Program-made: the position numbers and the translations under genes
Source: a virus
Lineage: Duplodnaviria; Caudoviricetes
Length of the DNA: 64,000 bases
Direction: 5' to 3' (one strand)
IMG/VR virus record: IMGVR_UViG_3300021400_000252
Part shown: one piece after another, positions 1-64,000 of the stretch
How the letters are laid out: each line of letters begins with the position of its first letter
Numbering within the stretch: position 1 is the first letter of the stretch
The notes under the pieces: generated by a model
Database searches by the model: none
Told to the model about the DNA's origin: nothing
The model's input: the letters and a program-made list of their open reading frames with translations, nothing else

Positions 1-1
1 A

Positions 2-1186
2 CATTTTAAGACTTATGCTGAAATGGAAAATGTTGTAAAATCTTGTCTTGGAAATAAATTTAAAATTAAAAGTATTGAAAAGAAAGAAAAGAAAGAAAAC
101 CCAAAACCTCCTTTTGATACTCCATCATTCCAACAAGAAGCATCAAGTAAATTACGTTTAAAAACAAAAGATGCACAAAGTTGTGCTCAACAATTATTCC
201 AAGGTATAGAAGTTAATGGTAGTCATGTTGGTTTAGTTACTTATATACGTACAGACTCAACAGAAATGGCTCCAGAATTCGTTGATGAATTAAAGCCATA
301 TATTGAATCAACTTATGGTAAAAACTCATTTAATAAGCCAAGAACTGGAAAGAAAAATGTAAATGCTCAAGATGGACATGAATGTTTAAGATGTACTGAT
401 CCATCAATGACACCAGAAAAACTTGCAAAATATATTAAAAATGATTTATTATTAAAAGTATATAAATTAATTTGGCAAAGAACAATTGCTTCAGCATTAC
501 CTCCTACAACTATTTCAGAAACAACTTATTTAATTGAAAATAATGGTCAATTATTTACATTAGTTTCTAATGAAATTGTTGATCCAGGTTATAGAGTAGT
601 TTATTCTTATAAAGATGATGATGAAAATGAAGATGATATTTATGTAAAAGAAACTTTTAAAAAAGGTGAAATTCTAGAAAAATGTTCTTTAGATGGTCAA
701 GAAAAATCAACTAAACCAAAACCAAGATATACTGAAGCAACATTTAATAAAGAATTACAAAAAGCTGGTATTGGTCGTCCATCTACTTATGCAACTATTA
801 TTGATACTATCTTATCTGAATCTCGTGGATATTGTAAATTAGAAGGAAAAGAAATGGTATTAACAGATTTAGGTAGATTAACTGCTACAACTTTAACTAG
901 AGCATTTCCTAACTTAATTAGTTTACAATATACTAATGAACTAGAACATGAATTAGATTTAATAGCTGAAGGAAAGTTACAAAAACTAGTAGCTTTAAAT
1001 AATTTTTATAATACATTAACTGAATCTATTGCAAATAATAGTGAAGGAAAAATTAATACAGATGGAGAAAAGATCTGTCCTGAATGTGGTAGTCCTTTAA
1101 AATTAAGACGAAACAGATGGGGTCAATTATTCTACGGTTGTTCTGGATATCCATCTTGCCATTATATATTAAAAGACAAAAAGTAA
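2..1186 (+). CDS. topA: DNA topoisomerase IA, 3' portion (starts before the window)
   Basis: Catalytic TYIRTDS, QDGHE, LYKLIWQR-like, GIGRPSTYA motifs and C-terminal CPECG...GCSGYPSC zinc ribbon; frame is open back to the window edge. Confidence 0.93.
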   Translation, partial: HFKTYAEMENVVKSCLGNKFKIKSIEKKEKKENPKPPFDTPSFQQEASSKLRLKTKDAQSCAQQLFQGIEVNGSHVGLVTYIRTDSTEMAPEFVDELKPYIESTYGKNSFNKPRTGKKNVNAQDGHECLRCTDPSMTPEKLAKYIKNDLLLKVYKLIWQRTIASALPPTTISETTYLIENNGQLFTLVSNEIVDPGYRVVYSYKDDDENEDDIYVKETFKKGEILEKCSLDGQEKSTKPKPRYTEATFNKELQKAGIGRPSTYATIIDTILSESRGYCKLEGKEMVLTDLGRLTATTLTRAFPNLISLQYTNELEHELDLIAEGKLQKLVALNNFYNTLTESIANNSEGKINTDGEKICPECGSPLKLRRNRWGQLFYGCSGYPSCHYILKDKK

Positions 1187-1214
1187 AAACGTGACATTTC
1201 ACGTTTTTTATTTT
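1186..1214 (+). terminator. Intrinsic terminator
   Basis: AAAACGTGA-CATT-TCACGTTTT followed by T-run. Confidence 0.8.
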
Positions 1215-1230
1215 ACTAAAAAATAATAGT

Positions 1231-1241
1231 TTGCTAAATTA
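1231..1241 (+). promoter_or_regulatory. Putative late promoter TTGCTAAATTA
   Basis: One of about 15 intergenic GCTAAATTA-type motifs. Confidence 0.7.
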
Positions 1242-1292
1242 ATTGATATTTTGAAAATTAAAATTTCAATTAATATAACATAGGAGTAGAAC

Positions 1293-2627
1293 ATGGAAAT
1301 TAATACAAAAGTATTGAATAAGTGGTTACAAATTGTTATTAGAGCAGCTAAGAATACAGATGTTTCTGATCATGTAACTAATGTTAATGAAAGATTCTAT
1401 AAACTATCTAAATTTGTTATTTCTCTTTTAATGAAAAAGAGCTATAGAGTTTCAGAAATAGATGAATATTTTAGAGCTTTCGCTAATAACTATACTTATA
1501 AATTAGGTGGTGAAGAATTTAATTTAAGTGTAAAACAAGTATTTGTTGCATTTGCAATGTTCTGTAAACTTAAAGGTTTAGTATGGGATCAATCTAGTGC
1601 TCCTTCTGTTTATGAAGTTGATGCATTTAAAGACTCAAACTTTGGTAAATTATTAATTAAACATGGTTTATTTGCTGGAGCTGATTCTAATACACAATCT
1701 GAAGAACCAACACAAGAACCAGAACAAACTACTGAGCCAACAAATGTAACTCAAGAACCTACAGCTGATACAGCTGAAGCTGAACCTACACAAGAACCAG
1801 CTGCAGAACCAGAACAAACTCAAGCTAGTGAAGTTCAACCTGAAGCACAACCTACAGAAGCTCAACCTGCTGAAGGTGAAGCTAAGCCAAAGAGAAAGAG
1901 AAGAAAAAGAGTAAAAGATGGAGATCATTACTATGGAAATCAAAGTGATGTTGTAAAACGTTCTAGAAATAAAGATGTAGATAGAAAGAAACCAGACCGT
2001 TCATTCTATCCTCATATGTCTCCATATGTAATCGATTTAATTGGTACACCAGGTAGTCCAATTGAAATGACTGGTTCAGGTGGATATATTTATATTATAG
2101 CTGGTAGTGCTAATAAGACTAGTAATAAAACTCCAAAAGCATATGTTATGCCTCTAAAGAAACAATTATTAAATACTAGAACTGGTGAAATTGGTGATAT
2201 TAATCCTAAGAAATTACAACCAAACACTGATAGATTAAATGATAAAGGTGAATTAAAAGTTCATATTGCAGGTTCATCTACACTACAAAATCAAATGTTA
2301 TTCTTCAATACTCCTCAAGAAGCTCAACATGTATTAGATCAAGTTTTAGCTAATCCAGAAGGAAGAATTGATACAAATAATATTGTAGTAAGTGACTTAA
2401 AGATTAAAGCTATTAAATTATTCGAAGTCGATCCTAACTGGAGACGAAACTTAGAAGTATTTACTCGTAAGTTCTATAAAATTAAAACTGAATTTGGTGA
2501 AGCATATATTGCAGCCAAAGATTTATTTGAATCAGTTCAAGAATCTATAACTAATGATGACGGTGTTGAAACTTGGTCAGATGAATATGGAAAAGCATAT
2601 GATGAAGCTTTTAGAAGATATTACTAG
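1293..2627 (+). CDS. Hypothetical protein with Q/E/P/T/A low-complexity linker
   Basis: 444-aa ORF, AGGAG RBS, TQEP/QPTE repeats. Confidence 0.75.
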   Translation: MEINTKVLNKWLQIVIRAAKNTDVSDHVTNVNERFYKLSKFVISLLMKKSYRVSEIDEYFRAFANNYTYKLGGEEFNLSVKQVFVAFAMFCKLKGLVWDQSSAPSVYEVDAFKDSNFGKLLIKHGLFAGADSNTQSEEPTQEPEQTTEPTNVTQEPTADTAEAEPTQEPAAEPEQTQASEVQPEAQPTEAQPAEGEAKPKRKRRKRVKDGDHYYGNQSDVVKRSRNKDVDRKKPDRSFYPHMSPYVIDLIGTPGSPIEMTGSGGYIYIIAGSANKTSNKTPKAYVMPLKKQLLNTRTGEIGDINPKKLQPNTDRLNDKGELKVHIAGSSTLQNQMLFFNTPQEAQHVLDQVLANPEGRIDTNNIVVSDLKIKAIKLFEVDPNWRRNLEVFTRKFYKIKTEFGEAYIAAKDLFESVQESITNDDGVETWSDEYGKAYDEAFRRYY

Positions 2628-2636
2628 GAGTTAGAA

Positions 2637-4361
2637 ATGAAAATTAAGAAAACAAAAATTATTGAAAATTTAAAACCATTAAGAGAAGCAGATGGTGATG
2701 ATGACGATCTAGATTTAGATAACCTAGATTTAGATGATATCGATTTCGATGATGCTGATTTAGATGGATTAGATGATTTAGATGGTGATGAAGAAAAAAT
2801 TCAAAAGGTTGCTCCAAAAGAACAACAAGCGCCTCAACCTCAATCTAAACCACAACCACAACCTAAATCAGAGCCAGCTCCTCAACCTAAACAAGAACAA
2901 CCAAAGCCAGCTGAAGCTCATGTTGATAATGCAAAAACATTACCTTCAGGTGATGTTGTAGGTACAACTAAAAAACCTTCAAAACCATCAAAGGTAAGAC
3001 AAGTTATTGATCTTCAAAACTTATTAGATCTTAAAGGTGGAAATTTACCTAAGAATGCTGTTTATTCTGTTTTAAATCGTTCATTAAGAGATTCAAAAAT
3101 TGCAGCAATTAAACAAAGAGTTAAGAAACAACCAGACGCAAACTTTGCACGTGATTTCAATATATTAGTTGAAGGTCTTCCTGGTGGTGGTAAAACTGCT
3201 ACTATTAAAGCTTGGGCTGAGGCTAATGGTGTTAACCTAGTTGCAGTAAATGCAAAGGACCCAGATCTAGAATTAGCAATTAATGGTGCTGTAATGAGAG
3301 ATTTAAGTAATGATAGTGATAAGAACTCAATTGTTATGGCTTATTCTAAATTATTAGCTCCACTTGAAGAACCAAATTCAATCTTATTCTTAGATGAATA
3401 TAATAGACAAACTGATGACCAAATCAGAGCTTCACTTTTAACATTAATTGGTGAGCACTGTATTTATGGTCAAGTTGGTGGACAAGTTGATACTGAAAAG
3501 AAACAAGGATACCATTTCTTTAAAAATATGTTATTTACAGTAGCAGCTATCAACCCAGCTGTACCTCAAGATAAAGGTGCTGCTAAGTTAAATGATGCTG
3601 AAATGAGTAGATTCTTACGTAGAGTAGTATTTGACTCATCTCCAAAAGCTGCAGCATCATATTTTAAATGGTATTTTGATAAAGAGTTAAAAGCAATTAC
3701 TGATGCAAATCAAGATACTTCTGAAGCAGATCCAGCTTATGCTTGGGTATATGCTACAACATTCTTACAAAAACATATAGCAATTTATTTAACTACTTCT
3801 CCAGATTTTAGATTTGATACTAAAGATGATTTACAAGACTTATATAATGGTGACAAAACAATGTTTAACCAAAGATTATTAACTCAATTAATTGCATCAT
3901 TAGTATATCATCCAGAAGCAACAATGGCACAACAAATCTTAGATTATATTGGTAAGATTGCTCCATTAAATCTTGTAGATTTACCTGACCAAGCCGAAGA
4001 TGATTTAAGAGACTGGTCAAATATCTTAGATAAAGATAAAGATATGCTTGAAAAACTTTTAAAAGATTATAAACAACCTCCAGTAAATATTCCTGGTTAT
4101 GGTGATATTTCTCAATTAGATCAAGCTATTGATGACGATGACGTTAATCCAGACGAAGTTGAAGATGAATTCAATGATGATAATGTTGCTACTGAATTTG
4201 ATGATTTAGTAAAACAAGCAGAAAATGGTGAAGAAATAGATAATGATTTATTCGCTAATGACAGTAGTACAGATTCAGCAACTGGTAATGCAGTTAATAC
4301 ACAAGAATTAGATGCAATTACAAATGCAATTAACAATAGTATAGATAATATTAAAATGTAA
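2637..4361 (+). CDS. MoxR-like AAA+ ATPase with acidic termini
   Basis: Walker A GLPGGGKT, Walker B ILFLDEYNR, sensor AAINP, SRF. Confidence 0.85.
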   Translation: MKIKKTKIIENLKPLREADGDDDDLDLDNLDLDDIDFDDADLDGLDDLDGDEEKIQKVAPKEQQAPQPQSKPQPQPKSEPAPQPKQEQPKPAEAHVDNAKTLPSGDVVGTTKKPSKPSKVRQVIDLQNLLDLKGGNLPKNAVYSVLNRSLRDSKIAAIKQRVKKQPDANFARDFNILVEGLPGGGKTATIKAWAEANGVNLVAVNAKDPDLELAINGAVMRDLSNDSDKNSIVMAYSKLLAPLEEPNSILFLDEYNRQTDDQIRASLLTLIGEHCIYGQVGGQVDTEKKQGYHFFKNMLFTVAAINPAVPQDKGAAKLNDAEMSRFLRRVVFDSSPKAAASYFKWYFDKELKAITDANQDTSEADPAYAWVYATTFLQKHIAIYLTTSPDFRFDTKDDLQDLYNGDKTMFNQRLLTQLIASLVYHPEATMAQQILDYIGKIAPLNLVDLPDQAEDDLRDWSNILDKDKDMLEKLLKDYKQPPVNIPGYGDISQLDQAIDDDDVNPDEVEDEFNDDNVATEFDDLVKQAENGEEIDNDLFANDSSTDSATGNAVNTQELDAITNAINNSIDNIKM

Positions 4362-4391
4362 TTAAATTTAATTGCAATATAAGGAGATTAT

Positions 4392-5624
4392 ATGCATAAA
4401 CTTAATAATCTACGTGAATCTGCAACTGATTATATGACTCAAGAAGAAAAAACTTGGAAAAATCAGATAATTAAATTATTAATTAATAAAAAACATAGTA
4501 AGTTTGCTAAACGTTTACTTTATTATGATTTAAATATCGTTGAAATTCAAGATGATCCAGATTTTACTGCTGCAATTTCAACAGATGTAACAAAACCAGT
4601 CATTTACATAAGTAGAGGATTCTTAACGAATCCTCAAACTTTTGACCAATTAGATGTACTTCTTAGACATGAATTATCTCATAATCTAATGATGCATCAA
4701 TTAAGAATGATTAATAAACTTAATGCAAGTGCAAAAAAAGTTAAAGGTACTAATTCTTGGAAAGACTTAGCAAATAGTAATTCGTTTCAAGATTTTTTAA
4801 ATATAATTATGGATGATGAAATTTCTAATTTTAGATATTCACAGATCGATAAAAATACTGTTCGTTATATGGTTTTAAATGGTAAAACTATTAGCGGATT
4901 AGTTACAGAAGACCATAGAGAATCTTGGATGAAATTAACTCTTGAAGAAATGTATGAAAAAAGTTTACAAGAGTTAGAACAAGTTAGACAAAACGTACTT
5001 AATAATATTAAAAATGCAGCTCCAAAAAACATGATAGATAGATCTTATTTTAAAAATTCATCTTATGCTAGAATTGATGCTCCAACATCAACATTTGGTA
5101 CAAAAGATAAATCTGGAGCTCATGGTATTGAACAAATAAAGAAATCAAAATACTATCGTTCATTAGGTGTAAAATATAGAAGAACACAAATTATTATAAA
5201 TAGAATTCTTGAGGTATTAAAGGATAAGTCAGATGACCAATTAAAAAGTGCTTTAAGAAAAATTGGTGAGTCTAAATTAACAGATAAATTATATTTTGGA
5301 GAGATTTTAGTCGATGGCAAACCAGAAAAGATTTATATCACTTCTCCAGAACAAAAGTCTATTACTGCATCTATTATTAAATATTTATTAGGAAATATCG
5401 CCGAAAAACCTGTTGTAGACGTTCAAAGAAAATTCCACACTCAAGAATATAAGAATGCTTATAATGAAATTATGAATAACGTTAAAGATATTTATAAGAA
5501 TCTTTCTTCAAAAGATTTAGAAGAGATTTTAAATCGAATTGCTGCATCAAATGTTATTGCAAATAAAACTTCTTATGGAACTCTTTCTAAAGAAGACTAT
5601 GAGATGAGATATGGAGCTATTTAA
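4392..5624 (+). CDS. HExxH metallopeptidase-like protein (DUF2201 N-terminal-like)
   Basis: LLRHELSH motif, downstream NIIMDDEIS; lies between AAA+ and VWA genes. Confidence 0.7.
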   Translation: MHKLNNLRESATDYMTQEEKTWKNQIIKLLINKKHSKFAKRLLYYDLNIVEIQDDPDFTAAISTDVTKPVIYISRGFLTNPQTFDQLDVLLRHELSHNLMMHQLRMINKLNASAKKVKGTNSWKDLANSNSFQDFLNIIMDDEISNFRYSQIDKNTVRYMVLNGKTISGLVTEDHRESWMKLTLEEMYEKSLQELEQVRQNVLNNIKNAAPKNMIDRSYFKNSSYARIDAPTSTFGTKDKSGAHGIEQIKKSKYYRSLGVKYRRTQIIINRILEVLKDKSDDQLKSALRKIGESKLTDKLYFGEILVDGKPEKIYITSPEQKSITASIIKYLLGNIAEKPVVDVQRKFHTQEYKNAYNEIMNNVKDIYKNLSSKDLEEILNRIAASNVIANKTSYGTLSKEDYEMRYGAI

Positions 5625-7738
5625 TGAAAAAAGATGATTTATTAAAGAAAGTAGATAATGAAGCAACAGTCGGAACTTTTGATGCATTACAAGGATATGC
5701 AGATGCATTAGTTCAAATATTACAAAAAAAGCAACCTAAACCTGAAGGTCCACAAGGTGGTGGAGGTGGAATGCCTCCAATGCCAGATGACCTACCACCA
5801 ATGGAGATAGATCCAGACTTACCAGTATTAAGTCCAGATAATCAAAGTGGAGCTGGAATGTCGATGGATTTTGATGATCCAGAAGACTTAATGAAAAAAC
5901 AAAAACAAATCGACCTTGGTGATACTCCATCTAAAGAAGAAAATGATGATGACGACGATGATGACAGCAATAATGGTGGAAATAGTGGTAGCAGTCAATC
6001 AAAGAATAAAAAGAATAAAAAAGATGATCAATCAGATGAAAATAATGGCGGATCAGATGATGGTGGTGACTTTGAAGATGAAGATGATTTAGATAATCTT
6101 GACAATTCAAATAATAGAAAGCCTCCAAAGAATAGAAACGGAAACGATCTAGACGATTTAGACGATCTAGATGACTTTGATGATTCAGATTTAGATAACC
6201 TAGATGACTCAGATTTAGACGATTTAGAGGACCAAGATAATAATTCTAATGGTAAAGGTAAAAATCAAAATAAGGACGATTTGGATGATTTAGACGACCT
6301 AGATAATACTGACATTGATGATTTGGATTTAGATGATTTAGGTGATGAAGATAATGATAATGAATTTGGTGGATTAGATGATGGTGAAGATTCTGAAGAT
6401 AATTCAGATGATAACCAAAATCAAAAAGGAAAGAATGGTGATTCTAAAGACTCAGATGATTCAGAAAATCAAAGTGGAGATTCTTCTTCAAGTAGTCAAA
6501 GTAGTTCAGATAGTAGTTCAGACTCTGATCAAGATTCTAAAGAACATCAGGCAGGATCTGATAGTGACGAAAATAATTTTGAAGTAGGTAACGACAGCGA
6601 TAATAAGTCTAGTCAAACAAAATCAGATAAAAATAAATCAGATAAAGATAATAAATCTTCAGATTCAAAAGCTAATAAAGATCCACAAGATCAAAATGGT
6701 GAAAAGTCAAACGATAAAGAAAAAGAAAATACACCAAAAGACAATTCAGCAGATGATGATACTCTAGAATTACCTAGTGAAAAAAATGAAGCTAAAGCTA
6801 AAGATAGATTGAGAAGAATAAACAGACTTCAAAAGCATATTTCAAAAGTTTTAGAAAATAATAAATTTGATAAGAAACTAGATAAATCAACTAAAGATAG
6901 ATTAAAGAAAGATTTAGAAGATTTAAAAGATGCTGAAAATCATGTATATGAGGATTCAGATAAAGTTGAAGATATTCTTCTTCAAGGAATTAATGATCTA
7001 AGTCAAATATTACAAATCTCTATAAGTAAAGATTTAGAGAAGAGAGGTTCTGTAGTAACAGCTTTAAATAATGATCCATTTGCTAATATGGAAATCGATC
7101 AAGAAGAAAAAGAAATTATTAAGAACTCTGGTGCTCAAAAGAAGTCTAATTCAGCTGATGCATATCAAGCAGTTTATACTGCAGCTGAATTAAAACGTGA
7201 TATCGAAAAACTTATCGGAATGCAAGTAGAAAAGTATAAGCTTTCTATAAAATCATATAGAATTATGAATAGACATGCTGAAGATAATAATATGATTAGA
7301 AAAGGTCACCAAGATAAACGTAGACTTGATGATAAGAAACCATATATGAGAGTTTATATTGACCAATCTGGTTCTTGGCATAAAGAAGACTTTGATAAAG
7401 CACGAGCTTTATGTTCTGGATTAAAAGCTTATCAAGATGATGGACTTCTAGATTTAGAGTATAAATATTTCGATAGTTCAGTTTACGATACTCCAAAAAA
7501 TGAAGGTAGTGGTGGAACTAGCGCTTGGCCAGAAATATACACACAAATTAGAAATAGTACATTTACTAATGTTATGATTGTAACAGATAGTGATTTACAA
7601 GATTATGAAAAAACAAGTTATCCAACTCTTGAACTAGAAGGTGCTGTCTTCTGGGTATGGAAAGGTGGAGACAGTTCAGACAAGTTATGTAAGTACTTAC
7701 ATGGTGCACTTTGGAATAAACAATATTCATTAGATTAA
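5624..7738 (+). CDS. VWA-domain protein with long D/N/S-rich linker
   Basis: MIDAS YIDQSGS, GGT, IVTDSD; overlapping TAATG start. Confidence 0.8.
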   Translation: MKKDDLLKKVDNEATVGTFDALQGYADALVQILQKKQPKPEGPQGGGGGMPPMPDDLPPMEIDPDLPVLSPDNQSGAGMSMDFDDPEDLMKKQKQIDLGDTPSKEENDDDDDDDSNNGGNSGSSQSKNKKNKKDDQSDENNGGSDDGGDFEDEDDLDNLDNSNNRKPPKNRNGNDLDDLDDLDDFDDSDLDNLDDSDLDDLEDQDNNSNGKGKNQNKDDLDDLDDLDNTDIDDLDLDDLGDEDNDNEFGGLDDGEDSEDNSDDNQNQKGKNGDSKDSDDSENQSGDSSSSSQSSSDSSSDSDQDSKEHQAGSDSDENNFEVGNDSDNKSSQTKSDKNKSDKDNKSSDSKANKDPQDQNGEKSNDKEKENTPKDNSADDDTLELPSEKNEAKAKDRLRRINRLQKHISKVLENNKFDKKLDKSTKDRLKKDLEDLKDAENHVYEDSDKVEDILLQGINDLSQILQISISKDLEKRGSVVTALNNDPFANMEIDQEEKEIIKNSGAQKKSNSADAYQAVYTAAELKRDIEKLIGMQVEKYKLSIKSYRIMNRHAEDNNMIRKGHQDKRRLDDKKPYMRVYIDQSGSWHKEDFDKARALCSGLKAYQDDGLLDLEYKYFDSSVYDTPKNEGSGGTSAWPEIYTQIRNSTFTNVMIVTDSDLQDYEKTSYPTLELEGAVFWVWKGGDSSDKLCKYLHGALWNKQYSLD

Positions 7739-7757
7739 TAAAAAAATTAAATAATTA

Positions 7758-7768
7758 TTGCTAAATTA
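7758..7768 (+). promoter_or_regulatory. Putative late promoter TTGCTAAATTA
   Basis: Repeated intergenic motif. Confidence 0.7.
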
Positions 7769-7852
7769 TCTGTATAAGCGTATTAACTTATTCCTTTCAT
7801 AAATACGCTTATACAGATTTTTTAATCTTAAAAATTGATTAGGAGAATTATA

Positions 7853-9739
7853 ATGGCAGAACGTAAAAAGAAAAAATATTCTAATTGTACATATACTACT
7901 GGAAATTTATCTTTAAATATGAACCAATTTAATAAAGATGCTGTACTTCCAGATGATGATTCAAATAAAGAAGTAAATGTAGATACAACAACACCTACAA
8001 CTACTAGTGAAACAACTACTACTCCATCAACTGGTGATGGTGGAAACGGTGGAATGGCTGAAGGATTAAATGAAGCAACTGCATATAGTAATGCAGTACA
8101 TGTTCAAGGTGACTTTGAAATTCCAGATGAAGTAAAGATTCTTGATCAGAAGCAAATTGAAGATGCTTTAATTGGATTGGAAATCGAAGAAGAATTTAAA
8201 GTTGGTTATGTTAGACCATTATATTTATATAAAGAATTAGTTGATTTATTTAAAATTGTAAAAACAACAGAATTAGTTGGATATACTGGAATAGATTATA
8301 TTGAAGCAAGAGCTGACTTAGATAATAATAGAGATGCTAGATTAGCGGTAGCTAAAAAAGTTGCTCAATTAGATAATGACAAAGGTACACATCTAGATTA
8401 TCAACCAGGTGCTAATAGAGAAGGTGACTTCTCAGCTGATTATTATTCAGTTGGTAAATTAGTTCAAAGAGATGATAAAGTTAATAAAACTACTGATTTT
8501 AGAACAATTTTATTCTATCCAACAATTGGAAGTAAACCAAGAGTTTGTTATTGGTTTAAATTAACTATTAAAGGACAAGAATGGCCAAACTTTAAACAAA
8601 TTGGTAGAGATCAATTAGTTCAATTAGTTCTTTCTACTGCTGAAAAACTAGATAAAAAATCTAATCGTTGGAATATGGAAAAATTAAAACGTAAAGTTTT
8701 AGATGAAATTGCTAAAGACGAACAAACTATTTCTGCTGTTGAGTTTGATCAAGAAGATAATTTAGAAACTCGTTCTAAATTAGATAAAGGTGGAGTTATT
8801 GCTAAACCTAGAGTAAGAGCGTTATATTCAAATCAAATTTATTATTTATCAACTAAGAATGTTACATATGGTGCTCCTGTTGTTAAGTATATTAAAGAAG
8901 ATCTAGATCAAGATTTAGAAGAAAAACGTGAAACTAAGAGATATTATATTAGACCTCAAAATATTTTCTGTGCAAATAAAAAAGACGTATTAAAAGCTTT
9001 AATAGATGTAGCTGATGCTGGTGAGAACTGTACTGTGTATACTTTAAAGAACTTAGATGACCATGATGATGTACAAAAATTAAGTAATGATGATATTATT
9101 TATACGTACGATGAGCATGCACTAAGAGATAAAAATGGTGTATTAGTAATGGATTATGACTTATTCATTAAACATGAAGAAGAACGTCCTAAATTAGGAA
9201 AATCACCAGATCAAATTACAAAGTCAGAATTCGATCAAAATTATGACGATAGAATGACTCAAAACACATTCGTTGAATCAAAGGAAGATAATATGGAAGA
9301 TTTAGTTGGAAAGAAAGTTACAATAATTTCAATTGATCCAAACGATCCAGCTGCAGATGATTATGCTGGTAAAGAAGGAACTATTACTGAAGTAGGTAAA
9401 GATCCTTGGGGCGATATTTATTATCGTGGAACATGGGGTGGCATTGCTCTATATCCAAATATAGATAAGTTAAAGATTACAGAAGGATTTGAAGTAAAAT
9501 ATGAAGATCCATTTAATTTATCTTTTGATACTTATGAAGGTGATCGTAAATTATTTGAAGATGCAAATGAAGAACAAATCTGTTGTATTTGTGGTGAACC
9601 ATATAAAGGTTATGGAAACAATGCAGAACCATATAAACATGGATATTGCTGTGATGAATGTAATTTAAAATTTGTTATTCCAGCAAGAATGCAAGGATTA
9701 AATAGTTATTACGATAAAAAAGATGAAGATGAAGAATAA
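7853..9739 (+). CDS. Hypothetical multidomain protein with C-terminal Cys-rich zinc finger
   Basis: AGGAG RBS favours ATG 7853; CCICGE...GYCCDECN. Confidence 0.75.
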   Translation: MAERKKKKYSNCTYTTGNLSLNMNQFNKDAVLPDDDSNKEVNVDTTTPTTTSETTTTPSTGDGGNGGMAEGLNEATAYSNAVHVQGDFEIPDEVKILDQKQIEDALIGLEIEEEFKVGYVRPLYLYKELVDLFKIVKTTELVGYTGIDYIEARADLDNNRDARLAVAKKVAQLDNDKGTHLDYQPGANREGDFSADYYSVGKLVQRDDKVNKTTDFRTILFYPTIGSKPRVCYWFKLTIKGQEWPNFKQIGRDQLVQLVLSTAEKLDKKSNRWNMEKLKRKVLDEIAKDEQTISAVEFDQEDNLETRSKLDKGGVIAKPRVRALYSNQIYYLSTKNVTYGAPVVKYIKEDLDQDLEEKRETKRYYIRPQNIFCANKKDVLKALIDVADAGENCTVYTLKNLDDHDDVQKLSNDDIIYTYDEHALRDKNGVLVMDYDLFIKHEEERPKLGKSPDQITKSEFDQNYDDRMTQNTFVESKEDNMEDLVGKKVTIISIDPNDPAADDYAGKEGTITEVGKDPWGDIYYRGTWGGIALYPNIDKLKITEGFEVKYEDPFNLSFDTYEGDRKLFEDANEEQICCICGEPYKGYGNNAEPYKHGYCCDECNLKFVIPARMQGLNSYYDKKDEDEE

Positions 9740-9763
9740 TTAACAAATATTTAGGAGTGCATT

Positions 9764-11122
9764 ATGGATATTTTCAGAAATTTATTTGAAGAGCTCGCTC
9801 CAGAAGATAATATCGAGAAAATTAAAAAAGAAATATTAAAATTAAAAACTCCAACTGCAGAAAAAACTTCTAACTATGTTTTATATGATGAAGATTCTAT
9901 TAAATATTATAAAGAAAAAGGTGAGCCAGGAACTGTAGACCACGAAACTGAGCGCTATGTATTTAGACTTGGTGGTGGTTTAAATGGCTGTGGTACTTGG
10001 TCTAATTATTTTAAAGATTTAAGTGTAATATTTAAAGAATTAGAAGAAAATACTGGTTGAGCTCCAGTTGCTACTGATTTTTCTTTAGATACTATTGATG
10101 ATGTATTTGATGTTGAAATAACATTATTTAATCCAAAAGACCATGATGAATTAAATGATAAATTAAATGAAGATTTAATTTTTATTGACAAAAATAATGC
10201 TAAATCAAAATTATATGGATTAAGAAAACAAATTGAAACTACTCAAAATGATAGTGTAAAAGAATCATTATTAAATTTATTTAATCTATATCTATATCAA
10301 ATTAAATCTTTAATGTTTGATTATAAAGTAGATTTTAGTGAAGATGAATGGCAAGAAAATCGTAAATTCATGATGGATAACATGGATAACTTAGAAGGTA
10401 AATCTGATCAATTAGAAGAAGATATTGAAAAACATGAAGAGTTAAATCCAAAATTATTTAATGAAGATGAAAAATTAAAAGATGAAGTTTTAGATAAAAT
10501 TAATTTAATTGTTGAATATTTTTTATCTGATCTAGAAGAAGATGGAATTAAAATCGATGTTGAAGATATTATCTTAGTTGGTTCTAACGTAAGTTATAAT
10601 TATACTAAAGACTCAGATTTAGATATTCATATTATTGCTAATACAGATGATTTAGATTGTCCAGACAATTTATATCCATTATTATATGGTGCTTATAAAT
10701 CTTTATTTAATAGAAAGATGGATATTAGTTTCTATGGAATTCCAGTTGAAGTTTATGTTGAAACAGATGATACTCCATTAAGAAGTAACGGTATTTATTC
10801 TGTAAAAGATAATGATTGGATTGTTCACCCGGTTCAAGCTAATATTCCTGATATAGATTTTGATCAAGTTGAAGAATTAGTTAAACCTTATGAAGACAGA
10901 TATAAAGAAATTCTTGAAAATCCATCTGTTGAAGAAATTGAACAACTAATTACTGATATCTATGAAGAACGTAAAAAAGGTATGAGTGATGAAAATGGTG
11001 AATATTCTTTAGAAAATTTATGTTTTAAAGAATTTAGAAACAGAGGTTATTTAGATAAATTAAAAGATTTAAAAAATGAAGTATTATCTAAAGAACTATC
11101 ATTAGAAAATTTAGAAAACTAA
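9764..11122 (+). CDS. Pol-beta-fold nucleotidyltransferase domain protein (452 aa; TGA=Trp at 10058)
   Basis: Track ORFs 9764 and 10313 are in frame across one TGA; ILVGSN...DSDLDIH and VEVYVE motifs. Confidence 0.8.
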
Positions 11123-11171
11123 TTAAAAAGTTGTATTATATTATATATTGATATAATTAGGAGAAATTTAA

Positions 11172-11807
11172 ATGATTTTAAATGAAAAGAAACAAAAACT
11201 TCCAGAGATTTTCCTATCTACATATATTTCAGATGCTTGGGATAGAATTGCTACATTAAAAGCTGATATTGATGGAATTAAAGCTGAATATTCTGATACA
11301 AAAGATGTCGAAGAGGTATTGAATGATTTAATTGATACTTATTTAATTCTAGTAGGTACTTTTGAAAATAAATTAAAATCTATTGGTTCAAATGTTGAAA
11401 TTGTTAGAAAAGAACCTGAAGTAAAGAAGGTAAATGAAAGCGTTTTACAAAGAACACAAGTTCAAAGACCACAACCTGTTCAACCTCAAGTTCAACAAAG
11501 ACCTGTAAATAGAAATCCTCAACCACAGGTTCAAAGAGTTCAACCTCAGCCTCAACAAACTAGAGCTCCTCAATTAGATGATGATTTATGGAGTGATGCA
11601 GTATTTGCTCCACAAAATCAACAAAGAATGAATGAGAGTTATAATCAACAAGCTGTAACTGCTGGTGGATTAGATAGTTATTATGATGCTCCAGTTCAAT
11701 CTAATTCAGATACTTATGATGTTCCAGACTTCCCAGATTCAGATTTCGAGATGTCTCAAGAAGAATTAATGGAATTAGAAAAGTTTAAAGCACAATACAG
11801 AAGATAA
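11172..11807 (+). CDS. Hypothetical protein, Q/P-rich centre
   Basis: 211-aa ORF with AGGAG RBS. Confidence 0.7.
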   Translation: MILNEKKQKLPEIFLSTYISDAWDRIATLKADIDGIKAEYSDTKDVEEVLNDLIDTYLILVGTFENKLKSIGSNVEIVRKEPEVKKVNESVLQRTQVQRPQPVQPQVQQRPVNRNPQPQVQRVQPQPQQTRAPQLDDDLWSDAVFAPQNQQRMNESYNQQAVTAGGLDSYYDAPVQSNSDTYDVPDFPDSDFEMSQEELMELEKFKAQYRR

Positions 11808-11831
11808 TAGCTCAGCTATTATCTTTTTTTT
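11801..11831 (+). terminator. Intrinsic terminator
   Basis: AAGATAATAGC-TCA-GCTATTATCTT plus T-run. Confidence 0.75.
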
Positions 11832-11848
11832 ATTTTTATGTTATCTTA

Positions 11849-11859
11849 TTGCTAAATTA
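11849..11859 (+). promoter_or_regulatory. Putative late promoter TTGCTAAATTA
   Basis: Repeated intergenic motif. Confidence 0.7.
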
Positions 11860-11978
11860 TCTGATCGATTAATATTTTATTACGTAAAAATGCGTTTTTT
11901 ATCGTTTATATATGAATATTCAAATAAACATTAAAACGCTTCCTGAGCGTAAATTTTTGATGTCTAGTGGAGAATTAT

Positions 11979-13511
11979 ATGGCACTTATTCAGTTATATT
12001 CTTGGATAAATAATGAAGAAGATATTTTAAATTTAGATTTTACAACTACACATTTTACTTCTGATTTAGATGCTGTCGATTATTTTCAAAAAAGAGACAA
12101 TTTAAATATTCCTATCGGAAGTGCTTATGCATTTACATTAGATTTTAATATTAATCCATTAATTTTCTCTTCTGATTTATTTGATTGGTCAGCTAAAAAT
12201 ATTATTAATAAAATATTAAATAGCTATGGAATTAATTTAAATAATGATGAATTTCAAAATGCTAATTGTGATATATTAAATGCACCTCAATTACAAAACG
12301 TTCAAATTGAACAATTAATTGATATGTATAAGTTAATTGATGCTTTCGATGTAAATGATAGTAAGAGAAATAAAGCTTGGTTCGAATATTTATCAATTTA
12401 TTTAAATAAATTAGGAATTAATGCTATTCAATATTCTGTTGGTACTTCAGATTTTTATATTTTATTAACAAAAAATCTTGAAATTATTGAATGTAAGAAA
12501 ATTGAAATTCATAAAGATGGCGAAAGAGATTTATTTAAACAATTTTTCACCGAAGATACTAGAATGCAATTAGTTTCAACTTCAAGAAATGCTGGTCCAT
12601 ATAAAAATCAAAAATACGGAAAAAATAGATTTGAAAGAAAGAAATTATCAAAAATTGCTAGAACAGTAAAACAATATAATAAAATTGATATGAATCAATT
12701 ATTTAAAAATGATGTTTTAGAAGTAGAAATTCCTGTAATTGGAGAATCAGATGAATATTTAGTTACAGTTAGAATGGATGGAGTTATTGCTGAACTAGCA
12801 AAAATTTTAAAAAATAATAAATTCAAATTAGAATATAAAATTGTTGTTCAAGCATTAACTAAAATTTTTAATAGTGCTGATTTACAAATAAATTGTACAT
12901 GTCCAGATCATAAATACCATTTTTCACATTGGAATATTATAAGAGGTGTTTCTACTTTAGATTCAGCACATGACCCAGGACAAGGTAAAGGAATTGCAAA
13001 TCCAAATGATGATCAAGGTCGTGGTTGTAAACACTCTTTATTAGTTTTAAATAATGGAGATTGAATTTTAAAAGTTGCTTCAGTTATTAATAACTATATT
13101 CATTATATGTCAGAAAAGTCTCAAAAATTATTCTTAAAATTAATATTCCCTAAATTATATGGAATTACTAGTGATGAAATGGTTGAACAAGATTTATTAG
13201 ATAAAGAAACATTACAAGATTGTTTAGATTCAAACGAAAGCTTTATTGATGCTATTAATGAGTATGGTAAAAATAGAGGTAAATTCCAAAAAGGTTCTAA
13301 TATTAACCCTGTTTACGCTGATAAGCTTGAAGCTGAACAAAAAGAAGAAAATACTAAACAACAAGTTGATCCAAACAAAAAGAATTTACAAAAAGCTGTT
13401 AAAGAGACAGAAAGAGCTAATAAACTTGCTCAAAAAGAATCTGAAAAAGCTGATAAAGAAGCTTCAAAACCTATTGAACCTCCTAAAGAAGATGAAGAAC
13501 AACCAGTATAG
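11979..13511 (+). CDS. SWIM zinc-finger protein (510 aa; TGA=Trp at 13062)
   Basis: NCTCPD...GCKH; ORFs 11967 and 13107 in frame across TGA; GGAG RBS before ATG 11979. Confidence 0.72.
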
Positions 13512-13563
13512 TTAATATTGTATTATATATATAATATATAATATATCCAGATTGGAGAATATT

Positions 13564-15678
13564 ATGAATTTTGATCAAGAAAAATTTAATAAACTCTCAA
13601 CTGAAGAACAAAAAGTCGTTTTACAAATTTTAAAAGAATATTCTAAAACTGGAAAATCTGAACTTTTAGATTCATTACAATCTATGGAATGGGACGAATT
13701 TCCAGTAGATATTCATACATTCTTACATGACAAACGATATTTAGGAAATGCATTATATGATGCTGAAGGTAAGTTTACAGTATTCCCATACTGAGAAAAA
13801 TGTTTAGAAGATATATTTCCAACTAATACTTCAACAAAATATAATACTATAGTATTTACAGGAGCTATCGGTTTAGGTAAATCAACTATAGCAGTTATTT
13901 GTTTATTATATTTATTATATAGATTACTTTGTTTAAGAGATCCATATCAATATTATGGAATGCAAAGTATTGATAAATTAAGTATTTCAATGATGAATAT
14001 TACATTAGAAAATGCTAGAGGTGTTGCATTAGATAAAATGAATTCAATGCTTTTAGCTAGTGAATGGTTTATGAGTCATGGTGAAATGCATGGTACAACT
14101 AATATGAGATATGTTACTGATAAACATATTGAAATTATTTGTGCTTCAAGTAATAATCAGATCATAGGTCGTGCTTTGTTTGCTAACTTTACAGATGAAG
14201 TTAACTTCTCTCTTGTTCAAGACCCAGTTAAGTCTAAGAAGAGAATGATGAAAATTATTACTCAAGTAGATGCTCGTATGAAATCACGTTTCATGCGTGG
14301 TACCTACTTACCTACATTAAATATTATCGCATCTTCAAAAGATAGTGAACAATCTTTCCTAGAAGAATTTATTCAAAATAAACAAAAGAATGAAAGTAAA
14401 AATACTTTAATTGTAGATGAACCTCAATGGGTAGTTGACCCAAGAAAAGATTCACCTCAAAAATTCTGGGTAGCTATTGGAGATAAAGTTCTTGCTAACG
14501 AATTATTACCATTAGATGCAACTCCAGAATTAGTTGATGAATATAGAAATAAAAATTATACAATGTGACAAGTTCCAATTGGATACTTAGATACATTCCA
14601 ATTAAACCTTGATGAAGCAATTTGTTCTATAATTGGTATTGCAACAGCAGCATCTTTAAAATATATTTCAGGTGAAAGATTAGTTAAAACAAAAACTACT
14701 GATTATGAAAATCCATTCCTGAATGATATACTTGAAATTGGAGATGGAGAAGATGATTTACATCAATATTCAGAATACTTTGATTTAAGTAGAGTTAGTG
14801 ATAAAGACAAAGAAAAACCATTATTTATTCACTTAGACTTATCTGAGTCTGGAGACATGACTGGTATTGCAGGCGTATGAATAACTGGTAGAGATGAATC
14901 ATTTGATAAATCTAAAATGATTGAAAATGATTTTAGTCAATTATCAAAATTAATTTTACAAGAATCTAGTGTAGAATCTCAGATGTTAATTTATAAATTA
15001 GCTTTCTCTGTTTCAATTAAAAATCCTAGAGGCGCACATATTAGTTCAATAAAGCATAGAATATTTATAAATTGGTTAAAAGATAATGGATTTGATATTA
15101 AAATGATTACATCAGATACTCACCAATCTGCTACTCTTTTACAAGAATTAAAAGCTGATGGATTTGAAACAGAAGTATTATCAGTAGATAGAACAACATC
15201 ACTAGAAAATAAAAAGAAAGTTTGTTTACCTTATCACTATTTTAAAACAGCAATTTATGAACGCCGTTTCATAATGTATGACAAAGCTAAACTATTAACT
15301 GAAGAGTTATTAGGATTGGAACGTGAAGCTGATGGACACATCAACCACCCTGAAAATGGTAAATATGGTTCTAAGGACCAAGCCGATGCAGTCTGTGGTG
15401 CAGTATGAACAGCTAGTAAAAATGGTGAAAAATATTCATTTGATTTTGGTGATTCAATTGAAACAACTGTTCAAATTTCAAAACCAAGTAATACAAGTCA
15501 AAATGAGATTGAAAAACATGATTTTGGAAAAAATCTATTAAATGTAATGTCTAAAGAAAAATATATTGAAGTTGATGAATATGGTAATCCAAAATATTAT
15601 GGAGACCTAGATGATACTGCAATAGATGATGATGCTATAAATTCAATAGCAATTTCTAATGGAATAATTTGTATATAA
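13564..15678 (+). CDS. Terminase large subunit (704 aa; TGA=Trp at 13792, 14566, 14878, 15406)
   Basis: Read-through restores Walker A TGAIGLGKS, Walker B FTDEVN, nuclease HLDLSESGD and KDQADAV; ends TAA just before portal. Confidence 0.92.
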
Positions 15679-15694
15679 TAATTAGGAGAATAAA

Positions 15695-17758
15695 ATGCCA
15701 GAAAATGATAACAAAACTAAAAAAATTAAAAAACAAGCATCTCAATTAGTAGGAACACTAATTCAAGCGACTCCTAATAATAACGATAATACTCGATTAG
15801 ATGTAGATTTAAATAAAACGTTAGAAGACATTTTAATTTTAGGTGGATTAGAGGATAGAGTAAATTTCTCAGAACTTGAAAAGTTTACACAAATTTCAAA
15901 TTCAAGAGACTATATGTATAGTCAATTAGACACAATGTTCCAAGATGCATCAGTTTCGGCTATTGCAAGAATTTTAACTGAAAATGTTTGTGAAGTTGGA
16001 GATAATGGTCATATTGTTTGAGCTGAGTCTGATGATCCAAAAATTAGTAAATTCGTAAATTATGTATTAAATACTATGAATGTAGATAAAAATATTTTTG
16101 GATGGGCATTTAATCTTGTTAAATACGGTGATATCTATTTAAAAAATTTAAGAAATTCAGACTTTACAAATACAATTTTTAATTCACAAAGTATTCAAAA
16201 TATGTATAGTGCTAAATCTCATTTAAACGAAACTATTCAATTAGATTTAAAGAATGCTAATGATGAATTCTGTTGGAGATTAAAATTAGTTCCAGATCCT
16301 GCTACTATGTTTGAATTAAATCAAAATGATATTACTTTTGGATATGTTGAAACTCCAAATGATATTACTCAATTAGCTAATCAAGATGCATATGCAGCTA
16401 ATACTGGTTTAAATTCTAATGCATTAAATGGTGGTGGATCATTTAATTATAAAGTTAAATCAAATGATATTATACTTCATGATGCTGAAGATTATATTCA
16501 TATTTATTTATCAGATGGTCAATCAAGATTCCCAGAGACTATCGATTTAATAATGGAACCTGACATTAAAGATAAGAATGCTAAGAATCGTTCAAATTTA
16601 AAATCAACAACTTATGCTTTTGATGTTATTAGAGGAAAATCATTATTCTATGATGTTTATAAGATTTGGAGAGAAAAAACTCTTATTGAATCCGCATTAT
16701 TACTTGCAAGATTAACTCGTTCATCAGTATTTAGAATTGTTTCTATTGAAACAGCTAATATGGATAGAACTAAAGCTAATCAATTACTACACCAAGTAAA
16801 AGATATGTTTGAACAAAAACGTGCTTTCTTAAGTGGTAAAAATGCTTCAGATTATAATAGCCCAGGTCCAATCGAAAACTGGATTTATAATAATACTAAG
16901 AATGGTAAAGGTGCTATCACAGTTGATACTGTAGGTGGAGATTATGATCCAAAGAATTTAACTGACTTAGATAAATGGAACGATAGATTCTACGGTGCAT
17001 TTGGTATTCCTAAACAATATTTCGGATTAACCGAAGATGGTGCTGGATTTAATGGTGGTACTGCATTAACTATTACTTCAACAATTTTCCAAAAGAAAGT
17101 TTCTCAAGTTCAAAATGCTTTAATTCAAGGAATTAATACTGCAGTAGATTTATATTGTATTAAAAAAGGTTTAAAATCTTACGTACATAGATACACTATT
17201 AAGATGAGACCTCCAGTTTCTCAAGAAGAACTTAATTATAGAGAAAAATTAACAAATCGTTTAAATGCTGTATCAACTGCTAATGCTTTATTCCAAGATG
17301 TTGAAACAAAGAGTAGTAGATTAATTATCTTAAAGAATTTATATAAGATGGTTGATTATGGTGAAGATGAAATTCTTCAAGTACTAGATGAAGAAATTAA
17401 ATTAGCAAAAGCTGCTGAAGCTGAAGCTAAGAAACAAAAAGAAGAGGAAGCTAAACAAGCTGCTTTAGATGCTGCTAATGGTGAAGCTGCTAATGCCGAG
17501 CCAGCAAATGTTCCTGGTGGTACTGGTGAGACAGGTGGAGCTAATGAAGCATCAGCTCCTGAAGGTGAAACAGCTAGTGAAGGTGATGATTTAAATCTAG
17601 ACTTAAATCTTACTGATTTACCAACAGCTGAATCTTTCAATAATACTAACCCAGATGCAGTAACATTAAATGAGGATGTTGACTTTCTAGATGAATCAGA
17701 AGATCTTCCAACTCCAGAAGAATTAGATGATAAAGTAGATTTTACTAAAAATAAATAA
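15695..17758 (+). CDS. Portal protein, T4 gp20-like (687 aa; TGA=Trp at 16019)
   Basis: Follows terminase; LDTMFQDASVSAI, KYGDIYL, RSSVFRIVSIE, FGIPKQYFG. Confidence 0.85.
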
Positions 17759-17781
17759 TTAATATTTGAAAGGAATTAAAT

Positions 17782-18252
17782 ATGTTATCTAAAAATGATT
17801 GCATGAATTTATTATTAGAGCTAGAAGATAAAGGTAAAGAAGTAAATTCATATATTAGAAGATTAATGTTATCTAAAGATGTACCATTAGAAGTATTAAA
17901 ATTTATTGTAGAAAACCAAGGCATGAATGCTGCAAACTTCTATGAGGTTCTTAGACAAAAACATAATAAATCAAAATCTCAATTATATGTAAATCTTGTA
18001 AATGAAGAATTAGATGATTCTGAAATATTAATAGTTTTATCTAGCTTATTGACTCAAATTTTCTTATATAAAAATAAGAATGAAAACGTTTCAGATATTT
18101 TCTTTAATGAAGTTCGTTTAAATGAAATATTACAAGCTTTGGAAAATTTTAGACAAACTGGCAATTTAGATTTATGTAAAAAATTATTAAGATTAGTTCG
18201 ATCAGACTTATTAGTTTTAGAATATATAAGTGGTAGAAGAGAATTATCTTAA
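17782..18252 (+). CDS. Hypothetical protein
   Basis: 156-aa ORF, AAGGA RBS. Confidence 0.7.
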   Translation: MLSKNDCMNLLLELEDKGKEVNSYIRRLMLSKDVPLEVLKFIVENQGMNAANFYEVLRQKHNKSKSQLYVNLVNEELDDSEILIVLSSLLTQIFLYKNKNENVSDIFFNEVRLNEILQALENFRQTGNLDLCKKLLRLVRSDLLVLEYISGRRELS

Positions 18253-18277
18253 AAATATTTAAAATAGTTAAACATTT

Positions 18278-18304
18278 AAAAGGTGAATTAATTCACCTTT
18301 TTTT
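18278..18304 (+). terminator. Intrinsic terminator
   Basis: AAAAGGTGAAT-TA-ATTCACCTTTT plus T-run. Confidence 0.75.
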
Positions 18305-18322
18305 ATTTTTATTTTATAAAAT

Positions 18323-18333
18323 CTGCTAAATTA
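18323..18333 (+). promoter_or_regulatory. Putative late promoter CTGCTAAATTA
   Basis: Repeated intergenic motif. Confidence 0.65.
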
Positions 18334-18393
18334 AATGATTTAGATTTTTAAATCTTTTTCAACTTCTCAAATTAACAATTAAGGAGATATTAA

Positions 18394-18879
18394 ATGAAAT
18401 TAGAGAATGGTTATAAAAAAGTATATACTGTTAATGAAGACGGTGTAAGAACTTTACATGCTACTAAAGATGTTTTAAATCCAGCTGCTGATGAAACTAT
18501 CATTGATAAAGCAAAAGCTCAAACATTAAAAACTGCTAACTTCTATCAAGATGGTGATGCAATTAGATATGTACTAGGTGCAAATAGAGCTATTGATCGT
18601 AAAGTTGATCCAGAGTTAACAGAAGTTAGAAAGTTATTCGTTGCAGTCCATGTTCATGAATATGAAAATCTTGAAGCTCGTTGGAATGAAGAAACACATG
18701 TTTGTACTTTTGATTTAAAGTGTAAGACTTGTGATGATACAAAGAGTATTCCTCAAGCAGGTGTTTTAGTTGAAGGTGAATATGTTGCAACATTAAAATT
18801 AGAGAATGGTCAAACATTTACTTCTAGAATTGCAGTTCCAGCACAAGAAACACCAGTTGCAGAACCTGCAGGTAATTAA
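18394..18879 (+). CDS. Hypothetical virion-module protein
   Basis: 161-aa ORF, AAGGAG RBS, HVHEY...CKTC. Confidence 0.7.
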   Translation: MKLENGYKKVYTVNEDGVRTLHATKDVLNPAADETIIDKAKAQTLKTANFYQDGDAIRYVLGANRAIDRKVDPELTEVRKLFVAVHVHEYENLEARWNEETHVCTFDLKCKTCDDTKSIPQAGVLVEGEYVATLKLENGQTFTSRIAVPAQETPVAEPAGN

Positions 18880-18905
18880 TTTTTAAAATAGTAACTAAGA
18901 ATTAT

Positions 18906-18916
18906 TTGCTAAATTA
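18906..18916 (+). promoter_or_regulatory. Putative late promoter TTGCTAAATTA
   Basis: Repeated motif upstream of protease-capsid operon. Confidence 0.72.
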
Positions 18917-18959
18917 TTTGTAATCAAATTGATTAATGATATGTAATGGAGGTAAGTTC

Positions 18960-20939
18960 ATGAATAACACTACGAATTTATCAACAGATAAAATCCGTGA
19001 AGCATTACATTTTCAAGAATTAACTCCTGAAGAAAAACAATCAAGAGGAATTCTTGGTAGACTTTATGGTCCTTGTGCTTCATTCATCGCACCAACAAGA
19101 AATGATCGTTTCTATGGTGATGAGTTATGGACTAATGTATTTGAAAAAAATGAAATAGTAAAAGAAATGTTTGATAATGGTGGTATTCCAATGGAACTAG
19201 ACCACCCATTAGGAGATAGAGAAGAAACTACTTCAATTAACATTGCAGCTATTCTTCCAGAAAGACCTAAAAAAGATAAAGATGGACATTTAATTACTTA
19301 TGTTGATATCCTAGATACTCCAAGTGGTAAAATTGTTTATACTTTAGCTAAGTATGGTTTTAAATGAGGTATTAGCTCAAGAGGTTCTGGTGAATTAATT
19401 TCTGATTATGACGGACATGAGTCTGTTGATCCAACTTCTTATGATTTTCAAACTTTTGATTTAGTATTACTTCCAGCAGTTAAAGATGCACGTTTAACAT
19501 TCGTTGAATCTTATGATGCAAAACAAAAAACCGCTATGAAGAAAATGAAGAGAGAATTAAAAGAAGCTTTAAGTACAGCTTCAGATGGAGATCGAAAAAT
19601 TATGGAAAATGCTTTAGATAATTTAAAGATAAACTTAGATGATGAAAATCTTAGTCCAGAAAATGTTGTAACTGAAGCTATCTCAGATAAAATGTTTGAT
19701 TTAAATAATGCTCCAAAAACAACACCAGATGGAATTGAAATTGAATATGTAAATATTGATGATTTCGATAGCTGGTTAAATGAAGGCTTAGATGATTTAG
19801 ACGAAGCTAAAAAGGACGAAGATCAACCAGAAGATAAAGATAAAGATAAAGAAGAAGAAAAAGATTCAGATAAAGATAAAAAAGAAGATAAAAAAGATAA
19901 AAAAGAGGACAAGTCAGAAAAGAAGAAAGATGACAAGTCTGATGACGAATCTGAAGAATTTGAACCTAAGAATGAATTTACTGTAAAAGAAATTACAGAT
20001 GCATTCAAAGGTCTTGATAAAGATGCAGTAGTAAAAGTACTACCAGTTGAAATCGATAATAAAGAAATGAATATTAATCTTTATTTTGATAAAACTGATG
20101 AAGACAACCTTGTTATAGGTGGTACCATCGCTCCTGAAGAGAACGATGAAAACATAGATAATCCTGAAACTGAAGAAACTATTGATGTATTCGGAAACGA
20201 AGACGTTGCAGCTAGTGATACTGGAGCAGAGGAATTAGTAGACGATTCATTTATAGAGGACTTCAAGAAAACTGTTCGTGAAAATAAAGCTTTAGAACAA
20301 AAAGTTAAGACTTTAGAAAACGAAAAGACAGTTAGTGATGCTAAGGTTAATGAATTAGATAAGGAACTTAACCAATATAAAGAAGCTTTCAATAGAACAA
20401 GTCAGGTTGCGTCTCAATATAAGAAATCAAAATTAGAAATTCAAAACTTAAACAATCAGTTAGCTGAAAAAGATAACCAAATTAAAGCTTTAAGTGAAAA
20501 ATTATCTAATAACAAATTAACTGAAAGTTTAGATTCTACTAAATTAGAAGTTACTAAGTTAAAACAACAATTAGTTGAACAAGCTACAAACTATAAGCAA
20601 AAATATGCTGAAAGAACTGATGTAGCTAAGAAGTACAAATCAATGTATTTAGGTGTAATGCAAAAATATGTTGAATCAAAAGCTAATATGTTAAACGTTA
20701 GAGCTTCAGAGATCACAAGTAGACTAGACAAAAACTATACTACAGATGATGTAGATCAAGTATGTGATCAAATCTTAAATGAAGGTATGACAATGTCAAA
20801 TATGAGTCATTTACCTTTAACAAATGCAAATACTAAAGTTAAATTCAGTGAAGGCCTACAAAGACAACAAGCTCCTAAAGAGGATGCTGGATATGAGATC
20901 GCTGATTGGGCTCTAGAACTTGCAAATATGGAATATTAA
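18960..20939 (+). CDS. Prohead protease (T4 gp21-like) fused to acidic/coiled-coil scaffold (659 aa; TGA=Trp at 19365)
   Basis: ELDHP, DILDTPSGKI; after the TGA come GISSRGSG and FDLVLLPA; frame continues into ORF 19536; GGAGG RBS. Confidence 0.9.
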
Positions 20940-20975
20940 AATTTAAATTAGAAAATATTATAGGAGAAAAACATT

Positions 20976-22406
20976 ATGGCAAATTTAATGGAAAAATATG
21001 GCCGTCAAATTAAAGTTGCTGAGTCTTTCGTTGCTGAAAACTTCGGTAAGAAGATTTCTGATAGAACAAGACTTAACACTGCTGTGTTAATTGAAAACAC
21101 AAATAAATTCATCTCAATGAGAGAATCTTTCGCTACAACTAGAACAGATCTTGGTGATTACAAGAAATTCTGTTTAAACTTAACTAATATCTCAGTTCCA
21201 AGCTTAATTGCTAATGACTTAGTTATTACTCATGCTTTAACTTCATTCTCTGGTTCTGTTGCTTACTTAGAGTATCAATCAAGAACTAATAAAGGTGGTG
21301 TAAATGCTGGTGATACATTCAATAGTGTATTCGGTCTTGGTGAAATGAATGCTGCTCGTCAAAACTTCACTTCTGCATACATCGTAGATGTATTAGCTGC
21401 TGGTGAAACTAAGGTTACTGTATCAACTGCTCAAAACCAAATCGTTAAGGGTTCATTTGCTGTTCCTCAAGATAGAACTGCTGCTGATGGTTCTGATATG
21501 TACACTGGTGGTGTAGTATACACTAAGAGAAATAATGTTGCATATGCTGATATTAAGTATGTTATTGTTGATCCAGTAACTAAGAAGACTCATTTCGAAT
21601 ATGATACTGTTGATGCTGATGCAACAACTGCTCCAGTAGCTCCAGACAATGCAATTAAAGCATTATATGCTTCAAATGAATTCCAAATGACTAATGTTCC
21701 TGCTAAAGACATTCCAACAATTGGACCTGTTATGAAGAATATTCCTCTAGTAGCTGAACCTAGACGTATCGCTGTTAAGTATGATCAAATCACTGCTTTC
21801 CAAGCTAAGACTGATTATGGTTTCTCATTAGATAAGCAAATTGCTGAACAAGCAGTTGGTGAATTAAACTATGAAATCGATACTGAAATCGTAGATATGT
21901 TATATCAAGCTGCTAAGGCTGAAACTACTGCTGATGAATTAAAGTTAACTACATTCTCTAAGACTTTACCTCTTGGTGTTGATATGTTCAGACACTATAG
22001 TTCATTCTTAAATACTTTATCTAAGGCTAGAACTATTATCTACAAGAGAACTAAGAAGTTCTTACCTAACTACATGGTATGTGCTCCAGACGTTCTTAAC
22101 GTATTAGAGTTCGTTCAAGGTTATAAGGATACTACTCCTAACAAGATCTATGGTCCTTATAAAGCTGGTCAATTAAATGGTCTTGCAGTTTATGTATCTC
22201 CATTATTAAATGATGGTGAATACTTCATTGGTTTAAATGGTTCTGATATGGTTTCATCTGCAGGTGTATATGCTCCTTACATGGCTATCGTTCCTACTAA
22301 CCTATTAGGTACACCAGATGGTGGTTTAGCTCAAGGCTTCTCTACTTACTATGCTAAGGCACTTGTTAACCCAAGTCTATTAGTATTTGGTAAGATTGTT
22401 GACTAA
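20976..22406 (+). CDS. Major capsid protein, T4 gp23-like
   Basis: AEPRRIAVKY, ELNYEIDTEIV, GVYAPY; strong codon bias; position after scaffold. Confidence 0.92.
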   Translation: MANLMEKYGRQIKVAESFVAENFGKKISDRTRLNTAVLIENTNKFISMRESFATTRTDLGDYKKFCLNLTNISVPSLIANDLVITHALTSFSGSVAYLEYQSRTNKGGVNAGDTFNSVFGLGEMNAARQNFTSAYIVDVLAAGETKVTVSTAQNQIVKGSFAVPQDRTAADGSDMYTGGVVYTKRNNVAYADIKYVIVDPVTKKTHFEYDTVDADATTAPVAPDNAIKALYASNEFQMTNVPAKDIPTIGPVMKNIPLVAEPRRIAVKYDQITAFQAKTDYGFSLDKQIAEQAVGELNYEIDTEIVDMLYQAAKAETTADELKLTTFSKTLPLGVDMFRHYSSFLNTLSKARTIIYKRTKKFLPNYMVCAPDVLNVLEFVQGYKDTTPNKIYGPYKAGQLNGLAVYVSPLLNDGEYFIGLNGSDMVSSAGVYAPYMAIVPTNLLGTPDGGLAQGFSTYYAKALVNPSLLVFGKIVD

Positions 22407-22429
22407 TCTAAACTAAAATAAAAAATATA

Positions 22430-22455
22430 AAGAGCCTCGAAAGAGGTTCTTTTTT
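22430..22455 (+). terminator. Intrinsic terminator after capsid gene
   Basis: AAGAGCCTC-GAAA-GAGGTTCTT plus T-run. Confidence 0.88.
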
Positions 22456-22493
22456 ATTGTATAATTATTATATAAAACAGTTTTGGAGGTTTT

Positions 22494-23282
22494 ATGAGTA
22501 TTTTTACAGATAAAGAGTTAAAATCAATCTATGAGCGATTATTACCACAAATAAAGGATGAAATAACTGCCGAAGATTATTTTAGATTGGTAGAAAATTT
22601 AGATCAGTTTTCTTTAGCTGATGCATTAACGTTCGAAAAAATAAATCGAACTGCACCAATATATTCAGATATGGTAGGTAAATATAATGGACCTCAAAGA
22701 ATTGGATTATTTGCTAATACGACTTTAATAGAACAGAGTTGCATTAATAAACCAATAAATCCTTTTAATTTATTTAAATATCCAATACGATTTAAATATG
22801 GAGATAATACACATAATATAATTAATGGTGGAGCTGGAAATTATGCTTCTGATTTATATTATGAAACATCTGGAACTTCTGGAATAAAAATAAAAGTAGA
22901 AGTAAAGAGTTTTGTAGGCGAACTAGAATCAGCCATGAAATTATATGGTTTCAAAGATACAAAAACTGGTTTTCCATATAATGCTACATTTTTAATATTA
23001 TTTAATAGAGACACTTTAAAATATTATTTAATAGGTAATGATAAGCAATATTATAATTATGCAACAAAGACAACTAATTATATAAATACTGATAAAAAGA
23101 TTAAAGTAAAATCTGATGAAGTAGAAAAAGTATTTATCTATGAAGAACTAGATTGGGTTTGTGATCCTAGACTGCATGATGTTCATACAATTAAATGGAA
23201 TTCTGAGTTAGTTAAACTTGCAGAAGAAATATGCGACCATGTAGGAATAAAACCAATGATAAATGAAAGAAAGAATTATTAA
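22494..23282 (+). CDS. Hypothetical protein, possible PD-(D/E)xK nuclease; stand-alone insertion
   Basis: ASDLYY...KVEVKS; own TGTATAAT -10 and flanking terminators; many ATA/CGA codons. Confidence 0.55.
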   Translation: MSIFTDKELKSIYERLLPQIKDEITAEDYFRLVENLDQFSLADALTFEKINRTAPIYSDMVGKYNGPQRIGLFANTTLIEQSCINKPINPFNLFKYPIRFKYGDNTHNIINGGAGNYASDLYYETSGTSGIKIKVEVKSFVGELESAMKLYGFKDTKTGFPYNATFLILFNRDTLKYYLIGNDKQYYNYATKTTNYINTDKKIKVKSDEVEKVFIYEELDWVCDPRLHDVHTIKWNSELVKLAEEICDHVGIKPMINERKNY

Positions 23283-23309
23283 AAGCTAAAATTTATTTTT
23301 AGCTTTTTT
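23281..23309 (+). terminator. Intrinsic terminator
   Basis: AAAAGCTAAAA...TTTTAGCTTTT. Confidence 0.65.
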
Positions 23310-23317
23310 ATTTTTAT

Positions 23318-23393
23318 CTGCTAAATTATACGTATAATGTTAAACATAATAACATTAAAAAAATTTAAAAAAGTTTAATACTATGCTAAATTA
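23318..23393 (+). promoter_or_regulatory. Two tandem putative late promoters (TGCTAAATTA at 23319 and 23384)
   Basis: Repeated intergenic motif. Confidence 0.65.
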
Positions 23394-23413
23394 ATTAGTT
23401 TTGGAGGTTTAAT

Positions 23414-24136
23414 ATGAATGTAACCTTAGCTGATGTTATTAGAGAGATTAAACGTAAAGTTTGGGCAGGTGACAACCTAGAGCATGATCTAGAAGATGTT
23501 GATCTTAATGAGATTGTAAATGAATCGATTCGAGAAATAAGACGATATTTCGATGAAACTGCTAAAGTGACGATTCCATTCCAACGATGTATTAATCTAA
23601 ATGAACAAAAATTTAAACCAAGTTCTATAATAAAAATTTATAAAGTAAATGGAAATAGTGTTAATACAGATGATATAAATGTTAATACCGACCCACTATA
23701 TGCTTATCAATTTTTAATATGGAGTAATGGTGGTACTATGTACAATGTACAAGATTACACTTATAATTATGGTGCTTGGAGTACTATGAACCAAATTCGA
23801 AATACTTTAACAACTGAATTAGATTTCGAAGAGGATAAACAAAATAATTTAGTTTATATATTTACGAGTTTGAATCCAAAAGCAATCACACTTGAATATA
23901 TTCCAAGAATTGAAAAAGTTGAAGATATTCAAACAGATAGATGAATAGATATATTAATTCAATTAGCTGTAGCTCATACAAAAGTTGAAGTTGGTAGAAT
24001 TAGAACAAGATATACTACTTCAAATGAACTATGGGGTGATGATGCTGAAAAAATGTTAACTGAAGGTCAAGAAGAACTAAAAGCTTTAAGAGAAAAACTT
24101 GAAGAAGAAGACTCAGTTATACCACCATTAAATTAG
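23414..24136 (+). CDS. Neck/head-tail adaptor, T4 gp13-like (240 aa; TGA=Trp at 23942)
   Basis: Read-through gives WIDILIQLAVAHTKVEVGRIR...EGQEELKALREKL. Confidence 0.75.
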
Positions 24137-24156
24137 ATAAAAATAGGAGAACATAA

Positions 24157-27100
24157 ATGTCAAAGAATAGAAATAAAATACTTACTCAATTTGATTTATC
24201 ATCTGCATTTACTGCACTAAGTGATATGGATTATGCAGCACCTGAAGGAAATGTAAAAAGCTTCCAAGAAAATTTAGTTGAACGTAAAGGTTATGGTAAA
24301 TGCTTTGAACCTTTATTTGAAGATTTATATGACCTTGAAGATACACAAGATTTAAACGATGCAGCTGACGCTAGAGAAGCAGAAGTTGCTCAAGCTAAGT
24401 TATCAAGAATTGAAAAGATCATTGATTTAGATGCTAAAACTCCAGATGAATTATTACCTTCTTATGTAGGTAAAATTATTGTTCAATGTCCTCAATGTAT
24501 GAATTTATTCTACAAAGATGAAGCAGACATCGAAAAAGATGAAGAAGATCCAACTTTATGCAATGTTGGTGAGGAATGTCAACATTGTGGAAATACTTCA
24601 GGTTATACATTAATTGGTAAAGTTGATGCAGCAACTGAGGAAGATTTAAATCAAGGCACTGATGTTCCTGCAGAAGAAACTCCAGCAGAAGAACAACCAA
24701 CCGAAGAAACTCCTGAAGAAACACCAGAAGAAACAGGTGAAAAAGGTGGAGATGAAGATTTAAATTTAGATGATATGGATTTAGATCTAAATCTAGATGA
24801 AGAGCCAGCTCAAGAATCTTTTAATACAAATCCAGATGGCCAAGTATTAACAGAAAATGTTGAGAAATTAGATGAAGAATGTATGAATAAAGCAATCACT
24901 GATTTCTTATTAGATGACTCTAGTACTCATAAGAGCTTAGATGTTATTCTAGCTGATCTATATAAAGCTCATCCTGAAGCACCAGCTGAAAATGTTCAAT
25001 CAGCTATGGATGGAGTTTTAAATGTTGAATGGCCTTTAAATAAGATTGAAACTTTTGGTTTCTGTGCTAAGCAACATCCTTATGTTGAAGGTTTAACAGA
25101 AGAAGTAGATAAAGACTTAGATAAGAAATTAGCAGAACATGATACTTATATTGAGTATTTAAGAAAAGAAATTGCGACTTTAGAAGATTCTATTAAGAAT
25201 GAAAAGAATGAAGAAATTAAAGCTGCAAAACAAGCTCATTTAGATGAATTAAATCAATCATTAGATGCAGCTCTTCCTGATGCTGTTAAGAATGGAAGCG
25301 TAGAAGTTAATACTGAAAATACTGAAGATGCTTCAGATGATAACTTAGATGCAGATGACGTTCTTAATGGTGAATTAAATAACAAAGAAACTACTGAAGA
25401 AAATGCAGAAGCAGAATCAACTGAGAATTCTAAAGATGAATCTGATGAAAATTCAGATGAAAATACTTTTGCTATGACTTTAGATAATCAAGAAGTTAAA
25501 GAATCTTTAACTGAAAGTGTTACAATTGATGTAGATGATTTAGAATTCTGTCAAATGGTTAATGATGGAAAAATTAATGATGTAAGTAAATATAATCTTG
25601 GATATATTAGATTAGGTGAATTATCTCAAATTTGTGTTGATAATCATTTAGATAGAGCTTATGATATAATTGAAAAAGCAATAGATCAAATTACAGGTTA
25701 TACTGAAGAAAACTCTCTAACTGAAGATAAGAGAGATGACGATGACTACTATGGTAGAGACATCGATGATGCTGTTATTCAATTAAAGAAAAGAGGTCAT
25801 GCTGAATTCTGGTGCCGTCAAGGTAAAGAGAAAGCTGAAGAAGTAAAGAAAATTGTAAAAGATAAATATAATTTAGATGTTGAGTATACAATTGATAATG
25901 ATTATTGTGAAGCTAAAGTTGTTAAATCAAAAGATTTAAATGAAGCTGTTGCTATTACAATTAGTGTTGATGAAGTAGATGATACAGTTACTCCATCAGC
26001 TGATACAATGGTTATAGATAATGGTGATGCAGGAGTTGCAGAATATCATGCAGATGATAATTGTGTAAACTGTGAAGATCCATTTAATCAAGACTTTGAA
26101 CCAGTAGAATTCAATCGTCCAGCTTTTAATCCATTTGCTAATACTGAATTTGATTTCGATAGCGAAGCTGATGAAACAGCTATTCAAAATGTAGAACCAG
26201 AAGAAATGGATAATAAAAAACTAGATAAATCAGAAGAAAAAGAATTAGATAAAGAATTAAATTCTGAAGATGATTCTGATAAAAAAGATGATGATAATGA
26301 TGACAAAGATAAAGGTGAAAAAGCTAAAGATGAATCTTTAACAGAATCAGTAAAATTAGTTGAAAATAAAAATGACAAATGGGCTCAAACATTAAATACT
26401 TTTTATAAAAATGATCTAGAAGCCGGAAATCGTTATATTGTTTTTGGTAAAGACAGAGATTTAAGTGGAGTACAGTCTGGTCAAAATCAACGATTCTTTG
26501 CATCAAGTGATTTCAAACAAATTTTAACACAATTAACTACATATTCAAAAGCAGATCGAGATAATACTTTAATCGTTTTATCACCTAAAGTAAATTATGC
26601 TCAATTTAAAAATGCTATTGAAAAAGTTCAAACTGAAGCACAAAAGAATCCAAGAAGTAAAGAAACTAAAAATGCTTTAACTGAATTTAATAAATTTATG
26701 GTTCCAACAAACACTATTACTGCTTATGTTAATGGTAAACAAACAAAAGAAGGAAAAAATTGTTTAGATAGATTATATAAAACTATTAAATCGTCACCAA
26801 TAACTAAAAATAATGACGTCTTTGGAAATTCAGCATGGGAAGATACTTCTGCTCAAAATAATGAAGCAGAAAATCCTAATCCTGAAGTAAATAATAATCA
26901 ACAAAATCAAAATGTTCAACAAAACCAAAATACTGGTGAACAAGGTATTGTTGGTCAAGATAATAAAGTAAATACTCAAGCTCCTGCTTCTGCTCCTGAA
27001 GCTCAACAAGCTGAACCTCAACCAGCTGCAACTCAAGCTGAGCCTGCTAATAATGCTCAAGCTGAAAATACCGAAAATACTGATACTAATGCAGATTCAA

Positions 27101-28278
27101 CTAAAGCTCAAGAAGCACCTAAGATTAATCCACAAGAATTAATTAAAGGATTAAGAGCTAAGTATGGTGATAAGTATGATGGTTGGAAAACTATGGGTAA
27201 TACTTTAAAAACTTTAGATGATGCTGGTTTATTAAGCGGTGAATATAATAAAGAACAATGGGATGACTATGATGAGTATAAGAACCATCGTACAGAAGCA
27301 TTCAATAATAATTCAAATGGAACAATTTTAACAGAGGCAATGTCTGATGAAGATTATAATAGATTATTTGATTCGACTACTTACGGTAATAAATTAAGTG
27401 ATTTCTATGATCTATCAGCAAGATGTGGTGAAATCTTCGAATCTACTTATGAGTCTTTAGGATATCCAATGGATGATGAATGGATTATTGCTCCAGAAAT
27501 CTTAAAAGATGATAATAAGGTTACTGAATTATATAATGCAGTAAGAAAGAATGTTGTTGATATTTTAAATAATGGATCTAGAGATGAATTAGATGATGGT
27601 CATCATGGTGATGTTATTGGAACTCTTATCGATTTATTTGATATAAATCAAGTTTTTGAAAATTTAGATGAAGCTAAAGATGATAAAAAAATTGTTGATG
27701 ATGTAACTGATGCTGAATTTAAAGAATTAATTACTAGTGATATTTTTAATGAAAAATGTGAAGATAAACCTACTGAAGCTAAGAAAATTACTGAAGATTC
27801 TGAATTAGACCATATGTTAGATCAATTAGATACAGAAATTGATAATGTATTAAATCAAGAAGAACAACCTCAAGAGAATTCTAATAATTCTAATAAAGAA
27901 GAATTTGATCAAGAAATGCTTGATGAAATTGACGAGGATGGTCTAGAGGAATGCTTATCTAAATCATTGGTTAATATATATGAAAACGTAGAAAACTTCA
28001 AAATAAGTGATATTAATTTAGTTAATAATAGATTAATTGTTGAAGGTAAAATTAAGTTTAATAAATCTGGAAATACTCTAGATACAAAGTATATTTTCAA
28101 TGATATCTACAAAGATAATGATAAATTAATCTTAAATGGTTATAATAAGACTTTATCTGAAGATTGTAATTTAGTATTAACTGGAAATATTAAAGATAAG
28201 AAATTCATAACTGAATCTTTCGAATATAATTATACAGTTGAAGGTGACAAAGTTCACGGTAAAGTTAATAATAACTAA
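24157..28278 (+). CDS. Large acidic protein with zinc ribbon, probable internal head protein
   Basis: 1373 aa; CPQC...CQHC; many LTE/LNE/LDE motifs. Confidence 0.7.
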   Translation: MSKNRNKILTQFDLSSAFTALSDMDYAAPEGNVKSFQENLVERKGYGKCFEPLFEDLYDLEDTQDLNDAADAREAEVAQAKLSRIEKIIDLDAKTPDELLPSYVGKIIVQCPQCMNLFYKDEADIEKDEEDPTLCNVGEECQHCGNTSGYTLIGKVDAATEEDLNQGTDVPAEETPAEEQPTEETPEETPEETGEKGGDEDLNLDDMDLDLNLDEEPAQESFNTNPDGQVLTENVEKLDEECMNKAITDFLLDDSSTHKSLDVILADLYKAHPEAPAENVQSAMDGVLNVEWPLNKIETFGFCAKQHPYVEGLTEEVDKDLDKKLAEHDTYIEYLRKEIATLEDSIKNEKNEEIKAAKQAHLDELNQSLDAALPDAVKNGSVEVNTENTEDASDDNLDADDVLNGELNNKETTEENAEAESTENSKDESDENSDENTFAMTLDNQEVKESLTESVTIDVDDLEFCQMVNDGKINDVSKYNLGYIRLGELSQICVDNHLDRAYDIIEKAIDQITGYTEENSLTEDKRDDDDYYGRDIDDAVIQLKKRGHAEFWCRQGKEKAEEVKKIVKDKYNLDVEYTIDNDYCEAKVVKSKDLNEAVAITISVDEVDDTVTPSADTMVIDNGDAGVAEYHADDNCVNCEDPFNQDFEPVEFNRPAFNPFANTEFDFDSEADETAIQNVEPEEMDNKKLDKSEEKELDKELNSEDDSDKKDDDNDDKDKGEKAKDESLTESVKLVENKNDKWAQTLNTFYKNDLEAGNRYIVFGKDRDLSGVQSGQNQRFFASSDFKQILTQLTTYSKADRDNTLIVLSPKVNYAQFKNAIEKVQTEAQKNPRSKETKNALTEFNKFMVPTNTITAYVNGKQTKEGKNCLDRLYKTIKSSPITKNNDVFGNSAWEDTSAQNNEAENPNPEVNNNQQNQNVQQNQNTGEQGIVGQDNKVNTQAPASAPEAQQAEPQPAATQAEPANNAQAENTENTDTNADSTKAQEAPKINPQELIKGLRAKYGDKYDGWKTMGNTLKTLDDAGLLSGEYNKEQWDDYDEYKNHRTEAFNNNSNGTILTEAMSDEDYNRLFDSTTYGNKLSDFYDLSARCGEIFESTYESLGYPMDDEWIIAPEILKDDNKVTELYNAVRKNVVDILNNGSRDELDDGHHGDVIGTLIDLFDINQVFENLDEAKDDKKIVDDVTDAEFKELITSDIFNEKCEDKPTEAKKITEDSELDHMLDQLDTEIDNVLNQEEQPQENSNNSNKEEFDQEMLDEIDEDGLEECLSKSLVNIYENVENFKISDINLVNNRLIVEGKIKFNKSGNTLDTKYIFNDIYKDNDKLILNGYNKTLSEDCNLVLTGNIKDKKFITESFEYNYTVEGDKVHGKVNNN

Positions 28279-28343
28279 TTAGTAATGGATTGGCTGGCTA
28301 ATCTTGGTCATCCAATCCATTATTTTTAAGAAAGGTGTTTAAT

Positions 28344-28919
28344 ATGGACGATAATAAAATTAATGATATTAAACAAAAAAATGATGACTTTTTACATCAA
28401 AAACGTAGTGAAGAAGAAAAAAGAAATGATTATGGTAGATTAATTACTCCACAAATTAAATTTCACAGAAAATGGTTTAATGAAATGTGTAGAATGCGTG
28501 GAGTTCGTGCTATGTATCAAGCTCCACTTTCAGATAAAGAATTCGATCTTAATGCTGAATTAAAAAGTAATTATCAACCAAAAGAGCCTGTATGGTGTAT
28601 CTTTGATCAATATCCAGATCAAAAGACTATGAAAAAAGTTGGATGGGTAGCTGAATTACAAGAAAATTCATCCATTATTCATGTTCCATACGATTTACAT
28701 GATCTTCAAGTTGGAGCATTATTCTGGATTCCTACTGGTTTAGATGATGGAGAACCAAGATTATTTAGAGTTATTTCAATGTACACTAAAATGATCTATC
28801 CGGCAAGTGTTGCATGTGAAATTGCTCCAGAATATGAATCTACAGATGAACCAGTTTTAGTAAGTGATTATGATACCTCTACTGATAACTTATTATTAGA
28901 TTTAGAAGGAGATGACTAA
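28344..28919 (+). CDS. Putative head-closure/neck protein (gp14-like position)
   Basis: Beta-rich stopper-like pattern (LQVGALFWIP...LFRVIS); gene order. Confidence 0.55.
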   Translation: MDDNKINDIKQKNDDFLHQKRSEEEKRNDYGRLITPQIKFHRKWFNEMCRMRGVRAMYQAPLSDKEFDLNAELKSNYQPKEPVWCIFDQYPDQKTMKKVGWVAELQENSSIIHVPYDLHDLQVGALFWIPTGLDDGEPRLFRVISMYTKMIYPASVACEIAPEYESTDEPVLVSDYDTSTDNLLLDLEGDD

Positions 28920-29872
28920 TGAAAAAATATATATTATGTGAATCTCCAAGTAAATACATTTTAAAAGAAGCAAATGAACTTAAAAATTGGACACAAATAT
29001 TAGACCCATTAATTTTACAAGATAATAGAGAATTCGATGAAAAATATGATGAATATCTAGAAGAATATTGAGGTAAAGAGAATGCTGAGATTGTTAAAAG
29101 AGATTTAGGTAAAGCATTTGCTCAAGAGGTAACTCAATTTGGATATATGGAAGAAGATAATCCATTTATTAGATTTTTACATACGAATAATTGTGAACGT
29201 CTTCAATGGTTTAAAGACGCAGATGCTAGATATATCTATTTACATAATGCAGCTGCAAATGGTTATGTTAGAGAAAAAGATATGGATGGAAAGGGTTACT
29301 TTGGTAAAAAACATATAATTTTTTATCGAGAAGCATTCTCAGTATCTGAAAAAGTTTTTGATTTATATTTAAGAATCCTAGATAACTTTAAAATTGATGG
29401 ACAACCATTCAATAATAAAGAAAATTTATTTGATCAAATTTTCTTCGATCATGGAAAATTAAGAACTAATTATATGGAGTTAGTTGATGCAAATAAACAA
29501 GCATTTGGTGCAAAGGCACAATTAAAATCTGATAATCAATCATTGGAATCAATTTTCAAAGCTTATCTTACTCCATCATTTACAAAAGATAAATTATTCC
29601 ATTTAGTACTCGATAGTTTAAGTCTTAATGCTTATAATTTAGGTGAAGAAAAAGATGCTTTATTGAATATTTTAAGTATTCCACAAGCATTAGAAAAGAA
29701 TCAAGCAGATGATAGACAATGGCGTAGAGCTTGGAACTATGTTCAATTTAATAATCAAAAATTAATTAGTGAGTTTGCATTAAATATCTATCACGATAAA
29801 CATAAAAATGATACTTCTAAAGATGAAGAAATCCGAGGTTTAGTACATGCATTTTTCAATAAGCTTGGATAA
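28919..29872 (+). CDS. Hypothetical protein (317 aa; TGA=Trp at 29069)
   Basis: TAATG-coupled start at 28919 is in frame with ORF 29147 across one TGA. Confidence 0.72.
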
Positions 29873-30185
29873 AAAATATGATTCTTTTAAAGTAAAAGAT
29901 AAAATACGTGTAACTGCTGTAAATAATGTGCTTAGATACTCTCATAAAAGCACAGAAAGAGCTTTAGATAGATATATAAAAGAACAGTATAAAATGTCTT
30001 TAGAAGATTTATGTTTAGTTATTATATATAGTACTAAAATCGAACAAGTAGCTCCGAGAGAATATACAGTGATTATTCCAGACCCACGTTTAGATGATGC
30101 TGCAAGATTAATTACTTTCGGTGACGGAAAATTATTTGGAAGTAATATTCTCTTAAAAGCTTTTGATTGGAAAGGAGTTTATTAA
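29847..30185 (+). CDS. Hypothetical protein
   Basis: 112-aa ORF with GAGG RBS. Confidence 0.65.
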   Translation: MHFSISLDKKYDSFKVKDKIRVTAVNNVLRYSHKSTERALDRYIKEQYKMSLEDLCLVIIYSTKIEQVAPREYTVIIPDPRLDDAARLITFGDGKLFGSNILLKAFDWKGVY

Positions 30186-30919
30186 TGGCAACTCAAAAAG
30201 AAGATATGCTATCTGGTATAGCTTTATATGATATTGCACTTTGAAATAAAATTAATAAATATATTCCTCAAACAGGATTAAATACTCAAAAGGTTTACAA
30301 GCCAGATCAAATGGATCAATTTTTAAAGATTATGGCTGATGAAAATAATGATAAAAAGATATTATTTCCATTAATTAAAATTGATAGAGAAAAAGATTTT
30401 GAACTTTTATCAAATATTAAAAATTTAAAAACATTTAACGGTAATAAGATTTATCAAGATAATGACCAAACAATGGTTAGTAATGTTATCCCAATTAAAT
30501 TAAATTATCAAATTAATATTTTTACTGGTTCTTATAATTCAGGATGTGAATGGGTTAGATCTTTATTATTTAAATTAATAAATAATCCAGTTATAGATAT
30601 AACAATTCCATATCAAAAGTCAAATTTAACATACGTCACTAATATTAGAGTTCTTCCAACTATTTCAGATATCAGTGATATGTCTCAAAGACTTTATCCA
30701 GGACAATTTTCTTGTTTTAGTATTAAATTAGAACTTCATGATGCTAATTTATTTAATATTCCTATTAGATCAAACTGGAAAATAGATGGTGCAGAAATTG
30801 GAACTTTTGTTGAATTAAAAGCAATAAAAGATGAAGAAACAGATGAGATAGATATAACAGAAGATGAAGTTGAAGCTCCAGTTAGAAAAAAGCCAACTTT
30901 TTCTATCTTAGAATCATAG
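30185..30919 (+). CDS. Tail terminator/sheath stabiliser, gp15-like (244 aa; TGA=Trp at 30242)
   Basis: TAATG start in frame with ORF 30311; FPLIKIDR, PIKLNYQINIF; precedes sheath. Confidence 0.65.
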
Positions 30920-30945
30920 AAGAATTAAATTAATTTATTAATCAT

Positions 30946-30956
30946 TTGCTAAATTA
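30946..30956 (+). promoter_or_regulatory. Putative late promoter TTGCTAAATTA
   Basis: Repeated motif upstream of sheath-tube operon. Confidence 0.72.
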
Positions 30957-30999
30957 ATTGATTTAGTAATTTGAATAAATATATTATAAGGAGATACAA

Positions 31000-32658
31000 A
31001 TGCCATATCGTAATATATATGAAAAAGATTATACAAGACCTGTATCATCTGCTGCTGGTAGTAACTTTGCAGTTTTAGTTCCAGGTTTTGTTGGTGATGG
31101 AACACCAGATGAGGATACATTCGTTAATGGTGTTGCAGAGTTTGATACTCAAGCCGATTTTATTAAGAAGATTGGTAAAAGAAATGCTTTAGTTGAATAT
31201 ACTCCAGGTGTGAAGGAAAAAGATGCAACCGCACCAGTTATTGCTGATATATCTAAATATGTTCCAGCTGAAGCTGAGCCTACTGATGGTACAACTGATG
31301 AAACTCCAACTGATGAAACTCCAACTGATGAAAAAGCTCCAGAAGATACAATTACAATAACATTCAATAATGGTGAAACCACAGAAGAAATAGTTTTAAT
31401 TAAAAAGGCTTATGCGGAAATATCTGATAGCCTTGAAGGTAAAACATTAGTTCGAGCTACTATTAATGAAAAACAAGCTATAACAACAGTTGGTGAATAT
31501 AAATTAGGAAACTGTGAGTTCACACCAGTTGATCGTGAAGCTGCTGTTGATACTGAAAAGTATATTGTATTAGATTCAATTGGAAATGATCATATTGAAG
31601 CTGTTGATGAAGTAAAAATTTATCATTTTGGTAACCAAATCGCTTATGAATTATTAGGACTTGGATATCACGTTTTATTTAAAGAAATAAAAAGTGTTTC
31701 TGAGTTAAATACTGATGAATTCTACGATGGATTAGAAGACAAATCAGTTTATAATTTCAGATATATTCTTTCAGGATTAAGAACTGATAATACAACTGCT
31801 AATAATAAACTTGCTGCTTTAGCTACATTACGTGGTGATACTATAGCATTATTAGATTTAGATGAGAATTGTTATTTAGATCAAAAAATTCAGTCAAGTC
31901 CACTTGAATTAGCTAAAAGTATGACTAATACAATTAATACCTTAACTTCAGCTAACACCAACTCAACTATATTAGCTCCATCATTAAAGTTATATATGAA
32001 TGATGATCAAGTTTATAACAATAAAACATTACCAATGTCTTTATATTATCTAGCATGTGCTAAGTATGCTTTAGAAAATAATTACAAAGAGTGGTATGCC
32101 GTAGCAGGTTATAGACGTGGTATTTGTAGATATACAATAGATAAACCATTATTAACTGCAGGTGAAACTTTAGTTAATAAATTATCTCCAAGACGTCAAA
32201 CAACTATTGGAACAAATCCAGGTGGTGGACAATGTATCGTATCTAAAGCTTGTAATCTAGTAGCATTAATTAAAGGTAATTATTATATTTGAGGTAACAG
32301 AACTGCTGAAACACTTGGTGATGCTCAATCTGGTGAACTAAGTGCTAAACATTACTTAAATATTAGACAATTGATTACTACTTTAAAACAAGAATTATAT
32401 ACAGTATTAACTTCAAAAACATTTAATCCTAATAGTGATACATTATGGTATTCATTCAAGAGTGCTATAACACCTATACTAGAAACTATGGTAAATACTG
32501 ATGGTATTGCTGATTATGAAATTAGACGTTCAGAGAATACTCAAAAAGGAACAATGAGTGCAGTAATCAGATTAGTTCCAATTGAAGCTGTTGAAGATTT
32601 CGAAATTACTATTTCTCTTGAGAATTCTCTTGAAGAAACTGGTACTATTTTAGAATAA
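31000..32658 (+). CDS. Contractile tail sheath protein (552 aa; TGA=Trp at 32290)
   Basis: RGDTIALLD, WYAVAGYRRG; read-through restores IWGNRT and YLNIRQL; FNPN. Confidence 0.92.
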
Positions 32659-32677
32659 GATAAAGGAGTAAAGAATA

Positions 32678-33304
32678 ATGGCAGATACAAATTATAAACA
32701 CAATTACCCTTCATCTCTATCTGGACATCATATTGCAAATAACCAGTATAGAAATAATGAAGCAGCTCGTACTGGATTTTTCTCTTTAAGAGTTAATGGT
32801 TTAAATGAAATTTATAAATCAACAACTACTTATACTGATCCAAATAAAGCTCCAAAGGCAACTGCTGAAAATGCATGGATGACTGCTGAAGATAACTTAG
32901 AGCTACATGTGGTTAAGTTCTTCGAACCAGACTTTACTATCACACCTTTAAATTACACTCGTGGTAATGAAGTTGTAAAGTTTGCTGGTAAGCCTGAATG
33001 GCAAGGTGGTGACTTAGTTGTAGATGACGTAATTGGAATGCATACTTATGAAATTCTACAAGCTTGGTTATTTAAAGCTTACAACCCATTCACTCAAAAA
33101 GGTGGACGTATGTCAGATTATAAGTTCACAGCTACATTAACACAATATACTCAAGATTACGAAGAAGTAAGAACTTGGACATTATATGGTGTATGGATTA
33201 GTGGATTATCTTCTGAAGGATTTGATAAAGAGAACGATGGTAAGAGACAAGTAACAGCTAAGTTCGAATACGATTGGGCTCTACCTGAAAAATTAGAAAA
33301 TTAA
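32678..33304 (+). CDS. Tail tube protein, gp19-like
   Basis: KFAGKPEW, RTWTLYGVW, FEYDW; follows sheath. Confidence 0.85.
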   Translation: MADTNYKHNYPSSLSGHHIANNQYRNNEAARTGFFSLRVNGLNEIYKSTTTYTDPNKAPKATAENAWMTAEDNLELHVVKFFEPDFTITPLNYTRGNEVVKFAGKPEWQGGDLVVDDVIGMHTYEILQAWLFKAYNPFTQKGGRMSDYKFTATLTQYTQDYEEVRTWTLYGVWISGLSSEGFDKENDGKRQVTAKFEYDWALPEKLEN

Positions 33305-33309
33305 TTTTA

Positions 33310-33338
33310 AAATAGGAGATTAATCTCCTATTTTTTTT
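33310..33338 (+). terminator. Intrinsic terminator
   Basis: AAATAGGAGA-TTAA-TCTCCTATTT plus T-run. Confidence 0.8.
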
Positions 33339-33375
33339 ATTATTATATTTTTATTAAATTTTTATTAAAAATAAT

Positions 33376-33386
33376 TAGCTAAATTA
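33376..33386 (+). promoter_or_regulatory. Putative late promoter TAGCTAAATTA
   Basis: Repeated intergenic motif. Confidence 0.65.
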
Positions 33387-33415
33387 AATGTATAATTAAC
33401 GAATAGGAGCTTAAT

Positions 33416-33577
33416 ATGGGTAGAAATAAACTCGACCGAAGCCAAAAAGTTATACAATCTTTTGAATCAACTAAACCATTAAAACAACGTTTAGAAGATG
33501 AAGCTAGTAAAAGAAATATAACAGTATCGGCGCTAATTAGAGAAATATTAGAAAAGCACTATGAAGAAAGGGATTAA
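33416..33577 (+). CDS. Ribbon-helix-helix (CopG-like) DNA-binding protein, 53 aa (not in ORF track)
   Basis: AGGAG RBS; LKQRLEDEASKRNITVSALIREILEKH. Confidence 0.75.
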   Translation: MGRNKLDRSQKVIQSFESTKPLKQRLEDEASKRNITVSALIREILEKHYEERD

Positions 33578-33579
33578 TT

Positions 33580-34374
33580 ATGGAAAACGAGAAATTAGAA
33601 AACTATGAAGGTCAAAGACTAGAAAATTACACTATTAATGAAGGTTACTATCTTCCTTCACGTGGAAAAATCTATAGCAAGCCAGTTAAACCATTAGTAG
33701 AATTAACTGCAATGAATGGATTTGATGAATTAAGAAGAAAAGGAAATTCAGTAGCTCCATTAAAAGTACTAGCTGACTTAATTGAAAAGTGTATGATTGA
33801 AAAGCCAGCAATTCATGTTTATGATATGAGTTTAGGTGATTATCAATACTTGTTACAAAAATTAAGAGTAATCACCTATGGTTCAGCTTATCTTATGGAT
33901 GTTAGATGTCCTAATTGTGGCAGACATGTTGAAATTGAAACAGACTTAGATGAATTTGAAGCTGAAGAATTAGATTTAGATGAGTTTGAAGAAAAAAGTA
34001 ATATTACGCTTCCAGTATCTGGTGATAAGATTGGATTAAATTTCCAAACTCCACACTTAATTGATGCAATCGATGATAAAGCTAAAGAATTAAAGCGTAA
34101 GATGAAAGAACTAAAAATGGATTTCACATCATTTGCTACATTATTATTAACTATTAATAATGTTAATGGTGAACAATTACCTCTTGGTGATTTAGGTGAA
34201 TATATCAAGAAAATGCATGCTAAGGATTTACGTTTCTTAGAGATTTCTATTGATAAGTTAAACGAAGTAATGGGTGGAATTGTAACAATTACAAAGACTT
34301 GCCCAGAATGTGAGGAAGAACTAGACGTAACCTTTCGCTTCGGACCAGACTTTTTTAGACCCGAAATATTGTAG
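33580..34374 (+). CDS. Tail assembly chaperone / baseplate hub assembly protein (T4 gp26-like)
   Basis: LPSRGKIY, LRVITYG, CPNC and CPEC, terminal DFFRP; between tube and tape measure. Confidence 0.75.
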   Translation: MENEKLENYEGQRLENYTINEGYYLPSRGKIYSKPVKPLVELTAMNGFDELRRKGNSVAPLKVLADLIEKCMIEKPAIHVYDMSLGDYQYLLQKLRVITYGSAYLMDVRCPNCGRHVEIETDLDEFEAEELDLDEFEEKSNITLPVSGDKIGLNFQTPHLIDAIDDKAKELKRKMKELKMDFTSFATLLLTINNVNGEQLPLGDLGEYIKKMHAKDLRFLEISIDKLNEVMGGIVTITKTCPECEEELDVTFRFGPDFFRPEIL

Positions 34375-34594
34375 TGATAATCCAGATGAATTATATGCTC
34401 CAAAACATTTTAAAGATGTAGTGCAAGAAGCATGGTTTATCTGTGACGCACTTCATATTGGATATGAAGATGTAATGAAAATGACTGTAGTTGAAAGACA
34501 TTATTTCATTGAATTTATTAAAGCTAAGAATGAAGCTGTAAATAAAAAGATTGAAGAGTCTAGACAACAAGCTATGCAAAATAGACATAAATAG
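34352..34594 (+). CDS. Probable frameshift extension of tail chaperone (+1 frame)
   Basis: Open frame ...EAWFICDALHIGYEDVMKMTVVERHYFIEFIK... overlapping the upstream stop, no RBS-backed start. Confidence 0.6.
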   Translation, partial: FLDPKYCSDNPDELYAPKHFKDVVQEAWFICDALHIGYEDVMKMTVVERHYFIEFIKAKNEAVNKKIEESRQQAMQNRHK

Positions 34595-34620
34595 AGCATA
34601 TTTACATATATGCTCTTTTT
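34593..34620 (+). terminator. Intrinsic terminator
   Basis: AGAGCATAT...ATATGCTCT plus T-run. Confidence 0.75.
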
Positions 34621-34658
34621 ATTTATTAAATTTTTATTAAATTAATAGAAAGTTTGAT

Positions 34659-34669
34659 TTGCTAAATTA
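34659..34669 (+). promoter_or_regulatory. Putative late promoter TTGCTAAATTA
   Basis: Repeated motif upstream of tape measure. Confidence 0.7.
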
Positions 34670-34698
34670 ACTGATAGTTTAATTGATTGGAGTTCAAG

Positions 34699-37047
34699 AT
34701 GCCTGAAAAGAATTTAACTTCATTAAAACCATTATCTGTTGATAATGATATAAAAGAACAACTTAAACAAATTCATAAACAAATTAAGCAAGTTAGACTT
34801 GAGTCAAAACAATATGTTGAAGACGATTTACTTAAGTCTAAATCTTATTGGGAAGCTCAACTTGACTTCTTAAAGAAATATGAGCTATATAAAAAAGAAG
34901 CACGTGAAAGAGAATATACTGAAGACGTGCGTATACAAGATAAACTATTAGAATTTAGAAAAAGTAATGATGAAAAAGCTCTTAGATCAGAAACAACTGC
35001 TCTTGAACGTTTATATAAACAAAAGAAAATTTGATCAAAAGCTGATTTTGATGACCGAATAGCTGCTATCAATGCTGAATTCGATGAAAAGATTAAAAAG
35101 CTAGAACTTTACGACGGACTCAGTGCAGCAATGATGGAAGAGCGTAAACAGAAAGCCATTGAAGATGCAGAAGAGCAATATAAAAAAGGTCTTGAATTAG
35201 CTAAAAAAGAAATTGAAGAACAAAAGAAACGTGATAAAGAAAAAGAAAAGCGTGAAGAAGATAAGCGTAAAAAACAAAAAGCTAAAGATGCATATCAAGT
35301 ATTAAATCCTTCTTTACGACAAGGTTTATCAAATGGACTAATGTCTCTTTTTAGTAAAGACTTTAGAGAACAAAGAAGAGCCGAAAAAGAGGCTGCTAAA
35401 CAGGATTTAAGAGATGAAGGATACTCAGATAGTGATATTAGAAAAGGACGTATTACTGGTGTTCTTGATTCATTAACACATGCATTAGGTACATTTACTA
35501 AACAATTAGATTCAGCAATTACAACTACAGGTAATTTACAATCACAAATAGATACAAGATTATATGGTTCTAATTTAGAAACTAAAGGTGGTTCTATTTG
35601 GAGAAAAATAAGTTCAGATATAACAAGTGTTGCATCTGTATCACCAATTGTAAAAATGAATGACATTGTTAATAATTTAAAAACAATGGTTGATTCTGGT
35701 ATTGTTTATAATGTTGAACAACGTGCATTCTTAGCTACAATTAAAGATAAAATTGCTACAACATTCGATGCTAATGATGCATCACTAAAGAAATTAATTC
35801 GTATCCAACAACAAGATACTACAGCTGGTAGACTTGGTATGGAAGCTGCATTAAATTCATTCTTAAATAATATGTATCAAACTACAGAATATTTAAAGGA
35901 TTTAGCTACTCAAGTTAGAGGTGATTTATTCGAAGCTGAAGCATTATCTGATGCAAAGACTGGAACTGAACTAGAATATACAGTTCAAAAATGGTTAGGT
36001 TCTATGTATTCAGTTGGTGCTAATAACGTTCAAAATATCTCAAAAGCATTAGGACAAATCTTATCTGGTGATGTAAATGGTATTACTAGTGGTGGAGCTG
36101 GTAATCTATTAATTATGGCTGCCAATAGAGCTGGTGTTTCAGTTTCTGATATGTTATCTAGTGGTTTAAATAGTGATCAAACAAGTAATTTATTAGAAGA
36201 AGTTGTTAATTACTTAGGTGATATTTATGATCAAGCTAAGAATAGTAGAGTTGTTCAACAACAATTAGCTCAATTATATGGTTTAACTGCTTCAGACTTA
36301 AAAGCTATTGCTGGATTAGCTCAAGATCAAAAAGCAAAAAAAGCAATTTCTAACCAATTGAGTTATGATGGAATGGTTAATAACTTAATGAATATGGCAA
36401 ACTCAATCACTAAGAGAATGTCTACTGGTGAAATGATGGATAATGTTTGGGAAAACTTTAAATATTCACTTGGTGCTAGTATTGGAGCAAACCCAGTAAC
36501 ATATGCTATCTATAAAGCTGGTGGATTATTAGATGATGTCGTTGGTGGTATAGCTTTACCGGATATTAAATTTATGGGTACAGGTGTTAACTTACAAACC
36601 ACTGTTGCTGACTTAATGAGAGTTGCTGCATTAAGTGGTGGTGTTATGACTGGTATTGGTAGTATGTTAAGTGGTTTAGGTTCTGGTGGTAATGGAGCTT
36701 CAATGTTAAAGAAGTTAAATATAGGTGCAAACTTAACTACAGTTCAACGTGGTTCTGGTAATTTAGGAATTGGTGAACGTGGTGCTTCAACATCTTCATC
36801 AGGTTATGTTGGTAATGCTAGTGGATCTGATGTAAAGAATAAAGTTATGTCTGATGCTAGTGAAGAGCAAGAAAATACTTTAGCAACTGTTAAAGAGGAA
36901 AATACTGAAGTAACTATTGAAGACGTAAATGAAAATGTAGTATTAATTTATAAATTACTAGAAGATGTTACAACCGGAGCATTAACATTTAAAGTTGAAG
37001 ACCAAGGCTCAACAACTAGTAACTGGATAAGAGATACACTTCATTAG
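34699..37047 (+). CDS. Putative tape measure protein (782 aa; TGA=Trp at 35032)
   Basis: Coiled-coil then A/G/S/L-rich helical sequence; ORFs 34687 and 35131 in frame; gene order. Confidence 0.72.
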
Positions 37048-37061
37048 AATAGGAGATAAAA

Positions 37062-38525
37062 ATGTTTACTTTTGATAATACTCATATTTTTACAGGTTAT
37101 TTAAAACAATATTTATCTTCATTTAACCTTCCAAAATATCGAGTTTACACAGCAGAAAATGAAAAATATCATAGAGAACATATCTCTGAACGTAAAAATG
37201 AAAAAGATATTTTTAAAACAGTATTTAAAAATACAAATAATGAAACATATCACAAAGACACAAAATATATTGAATATATCAAAGATGGATTTATTCAGTA
37301 TTGTGTAGAAGAAAATGGAAGTTATAAGTGGATTAAATATGATAATAGACCATATGTATATAATAGATTAGACTTAAATCATACTAAGAGATTAGTATTA
37401 AGTTCAAATGTTTATGATACATATACTCATGAATACTTAGGAGATTTCTTAAGATTTCAAAGAGATTATAATCATGTAGACTTAATGCCATTATATAATT
37501 GTTTTAATAATAAAATTGTTAATCACTTAAATCTTGAATTTGATAAAACTTATTTTGAAACAGAAAACTTTGTTTCATCAGATGCAATTTCAAATAATCC
37601 AACAGTATATAATGTGTCATTTAAATCTTCTGATACTAACTATAAAATATATATGCTTCCAGTTAAGTTATTTCATGAATATACTATAGCTATAGATAGT
37701 CCAAATGTAATTGAAATGTGTTGTGGATTCTTTGGAGAATATTTAGATGAAAGAGAAAAGTTTAAACCTTTCTCTCAAGCTACTTATGTTAAGTATAAAT
37801 CAATGAATTTTAACCAACCAGTAATATTTGATAAATTATTAAGTGAAAATTTAAGTAAAGAAATTAAACGATTAACTAATAATGGTGATTATATAAATAC
37901 AGAATTAGCATTAATGGAAAAAGATTTAAAATTATTTATAAAAGTTCCACATGATTTAAATTCAACAATCACAATTCTAGAAGGAAATTATATTGGATGG
38001 AATGATTCATTCTATTCAAAGCGTGATAATAAAGATTTTAAATTTATTCAAAATAAATTCGTTACTAATTATCAAAATTATTCCGATGATCAGAAATTTG
38101 TACCAATTACAAGACTACAATTATTGAGTTTAAATACTAAAGTTAGTTATCCATTTGCAGATAAATTGTTAGAATATTTAGCTGGAAATGTAATTACAAA
38201 TTTAGATACTATTGAAGATAATATTAAGAGAGTTGAAACTGTTTTAGCATTAAATGGTAATCCAATCCAAAGAGATTCAGATGGCAATCCATTAGGATTA
38301 TGGACAGATCGTTATAGAAGAACAGTTTATGATAAACTAACAGATGTCACATCAATTGAACACTTAGATCAAAATAAAAATAAATCAAATTTAAGTGAAA
38401 CAAACCTAGAAACATTAGGATTTGTTGATAAAGTTGCTGAGAAAAATTATACCTATTCTTATACTAATGAGGATGGTAAAACAGTCTTAACAAGTATTGC
38501 AGGTGTAGATATTTACTCAGAATAA
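37062..38525 (+). CDS. Hypothetical baseplate-region protein
   Basis: 487-aa ORF, AGGAG RBS. Confidence 0.7.
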   Translation: MFTFDNTHIFTGYLKQYLSSFNLPKYRVYTAENEKYHREHISERKNEKDIFKTVFKNTNNETYHKDTKYIEYIKDGFIQYCVEENGSYKWIKYDNRPYVYNRLDLNHTKRLVLSSNVYDTYTHEYLGDFLRFQRDYNHVDLMPLYNCFNNKIVNHLNLEFDKTYFETENFVSSDAISNNPTVYNVSFKSSDTNYKIYMLPVKLFHEYTIAIDSPNVIEMCCGFFGEYLDEREKFKPFSQATYVKYKSMNFNQPVIFDKLLSENLSKEIKRLTNNGDYINTELALMEKDLKLFIKVPHDLNSTITILEGNYIGWNDSFYSKRDNKDFKFIQNKFVTNYQNYSDDQKFVPITRLQLLSLNTKVSYPFADKLLEYLAGNVITNLDTIEDNIKRVETVLALNGNPIQRDSDGNPLGLWTDRYRRTVYDKLTDVTSIEHLDQNKNKSNLSETNLETLGFVDKVAEKNYTYSYTNEDGKTVLTSIAGVDIYSE

Positions 38526-38541
38526 AGATAGGAGATAAAAT

Positions 38542-39189
38542 ATGGGATATCAACCTTCTTATGAATACTCATCAGAAGTAATCAAAAAATATACCAAAGA
38601 AAATATATACCAAGCTCCTAAAAACTATATTTATATTTCTCACCTAGATGAGGATTATAGATATTGGAGATTACCAAATTGGCCTGATGAGTTCAATGAT
38701 AGTATGCAATCATCTTTTGCTACTACTACAGCTTTAGGTAGATCTGCTCCAGTTTACACTTATTCAAATTCAGGTCCAAGAACTATTAATATTACATTAG
38801 TAATCCACAGAGATGAATTTGATGATGTTAATATGTCTTGGAGTAATTCAAAACTCGGATATGGTGAAGATTATGTTGATAATCTAATTAGAGCATTACA
38901 ATCAATTGCTTTACCGAGATATAATGTAGATAATAAAGCAGTAGAACCACCTTTAGTTGCATTAAAAATTGGTAAATCTTTATTTATTAAAGGTATTGTA
39001 AATGGACCTGTCGGTGTTACACAAGGAAAACCAATTTTAAGAGGTGATTTATATGCAAACCTACAAGTGTCATTTTCAATAACTGAAGTAGATCCATATG
39101 ATGCTACAACAGTATTTACTAATGGTTCTTATAGAGGTGAAATGAATACATTTAGACAAGGTGCTAGAAATATTGGAATAGACGATTAA
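38542..39189 (+). CDS. Tail tube initiator-like baseplate protein
   Basis: LGRSAPVYTYSNSGPRTINITL, PPLVALKIG. Confidence 0.65.
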   Translation: MGYQPSYEYSSEVIKKYTKENIYQAPKNYIYISHLDEDYRYWRLPNWPDEFNDSMQSSFATTTALGRSAPVYTYSNSGPRTINITLVIHRDEFDDVNMSWSNSKLGYGEDYVDNLIRALQSIALPRYNVDNKAVEPPLVALKIGKSLFIKGIVNGPVGVTQGKPILRGDLYANLQVSFSITEVDPYDATTVFTNGSYRGEMNTFRQGARNIGIDD

Positions 39190-39202
39190 TTTGGAGATTT
39201 AT

Positions 39203-39529
39203 ATGGATAGATTAAAAAATAAATCTTATAAAAACTATAATTATACAAATCGATACACTACAGTACCATATTATTATGATACTAAAACTGGAAAATATGT
39301 TTATGGTATAGGAACTTCTATGGATAAATCAATTCCATACTATACTCATAAATTATCTAGTAATGATACATTAGATTACTTAGCTTTAAAATATTATGCA
39401 AATCCAACTTTATGGTGAATTATTGCTTATTTTAATGATATTATAGATCCATTTATTAAATTAACTGACTGTTATACTCAAATCAAAATTCCAAATATGG
39501 CAAGTATTAAATTTGGAGCAGATAGATAA
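39203..39529 (+). CDS. LysM-like baseplate wedge protein, gp53-like (108 aa; TGA=Trp at 39416)
   Basis: DTLDYLALKYYANPTLW-W-IIAYFNDIIDP; stop overlaps next ATG. Confidence 0.82.
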
Positions 39530-40851
39530 TGATAAACACTAAATTAAAATTTTCAGAACAAAGACGTAGTTTATTATCTGATGGTGCTAGAGTTCAAGTA
39601 CCTTGGATAAAAGTTACTATTGGTAAATATACATTTGGAGTATTTTCAAAAACAAAAGCTACAAAAAATGTAGACGGTTTTTATGAAAATTTTAATGTAA
39701 TGTATCCAAATTATATTTCAAGACTAGATATAACAAAAATTAATGGTCAAGTTAATCAATACACATTAACTATTAATTATCCTATTACAGTTAATGATGA
39801 TCCAAATTTCTTTGAAAAAGTCTTTTCGAGTGTAAGTAGTTCACGTAAAATAGTCTTTACTTATGGAGATTGTTCATTACCAACTTATGTTTATAAAGAC
39901 GAAGAAGCAATTATTACAAAAGTTACAACAAATGTATCTCTAGAAAGTTCTAAAATAACTTATGTTGTTAATGCAACTTCAACAGCAACATTAGGTCTAT
40001 CTGGCTCTATTACTAGAATTAGTGATGAAAGACCACATAAACCTAGTGATATAATTAAAGGATTATTTAGAGATAAAACAACAGGACTTCAAGATTTATT
40101 TAAAGGTATGAGCGTTGATAACTTAGATAAATTAATAGATAGTTCAGACCAAGCAGTTGTCTTACACTCTAAAGTAAATATTTCAGTATTAGATTATATT
40201 TCATATTTAGTAAGTTGTATGATTCCAGATGGCTCTGTTGTTGGAGATAGAAGTAATGCTATATACATATTAACTATTCATGATGAAACATTATATGATA
40301 GAGCTTATGAATCTTTAGGAACAGCTAATGATTTATTAAATGTAGGTCCTTATTTTAAAGTTACTAGAACAACACACTTAGGAAATCATTCAGACGCGTA
40401 TAATATTGATGTTGGATATAATACTTCAACTATTGTTTCTAACTTTTCATTACAAGATAATGAGAATTATGCATTATTCTATGATTATCAAGCTGAATTA
40501 AATCAAAATAATTATGTTAGAAGAATTAATTCAGATGGAGTATGAGAAGATGTGTATGCTCCAAGTTTAGCTTCAAAAAATGAGCATTTTGAAGTTAGAA
40601 CTGAAGATAGAACATGGTGGACAAAGATAACAAAATATCCTGTAAAAGCTTCTATAACCATTCAAGGATTATTACGTCCAGCAGTATTAATGTCTTATGT
40701 AAGATTAAATGTAATCTTTCCTGGTGGACATAAACATATTTCGTCTGGATTATATATTATAACAAGTCAAACAGATTCAATTAGTGAAAGTGGTTATAAA
40801 ACAACATTATCTTTAACTAAGATAGATGGTGATGATGATATTAAAATTTAA
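39529..40851 (+). CDS. Baseplate hub protein (440 aa; TGA=Trp at 40543)
   Basis: C-terminal ASITIQG...SGLYIITS...GYKTTLSL hub pattern joined through TGA. Confidence 0.72.
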
Positions 40852-40946
40852 CGTTTAGGAACGTTTTATTTAATTAATGATTAATTTAATTACTTAATAA
40901 ATAAACGCTATCCTGGTGACGATTTCTATTGAAAGGAACGATAATT

Positions 40947-41831
40947 ATGTTAACTCAAGCTGAAATTAAACAAGTAATAACTCGTAATAATCTAAGTGGA
41001 TCCTCTGAAGAAACAGGTGTATACTTAGTCCATATTCCATTATTCGATACAGTAACAAAAATTAATACACTTGTTTATGCTCATGCATTATACAATGATG
41101 CAGGATATGGTTCATATGAAGTCGGTGATTTAGTGTGGGTTGGTTTTGAAAAGAATGAAGCCGGTAAGCCAGTAATTCTTGGAAGGATGTATCAAGGAAG
41201 AGAGTTAGCCACACTTAAAAATAAATATAAATCTCAAGTTACTGGTAAGGATTTAGATATTAAAGAAAAAGCATCATTACCTTATGATACTTTATTTAAA
41301 GATAAAACATTTGCAAGTCTTAATACTGATGTAATTAATTTAAATGAAAAAGTTGAAAAACTGCTTCCATTAGTTGAACTTCAAAATGCTGATACAATGG
41401 ATACTGAACAAAGATACATTCGAACTAAGAATATTAAGTATAGTGCTGAAAAAACGTTTTATAATAATGTTAAATCAACTCAAGCAGAAGTTTATACATA
41501 TAACTTACTTATTCCATCTCAACAAGTATTTACTAGAATGAGCGTAGCTGCTTTATCGAGTTATTCGCCTAATTATAAATTACCAAATGGTGATTTAATC
41601 ATTCATAATATTAATGCTTACTGTTTACTTACAGAAAGTAATCAATCAAGACATTTAAATATTAGTCCATATATTTATATTCAAACTGTTGGATATGGTA
41701 AATCTAAAACTAATGATATATTTTTTGATACTATAAGATTTTGTGAAGACTTTGATATTAGTTCTCAATTTAGTATTACTTTAGATTACTTATCTTTAAA
41801 TATTGAATATTCAAACATTACAAAGAAATAA
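40947..41831 (+). CDS. Baseplate spike OB-fold protein (gp5/GpV-like)
   Basis: VGDLVWVGFE...PVILG. Confidence 0.7.
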   Translation: MLTQAEIKQVITRNNLSGSSEETGVYLVHIPLFDTVTKINTLVYAHALYNDAGYGSYEVGDLVWVGFEKNEAGKPVILGRMYQGRELATLKNKYKSQVTGKDLDIKEKASLPYDTLFKDKTFASLNTDVINLNEKVEKLLPLVELQNADTMDTEQRYIRTKNIKYSAEKTFYNNVKSTQAEVYTYNLLIPSQQVFTRMSVAALSSYSPNYKLPNGDLIIHNINAYCLLTESNQSRHLNISPYIYIQTVGYGKSKTNDIFFDTIRFCEDFDISSQFSITLDYLSLNIEYSNITKK

Positions 41832-41883
41832 TATAAAAAAAATAAAGTTATTAAATATTTAATAACTTTATTTTTACTTTTAA

Positions 41884-41894
41884 TTGCTAAATTA
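41884..41894 (+). promoter_or_regulatory. Putative late promoter TTGCTAAATTA
   Basis: Repeated motif, after hairpin terminator 41838-41875. Confidence 0.7.
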
Positions 41895-41921
41895 TATAGT
41901 TAGTTGTAAAGGAGATTAAAA

Positions 41922-42305
41922 ATGCGTTCAATTAAATTTCCAAATATGTTTAATACGAATAGTACTAATGTATGAAAGTCTTCTGAGTATAAAGAAGCAA
42001 CCGCACAAAACACAGAATTAGTTCTATTAAGTGAACGTCGTTCTTTAATCGGTGACCCATTCTGGGGTGGATTAATCGATTCATTAACTTTTGAACAAAA
42101 CTCTCAAATGACATCTGAAATTTTGGCTGATGTAATTTATGAACAAGTTTCAATTTTTATACCTCAGTTAAAAATTAGACGTGAAGATATAGTTATAAGA
42201 CGTGAATCAGGAAAAATATATGCAGATATTCATGGAATAAATCAAATAGATTATCAAAATGATCTTTACACTTTAATACTTTCAAATAATTCATTAAACG
42301 AGTAA
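41922..42305 (+). CDS. Baseplate wedge/sheath initiator, gp25-like (127 aa; TGA=Trp at 41973)
   Basis: AAGGAG RBS at ATG 41922; LLSERRSLIGDPFWG...FE. Confidence 0.78.
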
Positions 42306-42320
42306 ACAGGAGAATGAAAT

Positions 42321-45300
42321 ATGATAAATAATAAAGATATCGCTGCAATTGAATTATCACCAACTGCTAAAGATTATTATCAAATATGGAACGAATTACT
42401 AGAGACTGCAAAAAAGCTTTCTGCTAGATGGGATCCAACAACAACAAATGAATCAGATCCTGGTATCGTTTTATTAAAAGTTATTACAGCTATTGTAGAT
42501 AGACTAAATTTCCAAAATGATATTACAGCTCTTGAAGTTTTTATGCCATCTGCATCTGAATTTGAAAGTATGCAAAAATTATGTAATATGATGGGATATA
42601 ATATTAAATATTATCAATCAGCAACAACTGATGTTACGTTATATTATAGTGGACAAAAAGAATGGACAGAGTCTTCTTATTTAATTCCAATGTTTACTGC
42701 TTTTACAAATGCAGATAAAAGTATAAATTATTTTACAACTGAACCAAAATATTTAACAAAGAATTCATACGGAGTTCTATTACCTTGTATTGAAGGACAA
42801 ATAGAACAATGTGAATCAGATAATGATAATATTATTTCTATTTATCAATTAGATGATAATCATAGATATTATTTCTCTGAAACTCAAGTTGCTCAAAATG
42901 GTATCTTTGTTTTCAATATTAATGATGGAAATAAGAGTGAAAGATGGACTGAAGTAGATAATTTAAATTCTCAACAAGCAAAGAGTAAAGTATATAAATT
43001 TGGATTTGATTCTAGATTAGCAAAACCATTCATCGAATTCCCTGAAGATATTAGTTCAATAATTGAAGACGGTCTAGAAATTTATTATACTAGAACATCT
43101 GGTATTAGTGGAAATATTAGTGCTCGTGAATTAAGTGCTTTCGTAACAGTACCTTCAACATTAAGCGATGGACTTGATGGTGATTCAGCAAACTATACTA
43201 TTGTTAATGCTTCATCATCAACTAATGGAGCTAATATTGAATCAATTCCTGAAGCTTATACTAATTATAAAAAGACAATAGGTACTTTTGATACATTAAT
43301 TAATTGTAGAGATTATATGAATAAAATCTATCAATTAAAAGATGATGCAAATATTGATTTAGTTTCAAATTGTTTAGTTTCAGATATTAATAATGATATT
43401 AACCACTCTATTAAATTATGTACATATAATGATTATGGAATTTATTATAAGAACGTTCAAACTTCTGATGATTCTCCTATTGATAACTTTACATTAACAT
43501 TATATCCATTTAAGAGAGTAAATAATTTAAATACTAAATCTGAGTACTTAAATTCATTTAAATTGGATAGAAGTGTTTTAACAGATATTGAAACTAAGCT
43601 TGAAAATCTTAAGACATTAGTTCATAAATTTAGATTACCTTCTGAAGAATACGGTGACAATAAAGAACCAGAAATTGTTGCAATTAAGAATTACTTACAA
43701 TTAAAGGCTATCATTACTACTACTGAAAGAGTAAATAAAGCCGAGCAAAGCGTAATTCTAGCAAACATTAAGACTGCAATTTATGAAAACTTTAATTTAC
43801 GTAAATTAGATTTTAGTGAACAAATTCCATATGAAAGCATACTAGAAGTAATCACTAATGCAGATAAAAGAATTAAGAATGTTAACTTAGACGAACCAAC
43901 ATTATTAACAAAATTTTTATTAGCAAATAATAATGAATATAGTGTTGCTAGTACTTATTCTATAGATCAATCAAATAAAAAATTTAATAACTTAAGTGGT
44001 GAAGAACAATTAAGTAGAAAGATATATAATAAACTTGCACTTAGAAATATCTTAGCTGGAAAGCTTGAGTTATTTAATTATAATACTGAATTTAAATCAT
44101 CATTCACTGAAGCTAAATATCCAGACACTACTACTATTAGTGTTGTAACACCAAAGGCAGGAGATTTAGAAAGATATGGTGTTGTAAAAATTAATACAGC
44201 AACTCAATATGATTTAAATAGTACTGGAGATAAAAAATTAACTAATGGTGAAATAATTCAATTTAGATCTAAAAATCTAAGAACAACAATTACATATCCA
44301 GCATATGTAAATTATTATTTATCATTAAAAAATACTTCAGGATTGGATAATTCAGCAAAACCTGCATCATTTATCACTTTATATGATTGTTTAATGTATT
44401 TAGGTAAATCATCAAGTACTCCATTATCATTTAGTACAAGTCAGAGTTCATTTACTTTTACACCTACTTCTATCTCAAATGAAGTTGAATTTAATGCTTA
44501 CGATGGTAGAGAAATCTTATTTGTACAATCTACAACAGATAGTACTAAATATAACACAGGAAATGGTTGAGTAAATGACCAACGTCAAAGATTCGTAAGT
44601 GACACTACATATTATACTTTAAATGTAAAAGCTGCAGATAATTTCTACGCATTAGTTTCTTATATTAAAAAGAAAATTCTTGTTAACTCAATTTATTATG
44701 ACGGAATTTATAAATGTTTAGGTGCAAGCAAGAATTATATTCCAGGATACTTAATTGATCAAAATCAATATAAATATACTAGATTACTTTTTGCTCCAGT
44801 TAATGGTAGCTGGACTAGTTACTTTGTTCAAGATCCAACTAATGGATATGCTAAAGCAGAAAATAATTATAGCTTAGGTAAGGATGCTGTTCTAGAAGGT
44901 CTTGCAAAGAATGGTGAATATCAATTAAAAGATGGAGAATTCTTATTAATTAATTACACTAATTCAGAAACAGAAACTGACGGTACATCACAAAAAGAAA
45001 CCATAATAAATAAATATTATGGAAAAGGAACTATAATTAGACCTAATTTTAAAATGGTTGATTCAATTCAAAAGTTCAATGCTGGTAGTTCTTATACTAA
45101 AACAGATATAGATTTTAAAACTGCATTCGACGAAGCTAACGTTCAATTAACAAATACTGTTTATTCATTATTTACATTAGGTTCTGATGAACAAATTGAG
45201 ATAAGAGAATTTGCTGATATTTATTTAGATTCAAACACAGTGTACTTATATTGGAATTTAAATAATAGTTCAAATGTATTAAGACTTAAGTTTGAATCAA

Positions 45301-47159
45301 AGAAAACTGTTGGTGGTTATAATGTATATACTCACACTTATACTCTAAGTGAGAATGAATATATTTATTATTCAGATCAAAATCAATTAGACATGGCATA
45401 TTATGGAAATGGTACAAAGATTTCTATGAAACAATATGTCTCAGTTTCAACTTCTGTTGATGAATCAGAATTACGAGCTGATAGAACATTCTATATTAAA
45501 GATAAGACTGTAAATAATGAAACAATTTTAACTGAAGGATTAAGAAGTATTCCTTGGCAAAAATTTAACTTTGATTCACACTCTATTGATTCAAATAAAA
45601 CATTCATGGTTTTAACTGAATATAATTATATAAATTTAATCGAAGGTGATTATATTGTTAACTTAGAATTAGATACTGAAGATTCAGATGAGTCTGATGG
45701 CTCAGCATTAGCGAGTGAACAAAAAATTGGTAATGACTGAGTTAAAATTAAGCAAAACAGTCTAGTTAGTTATTATTCAGACGGTGTTTACAAAGAATTA
45801 CCAAAATTAGATTTTGAAGATAAAGAAAATTACTGGGAAGTCTCTTGTAAATTAGTTTTAAACTGTGGACCGGATTTAGATCAAACATTAGTAAATACTA
45901 ATGATACAATTACTTTACATTTATTAAGTAAGACTATAATTAATGATATTATTAATAGTTATAATGAGACTGGTGCGGATATTAAAGGAAGTATTGATAG
46001 CAAGATTGCAGAATATACTCAATCACCAGACCAATCAAATTATAAACCAATAGAATTAAAGAAAACTAATAATCAATATCCATTAAACTTAAAATCTAAT
46101 TATGAATTAAGAAATGCATATGGTGATATTTATACTTTAATTCAGACTACAGATTCTGATACTGGTGAAGATACATTTATTTATGACTTTAAAGTTAAAT
46201 CAACTAGTATAAATAATCTTACAACTGCTTTAAATACATCATTAAATCAATCATTACATAACGTAAGTGATAATTTAACAAGATTTTCATTCAATGAAAT
46301 CTTCAACTCAAGATTAGTTACTCAAAATCTTGATTATAAACCAAATGATGATAATGTTAATCTAAGTTTATTACTTCCAATTGAAAATGCTGGTGCAGGT
46401 ACAACTCAAACAAATTGGCAATATGGAATAGTGATGATTTATTATATTAAAAATCAAACTACTAAGACAAATGTTCAAGATGTTGCAATAACACTTTCAA
46501 CCGCTACATCTGCACCAACACCAAAGATATTTGGAAACTTTGTTAAAGATCCAGAAGATAATCTATCAAATGTAGATCCATCTAAATTTGGTTGGTGGAA
46601 CCAAGACAGTGATAGTTTAAGTGCTGATACATATTATAGTTATAATAGTGGTACTTATTATAAATTAAAACCAGGAATAAACATTTTATATATTCCATCA
46701 TCAGTTACATTAAAGATTTATCCAGATGTTTATTCTGACGATGGTGGTACTACATATAAATTAAAATGTGAAGATTCGATCATCATATCTGATTTAAGTT
46801 TAGTTAATGCAACTAGAGATAATATCTTCGGAATTAATTTAGATTTAGTTCATTATTATATTACAACTAAAGCTTCACCAAGTGATAATGAAGTTAGTGA
46901 TATTGGAAAGCAATTAATTCTTGATATTAGTAAGATAGATAAAGATAATGAATTCTTCTACAATTCTCCTATTAACAATAATAATGCAATTGATATTAAC
47001 ACAAAAGCATTAGATGTTAATGGAGATAATGAGAGTTTACAAAGTCCAAATATTTGGTACAGCAGAAACAATGTAAATAATCCATATGTAATTTCTGAAA
47101 TCGATATAAAGTCAGTTGATAGTAATATTCAAATAGCTAGATCTTCAATGAAGAATTAA
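42321..47159 (+). CDS. Large baseplate wedge protein, gp6/J-like (1612 aa; TGA=Trp at 44568, 45738)
   Basis: WDPTTTNESDPGIVLL, MMGY, GANIES...RDY; three track ORFs share one frame broken only by TGA. Confidence 0.85.
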
Positions 47160-47169
47160 GGAGACATTT

Positions 47170-47868
47170 ATGATAAAGATTCAAGATGAAACTCCAAGCA
47201 TTTATTATAACAAATCTCGAGACTTCCAATTTATTGGTAGATTATTCGAGATTATGTTAAATTATTCAAAAACAAATACAGATCTATTATATAGTTTACC
47301 TTCTAAAAATACTGACTTTGCAGATTTATTAGCTCTAACACTTGGAATCAACTTAAAACATGATTATAATACAGATCAGTTAATGGCTATTTGTAGTATA
47401 TTTCCAACAATTCTAAAAAATAAAGGAACATTTAATGCATTAAAGTTAGTCGGTGATACTATTCTTCATGCAGAAGGTATCACTGATAACTTCGATTATC
47501 AATTTGATTCAGATAATTACACATTAACAATCTTCATTCCTATAGAATTAACAGATTTAAGTTTATTTAATGATTTATTAGAATATATTTTACCGGCTGG
47601 TGTTTGTTATAATATTGTAAAAACAACAAGAGTAAAAGAAGTGATAACTCAAAAATTTGATTTAAACGAAAAAATGACTATCACAAAATTAGACCTTGAA
47701 AGAACAGCTAAATTAAGAAAAGAGTATGATAGTAAACATACTCAAATAGGTGCTCAACCTGGATATTTAATTAATACAGGAATTATTAGACCTACAAGTA
47801 CCTTAGATAAACCTAAGGAAACAACCACAGATAATATTGTTTATCAAGATGACAAGTTATCTGAATAA
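47170..47868 (+). CDS. Baseplate/tail protein I-like
   Basis: LLALTLG, KNKGT, EYILPAG. Confidence 0.68.
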   Translation: MIKIQDETPSIYYNKSRDFQFIGRLFEIMLNYSKTNTDLLYSLPSKNTDFADLLALTLGINLKHDYNTDQLMAICSIFPTILKNKGTFNALKLVGDTILHAEGITDNFDYQFDSDNYTLTIFIPIELTDLSLFNDLLEYILPAGVCYNIVKTTRVKEVITQKFDLNEKMTITKLDLERTAKLRKEYDSKHTQIGAQPGYLINTGIIRPTSTLDKPKETTTDNIVYQDDKLSE

Positions 47869-47890
47869 TATATAGAAAGTTGAGTGTAAT

Positions 47891-48478
47891 ATGACTGATA
47901 CTTATTTAGACTCATTACAATACACTGGAACAATTATTGTTAAAGAATTTAAAGGTAAAGAGTTAATAAAAATAAATAAATTTCATAATCAAGGTTGTGA
48001 TCCGTTATTTAGATTCTTTGCAAAGTGTCTTGGAGGAGATTTTGCTTCTGCAAAATTATTAAAACCAACTAAGATAAAATTATTTGATGTTATTAATAAA
48101 AATTCCGATTCGCCTGCTGGATTTGATTTTAGTACTACATCAATGAGAAATGTATCTACTGATTTTATTTATTTAGATACAAATGTATTTGTACAAGAAG
48201 ATAAAGCTACCTTTAGATTTTCAATTCCATATTCATATCTAATTGGTAGCTTCCTATCTGTTATTGGATTATATGCTGATTCAGAAACAAATGATAAAGC
48301 ACCTTGTGCTTATTATCTACTAACAAAAGAAGTTGTACAGAATTATAATAAGATATTAGAATGGGATCCAGTAGATATTCGAGATAAAAACCATAACTTT
48401 AGTTTATTAGTTGAATGAACAATGCAAGTAAGTAATCCAGAAAAAATTAAAGAGAATAATGTTGTTAGTAGTAATTAA
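47891..48478 (+). CDS. Tail-fibre attachment-like protein (195 aa; TGA=Trp at 48416)
   Basis: IGLYA...; read-through gives LLVEWTMQV and ends TAA beside next RBS. Confidence 0.62.
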
Positions 48479-48489
48479 GGAGAAAAAAC

Positions 48490-50874
48490 ATGGCTATAAA
48501 TTATTTTAAAAGTGATAATGTAGAAGTTTATCCTTCAGCATATAGAGGAACATATAAAAAAGATAATGAATTATATACTTATAATGTTGAAAGTTCAATT
48601 TATACAGAAGTAAATCATACATTATTCTCACATATTAATAAAGATACTTACATTATTACTGATCCAGATAAAGTCTCAAAAAATAATCCACTTGAAGTAT
48701 TGATTCATGGATATTATTTTAAAATACTTAATCCAAGTGAGCTTTTTGATACAACAGGTAAATTCAATATTAGTTATTTAGGTATTAGAACTAAGTTAGT
48801 TCCTATTGGTACAGATCAAAATAGTACAATTTTATGTGCATTTACTAATGATACTAATGTTGATAGTACTGGAACATTAGATGTAGCAAATGGTGATTTT
48901 GTCGGACTAGCTTATTCAAAAGATGTTAAACCTGTAGAAGGCCAATCATCTGAATATAAATACTATTTCTTAGACTTTACTACTAATGACAAAAATGAAT
49001 TATACGGTAAAATCAAAAATGTTGATTTAGAAGACGATATTATAACTACAGAAAAAATAGTTGATCAAAGTGTTACTACAGACAAATTACATGATGGTGA
49101 TATCACAACTGAAAAAGTTAAAGATGAAGCTATTACTCATGAAAAAATAGCTGATAATGCTATTGAAAATAATAATATTAAAAATAATACTATTGAAAAT
49201 GTAAAGCTTCTTAATAAAACTATTGAAGGTAATAAGATTAAAGACAGTACTATCGGTACAAGTCATATTATTGATAAAGCAGTTACTTCTAAGAAAATTG
49301 CTGAAAGTAATGTATTAACTGAGCATATCAAAGACGATAATATTACTTTTGATAAACTTGGACCTGGAGCTATTAAATATGATCCAGATAAACGTATTAT
49401 AGCTGATGATGCAATTAGAGCAAGTAATATTGCTGCTAATAGTATTATTGAAGAGAAAATTCAAAACTCAGCAGTAACAACTAAGAAAGTAAATGATAAA
49501 GCAATTACAACAGAAAAAATCGCAGATAAAGCGGTTACAAACGATAAGATTGCTCAAAGTGCAGTAAAGACTGATAATTTAGATTCTAATGCGATTATTT
49601 ATGGTGCTAAATATATTGTAAATGCTAGTGGAAATGGAAATAGATATACTCGTAGCGATAAATTATTATTTATTGACAATGGTGAAATTAAAGAAAGTAA
49701 CGTTAACATTGGTTCTGTAAATAACCCAGTATATTTAGATAATGGTATATTTAAGTCAGTTAATAGAACTGGTTCTTATTCTAAACCAATTGTTGGAATA
49801 AATGATTTAAACTATGCTTTTGTTAATGATGGTATTCAATTTAATAGTTATGCAAAAATTTATCTTTCAGGAAATAAATTATATGTAAATAGATCATTAG
49901 ATTTATCAAATAATAATATTGAAAATATTAAAAAGATTAATGTAGGTGAACTTAATGCAAATACGTTTACAGCTCAAACATTTAAAGTAAGTGGTTCTAT
50001 TATTTGTTATGGTAGTCCAAGTATTAAACTTGCAGGTGGACAAAACATTGTTTTCCAAGATGTACCAAGTGAGCATACTGGAACTAAATTATTTATTAAG
50101 ACAAATAATAATGGAATAAAACTATCTGCAGAACATTATGCTTATAATCCTAGTTCATGTTCTAGTACAAAAGATACAGAAAATTATTTATGGTTAACAA
50201 AAGATTATACTCAGTTAAATAAAAAATTATGTGGTACTGGAAGTCTTATTCTAACAAACTCTAGTTCTGAATCTTCTCGAATAACACTAAATAGTTCAGA
50301 TATTAGTATTAAAACTGATACTATAGTTTTGAATAATGATACTAAGATTTCAAATGGTAGAGTTCGATTCATTAAAACTCCTTACTTTAACAAAGGTATA
50401 TATTCTGATACTTTTGACCTAACATATTCTTGATGGTCAAATCTTTGAAAATATAGTGATTATTATTATAATAGTTCTCTATTACAGGATATAGTTGCAA
50501 ACACAATACATGATCGTGGATATACATCCAGTACATTAATATTAATAGAAGGAGTTGTTTACTTTAACTTAAGTTATCATGATAGTGATCAACTTCGAAG
50601 AAGAATCGGTATACCATTTGCAATAAGTGCTTACTATTATAGTAATGGAAATTATGTTGATAAACTTCCTGATTCTTATGATCAGAGTTATGTTGCTGTT
50701 GCAAATCTAGATTATTTATTAGGATGGGATAAAGATAATGGAGGTATTTATCTAGAAATCGAAAATAGAGAATTTAGACTTAGAGGATTTAAAGGACAAG
50801 GAAGCAATAACGAAGTATTTCAATATATCGATAAGCCTGGAATCATTATTTCTAGAATTAGTACATTACATTAA
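48490..50874 (+). CDS. Tail fibre / receptor-binding protein (794 aa; TGA=Trp at 50431, 50446)
   Basis: Decapeptide (A/S)(I/V)TTxKIxD repeats; frame stays open for 147 codons from the first TGA. Confidence 0.75.
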
Positions 50875-50906
50875 TATTTAATTAAACTTAAATATAAATA
50901 TTATTT

Positions 50907-50942
50907 AAAAGAGATAATATCTAATATATATTATCTCTTTTT
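50907..50942 (+). terminator. Intrinsic terminator ending virion module
   Basis: AAAAGAGATAATAT...ATATTATCTCTTTT. Confidence 0.75.
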
Positions 50943-51056
50943 ATTTTTTATAAAATTAAATAAAAAATTTTATAAAAAATATATAAATATTATATAAATA
51001 TATACTATAATAATGTATAATATAATAGAGATATAATATATAAGGAGTTTTATTAT

Positions 51057-51344
51057 ATGGAAAATAAATTTATAAAAATTACTTGTCCACATTGCGGAGC
51101 AGAATATACTTTAGATGAAATTTATCTTTCTAAATATTTAACAGGAACTTCTAATACTGTAGTTAAAAATGCTTTAGGAAAGATTTTAGCTGTAGATTAT
51201 GATGAAGAACCAGATTTATCAGAACAATATATTTGTGATTATTGTAATAAAGAATTCAATGTAGATTTAGAAATTAAAGTAAAGACTGAAGATGTTGAAG
51301 AAGAAGTTAACTTTACATCTACAGAACCAGTTTCATTATTCTAA
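51057..51344 (+). CDS. Small zinc-ribbon protein
   Basis: CPHC and CDYC. Confidence 0.7.
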   Translation: MENKFIKITCPHCGAEYTLDEIYLSKYLTGTSNTVVKNALGKILAVDYDEEPDLSEQYICDYCNKEFNVDLEIKVKTEDVEEEVNFTSTEPVSLF

Positions 51345-51643
51345 TGATTTATATTACAGAATTAAGACCACCTAAGAAATTAAGTGGAAAATCTTCATTT
51401 TTAATAAAGTATAGTAAATATGTACCAGAATTATTATCATTAATATTTAGTTATAATAAAGTTAAACCATATTATTATTTTGAAAAAGCACATGAATGGG
51501 AAATAAGTTGTGTTAATTTAAAAGAATTTATGGATGAAGCTATTAAATATGATGATATAACTCTAACATTAGTAAAAGATGAACCGACTTTAATTAAGTC
51601 TGATATGCCATCATGGTTAATATATTTCTTAAATAAATTTTAA
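51344..51643 (+). CDS. Hypothetical protein (possibly HARP-like helicase partner)
   Basis: 99 aa; YYFEKAHEWEI; precedes SNF2 helicase. Confidence 0.55.
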   Translation: MIYITELRPPKKLSGKSSFLIKYSKYVPELLSLIFSYNKVKPYYYFEKAHEWEISCVNLKEFMDEAIKYDDITLTLVKDEPTLIKSDMPSWLIYFLNKF

Positions 51644-51654
51644 AAGAGTTAAAT

Positions 51655-53367
51655 ATGATAGAATTATTTTATAAATATAAAGATATAGATAATAATTTAA
51701 TCTTTGAATTAAAATATAATAAAAATTTAATATATAATTCTTTAGAAATTAAACCAGGTGAAAATATTATTTCTCAAACTAATATTAATAATTTTTTATT
51801 TGCACTTTTAAATGAAGATGACTTAAAACTTTATTATAATAATGATAAATTTGTTATTTTAGAAAAAGAAAAATATAAATATTCAATTAAACATAAAGAA
51901 TTAGAACAATTAAATTTTAAACCATTTCCACATCAAGTAGATGCTTTTAATTATCATGTTAAACATAAACAGTGGTTATTATTAGATAGTATGGGATTAG
52001 GTAAAACTCTAGAAATAATTGGTGCAGCTGAACTTCTTTATAAAAGAGGTCTTATAGAGCATTGTTTAATTATTTGTGGAGTAAATTCAATTAAAGAAAA
52101 CTGGTTAAATGAAATCAATAAATATAGTTCTTTATCTGGCATAATTCTTGGACGTAAAGTTAGTAAGAATGGTAAAGTAAGTTATCGTTCGGTAAAAGAA
52201 TGTGTAGAAATTTTAAAGCATCCTATTGATGAGTTTTTTGTCATTACCAATATTGAAAAATTAAGAGGTGGAGGCAAAAAAGGAAAAGATAAAGAAAAAG
52301 ACTTAACTACAGCTTTATTAAAAGGAAAAAATGATTTTGGAATGATCGTTGTAGATGAGATTCATAGAACTAATAATAAAAAATCTCAACAAGGTGCTCA
52401 TTTATTAAAATTATCTTCTGAATATATGGTTGGAGTTACTGGTACTTTAATTACAAATAATCCTATTAGTGCTTATTTACCTTTAGTTTTTACTAAGAAC
52501 GATAATTCTATTTTAACTACTTATAGACCTCAATACGAGATTAAAGATGCAGATGATAGAGTTATTGGATATCAAAATCTAGATGTATTAAGAGAAGAGG
52601 TTGAGAGTTGTTCATTAAGACGAACTCTACCTCAAATTAGATCTGATATGCCTGGTAAATTTATTGAATATGAATATATTGAAATGGAACCTGACCATAA
52701 GAAATTTTATGATGAAATTGTAGATGGAATTGGAACTCAAGTTAACTTAATTAATTTAGAAACTTCTAATTTATTAGCACTAACAACTAGACTTCGTCAA
52801 GCATCTGTAGATCCATCTATTTTATCTTCTAATGACATAAAATCGTCAAAAATTTTGCGTTGTTTAGACTTGGTTGAAGAAATACTCAGTCAAGGTGAAA
52901 AAGTCGTTATAATGTCAAATTTTATTCAACCAATAAAGACATTAAGTGAAGCTTTAAAAGAATATAAACCACTATTAATCTTAGGTGAATTAAGTGCAGG
53001 CGAGCGTCAACGTAATAATAATTTATTTCAAGAAAATGATGATTATAAAATAATTATGGGTACACATCAAGCAATGGGTACTGGCTTAACATTTAATTCT
53101 TCAATGTATTTAATTATGTTAGATACTCCTTGGACTTATTCTTCTTTTGATCAATCTTGTGATAGAATTTATAGAGTAAATAATACAAGACCAGCATTTA
53201 TTAAAGTCTTAGAAAATATTGGAACTATCGATACTAAGATTCATGAAATACTAGATGAAAAGAAAGAATATGAAGATTATATAGTTGATGGAAAAGAAAA
53301 GACTGTTGATAAAGTTCAATTAGAGTCCCAAAGAGAATTATTCTTACGTTTATTATCAGAAAATTAA
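51655..53367 (+). CDS. SNF2-family helicase
   Basis: DSMGLGKT, IVVDEIH, TGTLITN, GTGLTF, QSCDRIYR. Confidence 0.9.
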   Translation: MIELFYKYKDIDNNLIFELKYNKNLIYNSLEIKPGENIISQTNINNFLFALLNEDDLKLYYNNDKFVILEKEKYKYSIKHKELEQLNFKPFPHQVDAFNYHVKHKQWLLLDSMGLGKTLEIIGAAELLYKRGLIEHCLIICGVNSIKENWLNEINKYSSLSGIILGRKVSKNGKVSYRSVKECVEILKHPIDEFFVITNIEKLRGGGKKGKDKEKDLTTALLKGKNDFGMIVVDEIHRTNNKKSQQGAHLLKLSSEYMVGVTGTLITNNPISAYLPLVFTKNDNSILTTYRPQYEIKDADDRVIGYQNLDVLREEVESCSLRRTLPQIRSDMPGKFIEYEYIEMEPDHKKFYDEIVDGIGTQVNLINLETSNLLALTTRLRQASVDPSILSSNDIKSSKILRCLDLVEEILSQGEKVVIMSNFIQPIKTLSEALKEYKPLLILGELSAGERQRNNNLFQENDDYKIIMGTHQAMGTGLTFNSSMYLIMLDTPWTYSSFDQSCDRIYRVNNTRPAFIKVLENIGTIDTKIHEILDEKKEYEDYIVDGKEKTVDKVQLESQRELFLRLLSEN

Positions 53368-53414
53368 TTTTTTCATTTGTATTATAAATTGTACTAGTTA
53401 AGAGAGGTGAAACT

Positions 53415-54002
53415 ATGTTAAATTATTTTAAAGAACAAATGTCTATAATTGAAAAGTCTTTAGAATCTTTATCTGAAGAGAACTTCAATGACATTTTAAA
53501 TCAAGCTGAAACCTGTATTAAAAATGGTGGAAAGCTAGTATTTTCAGGATTAGGAAAAAATGTTCCAATCTGTGAAAAGATTGTAGGTACTTGTACTTCA
53601 TTAAGTATTCCAGCTGTATTTATGCATACTAATACAGCAATGCATGGTGATTTAGGTTATATTGGTAAGAAAGATCTAGTTTTTGTCTTATCAAAGAGCG
53701 GTAATACTGCAGAGTCTATTTTACTTGCAAATTATTTAAATCAACGTGGCGATAGAGCTATAGCTGTTACTTTTAATAAGGACAGTTTATTAAATAAGAC
53801 TTTAAGTACTAATCTTACTTTAGAGTTAGAACATGAAGGCGATAATTGGAATATTGTTCCTAATGCGTCAAGTTCAACTTATTTAATTTTACTTCAAGGT
53901 TTAGCATTACAATTAGCTGATAGACTTGGAATTACATTAGTTGATTTTAAGTATAATCACCCAGGTGGAGCTATTGGAAGCATTCTAAAGGATGTAAAAT
54001 AA
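53415..54002 (+). CDS. SIS-domain sugar-phosphate isomerase (KdsD/KpsF-like, no CBS domains)
   Basis: SGLGKN, AMHGDLG, SKSGNT, HPGGAIG. Confidence 0.87.
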   Translation: MLNYFKEQMSIIEKSLESLSEENFNDILNQAETCIKNGGKLVFSGLGKNVPICEKIVGTCTSLSIPAVFMHTNTAMHGDLGYIGKKDLVFVLSKSGNTAESILLANYLNQRGDRAIAVTFNKDSLLNKTLSTNLTLELEHEGDNWNIVPNASSSTYLILLQGLALQLADRLGITLVDFKYNHPGGAIGSILKDVK

Positions 54003-54054
54003 TTGCTAAATTTTTAACATAGGCTTTGTATTATTACATTGTCTATGTTCTCTT

Positions 54055-54150
54055 AGGGGCTTGGTGTAACGGCAGCACAGCGGTCTTCAAAACCGTAAAA
54101 GGCCGAGTCCAAACCGGCCGGTGCGGGTTCGAATCCTGCAGCCCCTGCCA
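54055..54150 (+). tRNA. tRNA-Trp(TCA), UGA-decoding, long extra arm
   Basis: AGGGGCT/AGCCCCT-G-CCA acceptor, GCGGT-CT TCA AA-ACCGT anticodon arm, GGTTCGAATCC T arm. Confidence 0.92.
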
Positions 54151-54171
54151 GAACAAATAAAAAGTTAGGAG

Positions 54172-54804
54172 ATGATTCTAATGAGTTACTGTAAGAGATG
54201 TTATCTCGAAAAGATTAACCCAGAAGCAAGACAAGAAAACTTTATTTATTTTGAAGAACCAGGTAAGTGTGAATGCTGTGGTAAAACACGTTTATTAGTT
54301 GATTCTTATGAAAATGATGAAGATTATATGTCGATTGCAGAGTGTAATGAAGAAACAAGAAAGCATATTGCTATGGTACAATATTACATTAAATTAATTA
54401 CTGATGAATTAACTCAAAGAGGTATTGACCATGATGCATCTAAATTAGTTTCACCAGAAGTAGAGATTTTTGCTAAGAATACTAAAAAGTTAGCAAGATT
54501 AAAATTCCAAAATGAAAATGGTGAAATGAGTGAAGAATATAAACAAAGTCTAGAAAATATTAGTGAAGCAACAGCACATCACTATGCAGTTAATAGACAT
54601 CACCCAGAACATTATCCTGATGGAATTAATGGAATGGATCTAGTAGATATCTGTGAAATGTTAGCTGACTGGAAGGCTGCTTCATTAAGACAACATGATG
54701 GAAATCTATTAAAGTCTATTGAAGCAAATGCTAAGAGATTTGGAATTAGTCCACAATTAACTAAAATTTTGGTAAATACTGCAAAATTAATTGATAGAAA
54801 TTAA
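54172..54804 (+). CDS. HD-like protein (DUF5662-like) with N-terminal Cys motif
   Basis: HDASK, HHYAVNRHHPEHY, EMLADW. Confidence 0.72.
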   Translation: MILMSYCKRCYLEKINPEARQENFIYFEEPGKCECCGKTRLLVDSYENDEDYMSIAECNEETRKHIAMVQYYIKLITDELTQRGIDHDASKLVSPEVEIFAKNTKKLARLKFQNENGEMSEEYKQSLENISEATAHHYAVNRHHPEHYPDGINGMDLVDICEMLADWKAASLRQHDGNLLKSIEANAKRFGISPQLTKILVNTAKLIDRN

Positions 54805-54831
54805 AAAATTATAAAAAATTTCAAAAAAGTA

Positions 54832-54860
54832 TTTACAAATTTAAGATTTTGTTGTATATT
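54832..54860 (+). promoter_or_regulatory. Sigma70/SigA-type promoter
   Basis: TTTACA-17 nt-TATATT. Confidence 0.6.
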
Positions 54861-54914
54861 AGTAGTGAAGTTAATCAAAAACTTCAAAAAATTAAAAAAT
54901 TTTTAAAAAATATA

Positions 54915-54943
54915 TTTACAAAATCAAAAATTTATTGTATAAT
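54915..54943 (+). promoter_or_regulatory. Sigma70/SigA-type promoter
   Basis: TTTACA-17 nt-TATAAT. Confidence 0.75.
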
Positions 54944-55070
54944 ATAAATGTAAAATGATTTGGTGCTAGTAAGTTCGGAACTAGCTAAGTGGAAAAACCT
55001 AAGTCTCGGCCAAATTTATTTATATTATATGAAAAAATTTAAAAAATATTGTATAATATAAAGTAAACAA

Positions 55071-55704
55071 TTAAATATGCTTAATAATGATTACCTATTA
55101 CCCTAGTGAATGACCGTTTGTTACGGTGCTAGGATAGCGGCTGACAAAGATTCGTAGCTTGCAAAAAATCTTCGTTCATAGACGATAGCCTATGATGGCA
55201 AGTCGATTCGGAAGTATATATTGAAATCAAACCGAACACAATCTTCAAAGAAGAATTACGATAGTCGTTAGTGTATTTGTTATTATTAGAGTTAAGACAT
55301 GATTCTTCTCGGTTCCACAATAGATGATAACCAAAAGTTATATGAATCCTAGTTAGGAATAAGCCTGGAAAACTTACTCAAACCTAGGAAAATCCACAAG
55401 GGACTTGACAGTTGAATACCTAGTAATAGGGATATAAGAGAAGTTTACATGTGAGTAGCCGTATCTGTCGAATACAAAGAAGAACAACCCTTACTTAAAA
55501 GCATGGAACTTTTATAATGATTGTAATTATTTCTGAATACTCGGTGAAAGTTAGAGGTAATGAGTCCTCTCAGTGCTAGACAGCGGTAAGAAGTTTAGAG
55601 GTAGCTCCTTTAAGCTCAGACTTATCGTCACTGTAGTCAAACAACTACCTTAATAATGAAATAAGATGAAAGTCTAATAAGTAGTTATTATTAAGCATAT
55701 TTAA
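55071..55704 (+). ncRNA. Large structured ncRNA, ROOL-like (GOLLD is the alternative)
   Basis: About 630 nt without a credible ORF, closed by a 24-bp terminal stem (55071-55094 with 55681-55704, two G-U), many internal hairpins, upstream TGTATAAT, next to tRNA array. Confidence 0.72.
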
Positions 55705-55739
55705 TAAAAAATAAAAATTTTTGAATTGCTAAAAATAAT

Positions 55740-55750
55740 TAGCTAAATTA
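55740..55750 (+). promoter_or_regulatory. Putative late promoter TAGCTAAATTA upstream of tRNA-array leader
   Basis: Repeated intergenic motif. Confidence 0.62.
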
Positions 55751-55796
55751 AGTGATATCAAATCAGATATCAACAATCTATTTAGGAGATGAAATA

Positions 55797-55931
55797 ATGA
55801 GAACAGTTTTAATGACAAATGTATCTTGGAATTTTAATAACTATGTCTCTTCAAACGTTAATCCGTTTGGTTATTTCGATGCGCCTAATGCGAATGGGTA
55901 TGATGCCGATTATAGTAATTCAAATAAATAG
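55797..55931 (+). CDS. 44-aa leader peptide of the tRNA array (not in ORF track)
   Basis: AGGAG RBS; MRTVLMTNVSWNFNNYVSSNVNPFGYFDAPNANGYDADYSNSNK. Confidence 0.78.
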   Translation: MRTVLMTNVSWNFNNYVSSNVNPFGYFDAPNANGYDADYSNSNK

Positions 55932-56034
55932 AAGTTAAGTTACTGAAAGATGTAGCTTAACAAAAATTAAGCTACAATGAATAAAAGTATCAGTAACAGT
56001 TCCATAGATTGTTTTACATATATTCCCTTTGTTC

Positions 56035-56066
56035 AACGTAGCTAGATGGTTACGTTTTTTATTTTT
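56035..56066 (+). terminator. Attenuator-like terminator between leader and tRNA array
   Basis: AACGTAGCT-AGAT-GGTTACGTT plus T-run; competing upstream helices. Confidence 0.7.
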
Positions 56067-56137
56067 ATTAATATCTTACCGTTAGCTCCTCGGTTTTGAG
56101 CTTCGATCCGTTGTACGTTAAGCCTCGGTAATCCCAT

Positions 56138-56213
56138 GGGGTTGTAGCTCAGTTGGGAGAGCGCTAGCTTTGCAAGCTAGATGTCGCGAGTTCGAGCCTC
56201 GTCTTCTCCACCA
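56138..56213 (+). tRNA. tRNA-Ala(TGC)
   Basis: Cloverleaf, G3-U70, CCA; two T-T mismatches in acceptor stem. Confidence 0.9.
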
Positions 56214-56289
56214 GGGACCGCATGTTCTGAGATAGCGAGACAGTTTTGCAAACTGACTGTTGTGGGTTTGACTCCCACCGGCTCCACCA
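56214..56289 (+). tRNA. Atypical tRNA-Ala(TGC)
   Basis: G3-U70, loop TT TGC AA, T loop TTTGACT, divergent D arm, CCA. Confidence 0.7.
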
Positions 56290-56307
56290 CTAAAATTTAA
56301 TAACATA

Positions 56308-56367
56308 GAGCCTATACTTATTTCTAAAATCTAATAAAGTTCTTTGGGTGAATATAATAGTTAGGCC
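56308..56367 (+). ncRNA. Bulged-stem repeat RNA, copy 1
   Basis: GAG-CCTA-T-ACT-TATTTC...T-AGT-TAGG-CC. Confidence 0.68.
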
Positions 56368-56375
56368 AAGTTAAT

Positions 56376-56452
56376 GGGGGCTTAGCTCAGCTGGTTAGAG
56401 CAGTGGACTGTTAATCCACGTGTCGCAAGTTCGAATCTTGCAGTCCCCGCCA
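56376..56452 (+). tRNA. tRNA-Asn(GTT)
   Basis: Canonical cloverleaf, CCA. Confidence 0.95.
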
Positions 56453-56468
56453 ATAATTAAATATTAAT

Positions 56469-56561
56469 GTCGAGTTGGCAGAGTCTGGTTTATTGCGACG
56501 GTCTTGAAAACCGTTGACGGTGATGAGCCGTCCGTGGGTTCGAATCCTACACTCGACGCCA
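56469..56561 (+). tRNA. tRNA-Ser(TGA)
   Basis: Cloverleaf with long variable arm, G73, CCA. Confidence 0.93.
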
Positions 56562-56660
56562 TAGGTATGCTAGTGGTACCTATATGCGTGGTTTGTTAAG
56601 GGGTTTGTTAACAAGCATACAAAAATAACTAGTTCATGAAAATCAAATTCCACCGTATTT

Positions 56661-56736
56661 GCTCCGTTACGTCAACTGGGAGACTACAATCCCTACAAGA
56701 TTGTGGCTGTAGGTTCGAGTCCTGCACGGAGCACCA
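56661..56736 (+). tRNA. tRNA-Val(TAC), C33 variant
   Basis: CAATC-CC TAC AA-GATTG, canonical T arm, CCA. Confidence 0.85.
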
Positions 56737-56765
56737 TTAAAAATATTAAAGAAGGAGTTAAAGCG

Positions 56766-56843
56766 ATGTTTATCTTAAGTACACGATTTAGCAGCTTAAA
56801 ATTTAATACTTATATAAATGCCGCTTTAGCTGAAATAGATTAG
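56766..56843 (+). CDS. 25-aa Phe-codon leader peptide overlapping atypical tRNA-Phe
   Basis: AAGGAG RBS; MFILSTRFSSLKFNTYINAALAEID. Confidence 0.58.
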   Translation: MFILSTRFSSLKFNTYINAALAEID

Positions 56844-56894
56844 CACTAGGTTGAAGCCCTAGGGATGTTGGAGCATTACCAACAGGCGGCACCA
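56820..56894 (+). tRNA. Atypical tRNA-Phe(GAA), AGCATTA T loop
   Basis: All four stems pair; loop TT GAA GC; CCA. Confidence 0.75.
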
Positions 56895-56899
56895 TATAT

Positions 56900-56975
56900 G
56901 GACAGTTGGCATATGTGGTCTGTGCGCTAGTCTGAAGAACTAGATATCTTGGTTCGATTCCAAGACTGTCCACCA
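56900..56975 (+). tRNA. tRNA-Phe(GAA)
   Basis: Cloverleaf, loop CT GAA GA, CCA. Confidence 0.92.
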
Positions 56976-56983
56976 ACTTAAAT

Positions 56984-57060
56984 CCGGATTTAGCTCAGCT
57001 TGGTAGAGCACTTGGCCTGGGACCAAGGGGTCAGAGGTTCGAATCCTCTAATCCGGACCA
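56984..57060 (+). tRNA. tRNA-Pro(TGG), C33 variant
   Basis: C1-G72, loop CC TGG GA, CCA. Confidence 0.9.
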
Positions 57061-57078
57061 CTAAAAATTAAATAATTA

Positions 57079-57231
57079 GAGCCAAAGCTTATTTCAAATT
57101 TTCAGGGCACCTGCGTGTCGATGGTTCGAATCCATCCCTCCCGACCAGCTAATATAATTATTATATTAGTAGTTATATCTCGGGACGGTAGCTCAGTAGG
57201 TAGAGCAGCAGGATATAAATTTAGCTTGGCC
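57079..57231 (+). ncRNA. Bulged-stem repeat RNA, copy 2, with circularly permuted tRNA domain (YrlA-like)
   Basis: tRNA 3' half 57110-57147, hairpin linker, tRNA 5' half 57181-57212, enclosed by GAG-CCAA-A-GCT-TATTTC / T-AGC-TTGG-CC. Confidence 0.78.
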
Positions 57232-57239
57232 ATATTAAT

Positions 57240-57316
57240 GGTGTCATAGTTTAGTTGGTTAGAATGCCGGCCTGTCACGTCGGAGATCGCGGGTTCGAGT
57301 CCCGCTGGCACCGCCA
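57240..57316 (+). tRNA. tRNA-Asp(GTC)
   Basis: Canonical cloverleaf, G73, CCA. Confidence 0.95.
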
Positions 57317-57321
57317 TAACT

Positions 57322-57398
57322 CGGGATGTAGGCCAGTTGGTTAAGTCGCTGGTTTTGGGAACCAGAAATCGAGTGTTCGAGTCACTCCATTCCGACCA
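57322..57398 (+). tRNA. tRNA-Pro(TGG)
   Basis: C1-G72, loop TT TGG GA, CCA. Confidence 0.9.
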
Positions 57399-57440
57399 AA
57401 TAAGTTGTGGGTATAATAAGACTTGAAACCCTCGAAAAGT

Positions 57441-57515
57441 GTGCGAGTCGTTTAATGGTTAGGACTTCTGCCTTCCAAGCAGATGATGCCGGTTCGATTC
57501 CGGTCTCGTGCTCCA
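57441..57515 (+). tRNA. tRNA-Gly(TCC)
   Basis: Cloverleaf, U73, CCA. Confidence 0.92.
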
Positions 57516-57546
57516 GTAACAAAAATCTTTAAAGGAGAATAATGTC

Positions 57547-57618
57547 ATGGAATATTATTATTATTATCGATATTGCATTAAAAATTTAATAACTATATTT
57601 CGTGGCGTAGTTCGTTAA
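57547..57618 (+). CDS. 23-aa Tyr-run leader peptide overlapping atypical tRNA-Tyr
   Basis: AAAGGAG RBS 9 nt upstream; MEYYYYYRYCIKNLITIFRGVVR. Confidence 0.65.
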   Translation: MEYYYYYRYCIKNLITIFRGVVR

Positions 57619-57685
57619 AGAGGCGAGGAAGTCCGTAAAACTTTCATCTTAGATCCGCTGGGAGCATTACCCAGAGCCACGACCA
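57601..57685 (+). tRNA. Atypical tRNA-Tyr(GTA), AGCATTA T loop, C33
   Basis: CGTGGC/GCCACG acceptor, GAAGT-CC GTA AA-ACTTT, CTGGG/CCCAG T stem, CCA. Confidence 0.68.
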
Positions 57686-57689
57686 CTAT

Positions 57690-57774
57690 GGCCAGATAGT
57701 CTAGCGGCAATGACTGGAGACTGTAAATCTCCTCCCTTCGGGGTTCGTAGGTTCGAGTCCTACTCTGGCCACCA
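57690..57774 (+). tRNA. tRNA-Tyr(GTA)
   Basis: Canonical bacterial Tyr with variable arm, CCA. Confidence 0.94.
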
Positions 57775-57797
57775 TTTTATTGTATTATATATTATAT

Positions 57798-57872
57798 GTG
57801 GTAGTAGTATAACGGTTATTATACCTGGTTGCCATCCAGGAGATGGCGGTTCGATTCCGCTCTATCACTCCA
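57798..57872 (+). tRNA. tRNA-Gly(GCC)
   Basis: Cloverleaf, U73, CCA. Confidence 0.92.
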
Positions 57873-58067
57873 TAAATAGATATTATAAGGTACCTATAAT
57901 ATTCAGTGAAACTCTGATAGTGGTAAAAATACTTTATACTAATTGCAATGTCGTATAGAGTCACTTTGTCCGTACCGGTGAGGTCACACAATAAACTGTA
58001 TTCATCGGCCCATTTAAAAATAATTATTATATTAATAATATTAAATATAAAAAGGAAGTGTTTTATC

Positions 58068-58493
58068 ATGAGTAGTACAAGTATGTACTGGCGTGTTCAT
58101 AGTGACATGCAAACAGCAAGAAAAGAAAAGAATGAAGTTAATAAGAGCATCTTATCATTGCTTTATAGTGAGTTAAATAAGAAAGCTATTGAGTTAAGAG
58201 TTGAAGAGTTAACAGATGCAGATTCTACTAATGTAATCAAGAAATTTGCTAAGCAATTAGATGAAGAGATTGAGTCTAATGTAAAAGTTGGTAGAACAGA
58301 AAAAGCAAACGAATTAACTTATCAAAAGAATTTAATTCAAACATATTTACCTAAGCAATTAAGTGAAACTGAAATTAAAGATATTTTAGCTACTCTAGAG
58401 GATAAATCAATTCCTTCAGTAATGAAATACTTTAAGACAAATTATAATGGCTTAGTAGATATGAGCTTAGTAAGCAAGTTAGCAAGAATGTAA
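58068..58493 (+). CDS. GatB/YqeY domain protein
   Basis: AAGGAAG RBS before ATG 58068; YLPKQLSETEI, VMKY...GLVDM. Confidence 0.85.
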   Translation: MSSTSMYWRVHSDMQTARKEKNEVNKSILSLLYSELNKKAIELRVEELTDADSTNVIKKFAKQLDEEIESNVKVGRTEKANELTYQKNLIQTYLPKQLSETEIKDILATLEDKSIPSVMKYFKTNYNGLVDMSLVSKLARM

Positions 58494-58564
58494 ATTTAAT
58501 AAGTTCTCCAAGACAAGATAAAGTCTATAAAACCTAACAAATTTTAGAATAAGGAGAACTTACA

Positions 58565-58630
58565 ATGAATTTCTTACGCAGAATTGCAGATTTATTCGTG
58601 ATGGTTTTGATGTCTAGTATTAACGACTAA
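58565..58630 (+). CDS. 21-aa leader peptide upstream of tRNA-Met
   Basis: AAGGAG RBS; MNFLRRIADLFVMVLMSSIND. Confidence 0.55.
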   Translation: MNFLRRIADLFVMVLMSSIND

Positions 58631-58650
58631 TTAAAACCATCTTTTTTCTT
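58600..58650 (+). terminator. Terminator overlapping leader ORF, ending at tRNA-Met 5' end
   Basis: GATGGTTTTGAT / ATTAAAACCATC 12-bp stem plus TTTTTT. Confidence 0.6.
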
Positions 58651-58729
58651 GGCTCGGTAGCACAATTGGCTAATGCACTCGGTTCATACCCGAGAGATTT
58701 TGTGAGTTCGACTCTCACCCGAGCCACCA
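58651..58729 (+). tRNA. tRNA-Met(CAT), elongator type
   Basis: G1-C72, loop TT CAT AC, CCA. Confidence 0.85.
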
Positions 58730-58752
58730 TGATATTGTATATTATACTGTAT

Positions 58753-58826
58753 AGGTGCGTCGTTCAATGGTAGGACTGTGGTCTCCAAAACCGCGTATGA
58801 GGGTTCGAATCCTTCCGTGCCTGCCA
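58753..58826 (+). tRNA. tRNA-Trp(CCA)
   Basis: A1-U72, G73, loop CT CCA AA. Confidence 0.93.
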
Positions 58827-58846
58827 TAAAGAAAGGATATGATATC

Positions 58847-59143
58847 ATGGAAGTATATTTTATATCAATGTTAAAAGGATGGGACAAATATGGTCCTACA
58901 GGTCTTAGAACTGTTGGCTATTTTGAAAGCTTTGATGAAGCAGAAGAAAGAGTTATAGGTAATGTGTGTGATTTATATGAAGATGGTTATTGGCCATATG
59001 CAATAATTGAAAACATTGAACCTGGCTTATATCAAATTTGTGAACATCCAATATTTTATAAGTTTAACAAAGAAAAAGAACAATTTGAAAAGATTGATTT
59101 TCCAGAAGAACTTCAAATGTTTAGAGGTTTTACTATCGGGTAG
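58847..59143 (+). CDS. Hypothetical phage protein (98 aa)
   Basis: Track start overlaps tRNA-Trp; AAGGA RBS supports ATG 58847; RTVGYF...CDLYE...YAIIE. Confidence 0.72.
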   Translation: MEVYFISMLKGWDKYGPTGLRTVGYFESFDEAEERVIGNVCDLYEDGYWPYAIIENIEPGLYQICEHPIFYKFNKEKEQFEKIDFPEELQMFRGFTIG

Positions 59144-59153
59144 GAGGTAAGCT

Positions 59154-59660
59154 ATGAATTACATATTCTTAGATGTAGATGGTGTTCTTAATAATGAGAC
59201 ATATTTTCGTCAACACTTAGATGATGATGGAATTTTAGACGAAGAAAATATTAAATTATTAGCTGATTTAGTAAGTAAAACTAATGCTAATGTAGTATTA
59301 TCTTCTTCTTGGCGTACTCTATTTACAGAAAAAGGAAATCCTAGACGTCCTATCTTTGAAAATGGCACTCGTCGTGGTTTTGAATTAAAGAGACTATTAA
59401 AGAAATATGGAATTAAAATCATTGGTAGAACAGAGGTTGCTAAAAATAAATTTGGAGATTACTATGATGTTGGAGAACGTCCAGATGAGATCTTTAATTA
59501 TATAATGCATAACTTAACTGCTGGTGATAAATTTGTTATATTTGATGATGAAGATTTTAGAGGAGGTATGAAGAGATTTGCTAATAATTTTATCATTACT
59601 GATTGGAAGTATGGCTTACAAGAAAAAGATATCAAAAAAGCATTAAAGATATTATTATAA
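59154..59660 (+). CDS. HAD phosphatase of the Swiss-army-knife RNA-repair type
   Basis: IFLDVDGVLN, VVLSSSWR, FVIFDDE, GL. Confidence 0.85.
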   Translation: MNYIFLDVDGVLNNETYFRQHLDDDGILDEENIKLLADLVSKTNANVVLSSSWRTLFTEKGNPRRPIFENGTRRGFELKRLLKKYGIKIIGRTEVAKNKFGDYYDVGERPDEIFNYIMHNLTAGDKFVIFDDEDFRGGMKRFANNFIITDWKYGLQEKDIKKALKILL

Positions 59661-59684
59661 TGTTGTATAATAATATATGAACTT

Positions 59685-59775
59685 GGCGACTTACTCAAGC
59701 TGGTGAAGAGGACGCACTGCTAACGCGTTAGGCCGAGAGATCGGTGCGAGGGTTCGAACCCCTCAGTCGCCGCCA
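59685..59775 (+). tRNA. tRNA-Ser(GCT)
   Basis: Cloverleaf with long variable arm, G73, CCA. Confidence 0.93.
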
Positions 59776-60125
59776 AACAGTTGGTTGATTTAGTCACTAG
59801 GATACCAACACTCATTGGATGAAGACTAACGTCGCGAATGAGAGGTGAAGGAAGAGAATCTATCTTGGCAATTGCTATAGGATGGATTTTAAAGGATACG
59901 ACCTTCTACAAAGGATACCTAATCGTCCAAAAGTCCTTTTATTTAATTAAATATTAAAAATATATTTAAATTTTTTAAATAATATTGTATAATATATATG
60001 TGGATGCCTGAGTCTCTGAGTCGACGGTTAGATATCAGCCATTTAGCGATGGAAGTGATCTAATTATAGCGAAAGAGATAGCTACTGCAGAGCGAGCGTA
60101 CTACGGTCCCTCAGGCCTAATATAT

Positions 60126-60201
60126 TGCGGGCGAGTGAATGCGGTCTCACGCAGGGCTCATAACCCTGAAATACGCGGTTCGACTCCGCGGCCCGCAACC
60201 A
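60126..60201 (+). tRNA. Initiator-type tRNA-fMet(CAT)
   Basis: GGG/CCC at base of anticodon stem, loop CT CAT AA, T1-A72, CCA. Confidence 0.85.
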
Positions 60202-60238
60202 ATCGGTTGGGAATGGCAAACCCTCAAGCTCAGTTACC

Positions 60239-60576
60239 GATGCCAGAAAGACGATGCGATCGAGTTATTTATTTTCGATCTTAAATAAGATAATAGATCT
60301 GGAAATCTGGTTGGCTAGTTGGCGTGAACCTAGAAATAGGAGCGTTTGCAACAGACCTACAAGATGCGATCGTGAGTAGGCAAGCACAGGCAAGAGACAG
60401 AGAATGGGATGCTTTTAAATGTAAGCTACGGTTGAGTCATTCTGCAGAGGACACAAGGGTCACCAAGGATCAAAGACCAAAACACGGGTTGATAGTTTAA
60501 AATGGTAAAACGCCGGCATGAATGTCGGAAATGTTGTTCGAGACGATAATACCCACCAGGTTACGGTTCTGGCATC
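60239..60576 (+). ncRNA. Unidentified structured RNA with embedded tRNA-like domain
   Basis: GATGCCAGAA/TTCTGGCATC closing stem; GC-rich, no long ORF; tRNA-like 60486-60558. Confidence 0.5.
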
Positions 60577-60659
60577 TACACAAGCCATGGTTAGGAAGAT
60601 GCTAGCTTTAGCTAAAATATTGGCTAAATTATAAGTATTAAAATTTTATATGGAGACTA

Positions 60660-60791
60660 ATGATGGTAGTAACATTAATTTGTACTGCTATTATCTTAAT
60701 TGCATTTGGTTTTGCAGCTCATTATATTGATTCTTCTTATGAAGATTTCAAAGAATATATGGAAACTCAAAATAAATACAATGATAGATAG
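60660..60791 (+). CDS. 43-aa single-pass membrane peptide (not in ORF track)
   Basis: GGAG RBS; MMVVTLICTAIILIAFGFAAHY...; GGCTAAATTA upstream at 60622. Confidence 0.6.
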   Translation: MMVVTLICTAIILIAFGFAAHYIDSSYEDFKEYMETQNKYNDR

Positions 60792-60917
60792 TAACCTATA
60801 AATTTGCTTATAGCTAATTACTGTAAGCTAATTTTTAGAGATATCATGAAAACGTTTTCTTCAAATTCTCCAGAAAAATTTTAAAATTTATTGTATAATA
60901 TAATGATCAAATAATTA

Positions 60918-60999
60918 GAGGCTATACTTATTTCTTAAAAGTAGGTTATCACAGGTTCGAATCCTGTATCCGCCACTCGGCAGATATGTTAGTTAGTCC
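60918..60999 (+). ncRNA. Bulged-stem repeat RNA, copy 3, with T arm plus loop-closed acceptor stem
   Basis: GAG-GCTA-T-ACT-TATTTC...ACAGG TTCGAAT CCTGT ATCCGCC-ACTC-GGCAGAT...T-AGT-TAGT-CC. Confidence 0.75.
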
Positions 61000-61025
61000 T
61001 ATATTATTTGCTAAATTATGATGTA

Positions 61026-61122
61026 GAGGCTGTACTTATTTCTGAAGTTAAACAACTAATACAATATGAGATACTTGGATCATATGATCAAAGTGGTCTC
61101 ATATATCAAATTTAGTCAGTCC
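61026..61122 (+). ncRNA. Bulged-stem repeat RNA, copy 4
   Basis: GAG-GCTG-T-ACT-TATTTC...long hairpin...T-AGT-CAGT-CC; TTGCTAAATTA at 61008. Confidence 0.7.
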
Positions 61123-61145
61123 ATTAATTTAATAAAAAATTATTC

Positions 61146-61204
61146 GAGCCTATACTTATTTCGAAAAATTATAGAAGATCATGGAAAATACAGTTAGTTG
61201 GGCC
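61146..61204 (+). ncRNA. Bulged-stem repeat RNA, copy 5
   Basis: GAG-CCTA-T-ACT-TATTTC...T-AGT-TGGG-CC. Confidence 0.7.
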
Positions 61205-61229
61205 AATATAATTTACAAAAATATTCCTA

Positions 61230-61289
61230 GAGTTTATGCTTATTTCTCAAATAAAAAATAATAGGTTGATAGTAAGTAGTAGCTAAACC
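61230..61289 (+). ncRNA. Bulged-stem repeat RNA, copy 6
   Basis: GAG-TTTA-T-GCT-TATTTC...T-AGC-TAAA-CC. Confidence 0.7.
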
Positions 61290-61387
61290 AGAGAATATAA
61301 ATTTGAAAATTATTTGGCTTCCGGCATGAGTGTTGGAAGCTTTTAATTTTATATAAATAGTTAAAAAAGAAAGGAAGATTTAAAACT

Positions 61388-63418
61388 ATGACAAAACAAG
61401 AAATTTTATTTAAGAGACATTATTTATTAGAGGAAGTAGGCGTAGAACCATCAGTTACTACTGCTTATTTAAATGCGTACTTATTAGCTAACTTTGGTAT
61501 CGAAGTGGATAAGCCAGCTAAGTTAACAAAAGGAATGATTAAGTTAATCTCTGATACTATGCATTTAGATGTTCCACATTCATTCTATGCTAACCCTCAA
61601 CATATGAGATACTTCACTTCTGAAGAGTTATTAATTGAACAATTAGTTTCATATTTAGTTGTTGAATGTACTGGTAATGGTGCTATAGATCCAGAGCACC
61701 CAGAAAAGTACGATAGAATTGAAGTATTTAAGAAAACATTACCTAACTATGTAGTTGGTGATGAAATTAAGTTAAGAAAGTTCAATATCTTAACTAATGA
61801 TGAAGCTGACGTAGAATTAACAAAGATTGCTAAGTCTTATGCTGAATATACTCGTCCACTTTCATTAGATGAGAATGATGAATTTATGTTCTTACTTGAG
61901 AATGGATATTTTAAGGATGAATTTGGTATTGCATGTAAGGAGACTGTCTTTACATTAATTGACAATGTCGACATTTCTTATGCTAGATTCTTAGATAAGA
62001 AGGATATTGTAAAATATTCAGTATTAAAGTTTGGTGAAAATAAGTCTTTCAAGGATTTATCTAAGGAAGATTTAGCAACATTAAACTTCATTAGACAATT
62101 AGCAACTTATGCTCATTATTGCCCACTTTCTAAGAAACAAGCAAAGATGTATAATAAGTTAATCAAAGTAGCTGGAATCGATGAGAAGAAAGTTTCTAAT
62201 GATAAATCTCCAGATAAGTTAGCTATGGCTAAGTTAGATGCTGGTGATATTGTTGGTGCTGCAAAGATTTATGCTAAAAATGGTTCTATGTTAGAAAGAC
62301 ATATTAAGATGTTATTATCAAGAGCTAATCCAAGAGAAGCTATTGAAATCTTAGATTTATTACCAGCTAAGAATCCGATTGCATTATACCAAATGGTTGC
62401 AAATATGCAAGCTGATGGAAACGAAGCAAGAGTATTCTCATTCAAGAAACGTAATCTAACTAAGACTCATGTTGAAACTGAGTATGAAACTAAGTGGAGA
62501 AAGTCTAGATTAACTGAAGGTACTAAGAAATTATTACATGATGAAGCTTTAAATAAGATTGATGATCACTATAGTGAATTACCATCTTTAGGAAAGATCT
62601 ATATCAATCCAAACTTCTACAGAACTATGATTCCAACTAATACTTCAGCATCTGGTCAAGGTTTAGATGTACCTCCAACAGGTTCAAGAATTGCTATCAG
62701 AGGAACTGCTATTAGAACATTCGTTCGTTGGAAAGATATCCACGATGTAGATGCAGACTTCTCTGCTATTAAGGTTGATAAGTTTGGTAATTGTACATTT
62801 GGTAATTATATGTACTTCGGAAATTATCACGAAAAGCCATTTGGTAACGACGCATTATTCTCAGGTGATGATCGTTCAGCTAATGGTTGTGAATATGTTG
62901 ATATTGAATTAGAAGGTATGAAGAAACAAGGATATAGATACATTGTATTTGCATTCCATGGTTTTGCTGGAAAGTTCAACAACTGTGAAGTTGTTTGTGG
63001 ATATCAAGATAAGACTAACTTAGCAACTAAGGCTTGGGATCCAAAGAATATCGAATTCCAATTCAGAGTTCGTGGTGATTCAAGTGTTTGTCAAGCATTT
63101 GCTATTGACTTAGAGACTAAAGAAATTATTGTATTAAATCAAATGGACGACAGCATATCAAGAGTTGTAGATAAAAATACATTCAAGAGTGTTGCAAGAT
63201 ATTTAAACGATTCAGCTTTAGATCTATCTATGGGTAGAATTCTAGAACACCGTGGTGAAGTTGTAGCTACTCCTGAGGAAGCTGACATTGTGTTCGATAA
63301 TGAATATCAACCAACTGAGTCTCAAGTTGCAGTACGTTCTTACAATGTTGAAACATTAGTTTCTCTTGTAAATGATGGTACTATTGAATTACCAAAGAAG
63401 GAAATAGTAGAGGAGTAA
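61388..63418 (+). CDS. 676-aa protein, helical N-terminus plus TerD-like C-terminal domain
   Basis: IRTFVRW...DVDADF...FSGDD...GCEYVDIEL...RYIVF. Confidence 0.6.
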   Translation: MTKQEILFKRHYLLEEVGVEPSVTTAYLNAYLLANFGIEVDKPAKLTKGMIKLISDTMHLDVPHSFYANPQHMRYFTSEELLIEQLVSYLVVECTGNGAIDPEHPEKYDRIEVFKKTLPNYVVGDEIKLRKFNILTNDEADVELTKIAKSYAEYTRPLSLDENDEFMFLLENGYFKDEFGIACKETVFTLIDNVDISYARFLDKKDIVKYSVLKFGENKSFKDLSKEDLATLNFIRQLATYAHYCPLSKKQAKMYNKLIKVAGIDEKKVSNDKSPDKLAMAKLDAGDIVGAAKIYAKNGSMLERHIKMLLSRANPREAIEILDLLPAKNPIALYQMVANMQADGNEARVFSFKKRNLTKTHVETEYETKWRKSRLTEGTKKLLHDEALNKIDDHYSELPSLGKIYINPNFYRTMIPTNTSASGQGLDVPPTGSRIAIRGTAIRTFVRWKDIHDVDADFSAIKVDKFGNCTFGNYMYFGNYHEKPFGNDALFSGDDRSANGCEYVDIELEGMKKQGYRYIVFAFHGFAGKFNNCEVVCGYQDKTNLATKAWDPKNIEFQFRVRGDSSVCQAFAIDLETKEIIVLNQMDDSISRVVDKNTFKSVARYLNDSALDLSMGRILEHRGEVVATPEEADIVFDNEYQPTESQVAVRSYNVETLVSLVNDGTIELPKKEIVEE

Positions 63419-63445
63419 AATCCTTTACTATTTTCTAAAAAAGTA

Positions 63446-63474
63446 TTTACAAACATTAAAAAATGTTGTATAAT
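63446..63474 (+). promoter_or_regulatory. Sigma70/SigA-type promoter
   Basis: TTTACA-17 nt-TATAAT. Confidence 0.75.
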
Positions 63475-63509
63475 ATAAATGAAATATGGAAAGTGAGGTG
63501 AATATAGCT

Positions 63510-64000
63510 ATGTTAAAAATCAAATTATATCCATGTTTCGAGCATTGGTTAGAATTTAATAATATCTGGTTATATTCTGATCCACACTTCAATGATCCAG
63601 AAATGGTTCATCTAAGAAAGAATTATATTTCTGATGAAGAGCAGGTTAAAAGAATTAATGCCAAAGTTGGTAAAAAAGATTTATTAATTTGCTTAGGAGA
63701 TGTAGGAGATATTTCTTTTGTTTCAAAGTTAAGAGCTGGATATAAAGTATTAATTAAGGGTAATCATGACGATAAAGGTGATGCCTACTATCAAAGAGAA
63801 ATTATCGAAAGATTTTCTAATGAAAATATGGATGAATTAGATAAAACAACATTTGCATTAGCAGGAGTTACTGGCGAACAGGATATTATCCATAAAATAG
63901 TTAGAAAATATACTAAGGTTGAAGATAATCACTTATTTGATGAAGTATATTCAGGACCAATTTGGATTGCTGAGAAAATCTTATTGTCTCATGAACCAAT
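63510..64000 (+). CDS. Calcineurin-like metallophosphoesterase (runs off window)
   Basis: SDPHF, LGDVG, KGNHD, SHEP; GAGGTG RBS. Confidence 0.85.
   Translation, partial: MLKIKLYPCFEHWLEFNNIWLYSDPHFNDPEMVHLRKNYISDEEQVKRINAKVGKKDLLICLGDVGDISFVSKLRAGYKVLIKGNHDDKGDAYYQREIIERFSNENMDELDKTTFALAGVTGEQDIIHKIVRKYTKVEDNHLFDEVYSGPIWIAEKILLSHEP

Follow-up and report, generated by a model that had tools for sequence, protein, structure and literature searches.

In-frame TGA codons, probably read as tryptophan, in the virion genes of a phage encoding a two-armed tRNA(UCA)

In Mycoplasmatales, which use genetic code 4, UGA is read as Trp throughout the genome, by a system that the bacterium itself encodes: Trp is specified mainly by TGA, RF2 has been lost, and the tRNA has a normal short variable loop. 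Long variable arms are a property of class II tRNAs (Ser, Leu, bacterial Tyr and Sec) and of allo-tRNAs. Among phages, reassignment of TGA has been described by Borges et al. (10.1101/2021.08.26.457843) in a roughly 200-kb 'Jade' clade, with a 'code change module' of suppressor tRNA, TrpRS and RF1, and in a roughly 127-kb 'Agate' clade. TAG-to-Gln recoding in crAss-like and Lak phages, confirmed by metaproteomics, is a comparable case (Yutin et al., PMC7886860; Peters et al., PMC9523058). It has in common with the system described here a phage-specific stop reassignment, late gene blocks and phage suppressor tRNAs, and it involves another codon, another amino acid and other phage lineages.

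We analysed a 64-kb stretch of phage DNA, called the window below. It probably covers the virion genes of a contractile-tailed phage of roughly 230 kb, derived from metagenomes of the gut or rumen type, that has reassigned TGA from stop to Trp. This phage is a further member of the TGA-recoded phages of Borges et al., and recoding as such is already well documented. As in those phages, G+C content is low (28%, even across the boundary of the virion block), TGA has been lost as a stop and appears to serve for Trp instead, structural genes contain in-frame TGAs and adjoining DNA-metabolism genes contain none, the suppressor tRNA is encoded in standard-code DNA, and close relatives use the standard code. 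The enrichment is seen for structural genes; no lysis gene was identified in the window. A relative, G002, is a complete 232-kb contig collinear with the window and, like Jade, has TrpRS and RF1, here in tandem, both TGA-free and directly followed by heavily recoded genes. The window differs from the published phages in its sparse use of TGA and in its tRNA, which has a second, CCA anticodon-like arm; the word 'anticodon' is absent from the main text of that paper. Neither TrpRS nor RF1, both part of the Jade module, was found in its 64 kb, including the interval at 54.8-63.4 kb that is syntenic to the G002 module; either may lie in the roughly 170 kb of the genome outside the window. As in code 4 of Mycoplasmatales, a Trp-type tRNA(UCA) would insert Trp at UGA, but here recoding is a trait of the phage, is partial, and involves a tRNA with an extra arm.

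TGA as a sense codon in the virion block

All 21 predicted coordinates are TGA and in frame, and they fall in 16 genes, all on the + strand and each ending in TAA or TAG. Treating TGA as sense (table 4) reduces the number of open reading frames of at least 60 aa between 9740 and 50900 from 43 to 32 as pieces fuse, and raises coding coverage of this interval from 86.2% to 95.6%, near the 97% of the upstream flank; a comparison of tables 4 and 11 had been proposed with the original prediction. Among the 44 complete genes of the window, 38 end in TAA, six in TAG and none in TGA. Trp codons within the virion block (9.7-50.9 kb) comprise 88 TGG and 21 TGA (21/109, 19%), so that TGG remains the main Trp codon there (81%), and those in the rest of the window comprise 39 TGG and no TGA (21/109 versus 0/39, Fisher one-sided p = 0.0009). 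The original prediction had claimed each of these features: frames that continue past TGA, genes that end only in TAA or TAG, about 40 Trp codons outside the block that are all TGG, and a concentration of TGA in morphogenesis genes. All are borne out by the counts.

Seventeen of the 21 sites lie within tblastn alignments to relatives. The large terminase (708 aa, 13552..15678) has four, at 13792, 14566, 14878 and 15406. The first is TGG in G001, L137, Rhizobium phage TM39 and Maribacter phage Colly_1, the second and third are TGG in L003, and the last is TGG in TM39. Since L001 and L002, 99% identical contigs from two other metagenomes, carry the same four TGAs, these are not assembly errors. 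TGG also stands opposite TGA 13062 (residue 366) of a 514-aa gene (11967..13511) in L003 and G001, and in G001 and L137 opposite both 16019 in the portal protein (687 aa, 15695..17758) and 23942 in a 240-aa gene (23414..24136). The tail sheath (552 aa, 31000..32658) has TGA 32290, which is TGG in L140, L142, L143, L144 and L148 and TGA in L141. In a baseplate wedge-like protein (112 aa, 39191..39529), TGA 39416 encodes the second W of 'LWWII'; it is TGG in nine relatives and TGA in L138 and L141. TGA 40543 of a baseplate gene (440 aa, 39529..40851) is TGG in L138, L140, L141 and L142 and TGA in L139, TGA 41973 of a 127-aa gene (41922..42305) is TGG in L139 and TGA in L138 and L142, and TGA 48416 of a 195-aa gene (47891..48478) is TGG in L138 and L147. 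A large tail/fibre protein (1612 aa, 42321..47159) carries 44568 and 45738, the latter TGG in L138 and TGA in L139, L141 and L142. Profile matches run across the TGAs in the terminase (residues 36-631, spanning all four), portal (45-589), prohead protease (10-234), sheath (27-515) and baseplate wedge (21-106). The examples of family-conserved Trp in the original prediction hold for the sites at 32290 (five relatives), 39416 (nine) and 23942 (two), but its labels 'LysM' and 'neck' had no Pfam confirmation.

Other sites are less conserved. TGA 19365, in a prohead protease/scaffold-like gene (667 aa, 18936..20939), is TGA in L135 and Leu, Phe or Ile in other relatives; 30242, in a 250-aa gene (30167..30919), is Val, Thr, Tyr or Ala in relatives and not a conserved Trp; and 35032, in a 786-aa gene (34687..37047), is Leu in G001. 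Four sites are called from continuity of the frame. TGA 29069 (residue 51) belongs to a 317-aa gene (28919..29872) with no homologue across the site, and 50431 and 50446 to a tail fibre protein (794 aa, 48490..50874) in which 147 further open codons follow. The fourth, 10058 (residue 99), is in a 452-aa gene (9764..11122) with a homologue in the tail module of G001, a C-terminal half that matches phrog_36119, and no RBS or start signal ahead of the next ATG; here a 97%-identical database protein of 449 aa, on a 230-kb contig, additionally has W at the site.

Opposite the 17 covered sites, the 87 non-gap cells in relatives contain TGG 32 times, TGA 18, Leu 9, Tyr 9, Val 5, Phe 3 and Ala 3, and no Gly, Ser or Cys. 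Trp-type codons make up 57% of these cells, and the same 57% is found opposite the window's own TGG codons (171 TGG and 44 TGA of 374). Because the two profiles match, TGA is best read as Trp, as the original prediction had it. Cultured standard-code phages have TGG opposite terminase sites 13792 and 15406. G001, a standard-code relative whose 6,806 aligned codons include no in-frame TGA and which has TGA stops in 47 of 130 genes (0/44 in the window), has TGG at 5 of the 15 sites it covers. These comparisons show that the 21 in-frame TGAs are sense codons, which in evolution have behaved exactly like TGG; that the residue inserted is Trp is what the alignments point to.

A tRNA(UCA) with a second hairpin

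The suppressor tRNA gene (54055..54150, + strand, 96 nt, anticodon UCA), absent from the original prediction, has a Trp-type body, with A1-U72, G73 and an acceptor stem of 7 bp. Except for a 22-nt insert, it can be aligned over its whole length with the ordinary phage tRNA-Trp(CCA) of the window, which reads TGG (58753..58826, + strand). Its anticodon is UCA, not CCA, and in place of the short loop (4-5 nt) of bacterial tRNA-Trp it has a variable region of 26 nt that forms a hairpin (54097..54122, + strand), the loop of which, G-U-C-C-A-A-A, repeats the CCA anticodon loop of tRNA-Trp. Across 19 distinct members of the family, the stem of this second hairpin covaries, three of its four pairs having changed at both positions, and its loop keeps U-C-C-A-A almost without exception; 17 of the 19 have A1-U72. 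The 7-bp acceptor, 4-bp D and 5-bp T stems of the family all covary.

The long additional hairpin, placed between anticodon arm and T arm, recalls class II tRNAs and allo-tRNAs, and because of it ARAGORN calls the gene 'SeC'. An identity as tRNA-Sec was considered and rejected: the acceptor stem has 7 bp rather than 8, and the D stem 4 bp rather than 6. The best match in the Rfam clan is RF00005 (tRNA), not tRNA-Sec, and true tRNA-Sec genes from the same scans lack this loop architecture. The molecule differs from class II tRNAs in its Trp-type body, in an arm whose stem has 4-6 bp and whose 7-nt loop conserves U-C-C-A-A, and in its longer single-stranded linkers. We found no paper in the literature on a Trp-type tRNA(UCA) with a second hairpin bearing a CCA loop.

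No TrpRS gene is present on any of five phage contigs (two complete) that carry tRNAs of this type, and a host enzyme must therefore charge them. We tentatively propose that the second hairpin serves as a decoy anticodon arm of Trp type, which would let the CCA-demanding TrpRS of a standard-code host charge a UCA tRNA; the evidence makes this a serious possibility that still falls short of being the likelier outcome. Since Trp-type tRNA(UCA) genes with a single arm occur in other phages likewise without TrpRS, charging by the host does not strictly require the extra arm.

The tRNA gene lies 43 nt downstream of a promoter-like motif, TTGCTAAATTT (54003..54013, + strand), of the same class as the motif found before virion operons; TTGCTAAAT precedes the protease, sheath and baseplate operons as well as the tRNA. 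Nine exact + strand copies are present, all intergenic, among a total of 10 matches (2.4 expected), and the motif is conserved in G002 before genes with RBS and ATG. From this position and conservation we infer a role as promoter. In the scheme we favour, host TrpRS would charge tRNA(UCA) with Trp, perhaps helped by the conserved hairpin that displays a CCA anticodon loop, the tRNA would then decode the TGAs, and the host itself would use the standard code. Terminase, portal, protease, sheath, baseplate and fibre proteins would remain incomplete until the tRNA is present. Because the tRNA stands behind the same motif as the virion operons, this dependence would be of a feed-forward kind and not the work of a key made early. 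A synthetic feed-forward loop for leak-free expression, as outlined in PMC7969014, likewise places a stop codon in the target and the suppressor tRNA under the target's input; that loop is engineered, whereas the shared promoter class of the window is one that we infer.

Placement of TGA and competing explanations

The original prediction held that TGAs act as a translational lock on assembly genes. In the form of the model of Borges et al., selection would keep TGAs in these genes so that virion and lysis proteins await a code switch. Within the window only the virion block has TGA, at least one occurs in each of a set of essential assembly genes (terminase, portal, protease, sheath, baseplate and fibres), the same pattern has been published for recoded gut phages (10.1101/2021.08.26.457843), and in G002 the TGA-free TrpRS and RF1 module directly precedes heavily recoded genes. 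The distribution of the codons does not bear the lock out: 16 genes are hit, as against 14.0 ± 1.5 expected for random placement among Trp codons (p = 0.17), positions within genes are uniform with no 5' bias, and TGA supplies only 19% of Trp codons in the block. Moreover, 14 of the 30 block genes have none, those for the major capsid protein, tail tube and baseplate hub among them, genes that are TGA-free in the window have recoded homologues in G002, and the tRNA shares its promoter-like motif with the genes to be unlocked and with TGA-free modules. We saw no evidence that placement was selected, the counts favour no designed placement, and we consider an adaptive lock rather unlikely. TGG would instead have drifted to TGA as A+T pressure acted on a module in which the change, thanks to the suppressor, does no harm. 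Pure drift within one expression class leaves a further observation unexplained, however. TGA-free genes at 1293-9739 and 54-64 kb also lie behind the TTGCTAAAT motif and hold 31 of the 39 TGA-free Trp codons, and 0/31 has a probability of about 0.001 at the block rate. As these modules have the same motif, the split is one between the virion module and other modules, and not demonstrably between late and early genes.

A historical origin, in which the virion module came by exchange or descent from a more strongly recoded relative and its neighbours from a less recoded background, would account for TGA sites common to different relatives (13792 in L003-L005; 39416 in L138 and L141; 45738 in L139, L141 and L142) and would suit a clade that mixes standard, partial and pervasive recoding and TGA-free modules that carry the motif of the virion genes. 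G+C is even across the boundary, though, and over the first 64 kb the genes follow the order of G002, and we regard this origin as improbable. It is more improbable still that the host itself uses code 4 of the Mycoplasmatales type, with the phage following its host and the phage tRNA merely boosting supply. The 28% G+C genome and the pervasive recoding of G002, in which no tRNA(UCA) was detectable, fit such a host. Code-4 Mollicutes prefer TGA for Trp, however, and TGA use of 0/39 outside the block and 19% within it, despite 28% G+C, counts against one. So do the phage's own tRNA(UCA), with its apparent device to satisfy a CCA-demanding TrpRS, and close clade members that use the standard code with TGA stops; a code-4 host would also make the TrpRS and RF1 of G002 needless, and Borges et al. 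predict standard-code Firmicutes or Bacteroidetes as hosts of such clades. Least probable of all, to the point of being hardly credible, is that TGA is read as Gly (code 25), as Sec, as Ser through the long-armed tRNA or as Cys, or that the TGAs are real stops or sites of programmed readthrough in split genes. The ARAGORN label 'SeC' speaks for a reading of this kind; a long variable arm with G73, generally known as serine identity features, is what SerRS recognises, and some serylation may occur. The absence of Gly, Ser and Cys opposite the covered sites, together with the 57% of Trp codons there, argues against this reading, with code 25 rejected on 0 Gly in 87 cells. The tRNA, with 7-bp acceptor and 4-bp D stem, aligns with tRNA-Trp(CCA) and is an ordinary tRNA in Rfam, single conserved domains cross the TGAs, and code 4 restores coding density.

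Implications for code change in phages

If the second hairpin does serve as a decoy arm, it would answer how phage suppressor tRNAs are charged, which Borges et al. left open. As a handle for the synthetase, the two-armed tRNA would be a natural answer to a problem of genetic-code engineering, that anticodon-dependent synthetases refuse suppressor tRNAs. Its architecture may also be part of the reason that suppressors in code-4 phages are wrongly labelled or overlooked by standard tRNA finders.

On one gene order, three states can now be compared: the standard code in G001; sparse, virion-only recoding with its own tRNA in the window; and pervasive recoding with TrpRS and RF1 and no visible suppressor tRNA in G002. 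Such a set permits tests of stepwise stop-codon capture, and a test that separates regulation from tolerated drift as the basis of block-wise recoding. Should the decoy-arm proposal be correct, the clade would have two routes to code change, a two-armed tRNA as in the window, or a phage TrpRS and RF1 without a recognisable suppressor tRNA as in G002.

In-frame TGA codons and the residue they encode

The window, at 28% G+C, carries nearly all of its genes on the + strand. Its left flank holds a topoisomerase fragment (23-1186) and an ATPase-containing module (1293-9739). A contractile-tail virion module spans 9.7-50.9 kb (the block), with genes for the large terminase, portal, prohead protease, major capsid protein, sheath, tube, T4-type baseplate parts and fibres. 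The right flank starts with genes for a helicase and a SIS-domain protein. Beyond them come a tRNA(UCA), a DUF5662 gene, a ROOL RNA and another sixteen tRNAs; this region also contains YqeY-like, HAD (RNA-repair type) and metallophosphatase genes. Megablast of 20 kb of the block gave no match among GenBank phages.

All 21 in-frame TGAs that had been noted, in 16 genes, are present at their coordinates. Re-calling genes with table 4 reduced the ORFs of the block from 43 to 32 and raised coverage from 86.2% to 95.6%. PHROG profiles cross the TGAs of the terminase (all four), portal, protease, sheath and wedge genes, and the same terminase TGAs occur in two 99%-identical contigs from other metagenomes. 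Genes had also been noted to end in TAA or TAG, and we count 38 TAA, 6 TAG and no TGA stops; in G001, a relative that uses the standard code, TGA ends 47 of 130 ORFs. The recoding observation is thus confirmed. At sites 10058, 29069, 50431 and 50446 the open frame is the sole support; at 10058, no RBS or start signal precedes the next ATG, and W occupies that position in a 449-aa protein of 97% identity. Small TGA-bearing ORFs at 58703, 58730 and 60009 overlap tRNA genes and are therefore spurious.

We gathered relatives from IMG/VR and read off the codon opposite each TGA and TGG of the window. Opposite TGA stood TGG (32), TGA (18), Leu (9), Tyr (9), Val (5), Phe (3), Ala (3) and a few others, with no Gly or Ser. 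Trp-type codons fill 57% of non-gap cells opposite TGA, and the same share (57%, 215/374) opposite TGG. In G001 (129.5 kb, 42% G+C), none of 6,806 aligned codons is an in-frame TGA, and 5 of the 15 window TGA sites that it covers are TGG; two terminase TGA sites are TGG in cultured standard-code phages. Because the codons opposite TGA match those opposite TGG, and standard-code phages have TGG at several of the sites, the proposal that TGA is read as Trp in the window is well supported by these alignments, on which Sec, Gly and Ser readings were rejected.

Distribution of TGA and a promoter-like motif

Within the window, TGA is concentrated in the morphogenesis genes, as originally noted: the block has 21 TGA and 88 TGG, the flanks none and 39 (p = 0.0009). 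The further idea that these codons act as a translational lock on assembly genes fared less well. If TGAs fell at random among the 109 Trp codons, 14.0 +/- 1.5 genes would be expected to carry one, close to the 16 found (p = 0.17), and the mean relative position of TGA within genes is 0.50. Fourteen block genes have no TGA. The major capsid protein (20976-22406, +; 476 aa) has neither kind of Trp codon and the tail tube gene (32678-33304) encodes all six of its Trp with TGG, so the most abundant virion proteins avoid the recoded codon.

A strand-specific motif, TTGCTAAAT(TA), is found between genes nine times (10 matches in all, where 2.4 would be expected), and six further copies have one mismatch. 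Intergenic copies of (T)TGCTAAATTA on the + strand lie at 1231, 7758, 11849, 18323, 18906, 23318, 23383, 30946, 33376, 34659, 41884, 54003, 55740, 60621 and 61008. Of the nine exact copies, seven precede the operons at 1293, 7835, 11967, 18936 (protease), 31000 (sheath), 34687 and 41922, one lies 43 nt 5' of the suppressor tRNA and one is at 61008; the copy at 55740, 5' of the tRNA array, has one mismatch. The motif is kept in G002 (IMGVR_UViG_3300033463_000007, a recoded relative) before genes with an RBS and ATG, and is absent from G001. It probably acts as a phage promoter whose core resembles an extended -10 element. If so, the suppressor tRNA shares its promoter class with the genes that the tRNA serves. 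Genes of that class also hold 31 of the 39 flank Trp codons, all TGG, so the contrast is between virion and other modules, and not demonstrably between late and early genes. Neither codon placement nor the motif, then, supports a selected lock. That virion protein synthesis depends on the phage tRNA, the putative decoder, follows mechanically.

A sigma-70 promoter scan around the suppressor tRNA found sites no more numerous than in shuffles. The region's best such site, TTTACA-17-TATAAT (54915-54943), is found just 5' of a full-length ROOL RNA (55078-55695, +; Rfam RF03087, 247 bits), which follows the suppressor tRNA and precedes the tRNA array.

A suppressor tRNA with a second arm

ARAGORN labels the gene at 54055-54150 (+) 'tRNA-SeC', and Rfam scores it as an ordinary tRNA. 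It aligns end to end with the tRNA-Trp(CCA) of the window, sharing A1-U72, G73 and the anticodon-arm frame, and departs from it solely by 22 nt inserted into its variable region. A pattern scan of IMG/VR in which only the UCA anticodon arm was fixed returned 56 tRNA(UCA) genes in three groups. About 30 (some two dozen distinct sequences) carry an extra hairpin with a U-C-C-A-A loop, typically a 4-6 bp stem and a 7-nt loop N-U-C-C-A-A-N, on mostly ordinary Trp-type bodies, a few with an extended D arm. The second group comprises true tRNA-Sec genes, which lack this loop, and a smaller third group of normal length includes some Trp-type tRNAs without the extra arm. An alignment of 19 distinct sequences shows covariation in the hairpin stem, where both partners have changed in 3 of 4 pairs, and almost no variation in the loop. 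We read the extra hairpin as a putative second anticodon arm. No description of such an arm in a suppressor tRNA was found in a literature search covering few subscription journals, nor in the preprint on stop-codon-recoded gut phages (Borges et al., 10.1101/2021.08.26.457843). That study detected a suppressor tRNA in only 35% of code-4 phages and left charging open. A TrpRS family search found none in five contigs with a two-armed Trp-type tRNA(UCA) and none in five with a single-armed one, a result that cannot tell the two designs apart.

The array of sixteen tRNAs (56138-60201, +) includes tRNA-Trp(CCA) and two each of tRNA-Met, tRNA-Phe, tRNA-Pro and tRNA-Gly. It also encloses two protein-coding genes, one YqeY/GatB-tail-like (57948-58493) and one for an RNA-repair-type HAD protein (59154-59660). 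Some synthetases have YqeY domains that bind tRNA, and the YqeY-like protein could help with charging.

Code use in relatives and the probable code of the host

G002 (232,051 bp, rated complete) is collinear with the window and has far more TGA, also in homologues of genes that lack TGA in the window, and contains a few TGA-poor blocks. Its coding coverage rises from 59% to 90% under code 4. ARAGORN, relaxed ARAGORN, Rfam and a stem-loop regex found no tRNA(UCA) in this complete contig. At 177006-179060 it carries two TGA-free genes in tandem, for TrpRS (TIGR00233, 324 bits) and RF1 (prfA, 472 bits); a motif copy and genes with 9 TGA/2 TGG and 8 TGA/0 TGG come directly after them. The tandem corresponds to the 'code change module' of the Jade clade (Borges et al., 10.1101/2021.08.26.457843); the syntenic interval of the window has neither gene. 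Among other related contigs, L137, L140, L143 and L148 use the standard code, and L141 and L142 are strongly recoded.

At about 207-210 kb (L161:9640-10045, L161:7003-7077), G002 also has a tmRNA gene (85.5 bits) beside a tRNA, and a c-di-GMP-I riboswitch (49.5 bits). Insertions in the terminases of G001 (59911-60329, about 0.4 kb) and G002 (15076-16151, about 1.1 kb; 16447-16844, 0.4 kb), missing from that of the window, could be inteins, introns or homing-endonuclease inserts; the terminase homologue of Bacillus phage HSE3 has an annotated intein. Searches of sheath and wedge proteins against solved-structure sequences gave nothing usable, only spurious antibody matches.

The terminase has no relative among genomes representing each prokaryote species, and hence offers no prophage or host clue. 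Scanning a genome collection for two-armed tRNAs returned mostly true tRNA-Sec of G+C-rich Proteobacteria. Five Trp-type two-armed tRNA(UCA) matches (L163, L177, L179, L180, L192) sit on low-G+C contigs in gut MAG bins assigned to Phoenicibacter/Coriobacteriia, Oscillospiraceae, Treponema and Bacilli; the contigs probably belong to phages that were binned along, and are not a reliable host clue. We infer that the host uses the standard code because TGA is absent outside the block at 28% G+C, the phage has its own tRNA(UCA), standard-code relatives exist, and G002 encodes TrpRS and RF1.

The window phage joins the TGA-recoded phages already published from gut and rumen, and its two-armed suppressor tRNA is the unusual part of its system.

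Follow-up and report, generated by a model that had tools for sequence, protein, structure and literature searches.

The window, that is, the whole stretch of 64,000 nucleotides of phage DNA analysed here, encodes an opal-suppressor tRNA of the Trp type, and the variable region of this tRNA holds an additional hairpin whose loop resembles the anticodon loop of tRNA-Trp(CCA). The tRNA belongs to a phage that has reassigned TGA to Trp, and the hairpin is probably a natural pseudo-anticodon, which keeps the tRNA recognizable to the TrpRS of the host. An opal Trp suppressor is in itself of a known kind; what is new is the combination of a conserved pseudo-anticodon arm, its Gln-type counterpart in amber suppressors and a case of TAG read as Trp. 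Borges et al. (bioRxiv 10.1101/2021.08.26.457843) leave it as an open question how the synthetase of a host with the standard code comes to charge a tRNA that reads a stop codon, and they assume that the host TrpRS is 'intrinsically susceptible'. If the proposal is true, the conserved arm answers the charging question for a large share of the recoded phages, and it is the first natural case found of an identity element for an anticodon-binding synthetase that has been moved off the anticodon.

Reassigned TGA codons and the suppressor tRNA

All genes of the window, whose G+C content is 29%, are on the + strand. When the standard code is applied, many open reading frames of the 9.7-51 kb region terminate at TGA, with gaps after them; with TGA taken as a sense codon (code 4), the frames of this block fuse into tightly packed genes. 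According to PHROG annotation, the genes containing TGA encode terminase (13552-15678, four TGA codons), portal, protease, sheath and fibre proteins. The recoding is sparse: 21 in-frame TGA codons stand against 124 TGG codons, and most of the affected virion genes have a single one. No in-frame TGA was found outside the block (helicase, SIS protein and genes of the tRNA region), and the stop codons in the window are all TAA or TAG, with TGA used in no case. The meaning of the codon was examined in the terminase by placing X at its four TGA sites and aligning 120 full-length homologues. One site corresponds to W in 120/120 homologues and the other three to W/Y, W/F/Y and L/W/I, and the aromatic substitutions agree with Trp. 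Judging from this alignment, UGA is read in the window phage as Trp, not as Ser, Sec, Cys or Gly.

The first-pass annotation described a 96-nt tRNA with Trp identity and the anticodon TCA, and this description is confirmed by the sequence, by ARAGORN, by alignment to tRNA-Trp(CCA) and by the W sites of the terminase (Table 1). ARAGORN finds 17 tRNAs in the window and labels this one 'SeC', because of the anticodon only; its score against Rfam RF00005, 56.3 bits, is that of an ordinary tRNA. As read from the sequence, the acceptor stem consists of 7 bp (AGGGGCU, 54055-61, with AGCCCCU, 54140-46) beginning with A1-U72, and is followed by G73 (54147) and by the encoded CCA end (54148-50). The D arm has a 4-bp stem and a 7-nt loop with GG, the anticodon arm is GCGGU-CUUCAAA-ACCGU, and the T arm is GCGGG-UUCGAAU-CCUGC with a 5-bp stem. 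The suppressor can be aligned along its full length with the ordinary tRNA-Trp(CCA) of the window, save for an insert of 22 nt in the variable region. The acceptor-stem pairs and G73 are Trp identity elements of both E. coli and B. subtilis (review PMC9976931), and G73, A1-U72 and G2-C71 through G5-C68 of the bacterial tRNA-Trp identity set are all present in the suppressor. The remaining element, C34 C35 A36, is absent from the decoding anticodon, which is U34 C35 A36; the full CCA occurs solely in the loop of the extra arm. By these features the tRNA appears to be a UGA reader with Trp identity.

Because the single-sequence minimum free energy fold of the suppressor gives no cloverleaf (z = -1.58), support for its structure rests on covariation: over 20 relatives the cloverleaf is 95.9% paired, versus 38-49% when the partners are slid, and all five helices covary. 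An alternative fold in which the CCA arm does the decoding was rejected, as it would put the UCA arm at position 26 and leave 3 nt for the variable loop; that the phage already owns a tRNA-Trp(CCA) also disfavours it. An exact 38-mer of the suppressor has no match in IMG/VR, and no close phage was found in INPHARED, where the best match to the tRNA is the tRNA-Trp of Acinetobacter phage Ac42, with 79% identity.

The suppressor has the anticodon UCA, G73 and a long variable arm in common with bacterial tRNA-Sec (selC), some members of which even have a UCCAAAA loop. The long arm and G73 are features of Ser and Sec tRNAs, and together with the ARAGORN label they would favour a tRNA charged with Sec or Ser and a UGA codon meaning one of these amino acids. 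Such a reading has virtually no probability and was rejected. tRNA-Sec has an 8/5 fold, a 6-bp D stem with a 4-nt loop, charging by SerRS, and SelA, SelB and SECIS, none of which fits the window tRNA; the bacterial tRNA-Sec fold is excluded by the 7/5 fold and the normal D arm of the suppressor, and its first pair is A1-U72. The TGA sites align with W, F or Y and never with C, U or S, near-identical homologues insert Trp, and the true prophage-end tRNA-Sec genes recovered in the scans described below look different. Both the W alignment and the mass spectrometry data published for homologues thus exclude charging with Ser or Sec, which had been named at the outset as the alternative to Trp.

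Table 1. Positions in the window of the suppressor tRNA, its parts and the related features
Feature	Position	Strand	Basis
Virion-gene block predicted to need the suppressor; 17 genes with 21 in-frame TGA	9764..50874	+	Code 4 ORF fusion, PHROG annotation, codon counts, TGA-W alignment
Promoter-like motif TTGCTAAATTT, with extended -10-like TGnTAAATT; 41 nt 5′ of the tRNA	54003..54013	+	Recurrence at intergenic sites
Hairpin of 9+4 bp in the 5′ leader; 5 nt separate its end from the RNase P site	54016..54049	+	Fold
Trp-type opal-suppressor tRNA, 96 nt, anticodon UCA, CCA end encoded	54055..54150	+	ARAGORN, Rfam, alignment to tRNA-Trp(CCA), covariation
Decoding anticodon UCA in loop CUUCAAA; closing stem 54080-84/54092-96	54087..54089	+	Sequence; ARAGORN (anticodon at position 33)
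Variable region, 26 nt: AAAA linker, hairpin, GGU (equivalents of G46, G47, U48)	54097..54122	+	Sequence; layout common to 42 distinct relatives
Putative pseudo-anticodon arm: stem GGCCG/CGGCC, loop A-GUCCAAA-C, CCA at 54109-54111	54101..54119	+	Compensatory changes, near-invariant loop
Ordinary tRNA-Trp(CCA), anticodon loop CUCCAAA, which the extra arm copies	58753..58826	+	ARAGORN, alignment

The extra arm and its relatives

The variable region reads AAAA-GGCCG-AGUCCAAAC-CGGCC-GGU, and the hairpin with a TCCAAA loop that the first-pass annotation placed here is exact in both coordinates and pairing. An A.C mismatch closes the loop in the window and makes it 9 nt long. The insertion point of the hairpin lies between positions 45 and 46 and leaves the core contacts of A15-U48 and G46 intact; the hairpin is flanked by single-stranded linkers, AAAA on the 5′ side and GG ahead of U48 on the 3′ side. 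Its dimensions are those of an anticodon arm, namely 5 bp here and 4-7 bp in the family, with a loop of 7 or 9 nt. No similarity to either anticodon stem was found in its stem, and the likeness is confined to the loop.

Relatives were collected by two scans of IMG/VR whose pattern fixed the UCA anticodon loop and the T loop and nothing else, leaving 24-48 free bases between them; the first scan yielded 23 loci and the second 111 stretches. After removal of chance matches and of true prophage-end tRNA-Sec genes, 42 distinct viral Trp-type tRNAs were left. All of these have G73, and their first pair is A1-U72 in 34 and G1.U72 in 6 (together 40/42). The extra stem, of 4-7 bp, occurs in 34 different sequences among the 42 tRNAs, and the UCCAA loop is found in 40 of them, most commonly as CUCCAAA, the exact anticodon loop of tRNA-Trp, or as GUCCAAA. 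When 20 window-like relatives are aligned, 5/6 pairs of the extra helix show compensatory changes (one pair, for example, is GC in 6, AU in 5, CG in 5 and UA in 2), and the loop UCCAAA is near-invariant. TCCAA occurs in the variable region of none of the 121 distinct long-arm tRNAs for Ser, Leu or Tyr from the same loci, and the linkers of the family (3-6 nt at the 5′ side) are longer than those of Ser, Leu or Tyr tRNAs. The positions equivalent to U33 and A37 are conserved as well, which suggests that the extra loop must fold like a genuine anticodon loop. A loop conserved in homologues, as the first-pass annotation required, is therefore found over stems that covary, and by these patterns the arm is under selection across a wide family of phage tRNAs. 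The terminase of the window has no match in six phages carrying the family, indicating that this type of tRNA crosses phage lineages.

The origin of the arm bears on how its conservation is to be read. Its loop is the tRNA-Trp anticodon loop, and in many relatives, as well as in the locus L227 described below, the suppressor has a tRNA-Trp(CCA) gene as its neighbour, in keeping with descent from tRNA-Trp. The arm could accordingly be a neutral relic of a duplicated or displaced tRNA-Trp anticodon arm without any present function, but this is very improbable, since a relic is expected to decay, yet the 34 stems stay paired through compensatory changes while UCCAA persists, and amber suppressors have come to the same arrangement with loops of the Gln type.

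Several further observations were made. In genome contigs of Caulobacteraceae, Phenylobacterium and other Alphaproteobacteria, and of a small number of other phyla, genuine tRNA-Sec genes with the 8/5 fold (L199-L212 and L215-L226) carry a UCCAAAA loop on the variable arm, and because true tRNA-Sec arms show this sequence as well, the UCCAA motif alone is not diagnostic. In two related phage contigs, a short tRNA(CUA) lies in the same array as a long-arm tRNA(UCA) (L016:138-214 and L018:3898-3974), so that both amber and opal suppressors are present there. A tmRNA is located within the tRNA array of several relatives (L011, L012, L020 and L021).

Proposed recognition by TrpRS and the amber counterparts

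The identity elements of bacterial TrpRS include C34, C35 and A36 together with G73 and A1-U72, and exchange of C34 for U, by which the tRNA comes to read UGA, would weaken recognition by the enzyme. In the proposed mechanism, the CCA loop is restored on a flexibly linked side arm, outside decoding, where the anticodon-binding domain of TrpRS could read it and so compensate for U34 or, in a tRNA with the anticodon CUA, for U35. The unmodified host TrpRS would then charge the tRNA efficiently without a phage synthetase, and the identity of the amino acid would be uncoupled from the codon that is read. Since the variable region exits the tRNA core atop the anticodon stem, the extra arm could be positioned alongside the decoding one. 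TyrRS and TrpRS, the class Ic synthetases, approach a tRNA from the side of its variable loop and bind it across their dimer, which makes a contact between TrpRS and the arm plausible.

No synthetase of the PF00579 family was detected in five near-complete relatives with a long-arm UCA tRNA, and the control genomes all scored. One of these five (G002) also has long ORFs that contain TGA. An own TrpRS was found in 1/5 phages with a short-arm UCA tRNA versus 0/5 with a long-arm one, a comparison of only five genomes each and too small to weigh. Evidence on charging itself comes from Seki et al. (bioRxiv 10.1101/2025.10.30.685624), who assayed 213 suppressor tRNAs from phages in an E. coli extract to which no synthetase was added. 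The arm-bearing tRNA-UCA gave signals of 26.7k-58.9k versus 5.4k with no tRNA, and mass spectrometry revealed insertion of Trp by all 13 tRNA-UCA examined (bioRxiv 10.1101/2025.10.30.685624). The positive control of that study, tRNA-UCA-3, is identical in sequence to the tRNA of L010. In their table, all 13 arm-bearing tRNA-UCA are strongly active at UGA versus 2/18 of the others (Fisher test, 5e-7), although relatedness, and doubtful tRNA predictions in the second group, confound the comparison. The short-arm tRNAs UCA-12 and UCA-18 in the same table also work in E. coli extract, and the arm is therefore not strictly required for E. coli TrpRS. Excision of the arm, which had been raised as a way in which the reading could fail, is unlikely, as homologues are active in the extract in the form of unspliced transcripts.

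The same scan was repeated with a CUA anticodon loop, and long-arm amber suppressors were recovered. Their variable arms form small hairpins with YUCUGA or YUUUGA, which resemble the anticodon loops of tRNA-Gln(CUG/UUG). Among distinct tRNAs confirmed by ARAGORN, TCCA occurs in the variable region of 38 of the 52 in the UCA set versus 2 of the 42 in the CUA set, and TYTGA in none of the former versus 32 of the latter (Fisher test, 3e-12 for TCCA and 1e-16 for TYTGA; the counts are not phylogenetically independent). Both classes contain several sublineages which differ in their D arms and acceptor stems. Gln-type hairpins on large viral contigs are located, for example, at L128:8342-8395, L123:1240-1287, L129:7995-8042 and L143:435-482, and the Gln-type arm loops seen are CUCUGAC, CUCUGAA, CUUUGAA and UUUUGAU.

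One amber suppressor combines the anticodon CUA with the Trp-type arm. In IMGVR_UViG_3300028805_000058 (146 kb; L227/G006), a tRNA with the body of tRNA-Trp, the anticodon CUA and the arm GUGUCCAAAGC is encoded at L227:7800-7892, directly 3′ of a tRNA-Trp(CCA) gene. The genome is recoded at TAG, as ORF coverage is 0.82 with TAG as sense versus 0.60 under the standard code, and this tRNA is its only suppressor. In the endolysin (L229:11863-13176), three TAG sites correspond to W in 118/120, 120/120 and 112/120 homologues and a fourth to W in 74 and F in 42; the fifth is situated in a variable linker. From these alignments, TAG is read as Trp in this phage. No report of a TAG=Trp code was found for phages; such a code is known from the plastids of Balanophora (table 32). 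In E. coli, the amber derivative of tRNA-Trp accepts Gln (review PMC9976931), and tRNA-CUA-44, which is nearly identical to the G006 tRNA, is an active UAG suppressor in the screen of Seki et al. (bioRxiv 10.1101/2025.10.30.685624). The phage with TAG=Trp does not isolate the contribution of the arm, because the acceptor-stem identity elements travel with it.

The suggestion of the first-pass annotation that the extra CCA loop aids recognition by TrpRS is favoured over the alternatives by the conserved loop over covarying stems and by the Gln-type loops of the amber suppressors, and gains a further basis from the phage in which a CUA tRNA with a CCA arm reads TAG as Trp and from the relatives without their own TrpRS. 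More generally, relocation of the cognate sense anticodon loop to the variable arm seems, on balance, to be a device used by phages to fix the identity of suppressors (UGA=Trp, UAG=Gln and UAG=Trp) with unmodified host synthetases. How a side arm would reach GlnRS is less obvious than for TrpRS.

Two other roles for the arm have to be considered. First, it may serve a partner other than TrpRS, such as a modification enzyme, a host anticodon nuclease for tRNA-Trp or tRNA-Gln against which it acts as a decoy or shield, a T-box leader of host trpS or trp genes, or EF-Tu or the ribosome, tuned in competition with RF2. Selection on the loop shows that a reader exists, not which one; in E. coli extract, UCA tRNAs with a short arm can become charged too, and the RNA-repair-type genes (YqeY-like and HAD_SAK_2) in the tRNA array of the window hint at an arms race over tRNAs. 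Even so, a partner of this kind is unlikely, since the type of loop tracks the amino acid inserted rather than the codon, with CCA accompanying Trp in both UCA and CUA tRNAs and CUG/UUG accompanying Gln, as is predicted of an identity element. Furthermore, a nuclease decoy or a T-box ligand needs no position in cis on the suppressor, and the phage also carries an ordinary tRNA-Trp(CCA). Second, the arm may act mainly as an anti-determinant against other synthetases (for example GlnRS, or SerRS, LeuRS and TyrRS) or against quality control linked to RF2, rather than attracting TrpRS. Changes of the anticodon do cause mischarging, as in the E. coli tRNA-Trp amber suppressor that accepts Gln (PMC9976931), but a base-for-base copy of the cognate loop, including the equivalents of U33 and A37, is unneeded for this purpose, and a long arm combined with G73 would increase the risk of recognition by SerRS; an anti-determinant is hence improbable as the main role.

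Recognition of the side-arm loop by the host TrpRS, if true, has practical consequences. The arm explains why tRNA finders call such tRNAs 'SeC', 'Pyl' or 'undetermined', and its loop predicts the amino acid assigned to the reassigned stop codon. Arm-bearing tRNAs are a ready natural chassis for expansion of the genetic code, so far attempted only by design (Mukai 2020), and the idea can be tested directly, as homologous tRNAs are already contained in a cell-free screening library.

Known systems, upstream signals and neighbouring genes

The window phage resembles the recoded gut phages of Borges et al. (bioRxiv 10.1101/2021.08.26.457843) and those bearing tRNA-UCA-3, -6 and -10 of Seki et al. 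in being a large phage of low G+C content with TGA in structural genes. Its tRNA is close in sequence to members of the Seki library that suppress UGA with Trp, and the close homologues UCA-3 and UCA-6 are active in the Seki table. The extra arm is not mentioned by Seki et al., Borges et al. or Yutin et al., and no published description of a natural pseudo-anticodon arm was found in a literature search that covered sources other than subscription journals.

The nearest precedent in principle is synthetic. In the allo-tRNAs of Mukai 2020 (PMC7590224), a copy of an anticodon arm in the variable arm recruits a synthetase domain while another anticodon decodes, and such an engineered pseudo-anticodon can raise charging by a synthetase with the matching binding domain. 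That system employs HisRS fused to an extra anticodon-binding domain and has a modest effect, whereas the window arm is natural and presumably meets an unmodified host enzyme; no natural tRNA example is cited there (PMC7590224). The thrS operator of E. coli and the tRNA-like structures of plant viruses (PMC9976931) likewise present an anticodon-like hairpin, which the cognate synthetase recognizes by the rules that govern tRNA identity. These mimics reside in mRNAs or at the ends of viral genomes and regulate translation or tag the RNA, whereas the mimic of the window is a second arm inside a decoding tRNA.

Class II tRNAs (Ser, Leu and Tyr) have an arm at the same site (positions 45/46), and there the arm itself is an identity element; the window arm probably serves recognition by a synthetase, too. 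In tRNA-Ser the size and orientation of the arm count and the loop sequence does not, whereas in the CCA-arm family the loop sequence is conserved. The tRNA-Trp(UCA) of Mollicutes and mitochondria (code 4) is a Trp tRNA in which U34 reads UGA, as is the case here. Their variable loop is of the usual short kind, and their synthetases have co-evolved with them. Unlike them, the window phage must use the synthetase of a standard-code host.

Upstream of the suppressor, the first-pass annotation had noted a late-promoter-like sequence and a leader hairpin. The hairpin does fold, with -14.8 kcal/mol for the leader (54003-54054). As for the promoter, the sequence TTGCTAAATT at 54003 is real, and a direct search for TGCTAAATT showed about 12 copies of it, all intergenic and on the + strand. 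The common motif T-TGCTAAATTA(NNTGA) is found at 1231, 7758, 11849, 18324, 18906, 23319, 23384, 30946, 34659, 41884, 54003 and 61008 (+), mostly before virion genes that contain TGA, and also before the suppressor tRNA and a small-RNA region. A generic scan for the sigma-70 consensus around the tRNA found sites no more numerous than in shuffled sequence. What stands of the earlier claim is thus an extended -10-like motif common to the tRNA and many virion genes, which suggests that the tRNA may be expressed together with the recoded virion genes; an excess of generic sigma-70 sites does not accompany it. Neither the motif at 54003 nor the leader hairpin is conserved upstream of homologous tRNAs in relatives, and both signals therefore belong to the window phage and not to the tRNA family.

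The gene that follows the suppressor tRNA (54172-54804) encodes a DUF5662 protein. A full-length ROOL RNA (Rfam RF03087, 246.9 bits) is located at 55078-55695 (+), between the suppressor and the main tRNA array. The array itself contains, at 57948-58493 and 59154-59660 (+), genes for a YqeY-like protein (PF09424) and for an HAD domain of the 'Swiss Army Knife' RNA-repair proteins (PF18143, HAD_SAK_2); the PF09424 domain is related to the tRNA-binding tail of GatB.

Follow-up and report, generated by a model that had tools for sequence, protein, structure and literature searches.

We propose, with a probability of roughly 75%, that positions 55740-56066 of the window (the whole 64,000-nucleotide stretch of viral DNA analysed here) form a ribosome-mediated transcription attenuator of a phage tRNA operon, one of two paralogous elements through which each set of tRNAs is probably made only when the matching codons are read slowly, a behaviour for which no expression data are available. 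The source is a rumen phage of roughly 244 kb, present in the sheep-rumen samples ERZ28612955/66, ERZ1756108/9 and SRR873599/609, that carries its tRNA genes in two operons, each behind its own paralogous leader ORF. The proposal builds on direct observations, namely that the composition of each leader ORF matches the tRNAs that follow it, that this match is conserved and that the RNA downstream of the ORF can adopt alternative pairings (Table 1).

Table 1 Coordinates of the tRNA-operon module in the window, in 5' to 3' order
Feature	Positions	Strand	Details
Two copies of the phage extended -10 motif TGTATAAT	54936..55057	+	copies at 54936 and 55050 (motif scan)
ROOL RNA	55078..55695	+	Rfam RF03087, 246.9 bits, E 8.8e-56, model positions 1-574 of 574
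5'UTR motif GCTAAATTAA and small hairpin	55742..55773	+	conserved motif; hairpin (about 55753-59 with 55766-72) from the MFE fold
5' arm of long-range helix around the ORF	55772..55781	+	perfect 10-bp complement of 56004-56013; in the full-module MFE
RBS AGGAGA	55784..55789	+	7 nt upstream of ATG 55797; conserved in L007 and L031
Leader 1, 44-codon ORF	55797..55931	+	ATG 55797, TAG 55929-31
r1, proposed sensor segment adjoining the stop on its 3' side	55934..55943	+	10-bp helix with 55952-61 (r3)
r3	55951..55961	+	alternative partners r1 or r4
r4	55966..55976	+	pairs with r3 (55951-60/55967-76), or with the terminator left arm via AGCTAC 55970-75 (antiterminator)
Helix Pa, 3' arm	55990..55997	+	pairs with 55939-46; adds to the r3:r4 hairpin of the terminated fold
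Intrinsic terminator (predicted)	56035..56066	+	9-bp stem 56035-43/56048-56, then T-run
tRNA operon 1	56138..58826	+	Ala, Ala-like, Asn, Ser, Val, Phe x2, Pro x2, Asp, Gly x2, Tyr, atypical Tyr, YqeY-like gene, Met, Trp
Last two block 1 tRNAs, Ser-GCU and Met	59685..60201	+	separate TGTATAAT promoters at 59664 and 59986

Two tRNA blocks and their leader ORFs

Positions 54076-64000 of the window are 100% identical to contig L008, and 20 further tRNAs past the window end (64000) are found on L013, which is part of a 243.9-kb contig bearing the same two leaders. The tRNA set in the window is therefore only the first of two blocks. Downstream of the leader 1 ORF, the first tRNA lying 207 nt after its stop, the window encodes tRNAs for Ala, Asn, Ser, Val, Phe (two), Pro (two), Asp, Gly (two), Tyr, Met (two), Trp and Ser; block 2 on L013 covers Met, Glu, Thr, Gln, Ile, Leu, His, Lys, Arg and Cys. 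An earlier note on this DNA had equated the downstream tRNAs exactly with the set of the phage, which holds for the first block and fails for the whole phage. Genes of tRNA- or RNA-repair type accompany the blocks both in the window (YqeY, HAD_SAK_2 and DUF5662) and on L013 (Tpt1-type, Thg1-type and nucleotidyltransferase genes, and a tmRNA). A blastn search against 50,697 phage records returned tRNA-Ala as the sole match. The relatives include L031; L007, a 1-kb contig; L020, in which block 1, contrary to the division seen here, includes tRNA-Cys and the contig end truncates leader 1; and the single-block L004 and L005, found through IMG/VR searches with DUF5662, YqeY and HAD_SAK_2, the other matches being too distant.

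Leader 1 conforms to its first description from the letters alone: an RBS-led ORF of 44 codons whose residues 8-43 are restricted to A, D, F, G, N, P, S, V, W and Y, which samples both Ser and both Gly isoacceptor classes and uses codons (CCG, GCG, GCC and GTC) that are indeed rare in this genome. Codons 8-43 (55818-55925) cover the complete non-Met repertoire of block 1 (ten amino acids: Ala, Asp, Phe, Gly, Asn, Pro, Ser, Val, Trp and Tyr) and nothing else, and five of the 44 residues fall outside this set (Arg2, Thr3, Leu5, Thr7 and Lys44). Six of its codons each account for less than 5% of usage in phage genes (GCG 1%, GCC 2%, CCG 2%, GTC 4%, with GGG absent from long ORFs), as do seven in the L031 ortholog, and none of 20,000 simulated synonymous recodings matched this choice of rare codons (P < 5e-5). 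The 36-residue restricted run is the longest in the six frames of the window; off-frame runs of 28-29 also occur, so that run length alone is not decisive. Conservation, which the earlier note had named as a check, was found in three variants that keep the frame through in-frame indels (3 nt and 6 nt in P0002 and P0008), with four of five core substitutions remaining in-set. P0002, from L007, has a Pro23 to Gln change that falls outside the block 1 set of the phage in the window. P0008 lacks a Trp codon; tRNA-Trp lies late in block 1 of the window and L013, and the L031 contig ends earlier.

The second leader provides the counterpart. Leader 2, an RBS-led ORF of 38 codons (L008:10267-10383), comes with a promoter, a terminator and the 5'UTR motif of leader 1. 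Across its residues 8-36, every one of the nine amino acids that the leader 1 core lacks occurs and no other does, and the same nine make up the block 2 set once Met is set aside. Out-of-set residues number 4 in 38 (Asn3, Asn7, Val37 and Ser38); two classes each are sampled for Lys, Ile, Arg, Leu and Thr, while TTG and GAG are unsampled despite the presence of tRNA-Leu(CAA) and tRNA-Glu(CUC). When all 92,378 possible 10/9 splits of 19 amino acids were compared, the real division between the tRNA blocks was the best (p = 1.1e-5), with 70 of the 79 residues of the two leaders in agreement with it. We had considered that the match between leader and tRNAs might be an artefact of where the window ends, an explanation overturned by leader 2 and the complete block 2.

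The complementary nine amino acids of the block 2 leader bear out the sensor idea in this phage. Whether leader composition tracks tRNA content in relatives had been suggested as a check, and L020 agrees with it. In L020 the leader 2 ortholog is in-set at 38 of 38 residues, all 12 nonsynonymous differences from the leader 2 of this phage are in-set (null rate 0.49 each, p = 2e-4), and AAG and ATA each still occur once, at new positions. Judging from these alignments, the composition rule is maintained in relatives while the sequence drifts. The same check gave no significant result in the single-block relatives L005 and L004, whose leaders use 19 of the 20 amino acids (P about 0.10-0.17), which is compatible with the sensor idea and which we do not count as evidence. 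BLASTP between leader 1 and the L005 leader was not significant either (E = 0.48); their putative homology is argued from their position, from similarity around the 5'UTR and start, and from a shared PFGY motif.

The motif GCTAAATTAA is common to the leader 1, leader 2, L031, L020 and L004 modules, with a shorter form, CTAAATTA, in L005, and changes in the small 5'UTR hairpin of relatives fall in its loop. A scan for this motif followed by an RBS and ATG gave 110 matches, none with a short ORF and then tRNAs. Searches with the leader peptides were similarly unproductive: tblastn with leader 1 returned nothing significant, alignments of both leaders had no match in IMG/VR, and phmmer against 1.8 billion representatives recovered only one extra leader 1 variant and one spurious repeat protein.

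Promoters, alternative pairings and a predicted switch

The TGTATAAT copies upstream of ROOL are the last promoters before leader 1, and the motif also heads the leader modules of L005, L004, L031 and leader 2. The next copy occurs only at 59664: a motif scan found none between the terminator and that position and none within block 2, and tRNA operon 1 is without a promoter of its own. A sigma-70-like match at 56268-56296 could, if it is a functional site, supply the later tRNAs independently. Between promoter and leader lies a full-length ROOL RNA (RF03087), which scores far above the gathering score of 99.1 and is probably on one transcript with leader 1. Its location near tRNAs resembles that of ROOL and GOLLD RNAs elsewhere, for which proximity to tRNAs, occurrence in prophages and a suggested co-transcription have been reported (PMC5737381), and ROOL is known to form RNA-only assemblies (bioRxiv 10.1101/2024.12.08.627333). 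The close relative L031 has no ROOL at this place, where it carries a TGTATAAT promoter instead.

The earlier note had listed three helices, as a fourth the alternative pairing of AGCTAC in 55967-76 with the terminator left arm, and a terminator between leader 1 and the tRNA array. All four helices are complementary as given, the predicted terminator (hairpin 56035-56056 and T-run) is present, and the alternative pairing acts as an antiterminator in folding. The switching logic, which that note could not resolve, is predicted to lie in the r1:r3 helix (55934-43/55952-61), which selects antiterminator or terminator. We masked the RNA by the reach of a ribosome, assumed from general knowledge to be 8 to 14 nt from the A site. 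The r1:r3 pairing probability was 1.00 with r1 free and 0.00-0.09 with masking to stop +8 to +14; correspondingly, the antiterminator was predicted at a probability of 0.98-0.99 with r1 free, before the terminator right arm is made, and the terminator at 0.89-0.90 with a ribosome at the stop (r1 masked). The antiterminator state has a computed energy of -32.0 versus -29.7 kcal/mol for the terminator state, with a barrier of 15.1 kcal/mol between them. Among 300 dinucleotide-shuffled spacers, a single one had an effect as large, and folding reproduced the switch in L031 and L007. The terminator stem is invariant in L007 and changes once, from U-G to U-A, in L031 and L020, with a variable loop; both arms of the helix 55772-81/56004-13 are invariant in relatives, so covariation is uninformative there. 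Placing the A site on codon 44, an out-of-set Lys that is invariant in the three variants, gave a folding result like that of a ribosome at the stop, which would explain why this codon is exempt from the set. The attenuator model gives no reason for the exemption of Val37 and Ser38 in leader 2.

Leader 2 is followed by an analogous chain of five segments. In L020 all four of its helices are kept with compensatory changes, r3, r4 and r5 each having one additional nucleotide and H1 retaining its pairing through three changes. The choice between H1 and r2:r3 is sharp in folding. Equilibrium folding of leader 2 gave no switch in terminator probability: the terminator was favoured in every state, and the barrier from antiterminator to terminator was estimated at only 6.6 kcal/mol. 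The leader 2 switch therefore relies on a kinetic argument.

Following from these pairings, we postulate that transcription would start at the TGTATAAT copies near 54936 and 55050 and proceed through ROOL into leader 1, where a translating ribosome would sample the amino acids of the operon's tRNAs over codons 8-43, often via very rare codons. If decoding is prompt, the ribosome would park at the stop and cover r1, leaving r3 and r4 to pair, the terminator to form and the tRNA operon off. A delay at any sensing codon would leave r1 free to pair with r3; r4, thus released, would pair with the terminator left arm, and RNA polymerase would read through into the tRNA genes. Because free r1 leads to the antiterminator in folding, slow decoding is expected to give read-through, for which there are no experimental data. 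Leader 2 would serve as a separate sensor for block 2 (Glu, Thr, Gln, Ile, Leu, His, Lys, Arg, Cys and Met). Since each leader is decoded by the very tRNAs under its control, the arrangement would be a negative-feedback supply sensor. The claim that the leader senses the supply of the tRNAs behind it and gates them through a terminator thus gains support from the complementary leader 2, from block 2 and from the r1:r3 switch. Leader translation, termination, the direction and kinetics of the switch and its physiological trigger (host tRNA shortage or cleavage) are inferred in the absence of expression, ribosome or 3'-end data, and the role of anticodon nucleases as trigger is conjecture.

An attenuator is recognizable by a short RBS-led ORF directly upstream on the same strand, a leader rich in codons linked to the product, an intrinsic terminator with no promoter after it, and mutually exclusive, ribosome-dependent pairings. 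Both leaders have the first two features. The third is present as the predicted terminator, with no TGTATAAT up to 59664, and the last is satisfied in folding by leader 1, the contest between antiterminator and terminator being only kinetic in leader 2.

Competing explanations and implications

It is possible, if rather unlikely, that the leaders are translated and tied to their blocks in some other mode or with the opposite sign, as by Rho or nuclease protection, stall-triggered processing, or hairpins that serve processing or stability. The equilibrium preference of leader 2 for its terminator and its low barrier would sit comfortably with such a mode, as would L005, with its weak antiterminator and a terminator 7 nt upstream of the first tRNA. 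In both modules, moreover, the RBS pairs with the ORF and a long-range helix encloses the ORF, structures for which the switch model has no use. The sharp dependence of leader 1 on ribosome position speaks for attenuation instead, with the antiterminator thermodynamically favoured when r1 is free and the effect rarely equalled among shuffles, and r3, r4 and r5 of L020 have changed in a compensatory way, a sign that the antiterminator and terminator pairings are both under selection. Rho in particular would have to act on a very AT-rich sequence in which we infer no obvious C-rich loading site.

The two ORFs might alternatively encode functional small proteins, one Asn/Tyr/Ser-rich and disordered, the other Lys/Glu/Gln/Leu-rich and helical, whose match to the tRNAs is coincidental. 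We consider this very improbable: although the compositions do resemble, by inference, those sequence classes, how the tRNAs are distributed between operons is not something that peptide structure predicts, and of all possible splits the real one nonetheless fits best. The ORF family at the L005 position (P0004-P0007) conserves its N- and C-terminal sequence and has the PFGY motif in common with leader 1, as a protein might, and restricted runs of 28-29 residues arise off-frame elsewhere in the window; substitutions in the leaders, on the other hand, keep set membership rather than sequence, rare codon classes persist at moved positions, and leader 1 uses codons that the phage genes avoid. No homologue with known function emerged from a PHROGs scan, tblastn, a word-index search, for which leader 2 is too short, or phmmer, covering billions of proteins. 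That leader 1 is open merely by chance, an untranslated part of the stretch that separates ROOL from the tRNAs, can hardly be sustained, despite its shortness, a codon usage unlike that of phage genes and a gene call in the window's own annotation that places the start at Met6, given the strong RBS at ideal spacing, a frame kept through indels in three variants, a paralogous leader before block 2 with its L020 ortholog, and the p = 1.1e-5 of the composition rule.

With attenuation retained as the preferred reading, a wider synthesis can be offered only tentatively, at somewhat less than even odds: that giant-phage tRNAs are governed by feedback loops, that in this phage two sensors split the 20 amino acids cleanly between them, that repair proceeds block by block and that ROOL is part of the module. 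Each tRNA operon would be on only when a test track of its own codons is read too slowly; the phage could in this way detect and repair the loss of particular host tRNAs block by block, for example after cleavage by a defence nuclease; and ROOL may belong to the same tRNA-supply module as leader 1. If so, this orphan RNA, of unknown function and probably transcribed here together with the proposed tRNA-supply sensor, would have its first functional context. To our knowledge, the control of the timing of phage tRNA synthesis is essentially unknown. Phage tRNA genes are now viewed as a counter to host tRNA-cleaving defences (PMC11464382, PMC11555353). If true, the proposal would give tRNA genes a simple regulatory principle, a sensor decoded by the tRNAs it controls, and would widen the range of classical attenuation, which covers one to three amino acids, to nine or ten in each leader. 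The model predicts block-specific behaviour that is clear and testable, and it suggests a rule for annotation: a short composition-restricted ORF and a terminator before a tRNA block.

Comparison with known systems

The earlier note knew of no description of such a composite sensor, and our literature searches likewise found no published account of leader-peptide attenuation controlling tRNA genes. An Rfam search of 53000-64000 yielded ROOL, tRNAs and sub-threshold chance matches, with no T-box (RF00230) or other cis-regulatory family. Enterobacterial multivalent attenuators include those of ilvGMEDA (Ile, Leu and Val) and thr (Thr and Ile), beside the trp, his, leu and phe leaders. Published examples of leader peptides include the his leader (PMC4046918), pheL (PMC3082878) and a Leu-rich attenuator peptide in S. 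aureus (PMC5794164).

The phage element shares with the enterobacterial attenuators a short ORF that follows an RBS and contains many regulatory codons, and an exclusive choice between antiterminator and terminator set by the lead ribosome and, with the multivalent ones, the sensing of several amino acids by one leader. It differs in being viral and in what it controls, which is tRNAs rather than biosynthetic enzymes, so that the product decodes the sensor directly; and it senses nine or ten amino acids over 29-36 codons, where the enterobacterial leaders sense one to three in a short cluster. Its ribosome-sensitive segment lies 3' of the stop, and the model predicts read-through upon a stall anywhere and also when translation fails altogether, unlike trp, where an untranslated leader terminates. 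Like T-box riboswitches, it would sense tRNA status and gate a terminator before translation-related genes; a T-box binds one uncharged tRNA directly and without translation, whereas the phage element would sense the speed of decoding.

Two predicted leader peptides and two tRNA blocks

The window has a G+C content of about 28%, with every long ORF on the plus strand, and its tail-fibre, baseplate and helicase genes identify a large phage. It carries 17 plus-strand tRNAs, spanning 54055-60201. The earlier note had described a 44-codon ORF led by a ribosome-binding site and followed by a terminator ahead of the array; both are present, the terminator being recovered by a terminator scan. Residues 8-43 of this ORF (leader 1), which we call its core, consist only of Ala, Asp, Phe, Gly, Asn, Pro, Ser, Val, Trp and Tyr, and the tRNAs downstream of it in the window are those for Ala, Asn, Ser, Val, Phe, Pro, Asp, Gly, Tyr, Met and Trp. 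The claimed exact match to the tRNA set thus stands for this first block and fails for the phage as a whole, whose tRNAs cover all 20 amino acids in two blocks.

Features of the two leader modules; positions are in the window unless contig L008 is named
Feature	Position	Strand	Description
ROOL RNA (RF03087)	55078-55695		full length, 246.9 bits; directly upstream of leader 1
Ribosome-binding site AGGAGA	55784-89	+	7 nt upstream of ATG at 55797
Leader 1 ORF	55797-55931	+	44 codons; TAG at 55929-31
r1	55934-43	+	starts 5 nt after first base of stop codon; 10-bp helix with r3 (55952-61)
Leader 1 terminator	56035-56056 (hairpin)	+	hairpin, then T-run
Leader 2 ORF	L008:10267-10383 (window-equivalent about 64342-64458)		38 codons; before block 2
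H1	L008:10389-402 with 10407-20		starts 8 nt after first base of stop codon
r2:r3	L008:10407-17 with 10423-33
Antiterminator r3:r4	L008:10421-32 with 10487-98
Terminator r4:r5	L008:10489-99 with 10507-17

The second block lies past the window end. A 676-aa protein (61388-63418) is also found on the 12.3-kb contig L008, which is 100% identical to window 54076-64000 and extends 2.4 kb further; there the next tRNAs of the array are Met, Glu, Glu, Thr, Glu, Gln, Ile, Leu, Leu and His, and the block is completed in L013, part of a contig of 243.9 kb that shares both leader peptides with the window phage, by Lys, Arg, Lys, Lys, Arg, Cys, Leu, Thr, Leu and Gln. Before this block stands a module paralogous to that of leader 1, comprising a TGTATAAT promoter, the GCTAAATTAA 5'UTR motif shared with leader 1, an AAAGGAG ribosome-binding site, an ORF (leader 2), hairpins and a terminator. 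Its core (residues 8-36) uses only Lys, Gln, Leu, His, Arg, Cys, Glu, Ile and Thr, precisely the amino acids missing from the leader 1 core and those of the non-Met tRNAs of block 2. The Lys, Arg and Cys tRNAs were predicted from leader 2 before they were seen, and L013 then confirmed them. A CAT-anticodon tRNA occurs in both blocks, and Met starts both leaders. The view that the composition match is refuted, since the exact set covers block 1 only, was dropped: leader 2 carries the complementary nine.

Enumerating all 92,378 10/9 splits of the 19 non-Met amino acids and scoring each by matching leader residues, we found that the true tRNA split scores highest (70 of 79 residues matched, every other split <68; p = 1.1e-5), and no amino acid of either set is missing from its leader core. 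Run length by itself is unconvincing, because restricted runs of 28-29 residues arise off-frame in a six-frame translation of the window, where the leader 1 run of 36 is the longest; the weight is carried by the tie to the tRNA split.

The phage promoter motif TGTATAAT occurs at 54936 and 55050, upstream of a ROOL RNA, and next at 59664 (upstream of tRNA-Ser GCU) and 59986 (upstream of a tRNA-Met), a scan of the window finding no copy from 55050 until 59664. Because the motif does not recur over this interval, ROOL, leader 1, the tRNAs at 56138-58826 and the YqeY-like and HAD_SAK_2 genes appear, judging from sequence, to form a single unit dependent on read-through at 56066. ROOL, lying between the promoters and leader 1, probably shares a transcript with the leader and tRNA operon. 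Its reported occurrence near tRNAs (PMC5737381) fits this locus. A close relative, L031, has no ROOL at the equivalent place and its promoter lies about 85 nt before leader 1, so the leader module does not require ROOL. The same scan of L013 gave one copy of the motif before leader 2 and none within block 2.

Other features in and around the arrays

Between terminator and first tRNA, a 70-nt G+C-richer stretch (56067-56137) that may be a tRNA remnant is kept in the relatives L007 and L031; it is absent from L020, where the first tRNA lies within about 10 nt of the T-run. Directly 3' of tRNA-Ala, an aberrant tRNA-like gene (56214-56289) with TGC in its anticodon loop weakly matches the tRNA-like part of the tmRNA model, and relatives carry a tandem tRNA-Ala(TGC) pair with the divergent copy first (L007:801-951, L031:8523-8673). 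A short ORF (57547-57618), led by an RBS and containing a run of Tyr codons, reads into an atypical tRNA-Tyr-like gene just 5' of the canonical tRNA-Tyr and may be a single-amino-acid leader within the array; Tyr-rich versions recur at L013:2498-2560 and L005:4123-4185. RNA-repair or translation genes (DUF5662, YqeY-like and HAD_SAK_2; 54172-54804, 57948-58493 and 59154-59660) are interspersed with the arrays, and block 2 is followed by two nucleotidyltransferase-family genes, a Tpt1-type RNA 2'-phosphotransferase, a Thg1-family gene and a phage tmRNA (L013:13252-19597). Upstream of the leader region, short G+C-richer segments that separate consecutive TGTATAAT promoters (54950-55015, L031:7905-8060) are possible small structured RNAs. 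A 42-aa ORF whose N-terminal half is hydrophobic (60663-60791), conserved in L020 (9976-10101), is probably a small membrane protein unrelated to the leaders.

Separate from the arrays lies a 96-nt tRNA with anticodon UCA (54055-54150). In relatives a tRNA(UCA) stands upstream of a tryptophanyl-tRNA synthetase gene, directly (L005:1365-2496) or with a 790-aa ORF in between (L004:273-3805), which suggests that somewhere in this phage clade UGA may be decoded as Trp; under the standard code, the window's long ORFs are open.

Leader orthologues and single-block relatives

The earlier note proposed checking whether leader composition tracks tRNA content in relatives. L020, which has the two-block layout and a YqeY protein 85% identical, encodes a leader 2 orthologue with 38 of 38 residues in set; it differs from that of the window phage at 12 residues, all replaced in-set (null 0.49 per change, p = 2e-4), several through two or three base changes. 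These orthologues keep codon classes while shifting their positions (the single AAG at codon 27 versus 31, the single ATA at 35 versus 5), and CGT and ACG occur once in each, alongside both CAT and CAC. Leader 2 codons sample Lys-UUU/-CUU, Ile-GAU and an ATA reader, Arg-UCU/-ACG, Leu-UAA/-UAG, Thr-GGU/-UGU, Gln, Glu, His and Cys, but include neither TTG nor GAG. The leader 1 variants on L007 (P0002) and L031 (P0008) preserve the frame across 3-nt and 6-nt indels, and of the five substitutions in the core, Phe to Val, Trp to Tyr, Ser to Ala and Asp to Asn remain within the set, whereas Pro to Gln in P0002 falls outside it. Leader 1 is also extreme in codon usage: it contains GCG twice, GCC, CCG, GGG and GTC, each making up <5% of the codons that phage genes use for its amino acid (P < 5e-5), and the L031 orthologue has seven codons of <5% usage; we infer that such codons are suited to making decoding time depend on tRNA supply.

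Two further relatives, L005 (166-kb contig, 32 tRNAs) and L004 (223-kb contig with terminal repeats, 28 tRNAs), hold essentially one block each, with one RBS-led short ORF and a strong terminator immediately 5' of the array. Their leaders use 19 of 20 amino acids, Trp being missing, which fits the idea that a complete block has a complete leader; this is statistically not unusual and is not counted as evidence. In the L005 leader family (P0004-P0007) the frame is preserved across indels and the terminator is invariant. The 5'UTR, start region and PFGY motif suggest homology of the L005 and window modules; BLASTP of leader 1 against the L005 leader gave no significant match. In one family member (L010:520-1176) a tRNA fragment and a protein gene come after the terminator in place of tRNA-Trp, suggesting a possible insertion at the array head.

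Predicted switching and comparison with known leaders

The competing helices listed in the earlier note are all complementary, but it overlooked the switching element, r1, which pairs with r3. We folded the RNA available before the terminator right arm is made, mimicking the ribosome by masking. As long as the A site has not passed codon 43, r1:r3 forms (0.99-1.00) and r4 (AGCTAC, 55970-75) pairs with the terminator left arm (0.98-0.99); masking that extends 8-14 nt beyond the stop codon's first base lowers r1:r3 to 0.00-0.09 and raises r3:r4 to 0.81-0.90, and with r1 masked the full RNA gives a terminator probability of 0.89-0.90. With r1 free, the antiterminator state (-32.0 kcal/mol) lies below the terminator state (-29.7 kcal/mol), across a barrier of 15 kcal/mol. 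When the spacer was dinucleotide-shuffled 300 times, one shuffle reached the difference in terminator probability (0.77). The same switch is computed for the L031 and L007 orthologues, whose helices are invariant, changes being confined to loops or converting a U-G pair to U-A. Prompt completion of leader 1 would therefore lead to termination, and any delay within it, or no translation, to read-through. Because r1 is placed 3' of the stop codon, the whole ORF can act as a sensing track, allowing one leader to read ten amino acids. In folding, a stall at codon 44 equals a ribosome at the stop, in agreement with the exemption of Lys44, which is out of set yet invariant.

For leader 2, masking at the stop replaces H1 (0.95) with r2:r3 (0.69-1.00), separated from the antiterminator state by a barrier of 15.6 kcal/mol; with H1 intact and before r5 is made, the antiterminator reaches 0.94. 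In L020 all four helices are kept: three changes in H1 retain pairing, and r3, r4 and r5 each gain one nucleotide, in register. This half of the model would be kinetic and is less secure, because the terminator becomes the more stable state after r5 is made and the barrier is estimated at just 6.6 kcal/mol.

The original observation is confirmed and extended, and a tie between leader composition and tRNA block in this phage lineage is beyond reasonable doubt. In silico support for the proposed attenuator mechanism and for the direction of the switch is good for leader 1 and weaker for leader 2, with no experimental test of either. Because phage tRNAs are viewed as countering tRNA-cleaving defences (PMC11464382, PMC11555353), such a defence is a plausible trigger, not shown here. 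A literature search found no account of such control over tRNA genes. The mechanism belongs to the class of ribosome-mediated attenuation, and, by an Rfam search, the element is not a T-box. Among known systems it comes nearest to the multivalent ilv and thr leaders; unlike these, the present system is viral, senses nine or ten amino acids, places its ribosome-sensitive segment 3' of the stop codon and targets tRNA genes, whose product decodes its own sensor.

What the first reader, a model, noticed from the sequence alone, without database searches (positions are those of the whole stretch)
56308..63418. Six-copy covarying bulged-stem RNA family beside a TerD-like gene: a possible Y-RNA/Ro-like RNP with a new partner
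Seen: six elements (56308, 57079, 60918, 61026, 61146, 61230) fit GAG-N4-bulge-RCT-TATTTC-[variable]-T-AGY-N4'-CC. N4/N4' covary in every copy (CCTA/TAGG, CCAA/TTGG, GCTA/TAGT, GCTG/CAGT, CCTA/TGGG, TTTA/TAAA), as do ACT/AGT vs GCT/AGC, while CTTATTTC is invariant. The inserts differ: two tRNA-like, one long hairpin, three short A-rich. Four copies sit in tandem immediately before the 676-aa gene. Established: bacterial Y RNAs have a terminal bulged protein-binding stem plus a variable effector module and are encoded beside Ro60/TROVE. Inference: this stem does not match the Ro site as I recall it and no Ro60 is recognisable here, so the helical + TerD-like protein is the candidate binder, perhaps for tRNA decoy or RNA repair functions.
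Basis: partly seen in the sequence, partly recalled or inferred. Interest (0 to 1): 0.88.

Follow-up and report, generated by a model that had tools for sequence, protein, structure and literature searches.

The report
Y-RNA-like handle RNAs, TerD-fold partner
A giant rumen phage encodes six small folded RNAs that share one conserved stem ("handle") but carry different inserts, some copying parts of tRNA. They travel with one uncharacterised protein in phages and gut bacteria that lack Ro60, so the pair is probably an undescribed RNA-protein particle built like Ro60 with its Y RNAs.

Summary
All six elements fit GAG-N4-N-RCU-UAUUUC ... AGY-N4'-CC (6 matches against 0.79 expected by chance). 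In 27 related phage loci, 67 of 67 distinct 5' motifs have a fully complementary 3' partner, against 1.1% in shuffled sequence, and 6 of the 9 pairs show compensatory changes.

The elements cluster around homologues of the 676-aa gene: 25 of 27 loci carry the motif, and 22 of 26 contigs holding the exact 17-mer encode the protein. A distant protein subfamily on Lachnospiraceae chromosomes carries a variant handle just upstream of the gene. Its tRNA-like members align to the whole Rfam YrlA model, below threshold.

The best reading is a Y-RNA-like particle whose protein partner is not a recognisable Ro60. Binding and function are inferred, not shown. The family is not in Rfam, Pfam or the literature searched. 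This scan has already noted the same RNA-protein pair on other DNA several times. What is new here is the YrlA-like architecture of the cellular handles, the chromosomal setting and the RING_SCO0854 link.

The parts
56308..56367 (+). Handle RNA E1. It has a short A/U-rich insert and lies inside the tRNA array, 8 nt before tRNA-Asn.
   Evidence: Pattern match, 3' partner, model R1 60.7 bits, fold.
57079..57231 (+). Handle RNA E2. The insert is a circularly permuted tRNA-like module: anticodon-stem 3' strand, T arm, capped acceptor stem, D arm, anticodon-stem 5' strand.
   Evidence: Fold. Sub-threshold Rfam YrlA match at 57112-57210, 26.6 bits against a gathering score of 69. The module is not a copy of any of the window's 17 tRNAs.
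60918..60999 (+). Handle RNA E3. The insert is a T arm plus an acceptor-like stem closed by a 4-nt loop, with no D arm.
   Evidence: Fold, R1 41.5 bits, class 'T-arm only'.
61026..61122 (+). Handle RNA E4. The insert is a long hairpin.
   Evidence: Fold at -24.1 kcal/mol, z -2.57. Pattern and partner.
61146..61204 (+). Handle RNA E5, short insert.
   Evidence: R1 54.8 bits.
61230..61289 (+). Handle RNA E6, short insert, the copy nearest the gene.
   Evidence: R1 53.1 bits. A short-insert copy sits at the same place in most related loci.
60892..60899 (+). Extended -10 element (TGTATAAT), 19 nt before E3. It is the likely promoter of the E3-E6 array.
   Evidence: Sequence reading. The same TGTATAAT box precedes other RNA genes in the window, for example at 59988-59995 and 63467-63474. 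RNA-library contigs begin at 60914 and 60833.
61316..61351 (+). Intrinsic-terminator-like hairpin (11 bp) plus T run, between E6 and the ribosome-binding site of the gene.
   Evidence: Comparable hairpins occupy this position in 10 related loci.
61388..63418 (+). Gene for the 676-aa candidate partner protein: helical N-terminal part (about residues 1-400), beta hairpin, TerD-fold domain (438-602), C-terminal tail.
59154..59660 (+). Neighbouring gene with the HAD domain of 'Swiss Army Knife' RNA-repair proteins (context).
   Evidence: Pfam PF18143, E 8e-25.
63486..63998 (+). Downstream calcineurin-like phosphoesterase gene, cut off by the window end (context).
   Evidence: Pfam PF00149, E 5e-7.

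Best explanation
The six elements are genes for small non-coding RNAs of one modular family. Each RNA closes its two ends into a conserved 'handle'. This is a 9-bp helix with a bulged A2 and a bulged U8, followed on the 5' strand by single-stranded UAUUUC. The handle presents a variable insert, which can be a permuted tRNA-like body (E2), a T-arm/acceptor minihelix (E3), a hairpin (E4) or a short A/U-rich loop (E1, E5, E6). The handle is most likely the binding site of the 676-aa helical + TerD-fold protein encoded next to the array. The result would be a particle built on the plan of Ro60 with Y RNA: the protein holds the stem, and the insert engages other factors, probably enzymes that recognise tRNA shape.

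The setting is a tRNA array with RNA-repair-type phosphoesterases in a giant myovirus. The likeliest role is therefore in the phage-host conflict over tRNA, either RNA surveillance or repair, or decoying of enzymes that cut tRNA. The copy nearest the gene may also act as a feedback operator for the protein's own mRNA.

Shown here: the RNA family, its covariation, its co-occurrence with the protein family in phages and in Lachnospiraceae chromosomes, the absence of a detectable Ro60, the YrlA-like architecture, and the TerD fold. Inferred: transcription as discrete RNAs, protein-RNA binding, and the function.
For: (1) Structure is under selection. All 35 aligned short members pair by construction, but 6 of 9 pairs carry double changes (41 cells against 7.9 in shuffles). 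The partner is found for 67 of 67 motifs, against 1.1% by chance.
(2) Co-occurrence with the protein. The motif is present in 25 of 27 loci fetched by protein similarity alone, placed directly before and after the gene. In the reverse direction, 22 of 26 IMG/VR contigs with the exact 17-mer encode the protein. The other four are fragments, 8-59% complete.
(3) RNA and protein change together. Loci whose protein is only 39-41% identical have UACUUC in place of UAUUUC. The cellular subfamily, 25-30% identical, has an 8-bp helix + UACUUC flanked by AGCUA/RAUAUC and an outer helix. That outer helix was not used for selection, and all 5 of its pairs show double changes. 60 of 74 cellular loci have the motif within 400 nt upstream, a 23-fold enrichment.
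(4) The insert classes occur in similar proportions in phage and cellular versions: about half short, a quarter permuted tRNA-like, and a tenth to a seventh T-arm only.
(5) Kinship with Y RNA. E2 matches the tRNA-like core of YrlA. Cellular members align to the whole YrlA model (positions 1-114) at 42-48 bits, with the same order of outer helix, internal loop, inner helix and YUAC.
(6) No Ro60 is available as a partner.
(7) RNA-library contigs from four studies cover the array, two of them confined to it: 60833-61291 and 60914-61401.
Confidence: 0.6

Rival explanations
1. It is an ordinary, very divergent Ro60/Y-RNA system. On this view the helical part is a remote TROVE homologue whose vWA domain was replaced by a TerD domain, and the RNAs are divergent YrlA.
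For: Cellular members align to the full YrlA model. hhalign places three conserved motifs of the family (L-x-R-N-L, R-x-F-x-F, G-K-x-Y-I) in the same order opposite the TROVE motifs LRNLRN, LPFRYY and GKTLI. There are reciprocal weak HMM hits on that same region: the TROVE model against family member P0129 gives 14.1 bits and E 1.2e-4 among 151 sequences, and the family model against TROVE proteins gives E 0.004 among 120.
Confidence: 0.15
2. The handles are cis-acting leader or operator elements that only control expression of the adjacent gene, by attenuation or translational feedback, and are not trans-acting RNAs.
For: A short-insert copy always lies just upstream of the gene. In cellular loci the 3' strand of the handle ends 15-25 nt before the ribosome-binding site. 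In the window and 9 related loci a terminator hairpin separates the last handle from the gene, with no room for a promoter.
Against: E1 and E2 lie inside the tRNA array 4-5 kb away. Many copies lie downstream of the gene or tens of kb away. There are several tandem copies with conserved insert classes, including tRNA-like bodies. A leader does not need a permuted tRNA.
Confidence: 0.1
3. The handles are processing signals. They would mark permuted or split pre-tRNAs, or spacers of the tRNA operon, for cutting and joining, so that the tRNA-like inserts mature into working tRNAs.
For: E1 and E2 sit between tRNA genes, each ending 8 nt before the next tRNA. The insert of E2 has an acceptor strand followed by CCA. 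RNA-repair-type enzymes are encoded nearby. In one cellular locus the tRNA model spans the D half of one element and the T half of the next.
Against: About half of all members have no tRNA part at all. No insert in the window has an anticodon loop. The acceptor stems are capped by loops. The stem is not a bulge-helix-bulge motif. The link to one protein family of no known nuclease or ligase fold remains unexplained.
Confidence: 0.07
4. The elements are repeats without RNA function, such as remnants of a mobile element or recombination sites.
For: The copies are multiple and dispersed within one genome.
Against: Compensatory changes keep the helix while the sequence drifts. All copies are on the gene's strand. 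The elements are conserved across phages and bacterial chromosomes with housekeeping neighbours.
Confidence: 0.03

Closest known systems
Bacterial and phage Y RNAs of the YrlA type with Ro60/Rsr (Rfam RF02553; Chen et al. 2014, PMC4201824)
   Same: The RNA is modular: the two ends form a protein-binding stem and the middle is a tRNA-like body with a T arm, a capped acceptor stem and a D arm in permuted order. It is encoded beside its presumed protein partner and found in both bacteria and phages, often near tRNA and RNA-repair genes. The cellular relatives align with the whole YrlA model.
   Different: All scores are below the gathering threshold. The Ro-binding motif is missing and is replaced by other invariant motifs: UAUUUC/UACUUC, and AGCUA/RAUAUC in cells. 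The neighbouring protein has no detectable TROVE or vWA domain and ends in a TerD fold. Most members carry no tRNA-like part. There are up to ten or so copies per locus.
Ro60 (TROVE HEAT-repeat ring + vWA)
   Same: It is a large protein with an alpha-helical repeat part followed by a compact metal-binding-type domain. It is encoded next to structured RNAs whose ends form a bulged helix. Its taxonomic distribution is sporadic.
   Different: There is no significant sequence, profile or fold match. The C-terminal domain is TerD, not vWA.
TerD-family proteins (PF02342; structures 2QZ7, 3IBZ, 2KXT)
   Different: Classical TerD proteins are about 190-aa stand-alone proteins of tellurite and stress operons. 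Here the domain is the C-terminal part of a 650-700-aa protein and does not reach the Pfam model.
MXAN_6230/SCO0854 family RING domain-containing proteins (NCBIfam NF041916)
   Same: There is sequence similarity over the last helices, the beta hairpin and the TerD domain (residues 282-581, E 2e-17; up to 1e-26 for relatives). Predicted structures are alike over the whole length (TM 0.74).
   Different: Those are about 840-1000-aa actinobacterial and myxobacterial proteins with a prokaryotic RING finger, which is absent here. The score of 62.7 bits is far below the family cut-off of 600 bits. Whether they have RNA partners was not tested.

Membership tests
YrlA / bacterial Y RNA (Rfam RF02553) | Reaches the curated gathering score of the Rfam model (69 bits) | tested here: not met
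   E2 scores 26.6 bits over model positions 23-85 only. E1 and E3-E6 have no match at E<=10. Cellular relatives score 42-48 bits over positions 1-114.
YrlA / bacterial Y RNA (Rfam RF02553) | tRNA-like domain: T arm, loop-capped acceptor stem and D arm between the two strands of the terminal stem | tested here: met
   Met for E2. E3 has only a T arm and an acceptor stem. E1, E4, E5 and E6 have none.
YrlA / bacterial Y RNA (Rfam RF02553) | Ro60-binding motif GNCGAAN0-1G near the 5' end (Chen et al. 2014) | tested here: not met
   None of the six 5' strands (GAG-N4-N-RCUUAUUUC) contains it.
YrlA / bacterial Y RNA (Rfam RF02553) | Encoded next to, and bound by, a Ro60/TROVE protein | tested here: not met
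   No TROVE in the window, in five 95-100% complete related phage genomes, or in four Lachnospiraceae isolate genomes with the cellular version. Binding is not testable here.
Ro60 / TROVE (PF05731) + vWA | Significant match to the TROVE profile | tested here: not met
   No hit at E<=1 for P0001 and none at E<=0.1 for 51 members. hhalign probability is 0.9%. Only weak reciprocal HMM hits were found.
Ro60 / TROVE (PF05731) + vWA | Ring of HEAT-like repeats resembling solved Ro60 structures | tested here: inconclusive
Ro60 / TROVE (PF05731) + vWA | C-terminal vWA domain with a MIDAS motif | tested here: not met
TerD family (PF02342) | TerD beta-sandwich fold | tested here: met
TerD family (PF02342) | Match to the Pfam TerD model | tested here: not met
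   No Pfam family at E<=1.
RING_SCO0854 (NCBIfam NF041916) | Whole-protein score over the curated cut-off (600 bits) and presence of the RING finger | tested here: not met
   62.7 bits over residues 282-581 only, and no RING region is matched. This is a related module, not a member.
Handle RNA + helical/TerD protein pair (unnamed; noted before by this scan) | Terminal helix followed by CUUA(U/C)UUC on the 5' strand and AG(Y) opening the 3' strand, with a variable insert, next to a member of this protein family | tested here: met

The most novel reading that the evidence does not exclude
This is a Ro60-independent Y-RNA world. An ancient YrlA-like RNA scaffold has exchanged its Ro60 partner for an unrelated helical + TerD-fold protein. 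The pair would work as a modular display platform, with one protein-bound handle and interchangeable tRNA parts. Clostridial cells and their giant phages would use it to sense, decoy or repair damage to tRNA during infection, and the TerD domain would couple the particle to a metal or nucleotide signal.
Probability: 0.3. Interest if true: 0.92.

Novelty: new variant of a known kind. Interest (0 to 1): 0.85.

Why it matters
Ro60 with its Y RNAs is the only known particle of this design, and it has been assumed that Y-like tRNA mimics go with Ro60. Here a large family shows the same RNA design with a different protein. The family has 1025 protein clusters at 50% identity, and it occurs in phages and on Lachnospiraceae chromosomes. 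If binding is confirmed, several things follow.

- It gives a second, independent or radically diverged solution to the same task.
- It provides a new RNA-binding role for the TerD fold, which is still functionally obscure.
- It assigns a function to some of the non-coding DNA that surrounds tRNA arrays of giant phages.
- It offers culturable hosts in which the biology of Y-like RNAs can be tested (Eubacterium ruminantium FB3002 and Lachnospiraceae bacteria AC2031, AC2029 and C6A11).
- The link to the RING_SCO0854 family suggests that related modules in actinobacteria and myxobacteria may also be RNA-guided.

Tried and rejected
- Megablast of 56000-64000 against INPHARED phages gave only tRNA-sized hits. 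tblastn of the protein gave one weak hit. No cultured close relative was found that way. BFVD does show full-length structural relatives in Campylobacter virus IBB35 and Lactobacillus phage LpeD.
- Sequence and profile searches of the PDB found nothing relevant.
- Pfam on 51 family members gave no shared family.
- The search for related loci with the 51-sequence alignment failed for lack of conserved stretches. It was repeated with 12 closer sequences.
- Model R1 (phage handle) found nothing in 80 cellular loci, and model R2 (cellular handle) found none of the window's elements. The variant handle was found by k-mer enrichment instead.
- No whole genome is held for the window.
- The N-terminal domain folded alone gave a poorer model (pLDDT 74.7) and only generic helical-repeat matches. 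No Ro60 chain was listed in any fold search. This does not show that the folds differ.
- The tRNA-like module of E2 is not a recent copy of any tRNA in the window, so no isotype could be assigned.
- The RNA runs laid are contigs. They show neither ends, nor strand, nor level, and stretches without cover mean nothing.
- The class-level sample (1 of 200 genomes with the family, 2 of 201 with TROVE) is too sparse to test mutual exclusion.
- Literature searches for TerD with tRNA-like RNAs, for YrlA since 2019, and for Prok-RING/SCO0854 found no description of this pair. The 2026 preprint on three tRNA-mimic families (skipping-rope, DUF2693-FD, salivarius-1) mentions neither TerD, Ro60 nor phages and cites YrlA only in passing; no Rfam family other than YrlA and tRNA/tmRNA-type models matches the elements.


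Full report
**What is there.** The window comes from a giant myovirus of the rumen or gut. It encodes baseplate and tube proteins, 17 tRNA genes, a ROOL RNA and TGTATAAT-type promoters. The same DNA occurs in sheep and other gut metagenomes. E1 is 56308-56367, E2 57079-57231, E3 60918-60999, E4 61026-61122, E5 61146-61204 and E6 61230-61289. The 5' pattern GAG-N4-N-RCUUAUUUC, searched with up to one mismatch, occurs six times (all exact) against 0.79 expected. No further copy was found in the window with a covariance model.

Each element closes into a helix. G1 pairs with the last C, A2 is bulged, five pairs follow, U8 (A in E2) is bulged, and three more pairs follow. The 5' strand then continues with the invariant UAUUUC. 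E2's insert folds as a circularly permuted tRNA body. E3's insert is a T arm plus a capped acceptor stem, E4's is a long hairpin, and the other three are short and A/U-rich.

**Is it more than chance?** The protein next door has 1025 representative relatives. I fetched 27 phage loci by protein similarity alone. The motif RCTTATTTC is present in 25 of them, on the gene's strand, directly before and often directly after the gene. In these loci and the window, 67 of 67 distinct 5' motifs have a 9-of-9 complementary partner within 435 nt, against 1.1% of shuffled downstream sequences.

In an alignment of 35 short members, six of the nine pairs show changes on both sides: 41 cells against 7.9 in shuffles, and far above all slid registers. 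That alignment was selected for pairing, so the double changes and the shuffle control are the evidence, not the 100% pairing. The base before the helix also covaries, GAG with CC and GAA with TC.

**Link to the protein.** In the reverse direction, the exact 17-mer of E1/E5 occurs on 26 IMG/VR contigs. Of these, 22 are contigs already found through the protein. The other four are fragments, 8-59% complete, without the gene.

The two loci with the most divergent proteins (39-41% identity) lack the exact motif. A covariance model finds five or six handles in each, all with UACUUC instead of UAUUUC.

A subfamily only 25-30% identical to the window's protein is encoded in at least 265 species-representative genomes, mostly Lachnospiraceae and other Clostridia of rumen and gut. 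In two isolates its neighbours are housekeeping genes: shikimate kinase, a hydrogenase subunit, amylase and uvrB. It is therefore chromosomal there, not prophage-borne.

The phage model finds nothing in these loci. However, the upstream 400 nt is 23-fold enriched for UUACU[UCG]C, present in 60 of 74 loci. The motif belongs to a variant handle made of a 4-5-bp outer helix, the internal-loop motifs AGCUA and RAUAUC, an 8-bp inner helix, and then UACUUC. The outer helix was not used to pick the sequences, and all five of its pairs show double changes.

Insert classes occur in similar proportions in both versions. Among 66 phage members, 35 are short, 16 permuted tRNA-like and 6 T-arm only. Among 102 cellular members the counts are 51, 29 and 15. 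So the RNA and the protein travel together across deep divergence, and the RNA changes with the protein lineage.

**Relation to Y RNA.** No Rfam family reaches threshold on the elements. With permissive settings, E2 matches the tRNA-like core of YrlA at 26.6 bits against a gathering score of 69, over model positions 23-85. The cellular long members align to the whole YrlA model at 42-48 bits. The order of parts is the same: outer helix, internal loop, 7-8-bp inner helix, a YUAC tract, then the T arm, capped acceptor stem and D arm. The motif that Chen et al. link to Ro60 binding (GNCGAAN0-1G) is absent, and other invariant motifs take its place. I read this as an RNA scaffold of the YrlA kind, probably related to it, with a different protein-recognition surface.

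**The protein.** It has no Pfam family, one PHROG of unknown function, and no PDB relative by sequence or profile. AlphaFold2 with 51 relatives gives a confident model (pLDDT 92.5, pTM 0.92). It has a helical part up to about residue 400, a beta hairpin, a beta sandwich at 438-602 and a short tail.

NCBIfam relates residues 282-581 to the MXAN_6230/SCO0854 RING-domain family (E 2e-17, far below the family cut-off). The ESM Atlas finds the same family by predicted structure over the full length (TM 0.74). The helical + TerD module therefore also exists in actinobacteria and myxobacteria, fused to a prokaryotic RING finger.

**Is it a hidden Ro60?**
- TROVE is absent from the window.
- It is absent from five related phage genomes that are 95-100% complete. 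In that search the positive control rang in Deinococcus and Bacteroides.
- It is absent from four Lachnospiraceae isolates.
- A profile of 25 clostridial Ro60 proteins against the family profile gives hhalign probability 0.9%.
- Even so, the one alignment returned puts three invariant family motifs opposite three hallmark TROVE motifs in the same order. Reciprocal HMM searches give weak hits on that same stretch.

I therefore keep 'very divergent Ro60' as a rival at about 0.15, not as the main reading.

**Expression and layout.** E3-E6 stand between an extended -10 box (60892-60899) and an 11-bp terminator hairpin with a T run (61316-61351). The ribosome-binding site and ATG of the gene follow within 40 nt. 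Ten related loci have a similar hairpin between the last handle and the gene, and others have none. In cellular loci the handle ends 15-25 nt before the ribosome-binding site. The gene is thus probably expressed by read-through from the RNA promoter, and the proximal handle may double as a feedback operator.

Contigs from four metatranscriptome studies cover the array and gene. Two are confined to the array: 60833-61291 without a mismatch, and 60914-61401. This is compatible with transcription but proves neither that nor discrete ends. E1 and E2 lie inside the tRNA operon, each ending 8 nt before the next tRNA. RNase P cutting of the neighbouring tRNA would release their 3' sides.

**How it most likely works.** I commit to a Ro/Y-like particle. 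The protein binds the handle, which is a helix with two bulges plus single-stranded UAUUUC. The insert is displayed to other factors. The context is tRNA arrays, a HAD domain of 'Swiss Army Knife' RNA-repair proteins, a calcineurin-type phosphoesterase and YqeY. This fits the known tie between Ro60, Y RNA and RNA repair operons (PMC4201824; PMC7790460 listed). It points to tRNA surveillance, repair or decoying during infection.

My confidence that this is an RNA-protein pair is about 0.6. Confidence in any specific downstream function is lower, about 0.25-0.3. The TerD domain may add regulation by a metal or a small ligand, as has been proposed for TerD domains generally.

**Novelty.** The RNA is not in Rfam 15, the protein is not in Pfam, and six literature searches found no description. 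The nearest recent work, on three other tRNA-mimic families, mentions neither TerD, Ro60 nor phages. Earlier notes of this scan describe the same pair on other DNA and reach the same general reading. Those notes are not independent evidence, but my own tests agree with them.

- the full-length YrlA-like architecture of the cellular handles;
- their independent outer-helix covariation;
- the chromosomal, non-prophage setting in Hungate-type isolates;
- the RING_SCO0854 relationship and the weak collinear TROVE motifs.

I class the finding as a new variant of a known kind: a Y-RNA-type particle with another partner.

Noticed in passing
window 55078-55695 (+): A full-length ROOL RNA (Rfam RF03087, 246.9 bits) heads the tRNA region.
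   Followed up: no
window 56214-56289 (+): A tRNA-shaped element directly after tRNA-Ala is not called by ARAGORN. It gives a sub-threshold tmRNA-clan match of 22.7 bits.
   Followed up: no
window 59776-60640 (+): About 850 nt of G+C-richer, ORF-poor sequence lies around tRNA-Met (60126-60201), each block preceded by a TGTATAAT box. It includes a weak tRNA-like match at 60486-60555 (20.9 bits) and a terminator-like hairpin at 60513-60528. These are probably further structured RNAs of unknown family.
   Followed up: no
window 54055-54150 (+): ARAGORN calls a 96-nt tRNA with anticodon UCA ('SeC'), probably a UGA-reading suppressor tRNA.
   Followed up: no
window 57948-58493, 59154-59660, 63486-63998 (+): Protein genes interleaved with the RNA genes are YqeY-like, the HAD domain of Swiss Army Knife RNA-repair proteins, and a calcineurin-like phosphoesterase.
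   Followed up: partly
L063 2220-2377 and L067 349-479: In cellular loci with two adjacent permuted elements, the Rfam tRNA model (46 and 36.9 bits) spans the D half of one element and the T half of the next. The two handle strands lie between them like an intron. This may be only a by-product of the tandem layout.
   Followed up: no
L007, L010, L012, L014-L016, about 20-90 nt after the gene-proximal handle: The terminator-like hairpins between handle and gene share a UUUUGG tract in or near the loop in several loci. The conservation is unexplained.
   Followed up: no
L004/L018 16339-16443: One handle RNA carries a tRNA-like body in normal (not permuted) order, with a 4-nt loop in place of the anticodon loop.
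   Followed up: no
L096 1035-2768: In Lachnospiraceae bacterium AC2031 a calcineurin-like phosphoesterase and a HAD hydrolase lie directly upstream of the handle RNA and gene. This echoes the phage neighbourhood but is not seen in Eubacterium ruminantium, so it may be coincidence.
   Followed up: no

Follow-up and report, generated by a model that had tools for sequence, protein, structure and literature searches.

Two cassettes in the tRNA array of the 64,000-nt stretch of phage DNA analysed here (the window) each consist of a leader mini-ORF rich in Phe or Tyr codons, an elbow-variant tRNA into which that ORF reads, and a canonical isoacceptor. In the Tyr, Phe and Lys leaders, the bases surrounding the AUG are complementary to the opening 8-13 nt of the tRNA that follows, a newly noted feature that suggests where control may be exerted. 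The evidence leans towards a reading in which the cassettes are paralogous leader mini-ORFs in a polycistronic tRNA transcript that would sense the speed of cognate decoding and gate the folding and processing of the first tRNA. The complementarity and its covariation, the ORFs, their codon content and their overlap with the tRNAs are read from the sequence and its comparison with relatives.

Organization of the Phe and Tyr cassettes

The Phe cassette (56752-56975, plus strand) contains the following parts.

56752-56757, plus strand: Shine-Dalgarno sequence AAGGAG of the Phe leader, 8 nt before the ATG and inside the spacing range of the phage's long ORFs (sequence)
56766-56843, plus strand: Phe leader mini-ORF, with its ATG at 56766, 18 leader codons, 7 codons read in the tRNA, and TAG
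56756-56773, plus strand: predicted region 1 of the Phe switch (end of the Shine-Dalgarno sequence, spacer, AUG and first codons), partner 56814-56831 (predicted folds)
56814-56831, plus strand: predicted region 2 of the Phe switch, the final 6 leader nt and tRNA nt 1-12, covering the 5' side of the acceptor and the beginning of the D stem (predicted folds)
56820-56894, plus strand: elbow-variant tRNA-Phe(GAA) (ARAGORN; Rfam, 44.1 bits for RF00005 at 56820-56891 against a gathering score of 29; cloverleaf fold; tertiary covariation in relatives)
56900-56975, plus strand: canonical tRNA-Phe(GAA) (ARAGORN, Rfam)

The Tyr cassette (57531-57774, plus strand) is built in the same order.

57531-57537, plus strand: Shine-Dalgarno sequence AAAGGAG of the Tyr leader, 9 nt before the ATG at 57547 (sequence)
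57547-57618, plus strand: Tyr leader mini-ORF, with 18 leader codons, 5 codons read in the tRNA, and TAA (homologues in L123, L002, L124, L125 and L133)
57537-57555, plus strand: predicted region 1 of the Tyr switch (last Shine-Dalgarno base, spacer, AUG and three codons), partner 57595-57613 (predicted folds)
57595-57613, plus strand: predicted region 2 of the Tyr switch, the final 6 leader nt and tRNA nt 1-13 (predicted folds, alignment)
57601-57685, plus strand: elbow-variant tRNA-Tyr(GUA) (cloverleaf fold, compensatory changes among six homologues)
57690-57774, plus strand: canonical tRNA-Tyr(GUA) (ARAGORN, Rfam)

These Shine-Dalgarno sequences, start codons, variant T loops and 3' canonical isoacceptors, together with their coordinates and the 54 nt from ATG to tRNA (56766 to 56820 for Phe; the second ATG, 57547, to 57601 for Tyr), had been picked out in an earlier note and are all present in the sequence. 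The canonical isoacceptor follows after 5 nt in the Phe cassette and 4 nt in the Tyr cassette, within the 4-5 nt given there. The T arm reads GG-AGCAUUA-CC in both variants, and these are the sole AGCATTA loops in the window with a 5-bp closing stem.

In the Phe leader, TTT occupies codons 2, 8 and 13, so that Phe accounts for 3/17 leader codons against 3.7% in phage proteins (P = 0.02); the TAG stop (56841-56843) falls inside the tRNA D stem. The Tyr leader carries TAT at codons 3-7 and 9, with the rare CGA as codon 8, and here the cognate share is 6/17 against 4.7% (P = 8e-5); its TAA stop (57616-57618) lies within the tRNA D loop. A start at ATG 57542, which would give a frame with a run of Ile codons, was rejected because the gap to the Shine-Dalgarno sequence is just 4 nt and because this ATG is missing in three of the six homologues (L123, L002 and L133).

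The variant tRNA-Phe has the T loop AGCAUUA, a D loop without GG and an encoded CCA. The variant tRNA-Tyr features the same T loop, a short extra arm, a C1-G72 pair and C33. It is not called by ARAGORN and has no RF00005 match at E up to 1, and it folds as a cloverleaf with the anticodon GUA.

Conservation and codon content of the leaders

The Tyr homologue set comprises six sequences (the window, L123, L002, L124, L125 and L133) that fall into three leader sequence types. Leader lengths are 54, 51, 51, 45, 45 and 57 nt, all multiples of three, and the exact 54 nt of the two cassettes does not extend to the relatives. All six have a Shine-Dalgarno sequence, an ATG in the TAT frame, 4-6 Tyr codons among 14-18 (P = 6e-5 to 3e-3) and a stop codon within the tRNA D loop. 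TAT/TAC exchanges are present among them, and over codons 3-10 the type-B leaders of L123 and L002 differ by five synonymous changes and one non-synonymous change. The suggestion that the leaders are translated is thus borne out to the extent that every homologue keeps the signals in this frame, and the match between enriched codons and the following tRNA holds across all three Tyr types. The Phe leader, a single almost invariant sequence (near-identical in L123, L124 and L125, without informative variation) with three cognate codons, supports the assignment more weakly than the Tyr leader.

The match extends to other amino acids. In 10 of 11 Shine-Dalgarno-led leaders, selected post hoc by Shine-Dalgarno strength, the most enriched residue has a tRNA in the block directly downstream. 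Tyr leaders are followed by two tRNA-Tyr genes and the Phe leader by two tRNA-Phe genes. Lys/Arg/Cys-rich leaders in relatives read into a canonical tRNA-Lys that heads a Lys-Arg-(Cys) block: in L001 the enriched residues are K and R, and the block reads Lys, Lys, Arg; in L131 they are R and K, ahead of Lys, Arg, Lys, Arg; and in L002 they are C, R, K and F (Cys P = 2e-5), with the block Lys, Lys, Arg, Cys ... Phe. The first cognate codon is codon 2-5 in every leader, a position from which a stalled ribosome would cover the start region. Comparable ORFs at about 100 unrelated phage loci gave no match between codons and tRNA block, and tRNA-specific scans of the collection with two patterns recovered the L002 contig alone.

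The variant T loop and the leader had been presented as parts of one cassette, a connection that does not survive comparison. About 60 unrelated AGCAUUA-loop tRNAs from IMG/VR, examined upstream as had been proposed, have no Shine-Dalgarno-led ORF with cognate enrichment, and one relative has the variant tRNA-Phe with the leader absent. Because relatives carry Lys/Arg/Cys leaders before canonical tRNA-Lys, the leader is, on sequence comparison, a trait of this lineage's tRNA arrays and not of the variant tRNAs.

Elbow-variant tRNAs

The tRNAs with an AGCAUUA T loop make up a class that is widespread, enriched in viruses and marked by a variant elbow (A18:G55, A54/U58). The T loop of the class reads A54-G55-C56-A57-U58-U59-A60, and its D loop, AAAAGUR, has one G only. 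Tertiary covariation is seen at the elbow, where A18:G55 alternates with G18:U55 and G19-C56 with U19-A56, and covariation in the D, anticodon and T stems maintains the cloverleaf among the six Tyr homologues. The commonest members are Tyr, Lys and His, and many of the approximately 60 unrelated members directly follow another tRNA. BLAST against cultured phages returned canonical tRNAs only and no odd-loop tRNAs. ARAGORN detects 13 of 62 AGCAUUA-loop tRNAs, and phage tRNA inventories are therefore undercounted.

Compared with canonical elongator tRNAs (RF00005), the variants share the cloverleaf, the 7-bp acceptor stem, the 5-bp T stem with G53-C61, the anticodon loop and the encoded CCA, and they keep identity marks, G-1 of the His members among them. 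However, the T-psi-C-R-A loop and the D-loop G18 G19 are missing from both cassette variants, and covariation points to A18:G55 where G18:psi55 would be. Beside RF00005, the closest known counterparts are reduced-elbow tRNAs such as those of mitochondria. T54 and psi55 would both be missing from their usual positions. The class offers a natural alternative solution of the tRNA elbow.

Array context, promoters and terminators

AAGGAG occurs 15 times on the plus strand of the 64 kb, and three of these occurrences precede mini-ORFs in the tRNA array. The array opens with a 44-codon master leader (55797-55931) followed by a terminator; residues 8-43 of this leader are limited to the ten amino acids that the array serves. 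A Met-codon leader with a hairpin and U run lies upstream of tRNA-Met. Leaders start 13-17 nt past the preceding tRNA. No promoter was called in the A/T-rich block that the leaders share, and the one nearby plus-strand promoter-like site overlaps the Tyr Shine-Dalgarno sequence. A search of 53500-61000 for a T-box gave no Rfam match at E up to 1. An alternative genetic code was rejected: the standard one fits, with TGA as the stop codon of 13 of 47 long plus-strand ORFs.

The terminator-like hairpins and U runs of two other leaders in the array are what would be expected if leader translation modulated Rho-dependent or unrecognised termination before the tRNAs, as in classical attenuators. In the Phe and Tyr cassettes, however, no terminator-like hairpin was found either between leader and tRNA or just past the first tRNA, and the leader RNA is C-poor, so that transcriptional control of this kind is very unlikely.

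Predicted pairing of the leader start region with the tRNA 5' strand

All structures discussed here are thermodynamic predictions and consist partly of A-U and G-U pairs. Nine of 10 leaders are predicted to form a helix, termed the closing helix, that joins the start region to the tRNA 5' strand; the Pro leader of L133 has no such prediction. In the predicted Tyr helix, the AUG lies opposite C1, G2 and U3 of the tRNA. When the Tyr, Phe, LysA and LysC paralogues are compared, the pre-AUG sequence varies together with the 5' strand of the tRNA, and mean duplex energy is -8.3 kcal/mol for cognate pairs versus -4.4 for non-cognate pairs. Shuffling gave P = 0.001-0.0135 for seven of the eight leaders tested, including the Phe duplex (-7.9 kcal/mol, P = 0.0135), and for LysB the start region did not pass the narrow duplex test (P = 0.46). 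Among 960 control windows upstream of leaderless tRNAs, 1-1.5% pair equally well. In alignment, 86.9% of the helix cells are paired, compared with 31-54% when the register is slid, and the eight core pairs of the six-sequence Tyr alignment are paired in 48 of 48 cells. Changes within the Tyr set are one-sided only, because the tRNA strand is invariant.

In the models, pairing of the start region with the acceptor 5' strand and formation of the acceptor stem are mutually exclusive. The closing-helix and cloverleaf forms are predicted to lie 0-4 kcal/mol apart. When transcripts are grown in the predictions, the closing helix belongs to the best fold of each until region 3, the acceptor 3' strand, is made; in LysA and LysB, plain minimum-energy folding gives the cloverleaf.

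The earlier note had proposed that ribosome invasion of the tRNA is itself the switch: an unhindered ribosome would enter the acceptor and D arms and block folding or processing, and stalling on cognate codons would free the tRNA. In this form of control, invasion would unfold both arms and block RNase P, a stalled ribosome would stay upstream, and the complementarity of the start region would play no role. Part of this stands, in that the ORF ends in the 5' third of the tRNA in all Tyr, Phe and Lys leaders, with the cognate codons upstream and, in the Tyr and Phe leaders, a spacer of at least 15-18 nt past the last one. The start region of each leader is predicted to pair with the acceptor 5' strand, and invasion as the sole switch is improbable. 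Such occlusion alone would leave unaccounted for the covariation between the tRNA 5' strand and the bases ahead of the AUG, the crowding of cognate codons beside the AUG and the unusual C1-G72 of the variant tRNA-Tyr, in which C1 is predicted to pair with the AUG's G; overall it is considered unlikely.

The same helix could instead be a processing or stability signal for excision of the spacer, for instance by a double-strand-specific or 5' end-dependent RNase, with the mini-ORF no codon sensor and the codon bias a by-product of pairing A/U-rich repeats. The predicted helix would leave the entire spacer as its loop, in the type A fold a conserved AAYUUAAUA motif is paired with the TAT run, and the leaders have no promoter of their own at their position close behind a tRNA. 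This explanation does not readily accommodate the Shine-Dalgarno sequence and Tyr-frame ATG kept in six of six homologues, nor the TAT/TAC exchanges among them. In the Lys leaders, the K/R/C content, including four rare Cys codons, tracks the tRNAs of the block, which is hard to obtain through pairing alone, and a pure processing role is quite improbable.

Functional micro-peptides, possibly made only once tRNA folding frees the start site, or chance in A/T-rich DNA can hardly be regarded as probable at all. TAT repeats and short ORFs are common at 29% G+C, and N-L-I residues recur in the Tyr leaders; yet the peptide tails are dictated by the tRNA sequence and the leaders diverge freely outside the cognate codons. 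Against chance stand the joint statistics of codon enrichment, block match, duplex shuffles and control windows.

A possible attenuator acting on the tRNA acceptor stem

In the favoured reading of a leader that gates its tRNA, three RNA segments would compete: region 1 (the leader start site), region 2 (the leader end and acceptor 5' strand) and region 3. Translation of the leaders, stalling within them and an effect on RNase P processing are inferred. In untranslated RNA, regions 1 and 2 would pair once the first bases of the tRNA are made, locking both the start site and the acceptor strand. An unhindered ribosome would move off region 1 and into the tRNA as far as the D-arm stop codon, thus sitting on region 2. 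A ribosome awaiting cognate aminoacyl-tRNA at codons 2-9 would remain on region 1 and mask the start region; region 2 could then pair with region 3, the cloverleaf would form, and RNase P could release the tRNA. The logic would be that of the trp attenuator, with the acceptor stem replacing the antiterminator and without a terminator. Since the decision would then be reversible, and the tRNA could fold once the ribosome leaves, the regulatory range may be small.

The output is likely to be an on-demand second tRNA-Tyr or tRNA-Phe, because the gated tRNAs are elbow variants that are each followed by an ungated canonical copy. A more specific proposal, tentative and on present evidence somewhat doubtful, is that the acceptor stem is the regulated element of an attenuator for a reserve elbow-variant tRNA that would mature only when Tyr or Phe decoding fails, for example when a host nuclease destroys the ordinary tRNAs. 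If so, this would be post-transcriptional, terminator-free attenuation in the phage-host conflict over tRNAs. If the gating model holds, phages would gauge decoding speed directly and tune their own tRNA supply codon by codon, the regulated step could be tRNA folding and not tRNA transcription, and the purpose of large phage tRNA arrays would become testable with a 250-nt construct.

Comparison with known systems

Leader-peptide attenuation is a textbook mechanism with genes for amino-acid biosynthesis and for synthetases as its known targets; tRNA genes are, to our knowledge, not among them. Literature searches brought up no account of cognate-codon leaders ahead of tRNA genes, nor of AGCAUUA T-loop tRNAs.

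Phage tRNAs are known to replace host tRNAs cut by anticodon nucleases, as with T5 tRNA-Tyr against retron Eco7 and tRNA-Lys against PARIS and PrrC. The elbow-variant class likewise comprises extra phage copies of tRNAs, Tyr and Lys among them, with altered loops. However, the known examples are altered in the anticodon loop and these in the elbow, and no defence system is tied to this phage. T-box riboswitches also provide feedback, in that genes of an amino-acid system respond to the state of one particular tRNA belonging to it, although a T-box binds uncharged tRNA directly and without an ORF. In the translational attenuation of ermC and cat, a drug-stalled leader ribosome frees a ribosome-binding site. 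The proposed switch resembles this in that a ribosome stalled on the leader would remodel downstream RNA without a terminator, and differs in that the stall would come from a lack of cognate aminoacyl-tRNA and would free an acceptor strand.

Finally, there are the leader-peptide attenuators of enterobacterial amino-acid and synthetase operons (trpL, pheL, pheM of pheST, hisL, leuL, thrL and ilvL). As in trpL-type systems, a Shine-Dalgarno-led short ORF is full of cognate codons, the position of the ribosome would select the 1:2 or 2:3 pairing, and the OFF state would arise from both untranslated and fast-translated RNA. In contrast to those systems, a 3:4 terminator was looked for and not found, region 1 consists of the start site and not the codon run alone, the ORF ends inside the product RNA, and the genes that would be regulated are tRNAs, whose own acceptor stem would take the part of the 2:3 pairing.

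The tRNA array

The sequence covers the part of a large, uncultured phage genome that carries its tRNA genes. The window has a G+C content of 29%, no close relative of it was found among cultured phages, and the contigs related to it are of metagenomic origin. ARAGORN detects 17 tRNA genes within 54055-60201. Immediately 5' of the array is a full-length ROOL RNA (55078-55695), which scores 246.9 bits. The genes around the array encode SNF2 helicase, SIS, DUF5662 and YqeY, as well as a HAD domain of RNA-repair proteins. A YqeY-like protein (57948-58493) and the HAD domain of 'Swiss Army Knife' RNA-repair proteins (59154-59660) are encoded within the array itself, which suggests that the phage invests in repairing its tRNAs or controlling their quality.

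Three further elements were observed here. A 96-nt tRNA at 54055-54150, with the anticodon UCA and a long extra arm, is labelled SeC by ARAGORN, and may be a UGA reader or suppressor, because the standard code otherwise fits the window. At 57100-57216 there is a permuted tRNA-like element, in the order T arm and acceptor 3' strand, A/T hairpin, acceptor 5' strand and D arm, with a weak, below-threshold match to YrlA (Y RNA-like; 26.6 bits) and a fold z of -2.6. Directly 3' of tRNA-Ala, at 56214-56289, a degenerate tRNA-like sequence has the T loop UUUGACU and an imperfect acceptor stem, and its fold is not better than those of shuffles.

Phe and Tyr cassettes

Two cassettes in the window consist of an SD and mini-ORF leader, an overlapped variant tRNA and a canonical isoacceptor:

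Phe cassette: AAGGAG at 56752, ATG at 56766, tRNA at 56820; leader stop at 56841-56843, in the D stem
Tyr cassette: AAAGGAG at 57531, ATG at 57547, tRNA-like gene at 57601; leader stop at 57616-57618, in the D loop

All of the coordinates that the earlier note gave for both are borne out on the sequence, as are the ATG-to-tRNA distance of 54 nt in each and the entry of both ORFs into the tRNA. The overlapped genes fold as cloverleaves with the anticodons GAA (Phe) and GUA (Tyr), and the AGCATTA T loop said to be common to them was confirmed; no other AGCATTA loop in the window is closed by a stem. ARAGORN also places the expected canonical isoacceptors 3' of the variants, at 5 nt (Phe) and 4 nt (Tyr); the variant tRNA-Tyr itself was missed by both ARAGORN and Rfam. 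In the window and in the related phage contigs L123 and L002, this tRNA has C33 (within 57632-57638) instead of the nearly universal U33, which is retained in the relatives L124, L125 and L133.

The nearby YqeY gene, used as a protein query, yielded relatives at 2 viral and 17 metagenomic loci. The Tyr cassette, with the canonical tRNA-Tyr 4-5 nt behind the variant, is present in L123, L002, L124, L125 and L133. There are three types of Tyr leader, quite unlike one another in sequence and 45 to 57 nt long. The lengths are all multiples of three, and every leader has an SD, an ATG in the TAT frame, four to six Tyr codons and the same reading frame into the tRNA; an alternative ATG (57542) occurs only in the window-like type. 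Between the L123 and L002 leaders ten codons differ, five of them synonymously (including TAT/TAC exchanges), with only one non-synonymous change within codons 3-10. Measured against the phage's own amino-acid usage, Tyr enrichment has P = 6e-5 to 3e-3, and the proposed match of Tyr codons to tRNA-Tyr is conserved in the window and five relatives, across three leader types. For Phe, the proposed match is more weakly supported, by three TTT codons (P = 0.02), and the leader is almost identical in the window, L123, L124 and L125, and therefore provides no conservation test. L133 has a variant tRNA-Phe without a leader, and the gene at the Phe position in L002 has the anticodon GGU and no leader.

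Leaders before other tRNA blocks

A systematic scan detected the same kind of leader before canonical tRNA-Lys genes of the relatives.

SD-led, Lys/Arg/(Cys)-rich leaders running into canonical tRNA-Lys, with their most enriched residues and the tRNA block behind
L001, 4494-4556: K, R; Lys, Lys, Arg
L002, 5243-5317, and L126, 283-357: C, R, K, F; Lys, Lys, Arg, Cys ... Phe
L131, 918-998: R, K; Lys, Arg(ACG), Lys, Arg(UCU)

The four Cys codons of the L002/L126 leader have P = 2e-5, and the most enriched residue has a tRNA in the next block for 10 of 11 SD-led leaders. Because such leaders precede canonical tRNA-Lys, and because comparable ORFs at about 100 unrelated phage loci gave no codon-block match, the leader belongs to this lineage's arrays and not to the variant tRNAs; the link to odd tRNAs drawn in the earlier note does not hold.

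The leaders have in common an upstream block, a CGA-containing block and an AAYUUAAUA motif, and start 13-17 nt 3' of the preceding tRNA, as paralogous modules inside a polycistronic transcript, in agreement with the paralogy first proposed for the cassettes. The Arg codon CGA makes up 0.18% of phage codons, yet is present in nearly every leader (window, L001, L002, L131, L133). AAYUUAAUA is found 10-20 nt 5' of the tRNA in the Tyr, Phe and one Lys leader, where the reading frames differ.

Two other leaders occur in the window. At the head of the tRNA array stands an SD-led ORF of 44 codons (55797-55931; homologue in L133, 38-187). Its residues 8-43 are drawn from just ten amino acids (A, D, F, G, N, P, S, V, W, Y); these ten and Met are the amino acids of the tRNAs behind it. 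By arithmetic from phage amino-acid usage, such a restriction has a chance of about 0.51^36. On the 3' side of this ORF there is a terminator-like hairpin (56035-56056; 56035-56066 with its U run). The other leader is an SD-led ORF of 21 codons, two of them internal Met codons (58565-58630). It overlaps a stable hairpin (-14.6 kcal/mol, z = -3.7), and the U run that follows ends at tRNA-Met (58651); the leader, hairpin and U run (58565-58650) look like a classical attenuator. Both leaders, which belong to the same array, point to repeated use of leader sensing by the phage.

Pairing of the start site with the tRNA

Each leader was folded together with the first bases of its own tRNA. The stretch from the SD end through the AUG and first codons is predicted to pair with the last leader bases and tRNA nt 1-8, extending to nt 12-13 in longer transcripts of both window cassettes. 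This predicted closing helix, an element new to this analysis and beyond the earlier note, is found in all Tyr types, in Phe and in the three Lys types, with energies from -10.7 to -16.4 kcal/mol.

The tRNA 5' strands vary between paralogues, and the pre-AUG bases vary in step. For a 10-nt start window against tRNA nt 1-9, the mean duplex energy is -8.3 kcal/mol for cognate and -4.4 kcal/mol for non-cognate pairs; seven of eight start windows beat shuffles (P <= 0.0135), and of 960 control windows taken upstream of tRNAs that lack a leader, only 1-1.5% pair as well. Across six Tyr sequences, 86.9% of cells are paired, versus 31-54% with the register slid, and none of the six has lost any of the core eight pairs, which are maintained via C-G to U-G changes. 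The AUG is predicted to pair with C1 G2 U3 of the variant tRNA-Tyr, which may explain its unusual C1-G72. When transcript growth was simulated, the best fold remained the closing helix up to the point at which the acceptor 3' strand was made. Once the RNA is complete, the closing-helix form and the cloverleaf differ by a predicted 0-4 kcal/mol.

A variant-elbow tRNA class

A scan of IMG/VR for the T arm plus CCA returned at least 119 stretches. Applied to prokaryotic genomes, the same pattern gave 121 matches, of which about 9 are convincing genes, most of them located on MAG contigs. The variant class is widespread and virus-enriched.

Variant tRNA loci
IMG/VR: L003-L121
MAG contigs: L178, L181, L206, L218, L220, L250, L255, L260

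Among the IMG/VR matches listed, 71 of 129 have a perfect T stem and an acceptor stem, and there are at least 62 distinct variant genes for 18 amino acids, most frequently Lys, Tyr and His; ARAGORN detects 13 of the 62. The class has the T arm GG-AGCAUUA-CC and the D-loop consensus AAAAGUR, and its His members retain G-1. Since, again among the matches listed, a canonical isoacceptor was not found in the fetched stretch for 51 of 62 and only 7 adjoin a tRNA for the same amino acid, the variants are in general ordinary members of phage tRNA sets.

The T loops among the window's relatives are AGCAUUA, AGCGUUA, AUCGUUA and AGAGUUA, with A54 and U58 constant. In both Phe and Tyr genes the D loop covaries with the T loop (AG with G55, GG with U55), and in one relative's gene a D-loop U accompanies A56. 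This covariation indicates an L-shaped fold with A18:G55 in place of G18:psi55. There are compensatory changes in the stems, and the variants are probably functional tRNA-shaped RNAs. One variant tRNA (L002, 5736-5810; anticodon GGU, T loop AGAGUUA with the matching D-loop change) has an acceptor stem in common with the window's variant tRNA-Phe, as if the anticodon had switched within a single gene lineage. The literature searched yielded no description of the variant-elbow class.

Proposed mechanism and comparison with known systems

We infer a mechanism in which the start site (region 1), acceptor 5' strand (region 2) and acceptor 3' strand (region 3) would compete. Without translation, 1:2 would form and the tRNA could not fold. 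During fast translation, the ribosome would leave region 1 and sit on region 2 until the stop in the D arm. A ribosome stalled on cognate codons would be held on region 1, allowing 2:3 to form, the tRNA to fold and RNase P to release it; in keeping with this, every leader has its first cognate codon at codon 2-5. Neither cassette was found to contain a terminator or to be followed by one, so that what is controlled would be how the first tRNA folds and is processed, rather than transcription. In the window this gated tRNA would be the variant isoacceptor, with the canonical copy behind it made regardless.

No description of cognate-codon leaders before tRNA genes was found in the literature searched. 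The three mutually competing regions resemble those of the trp attenuator, and the cassettes would follow the same logic as leader-peptide attenuation; however, the terminator that defines such systems is absent here, and the regulated structure would be the product tRNA itself.
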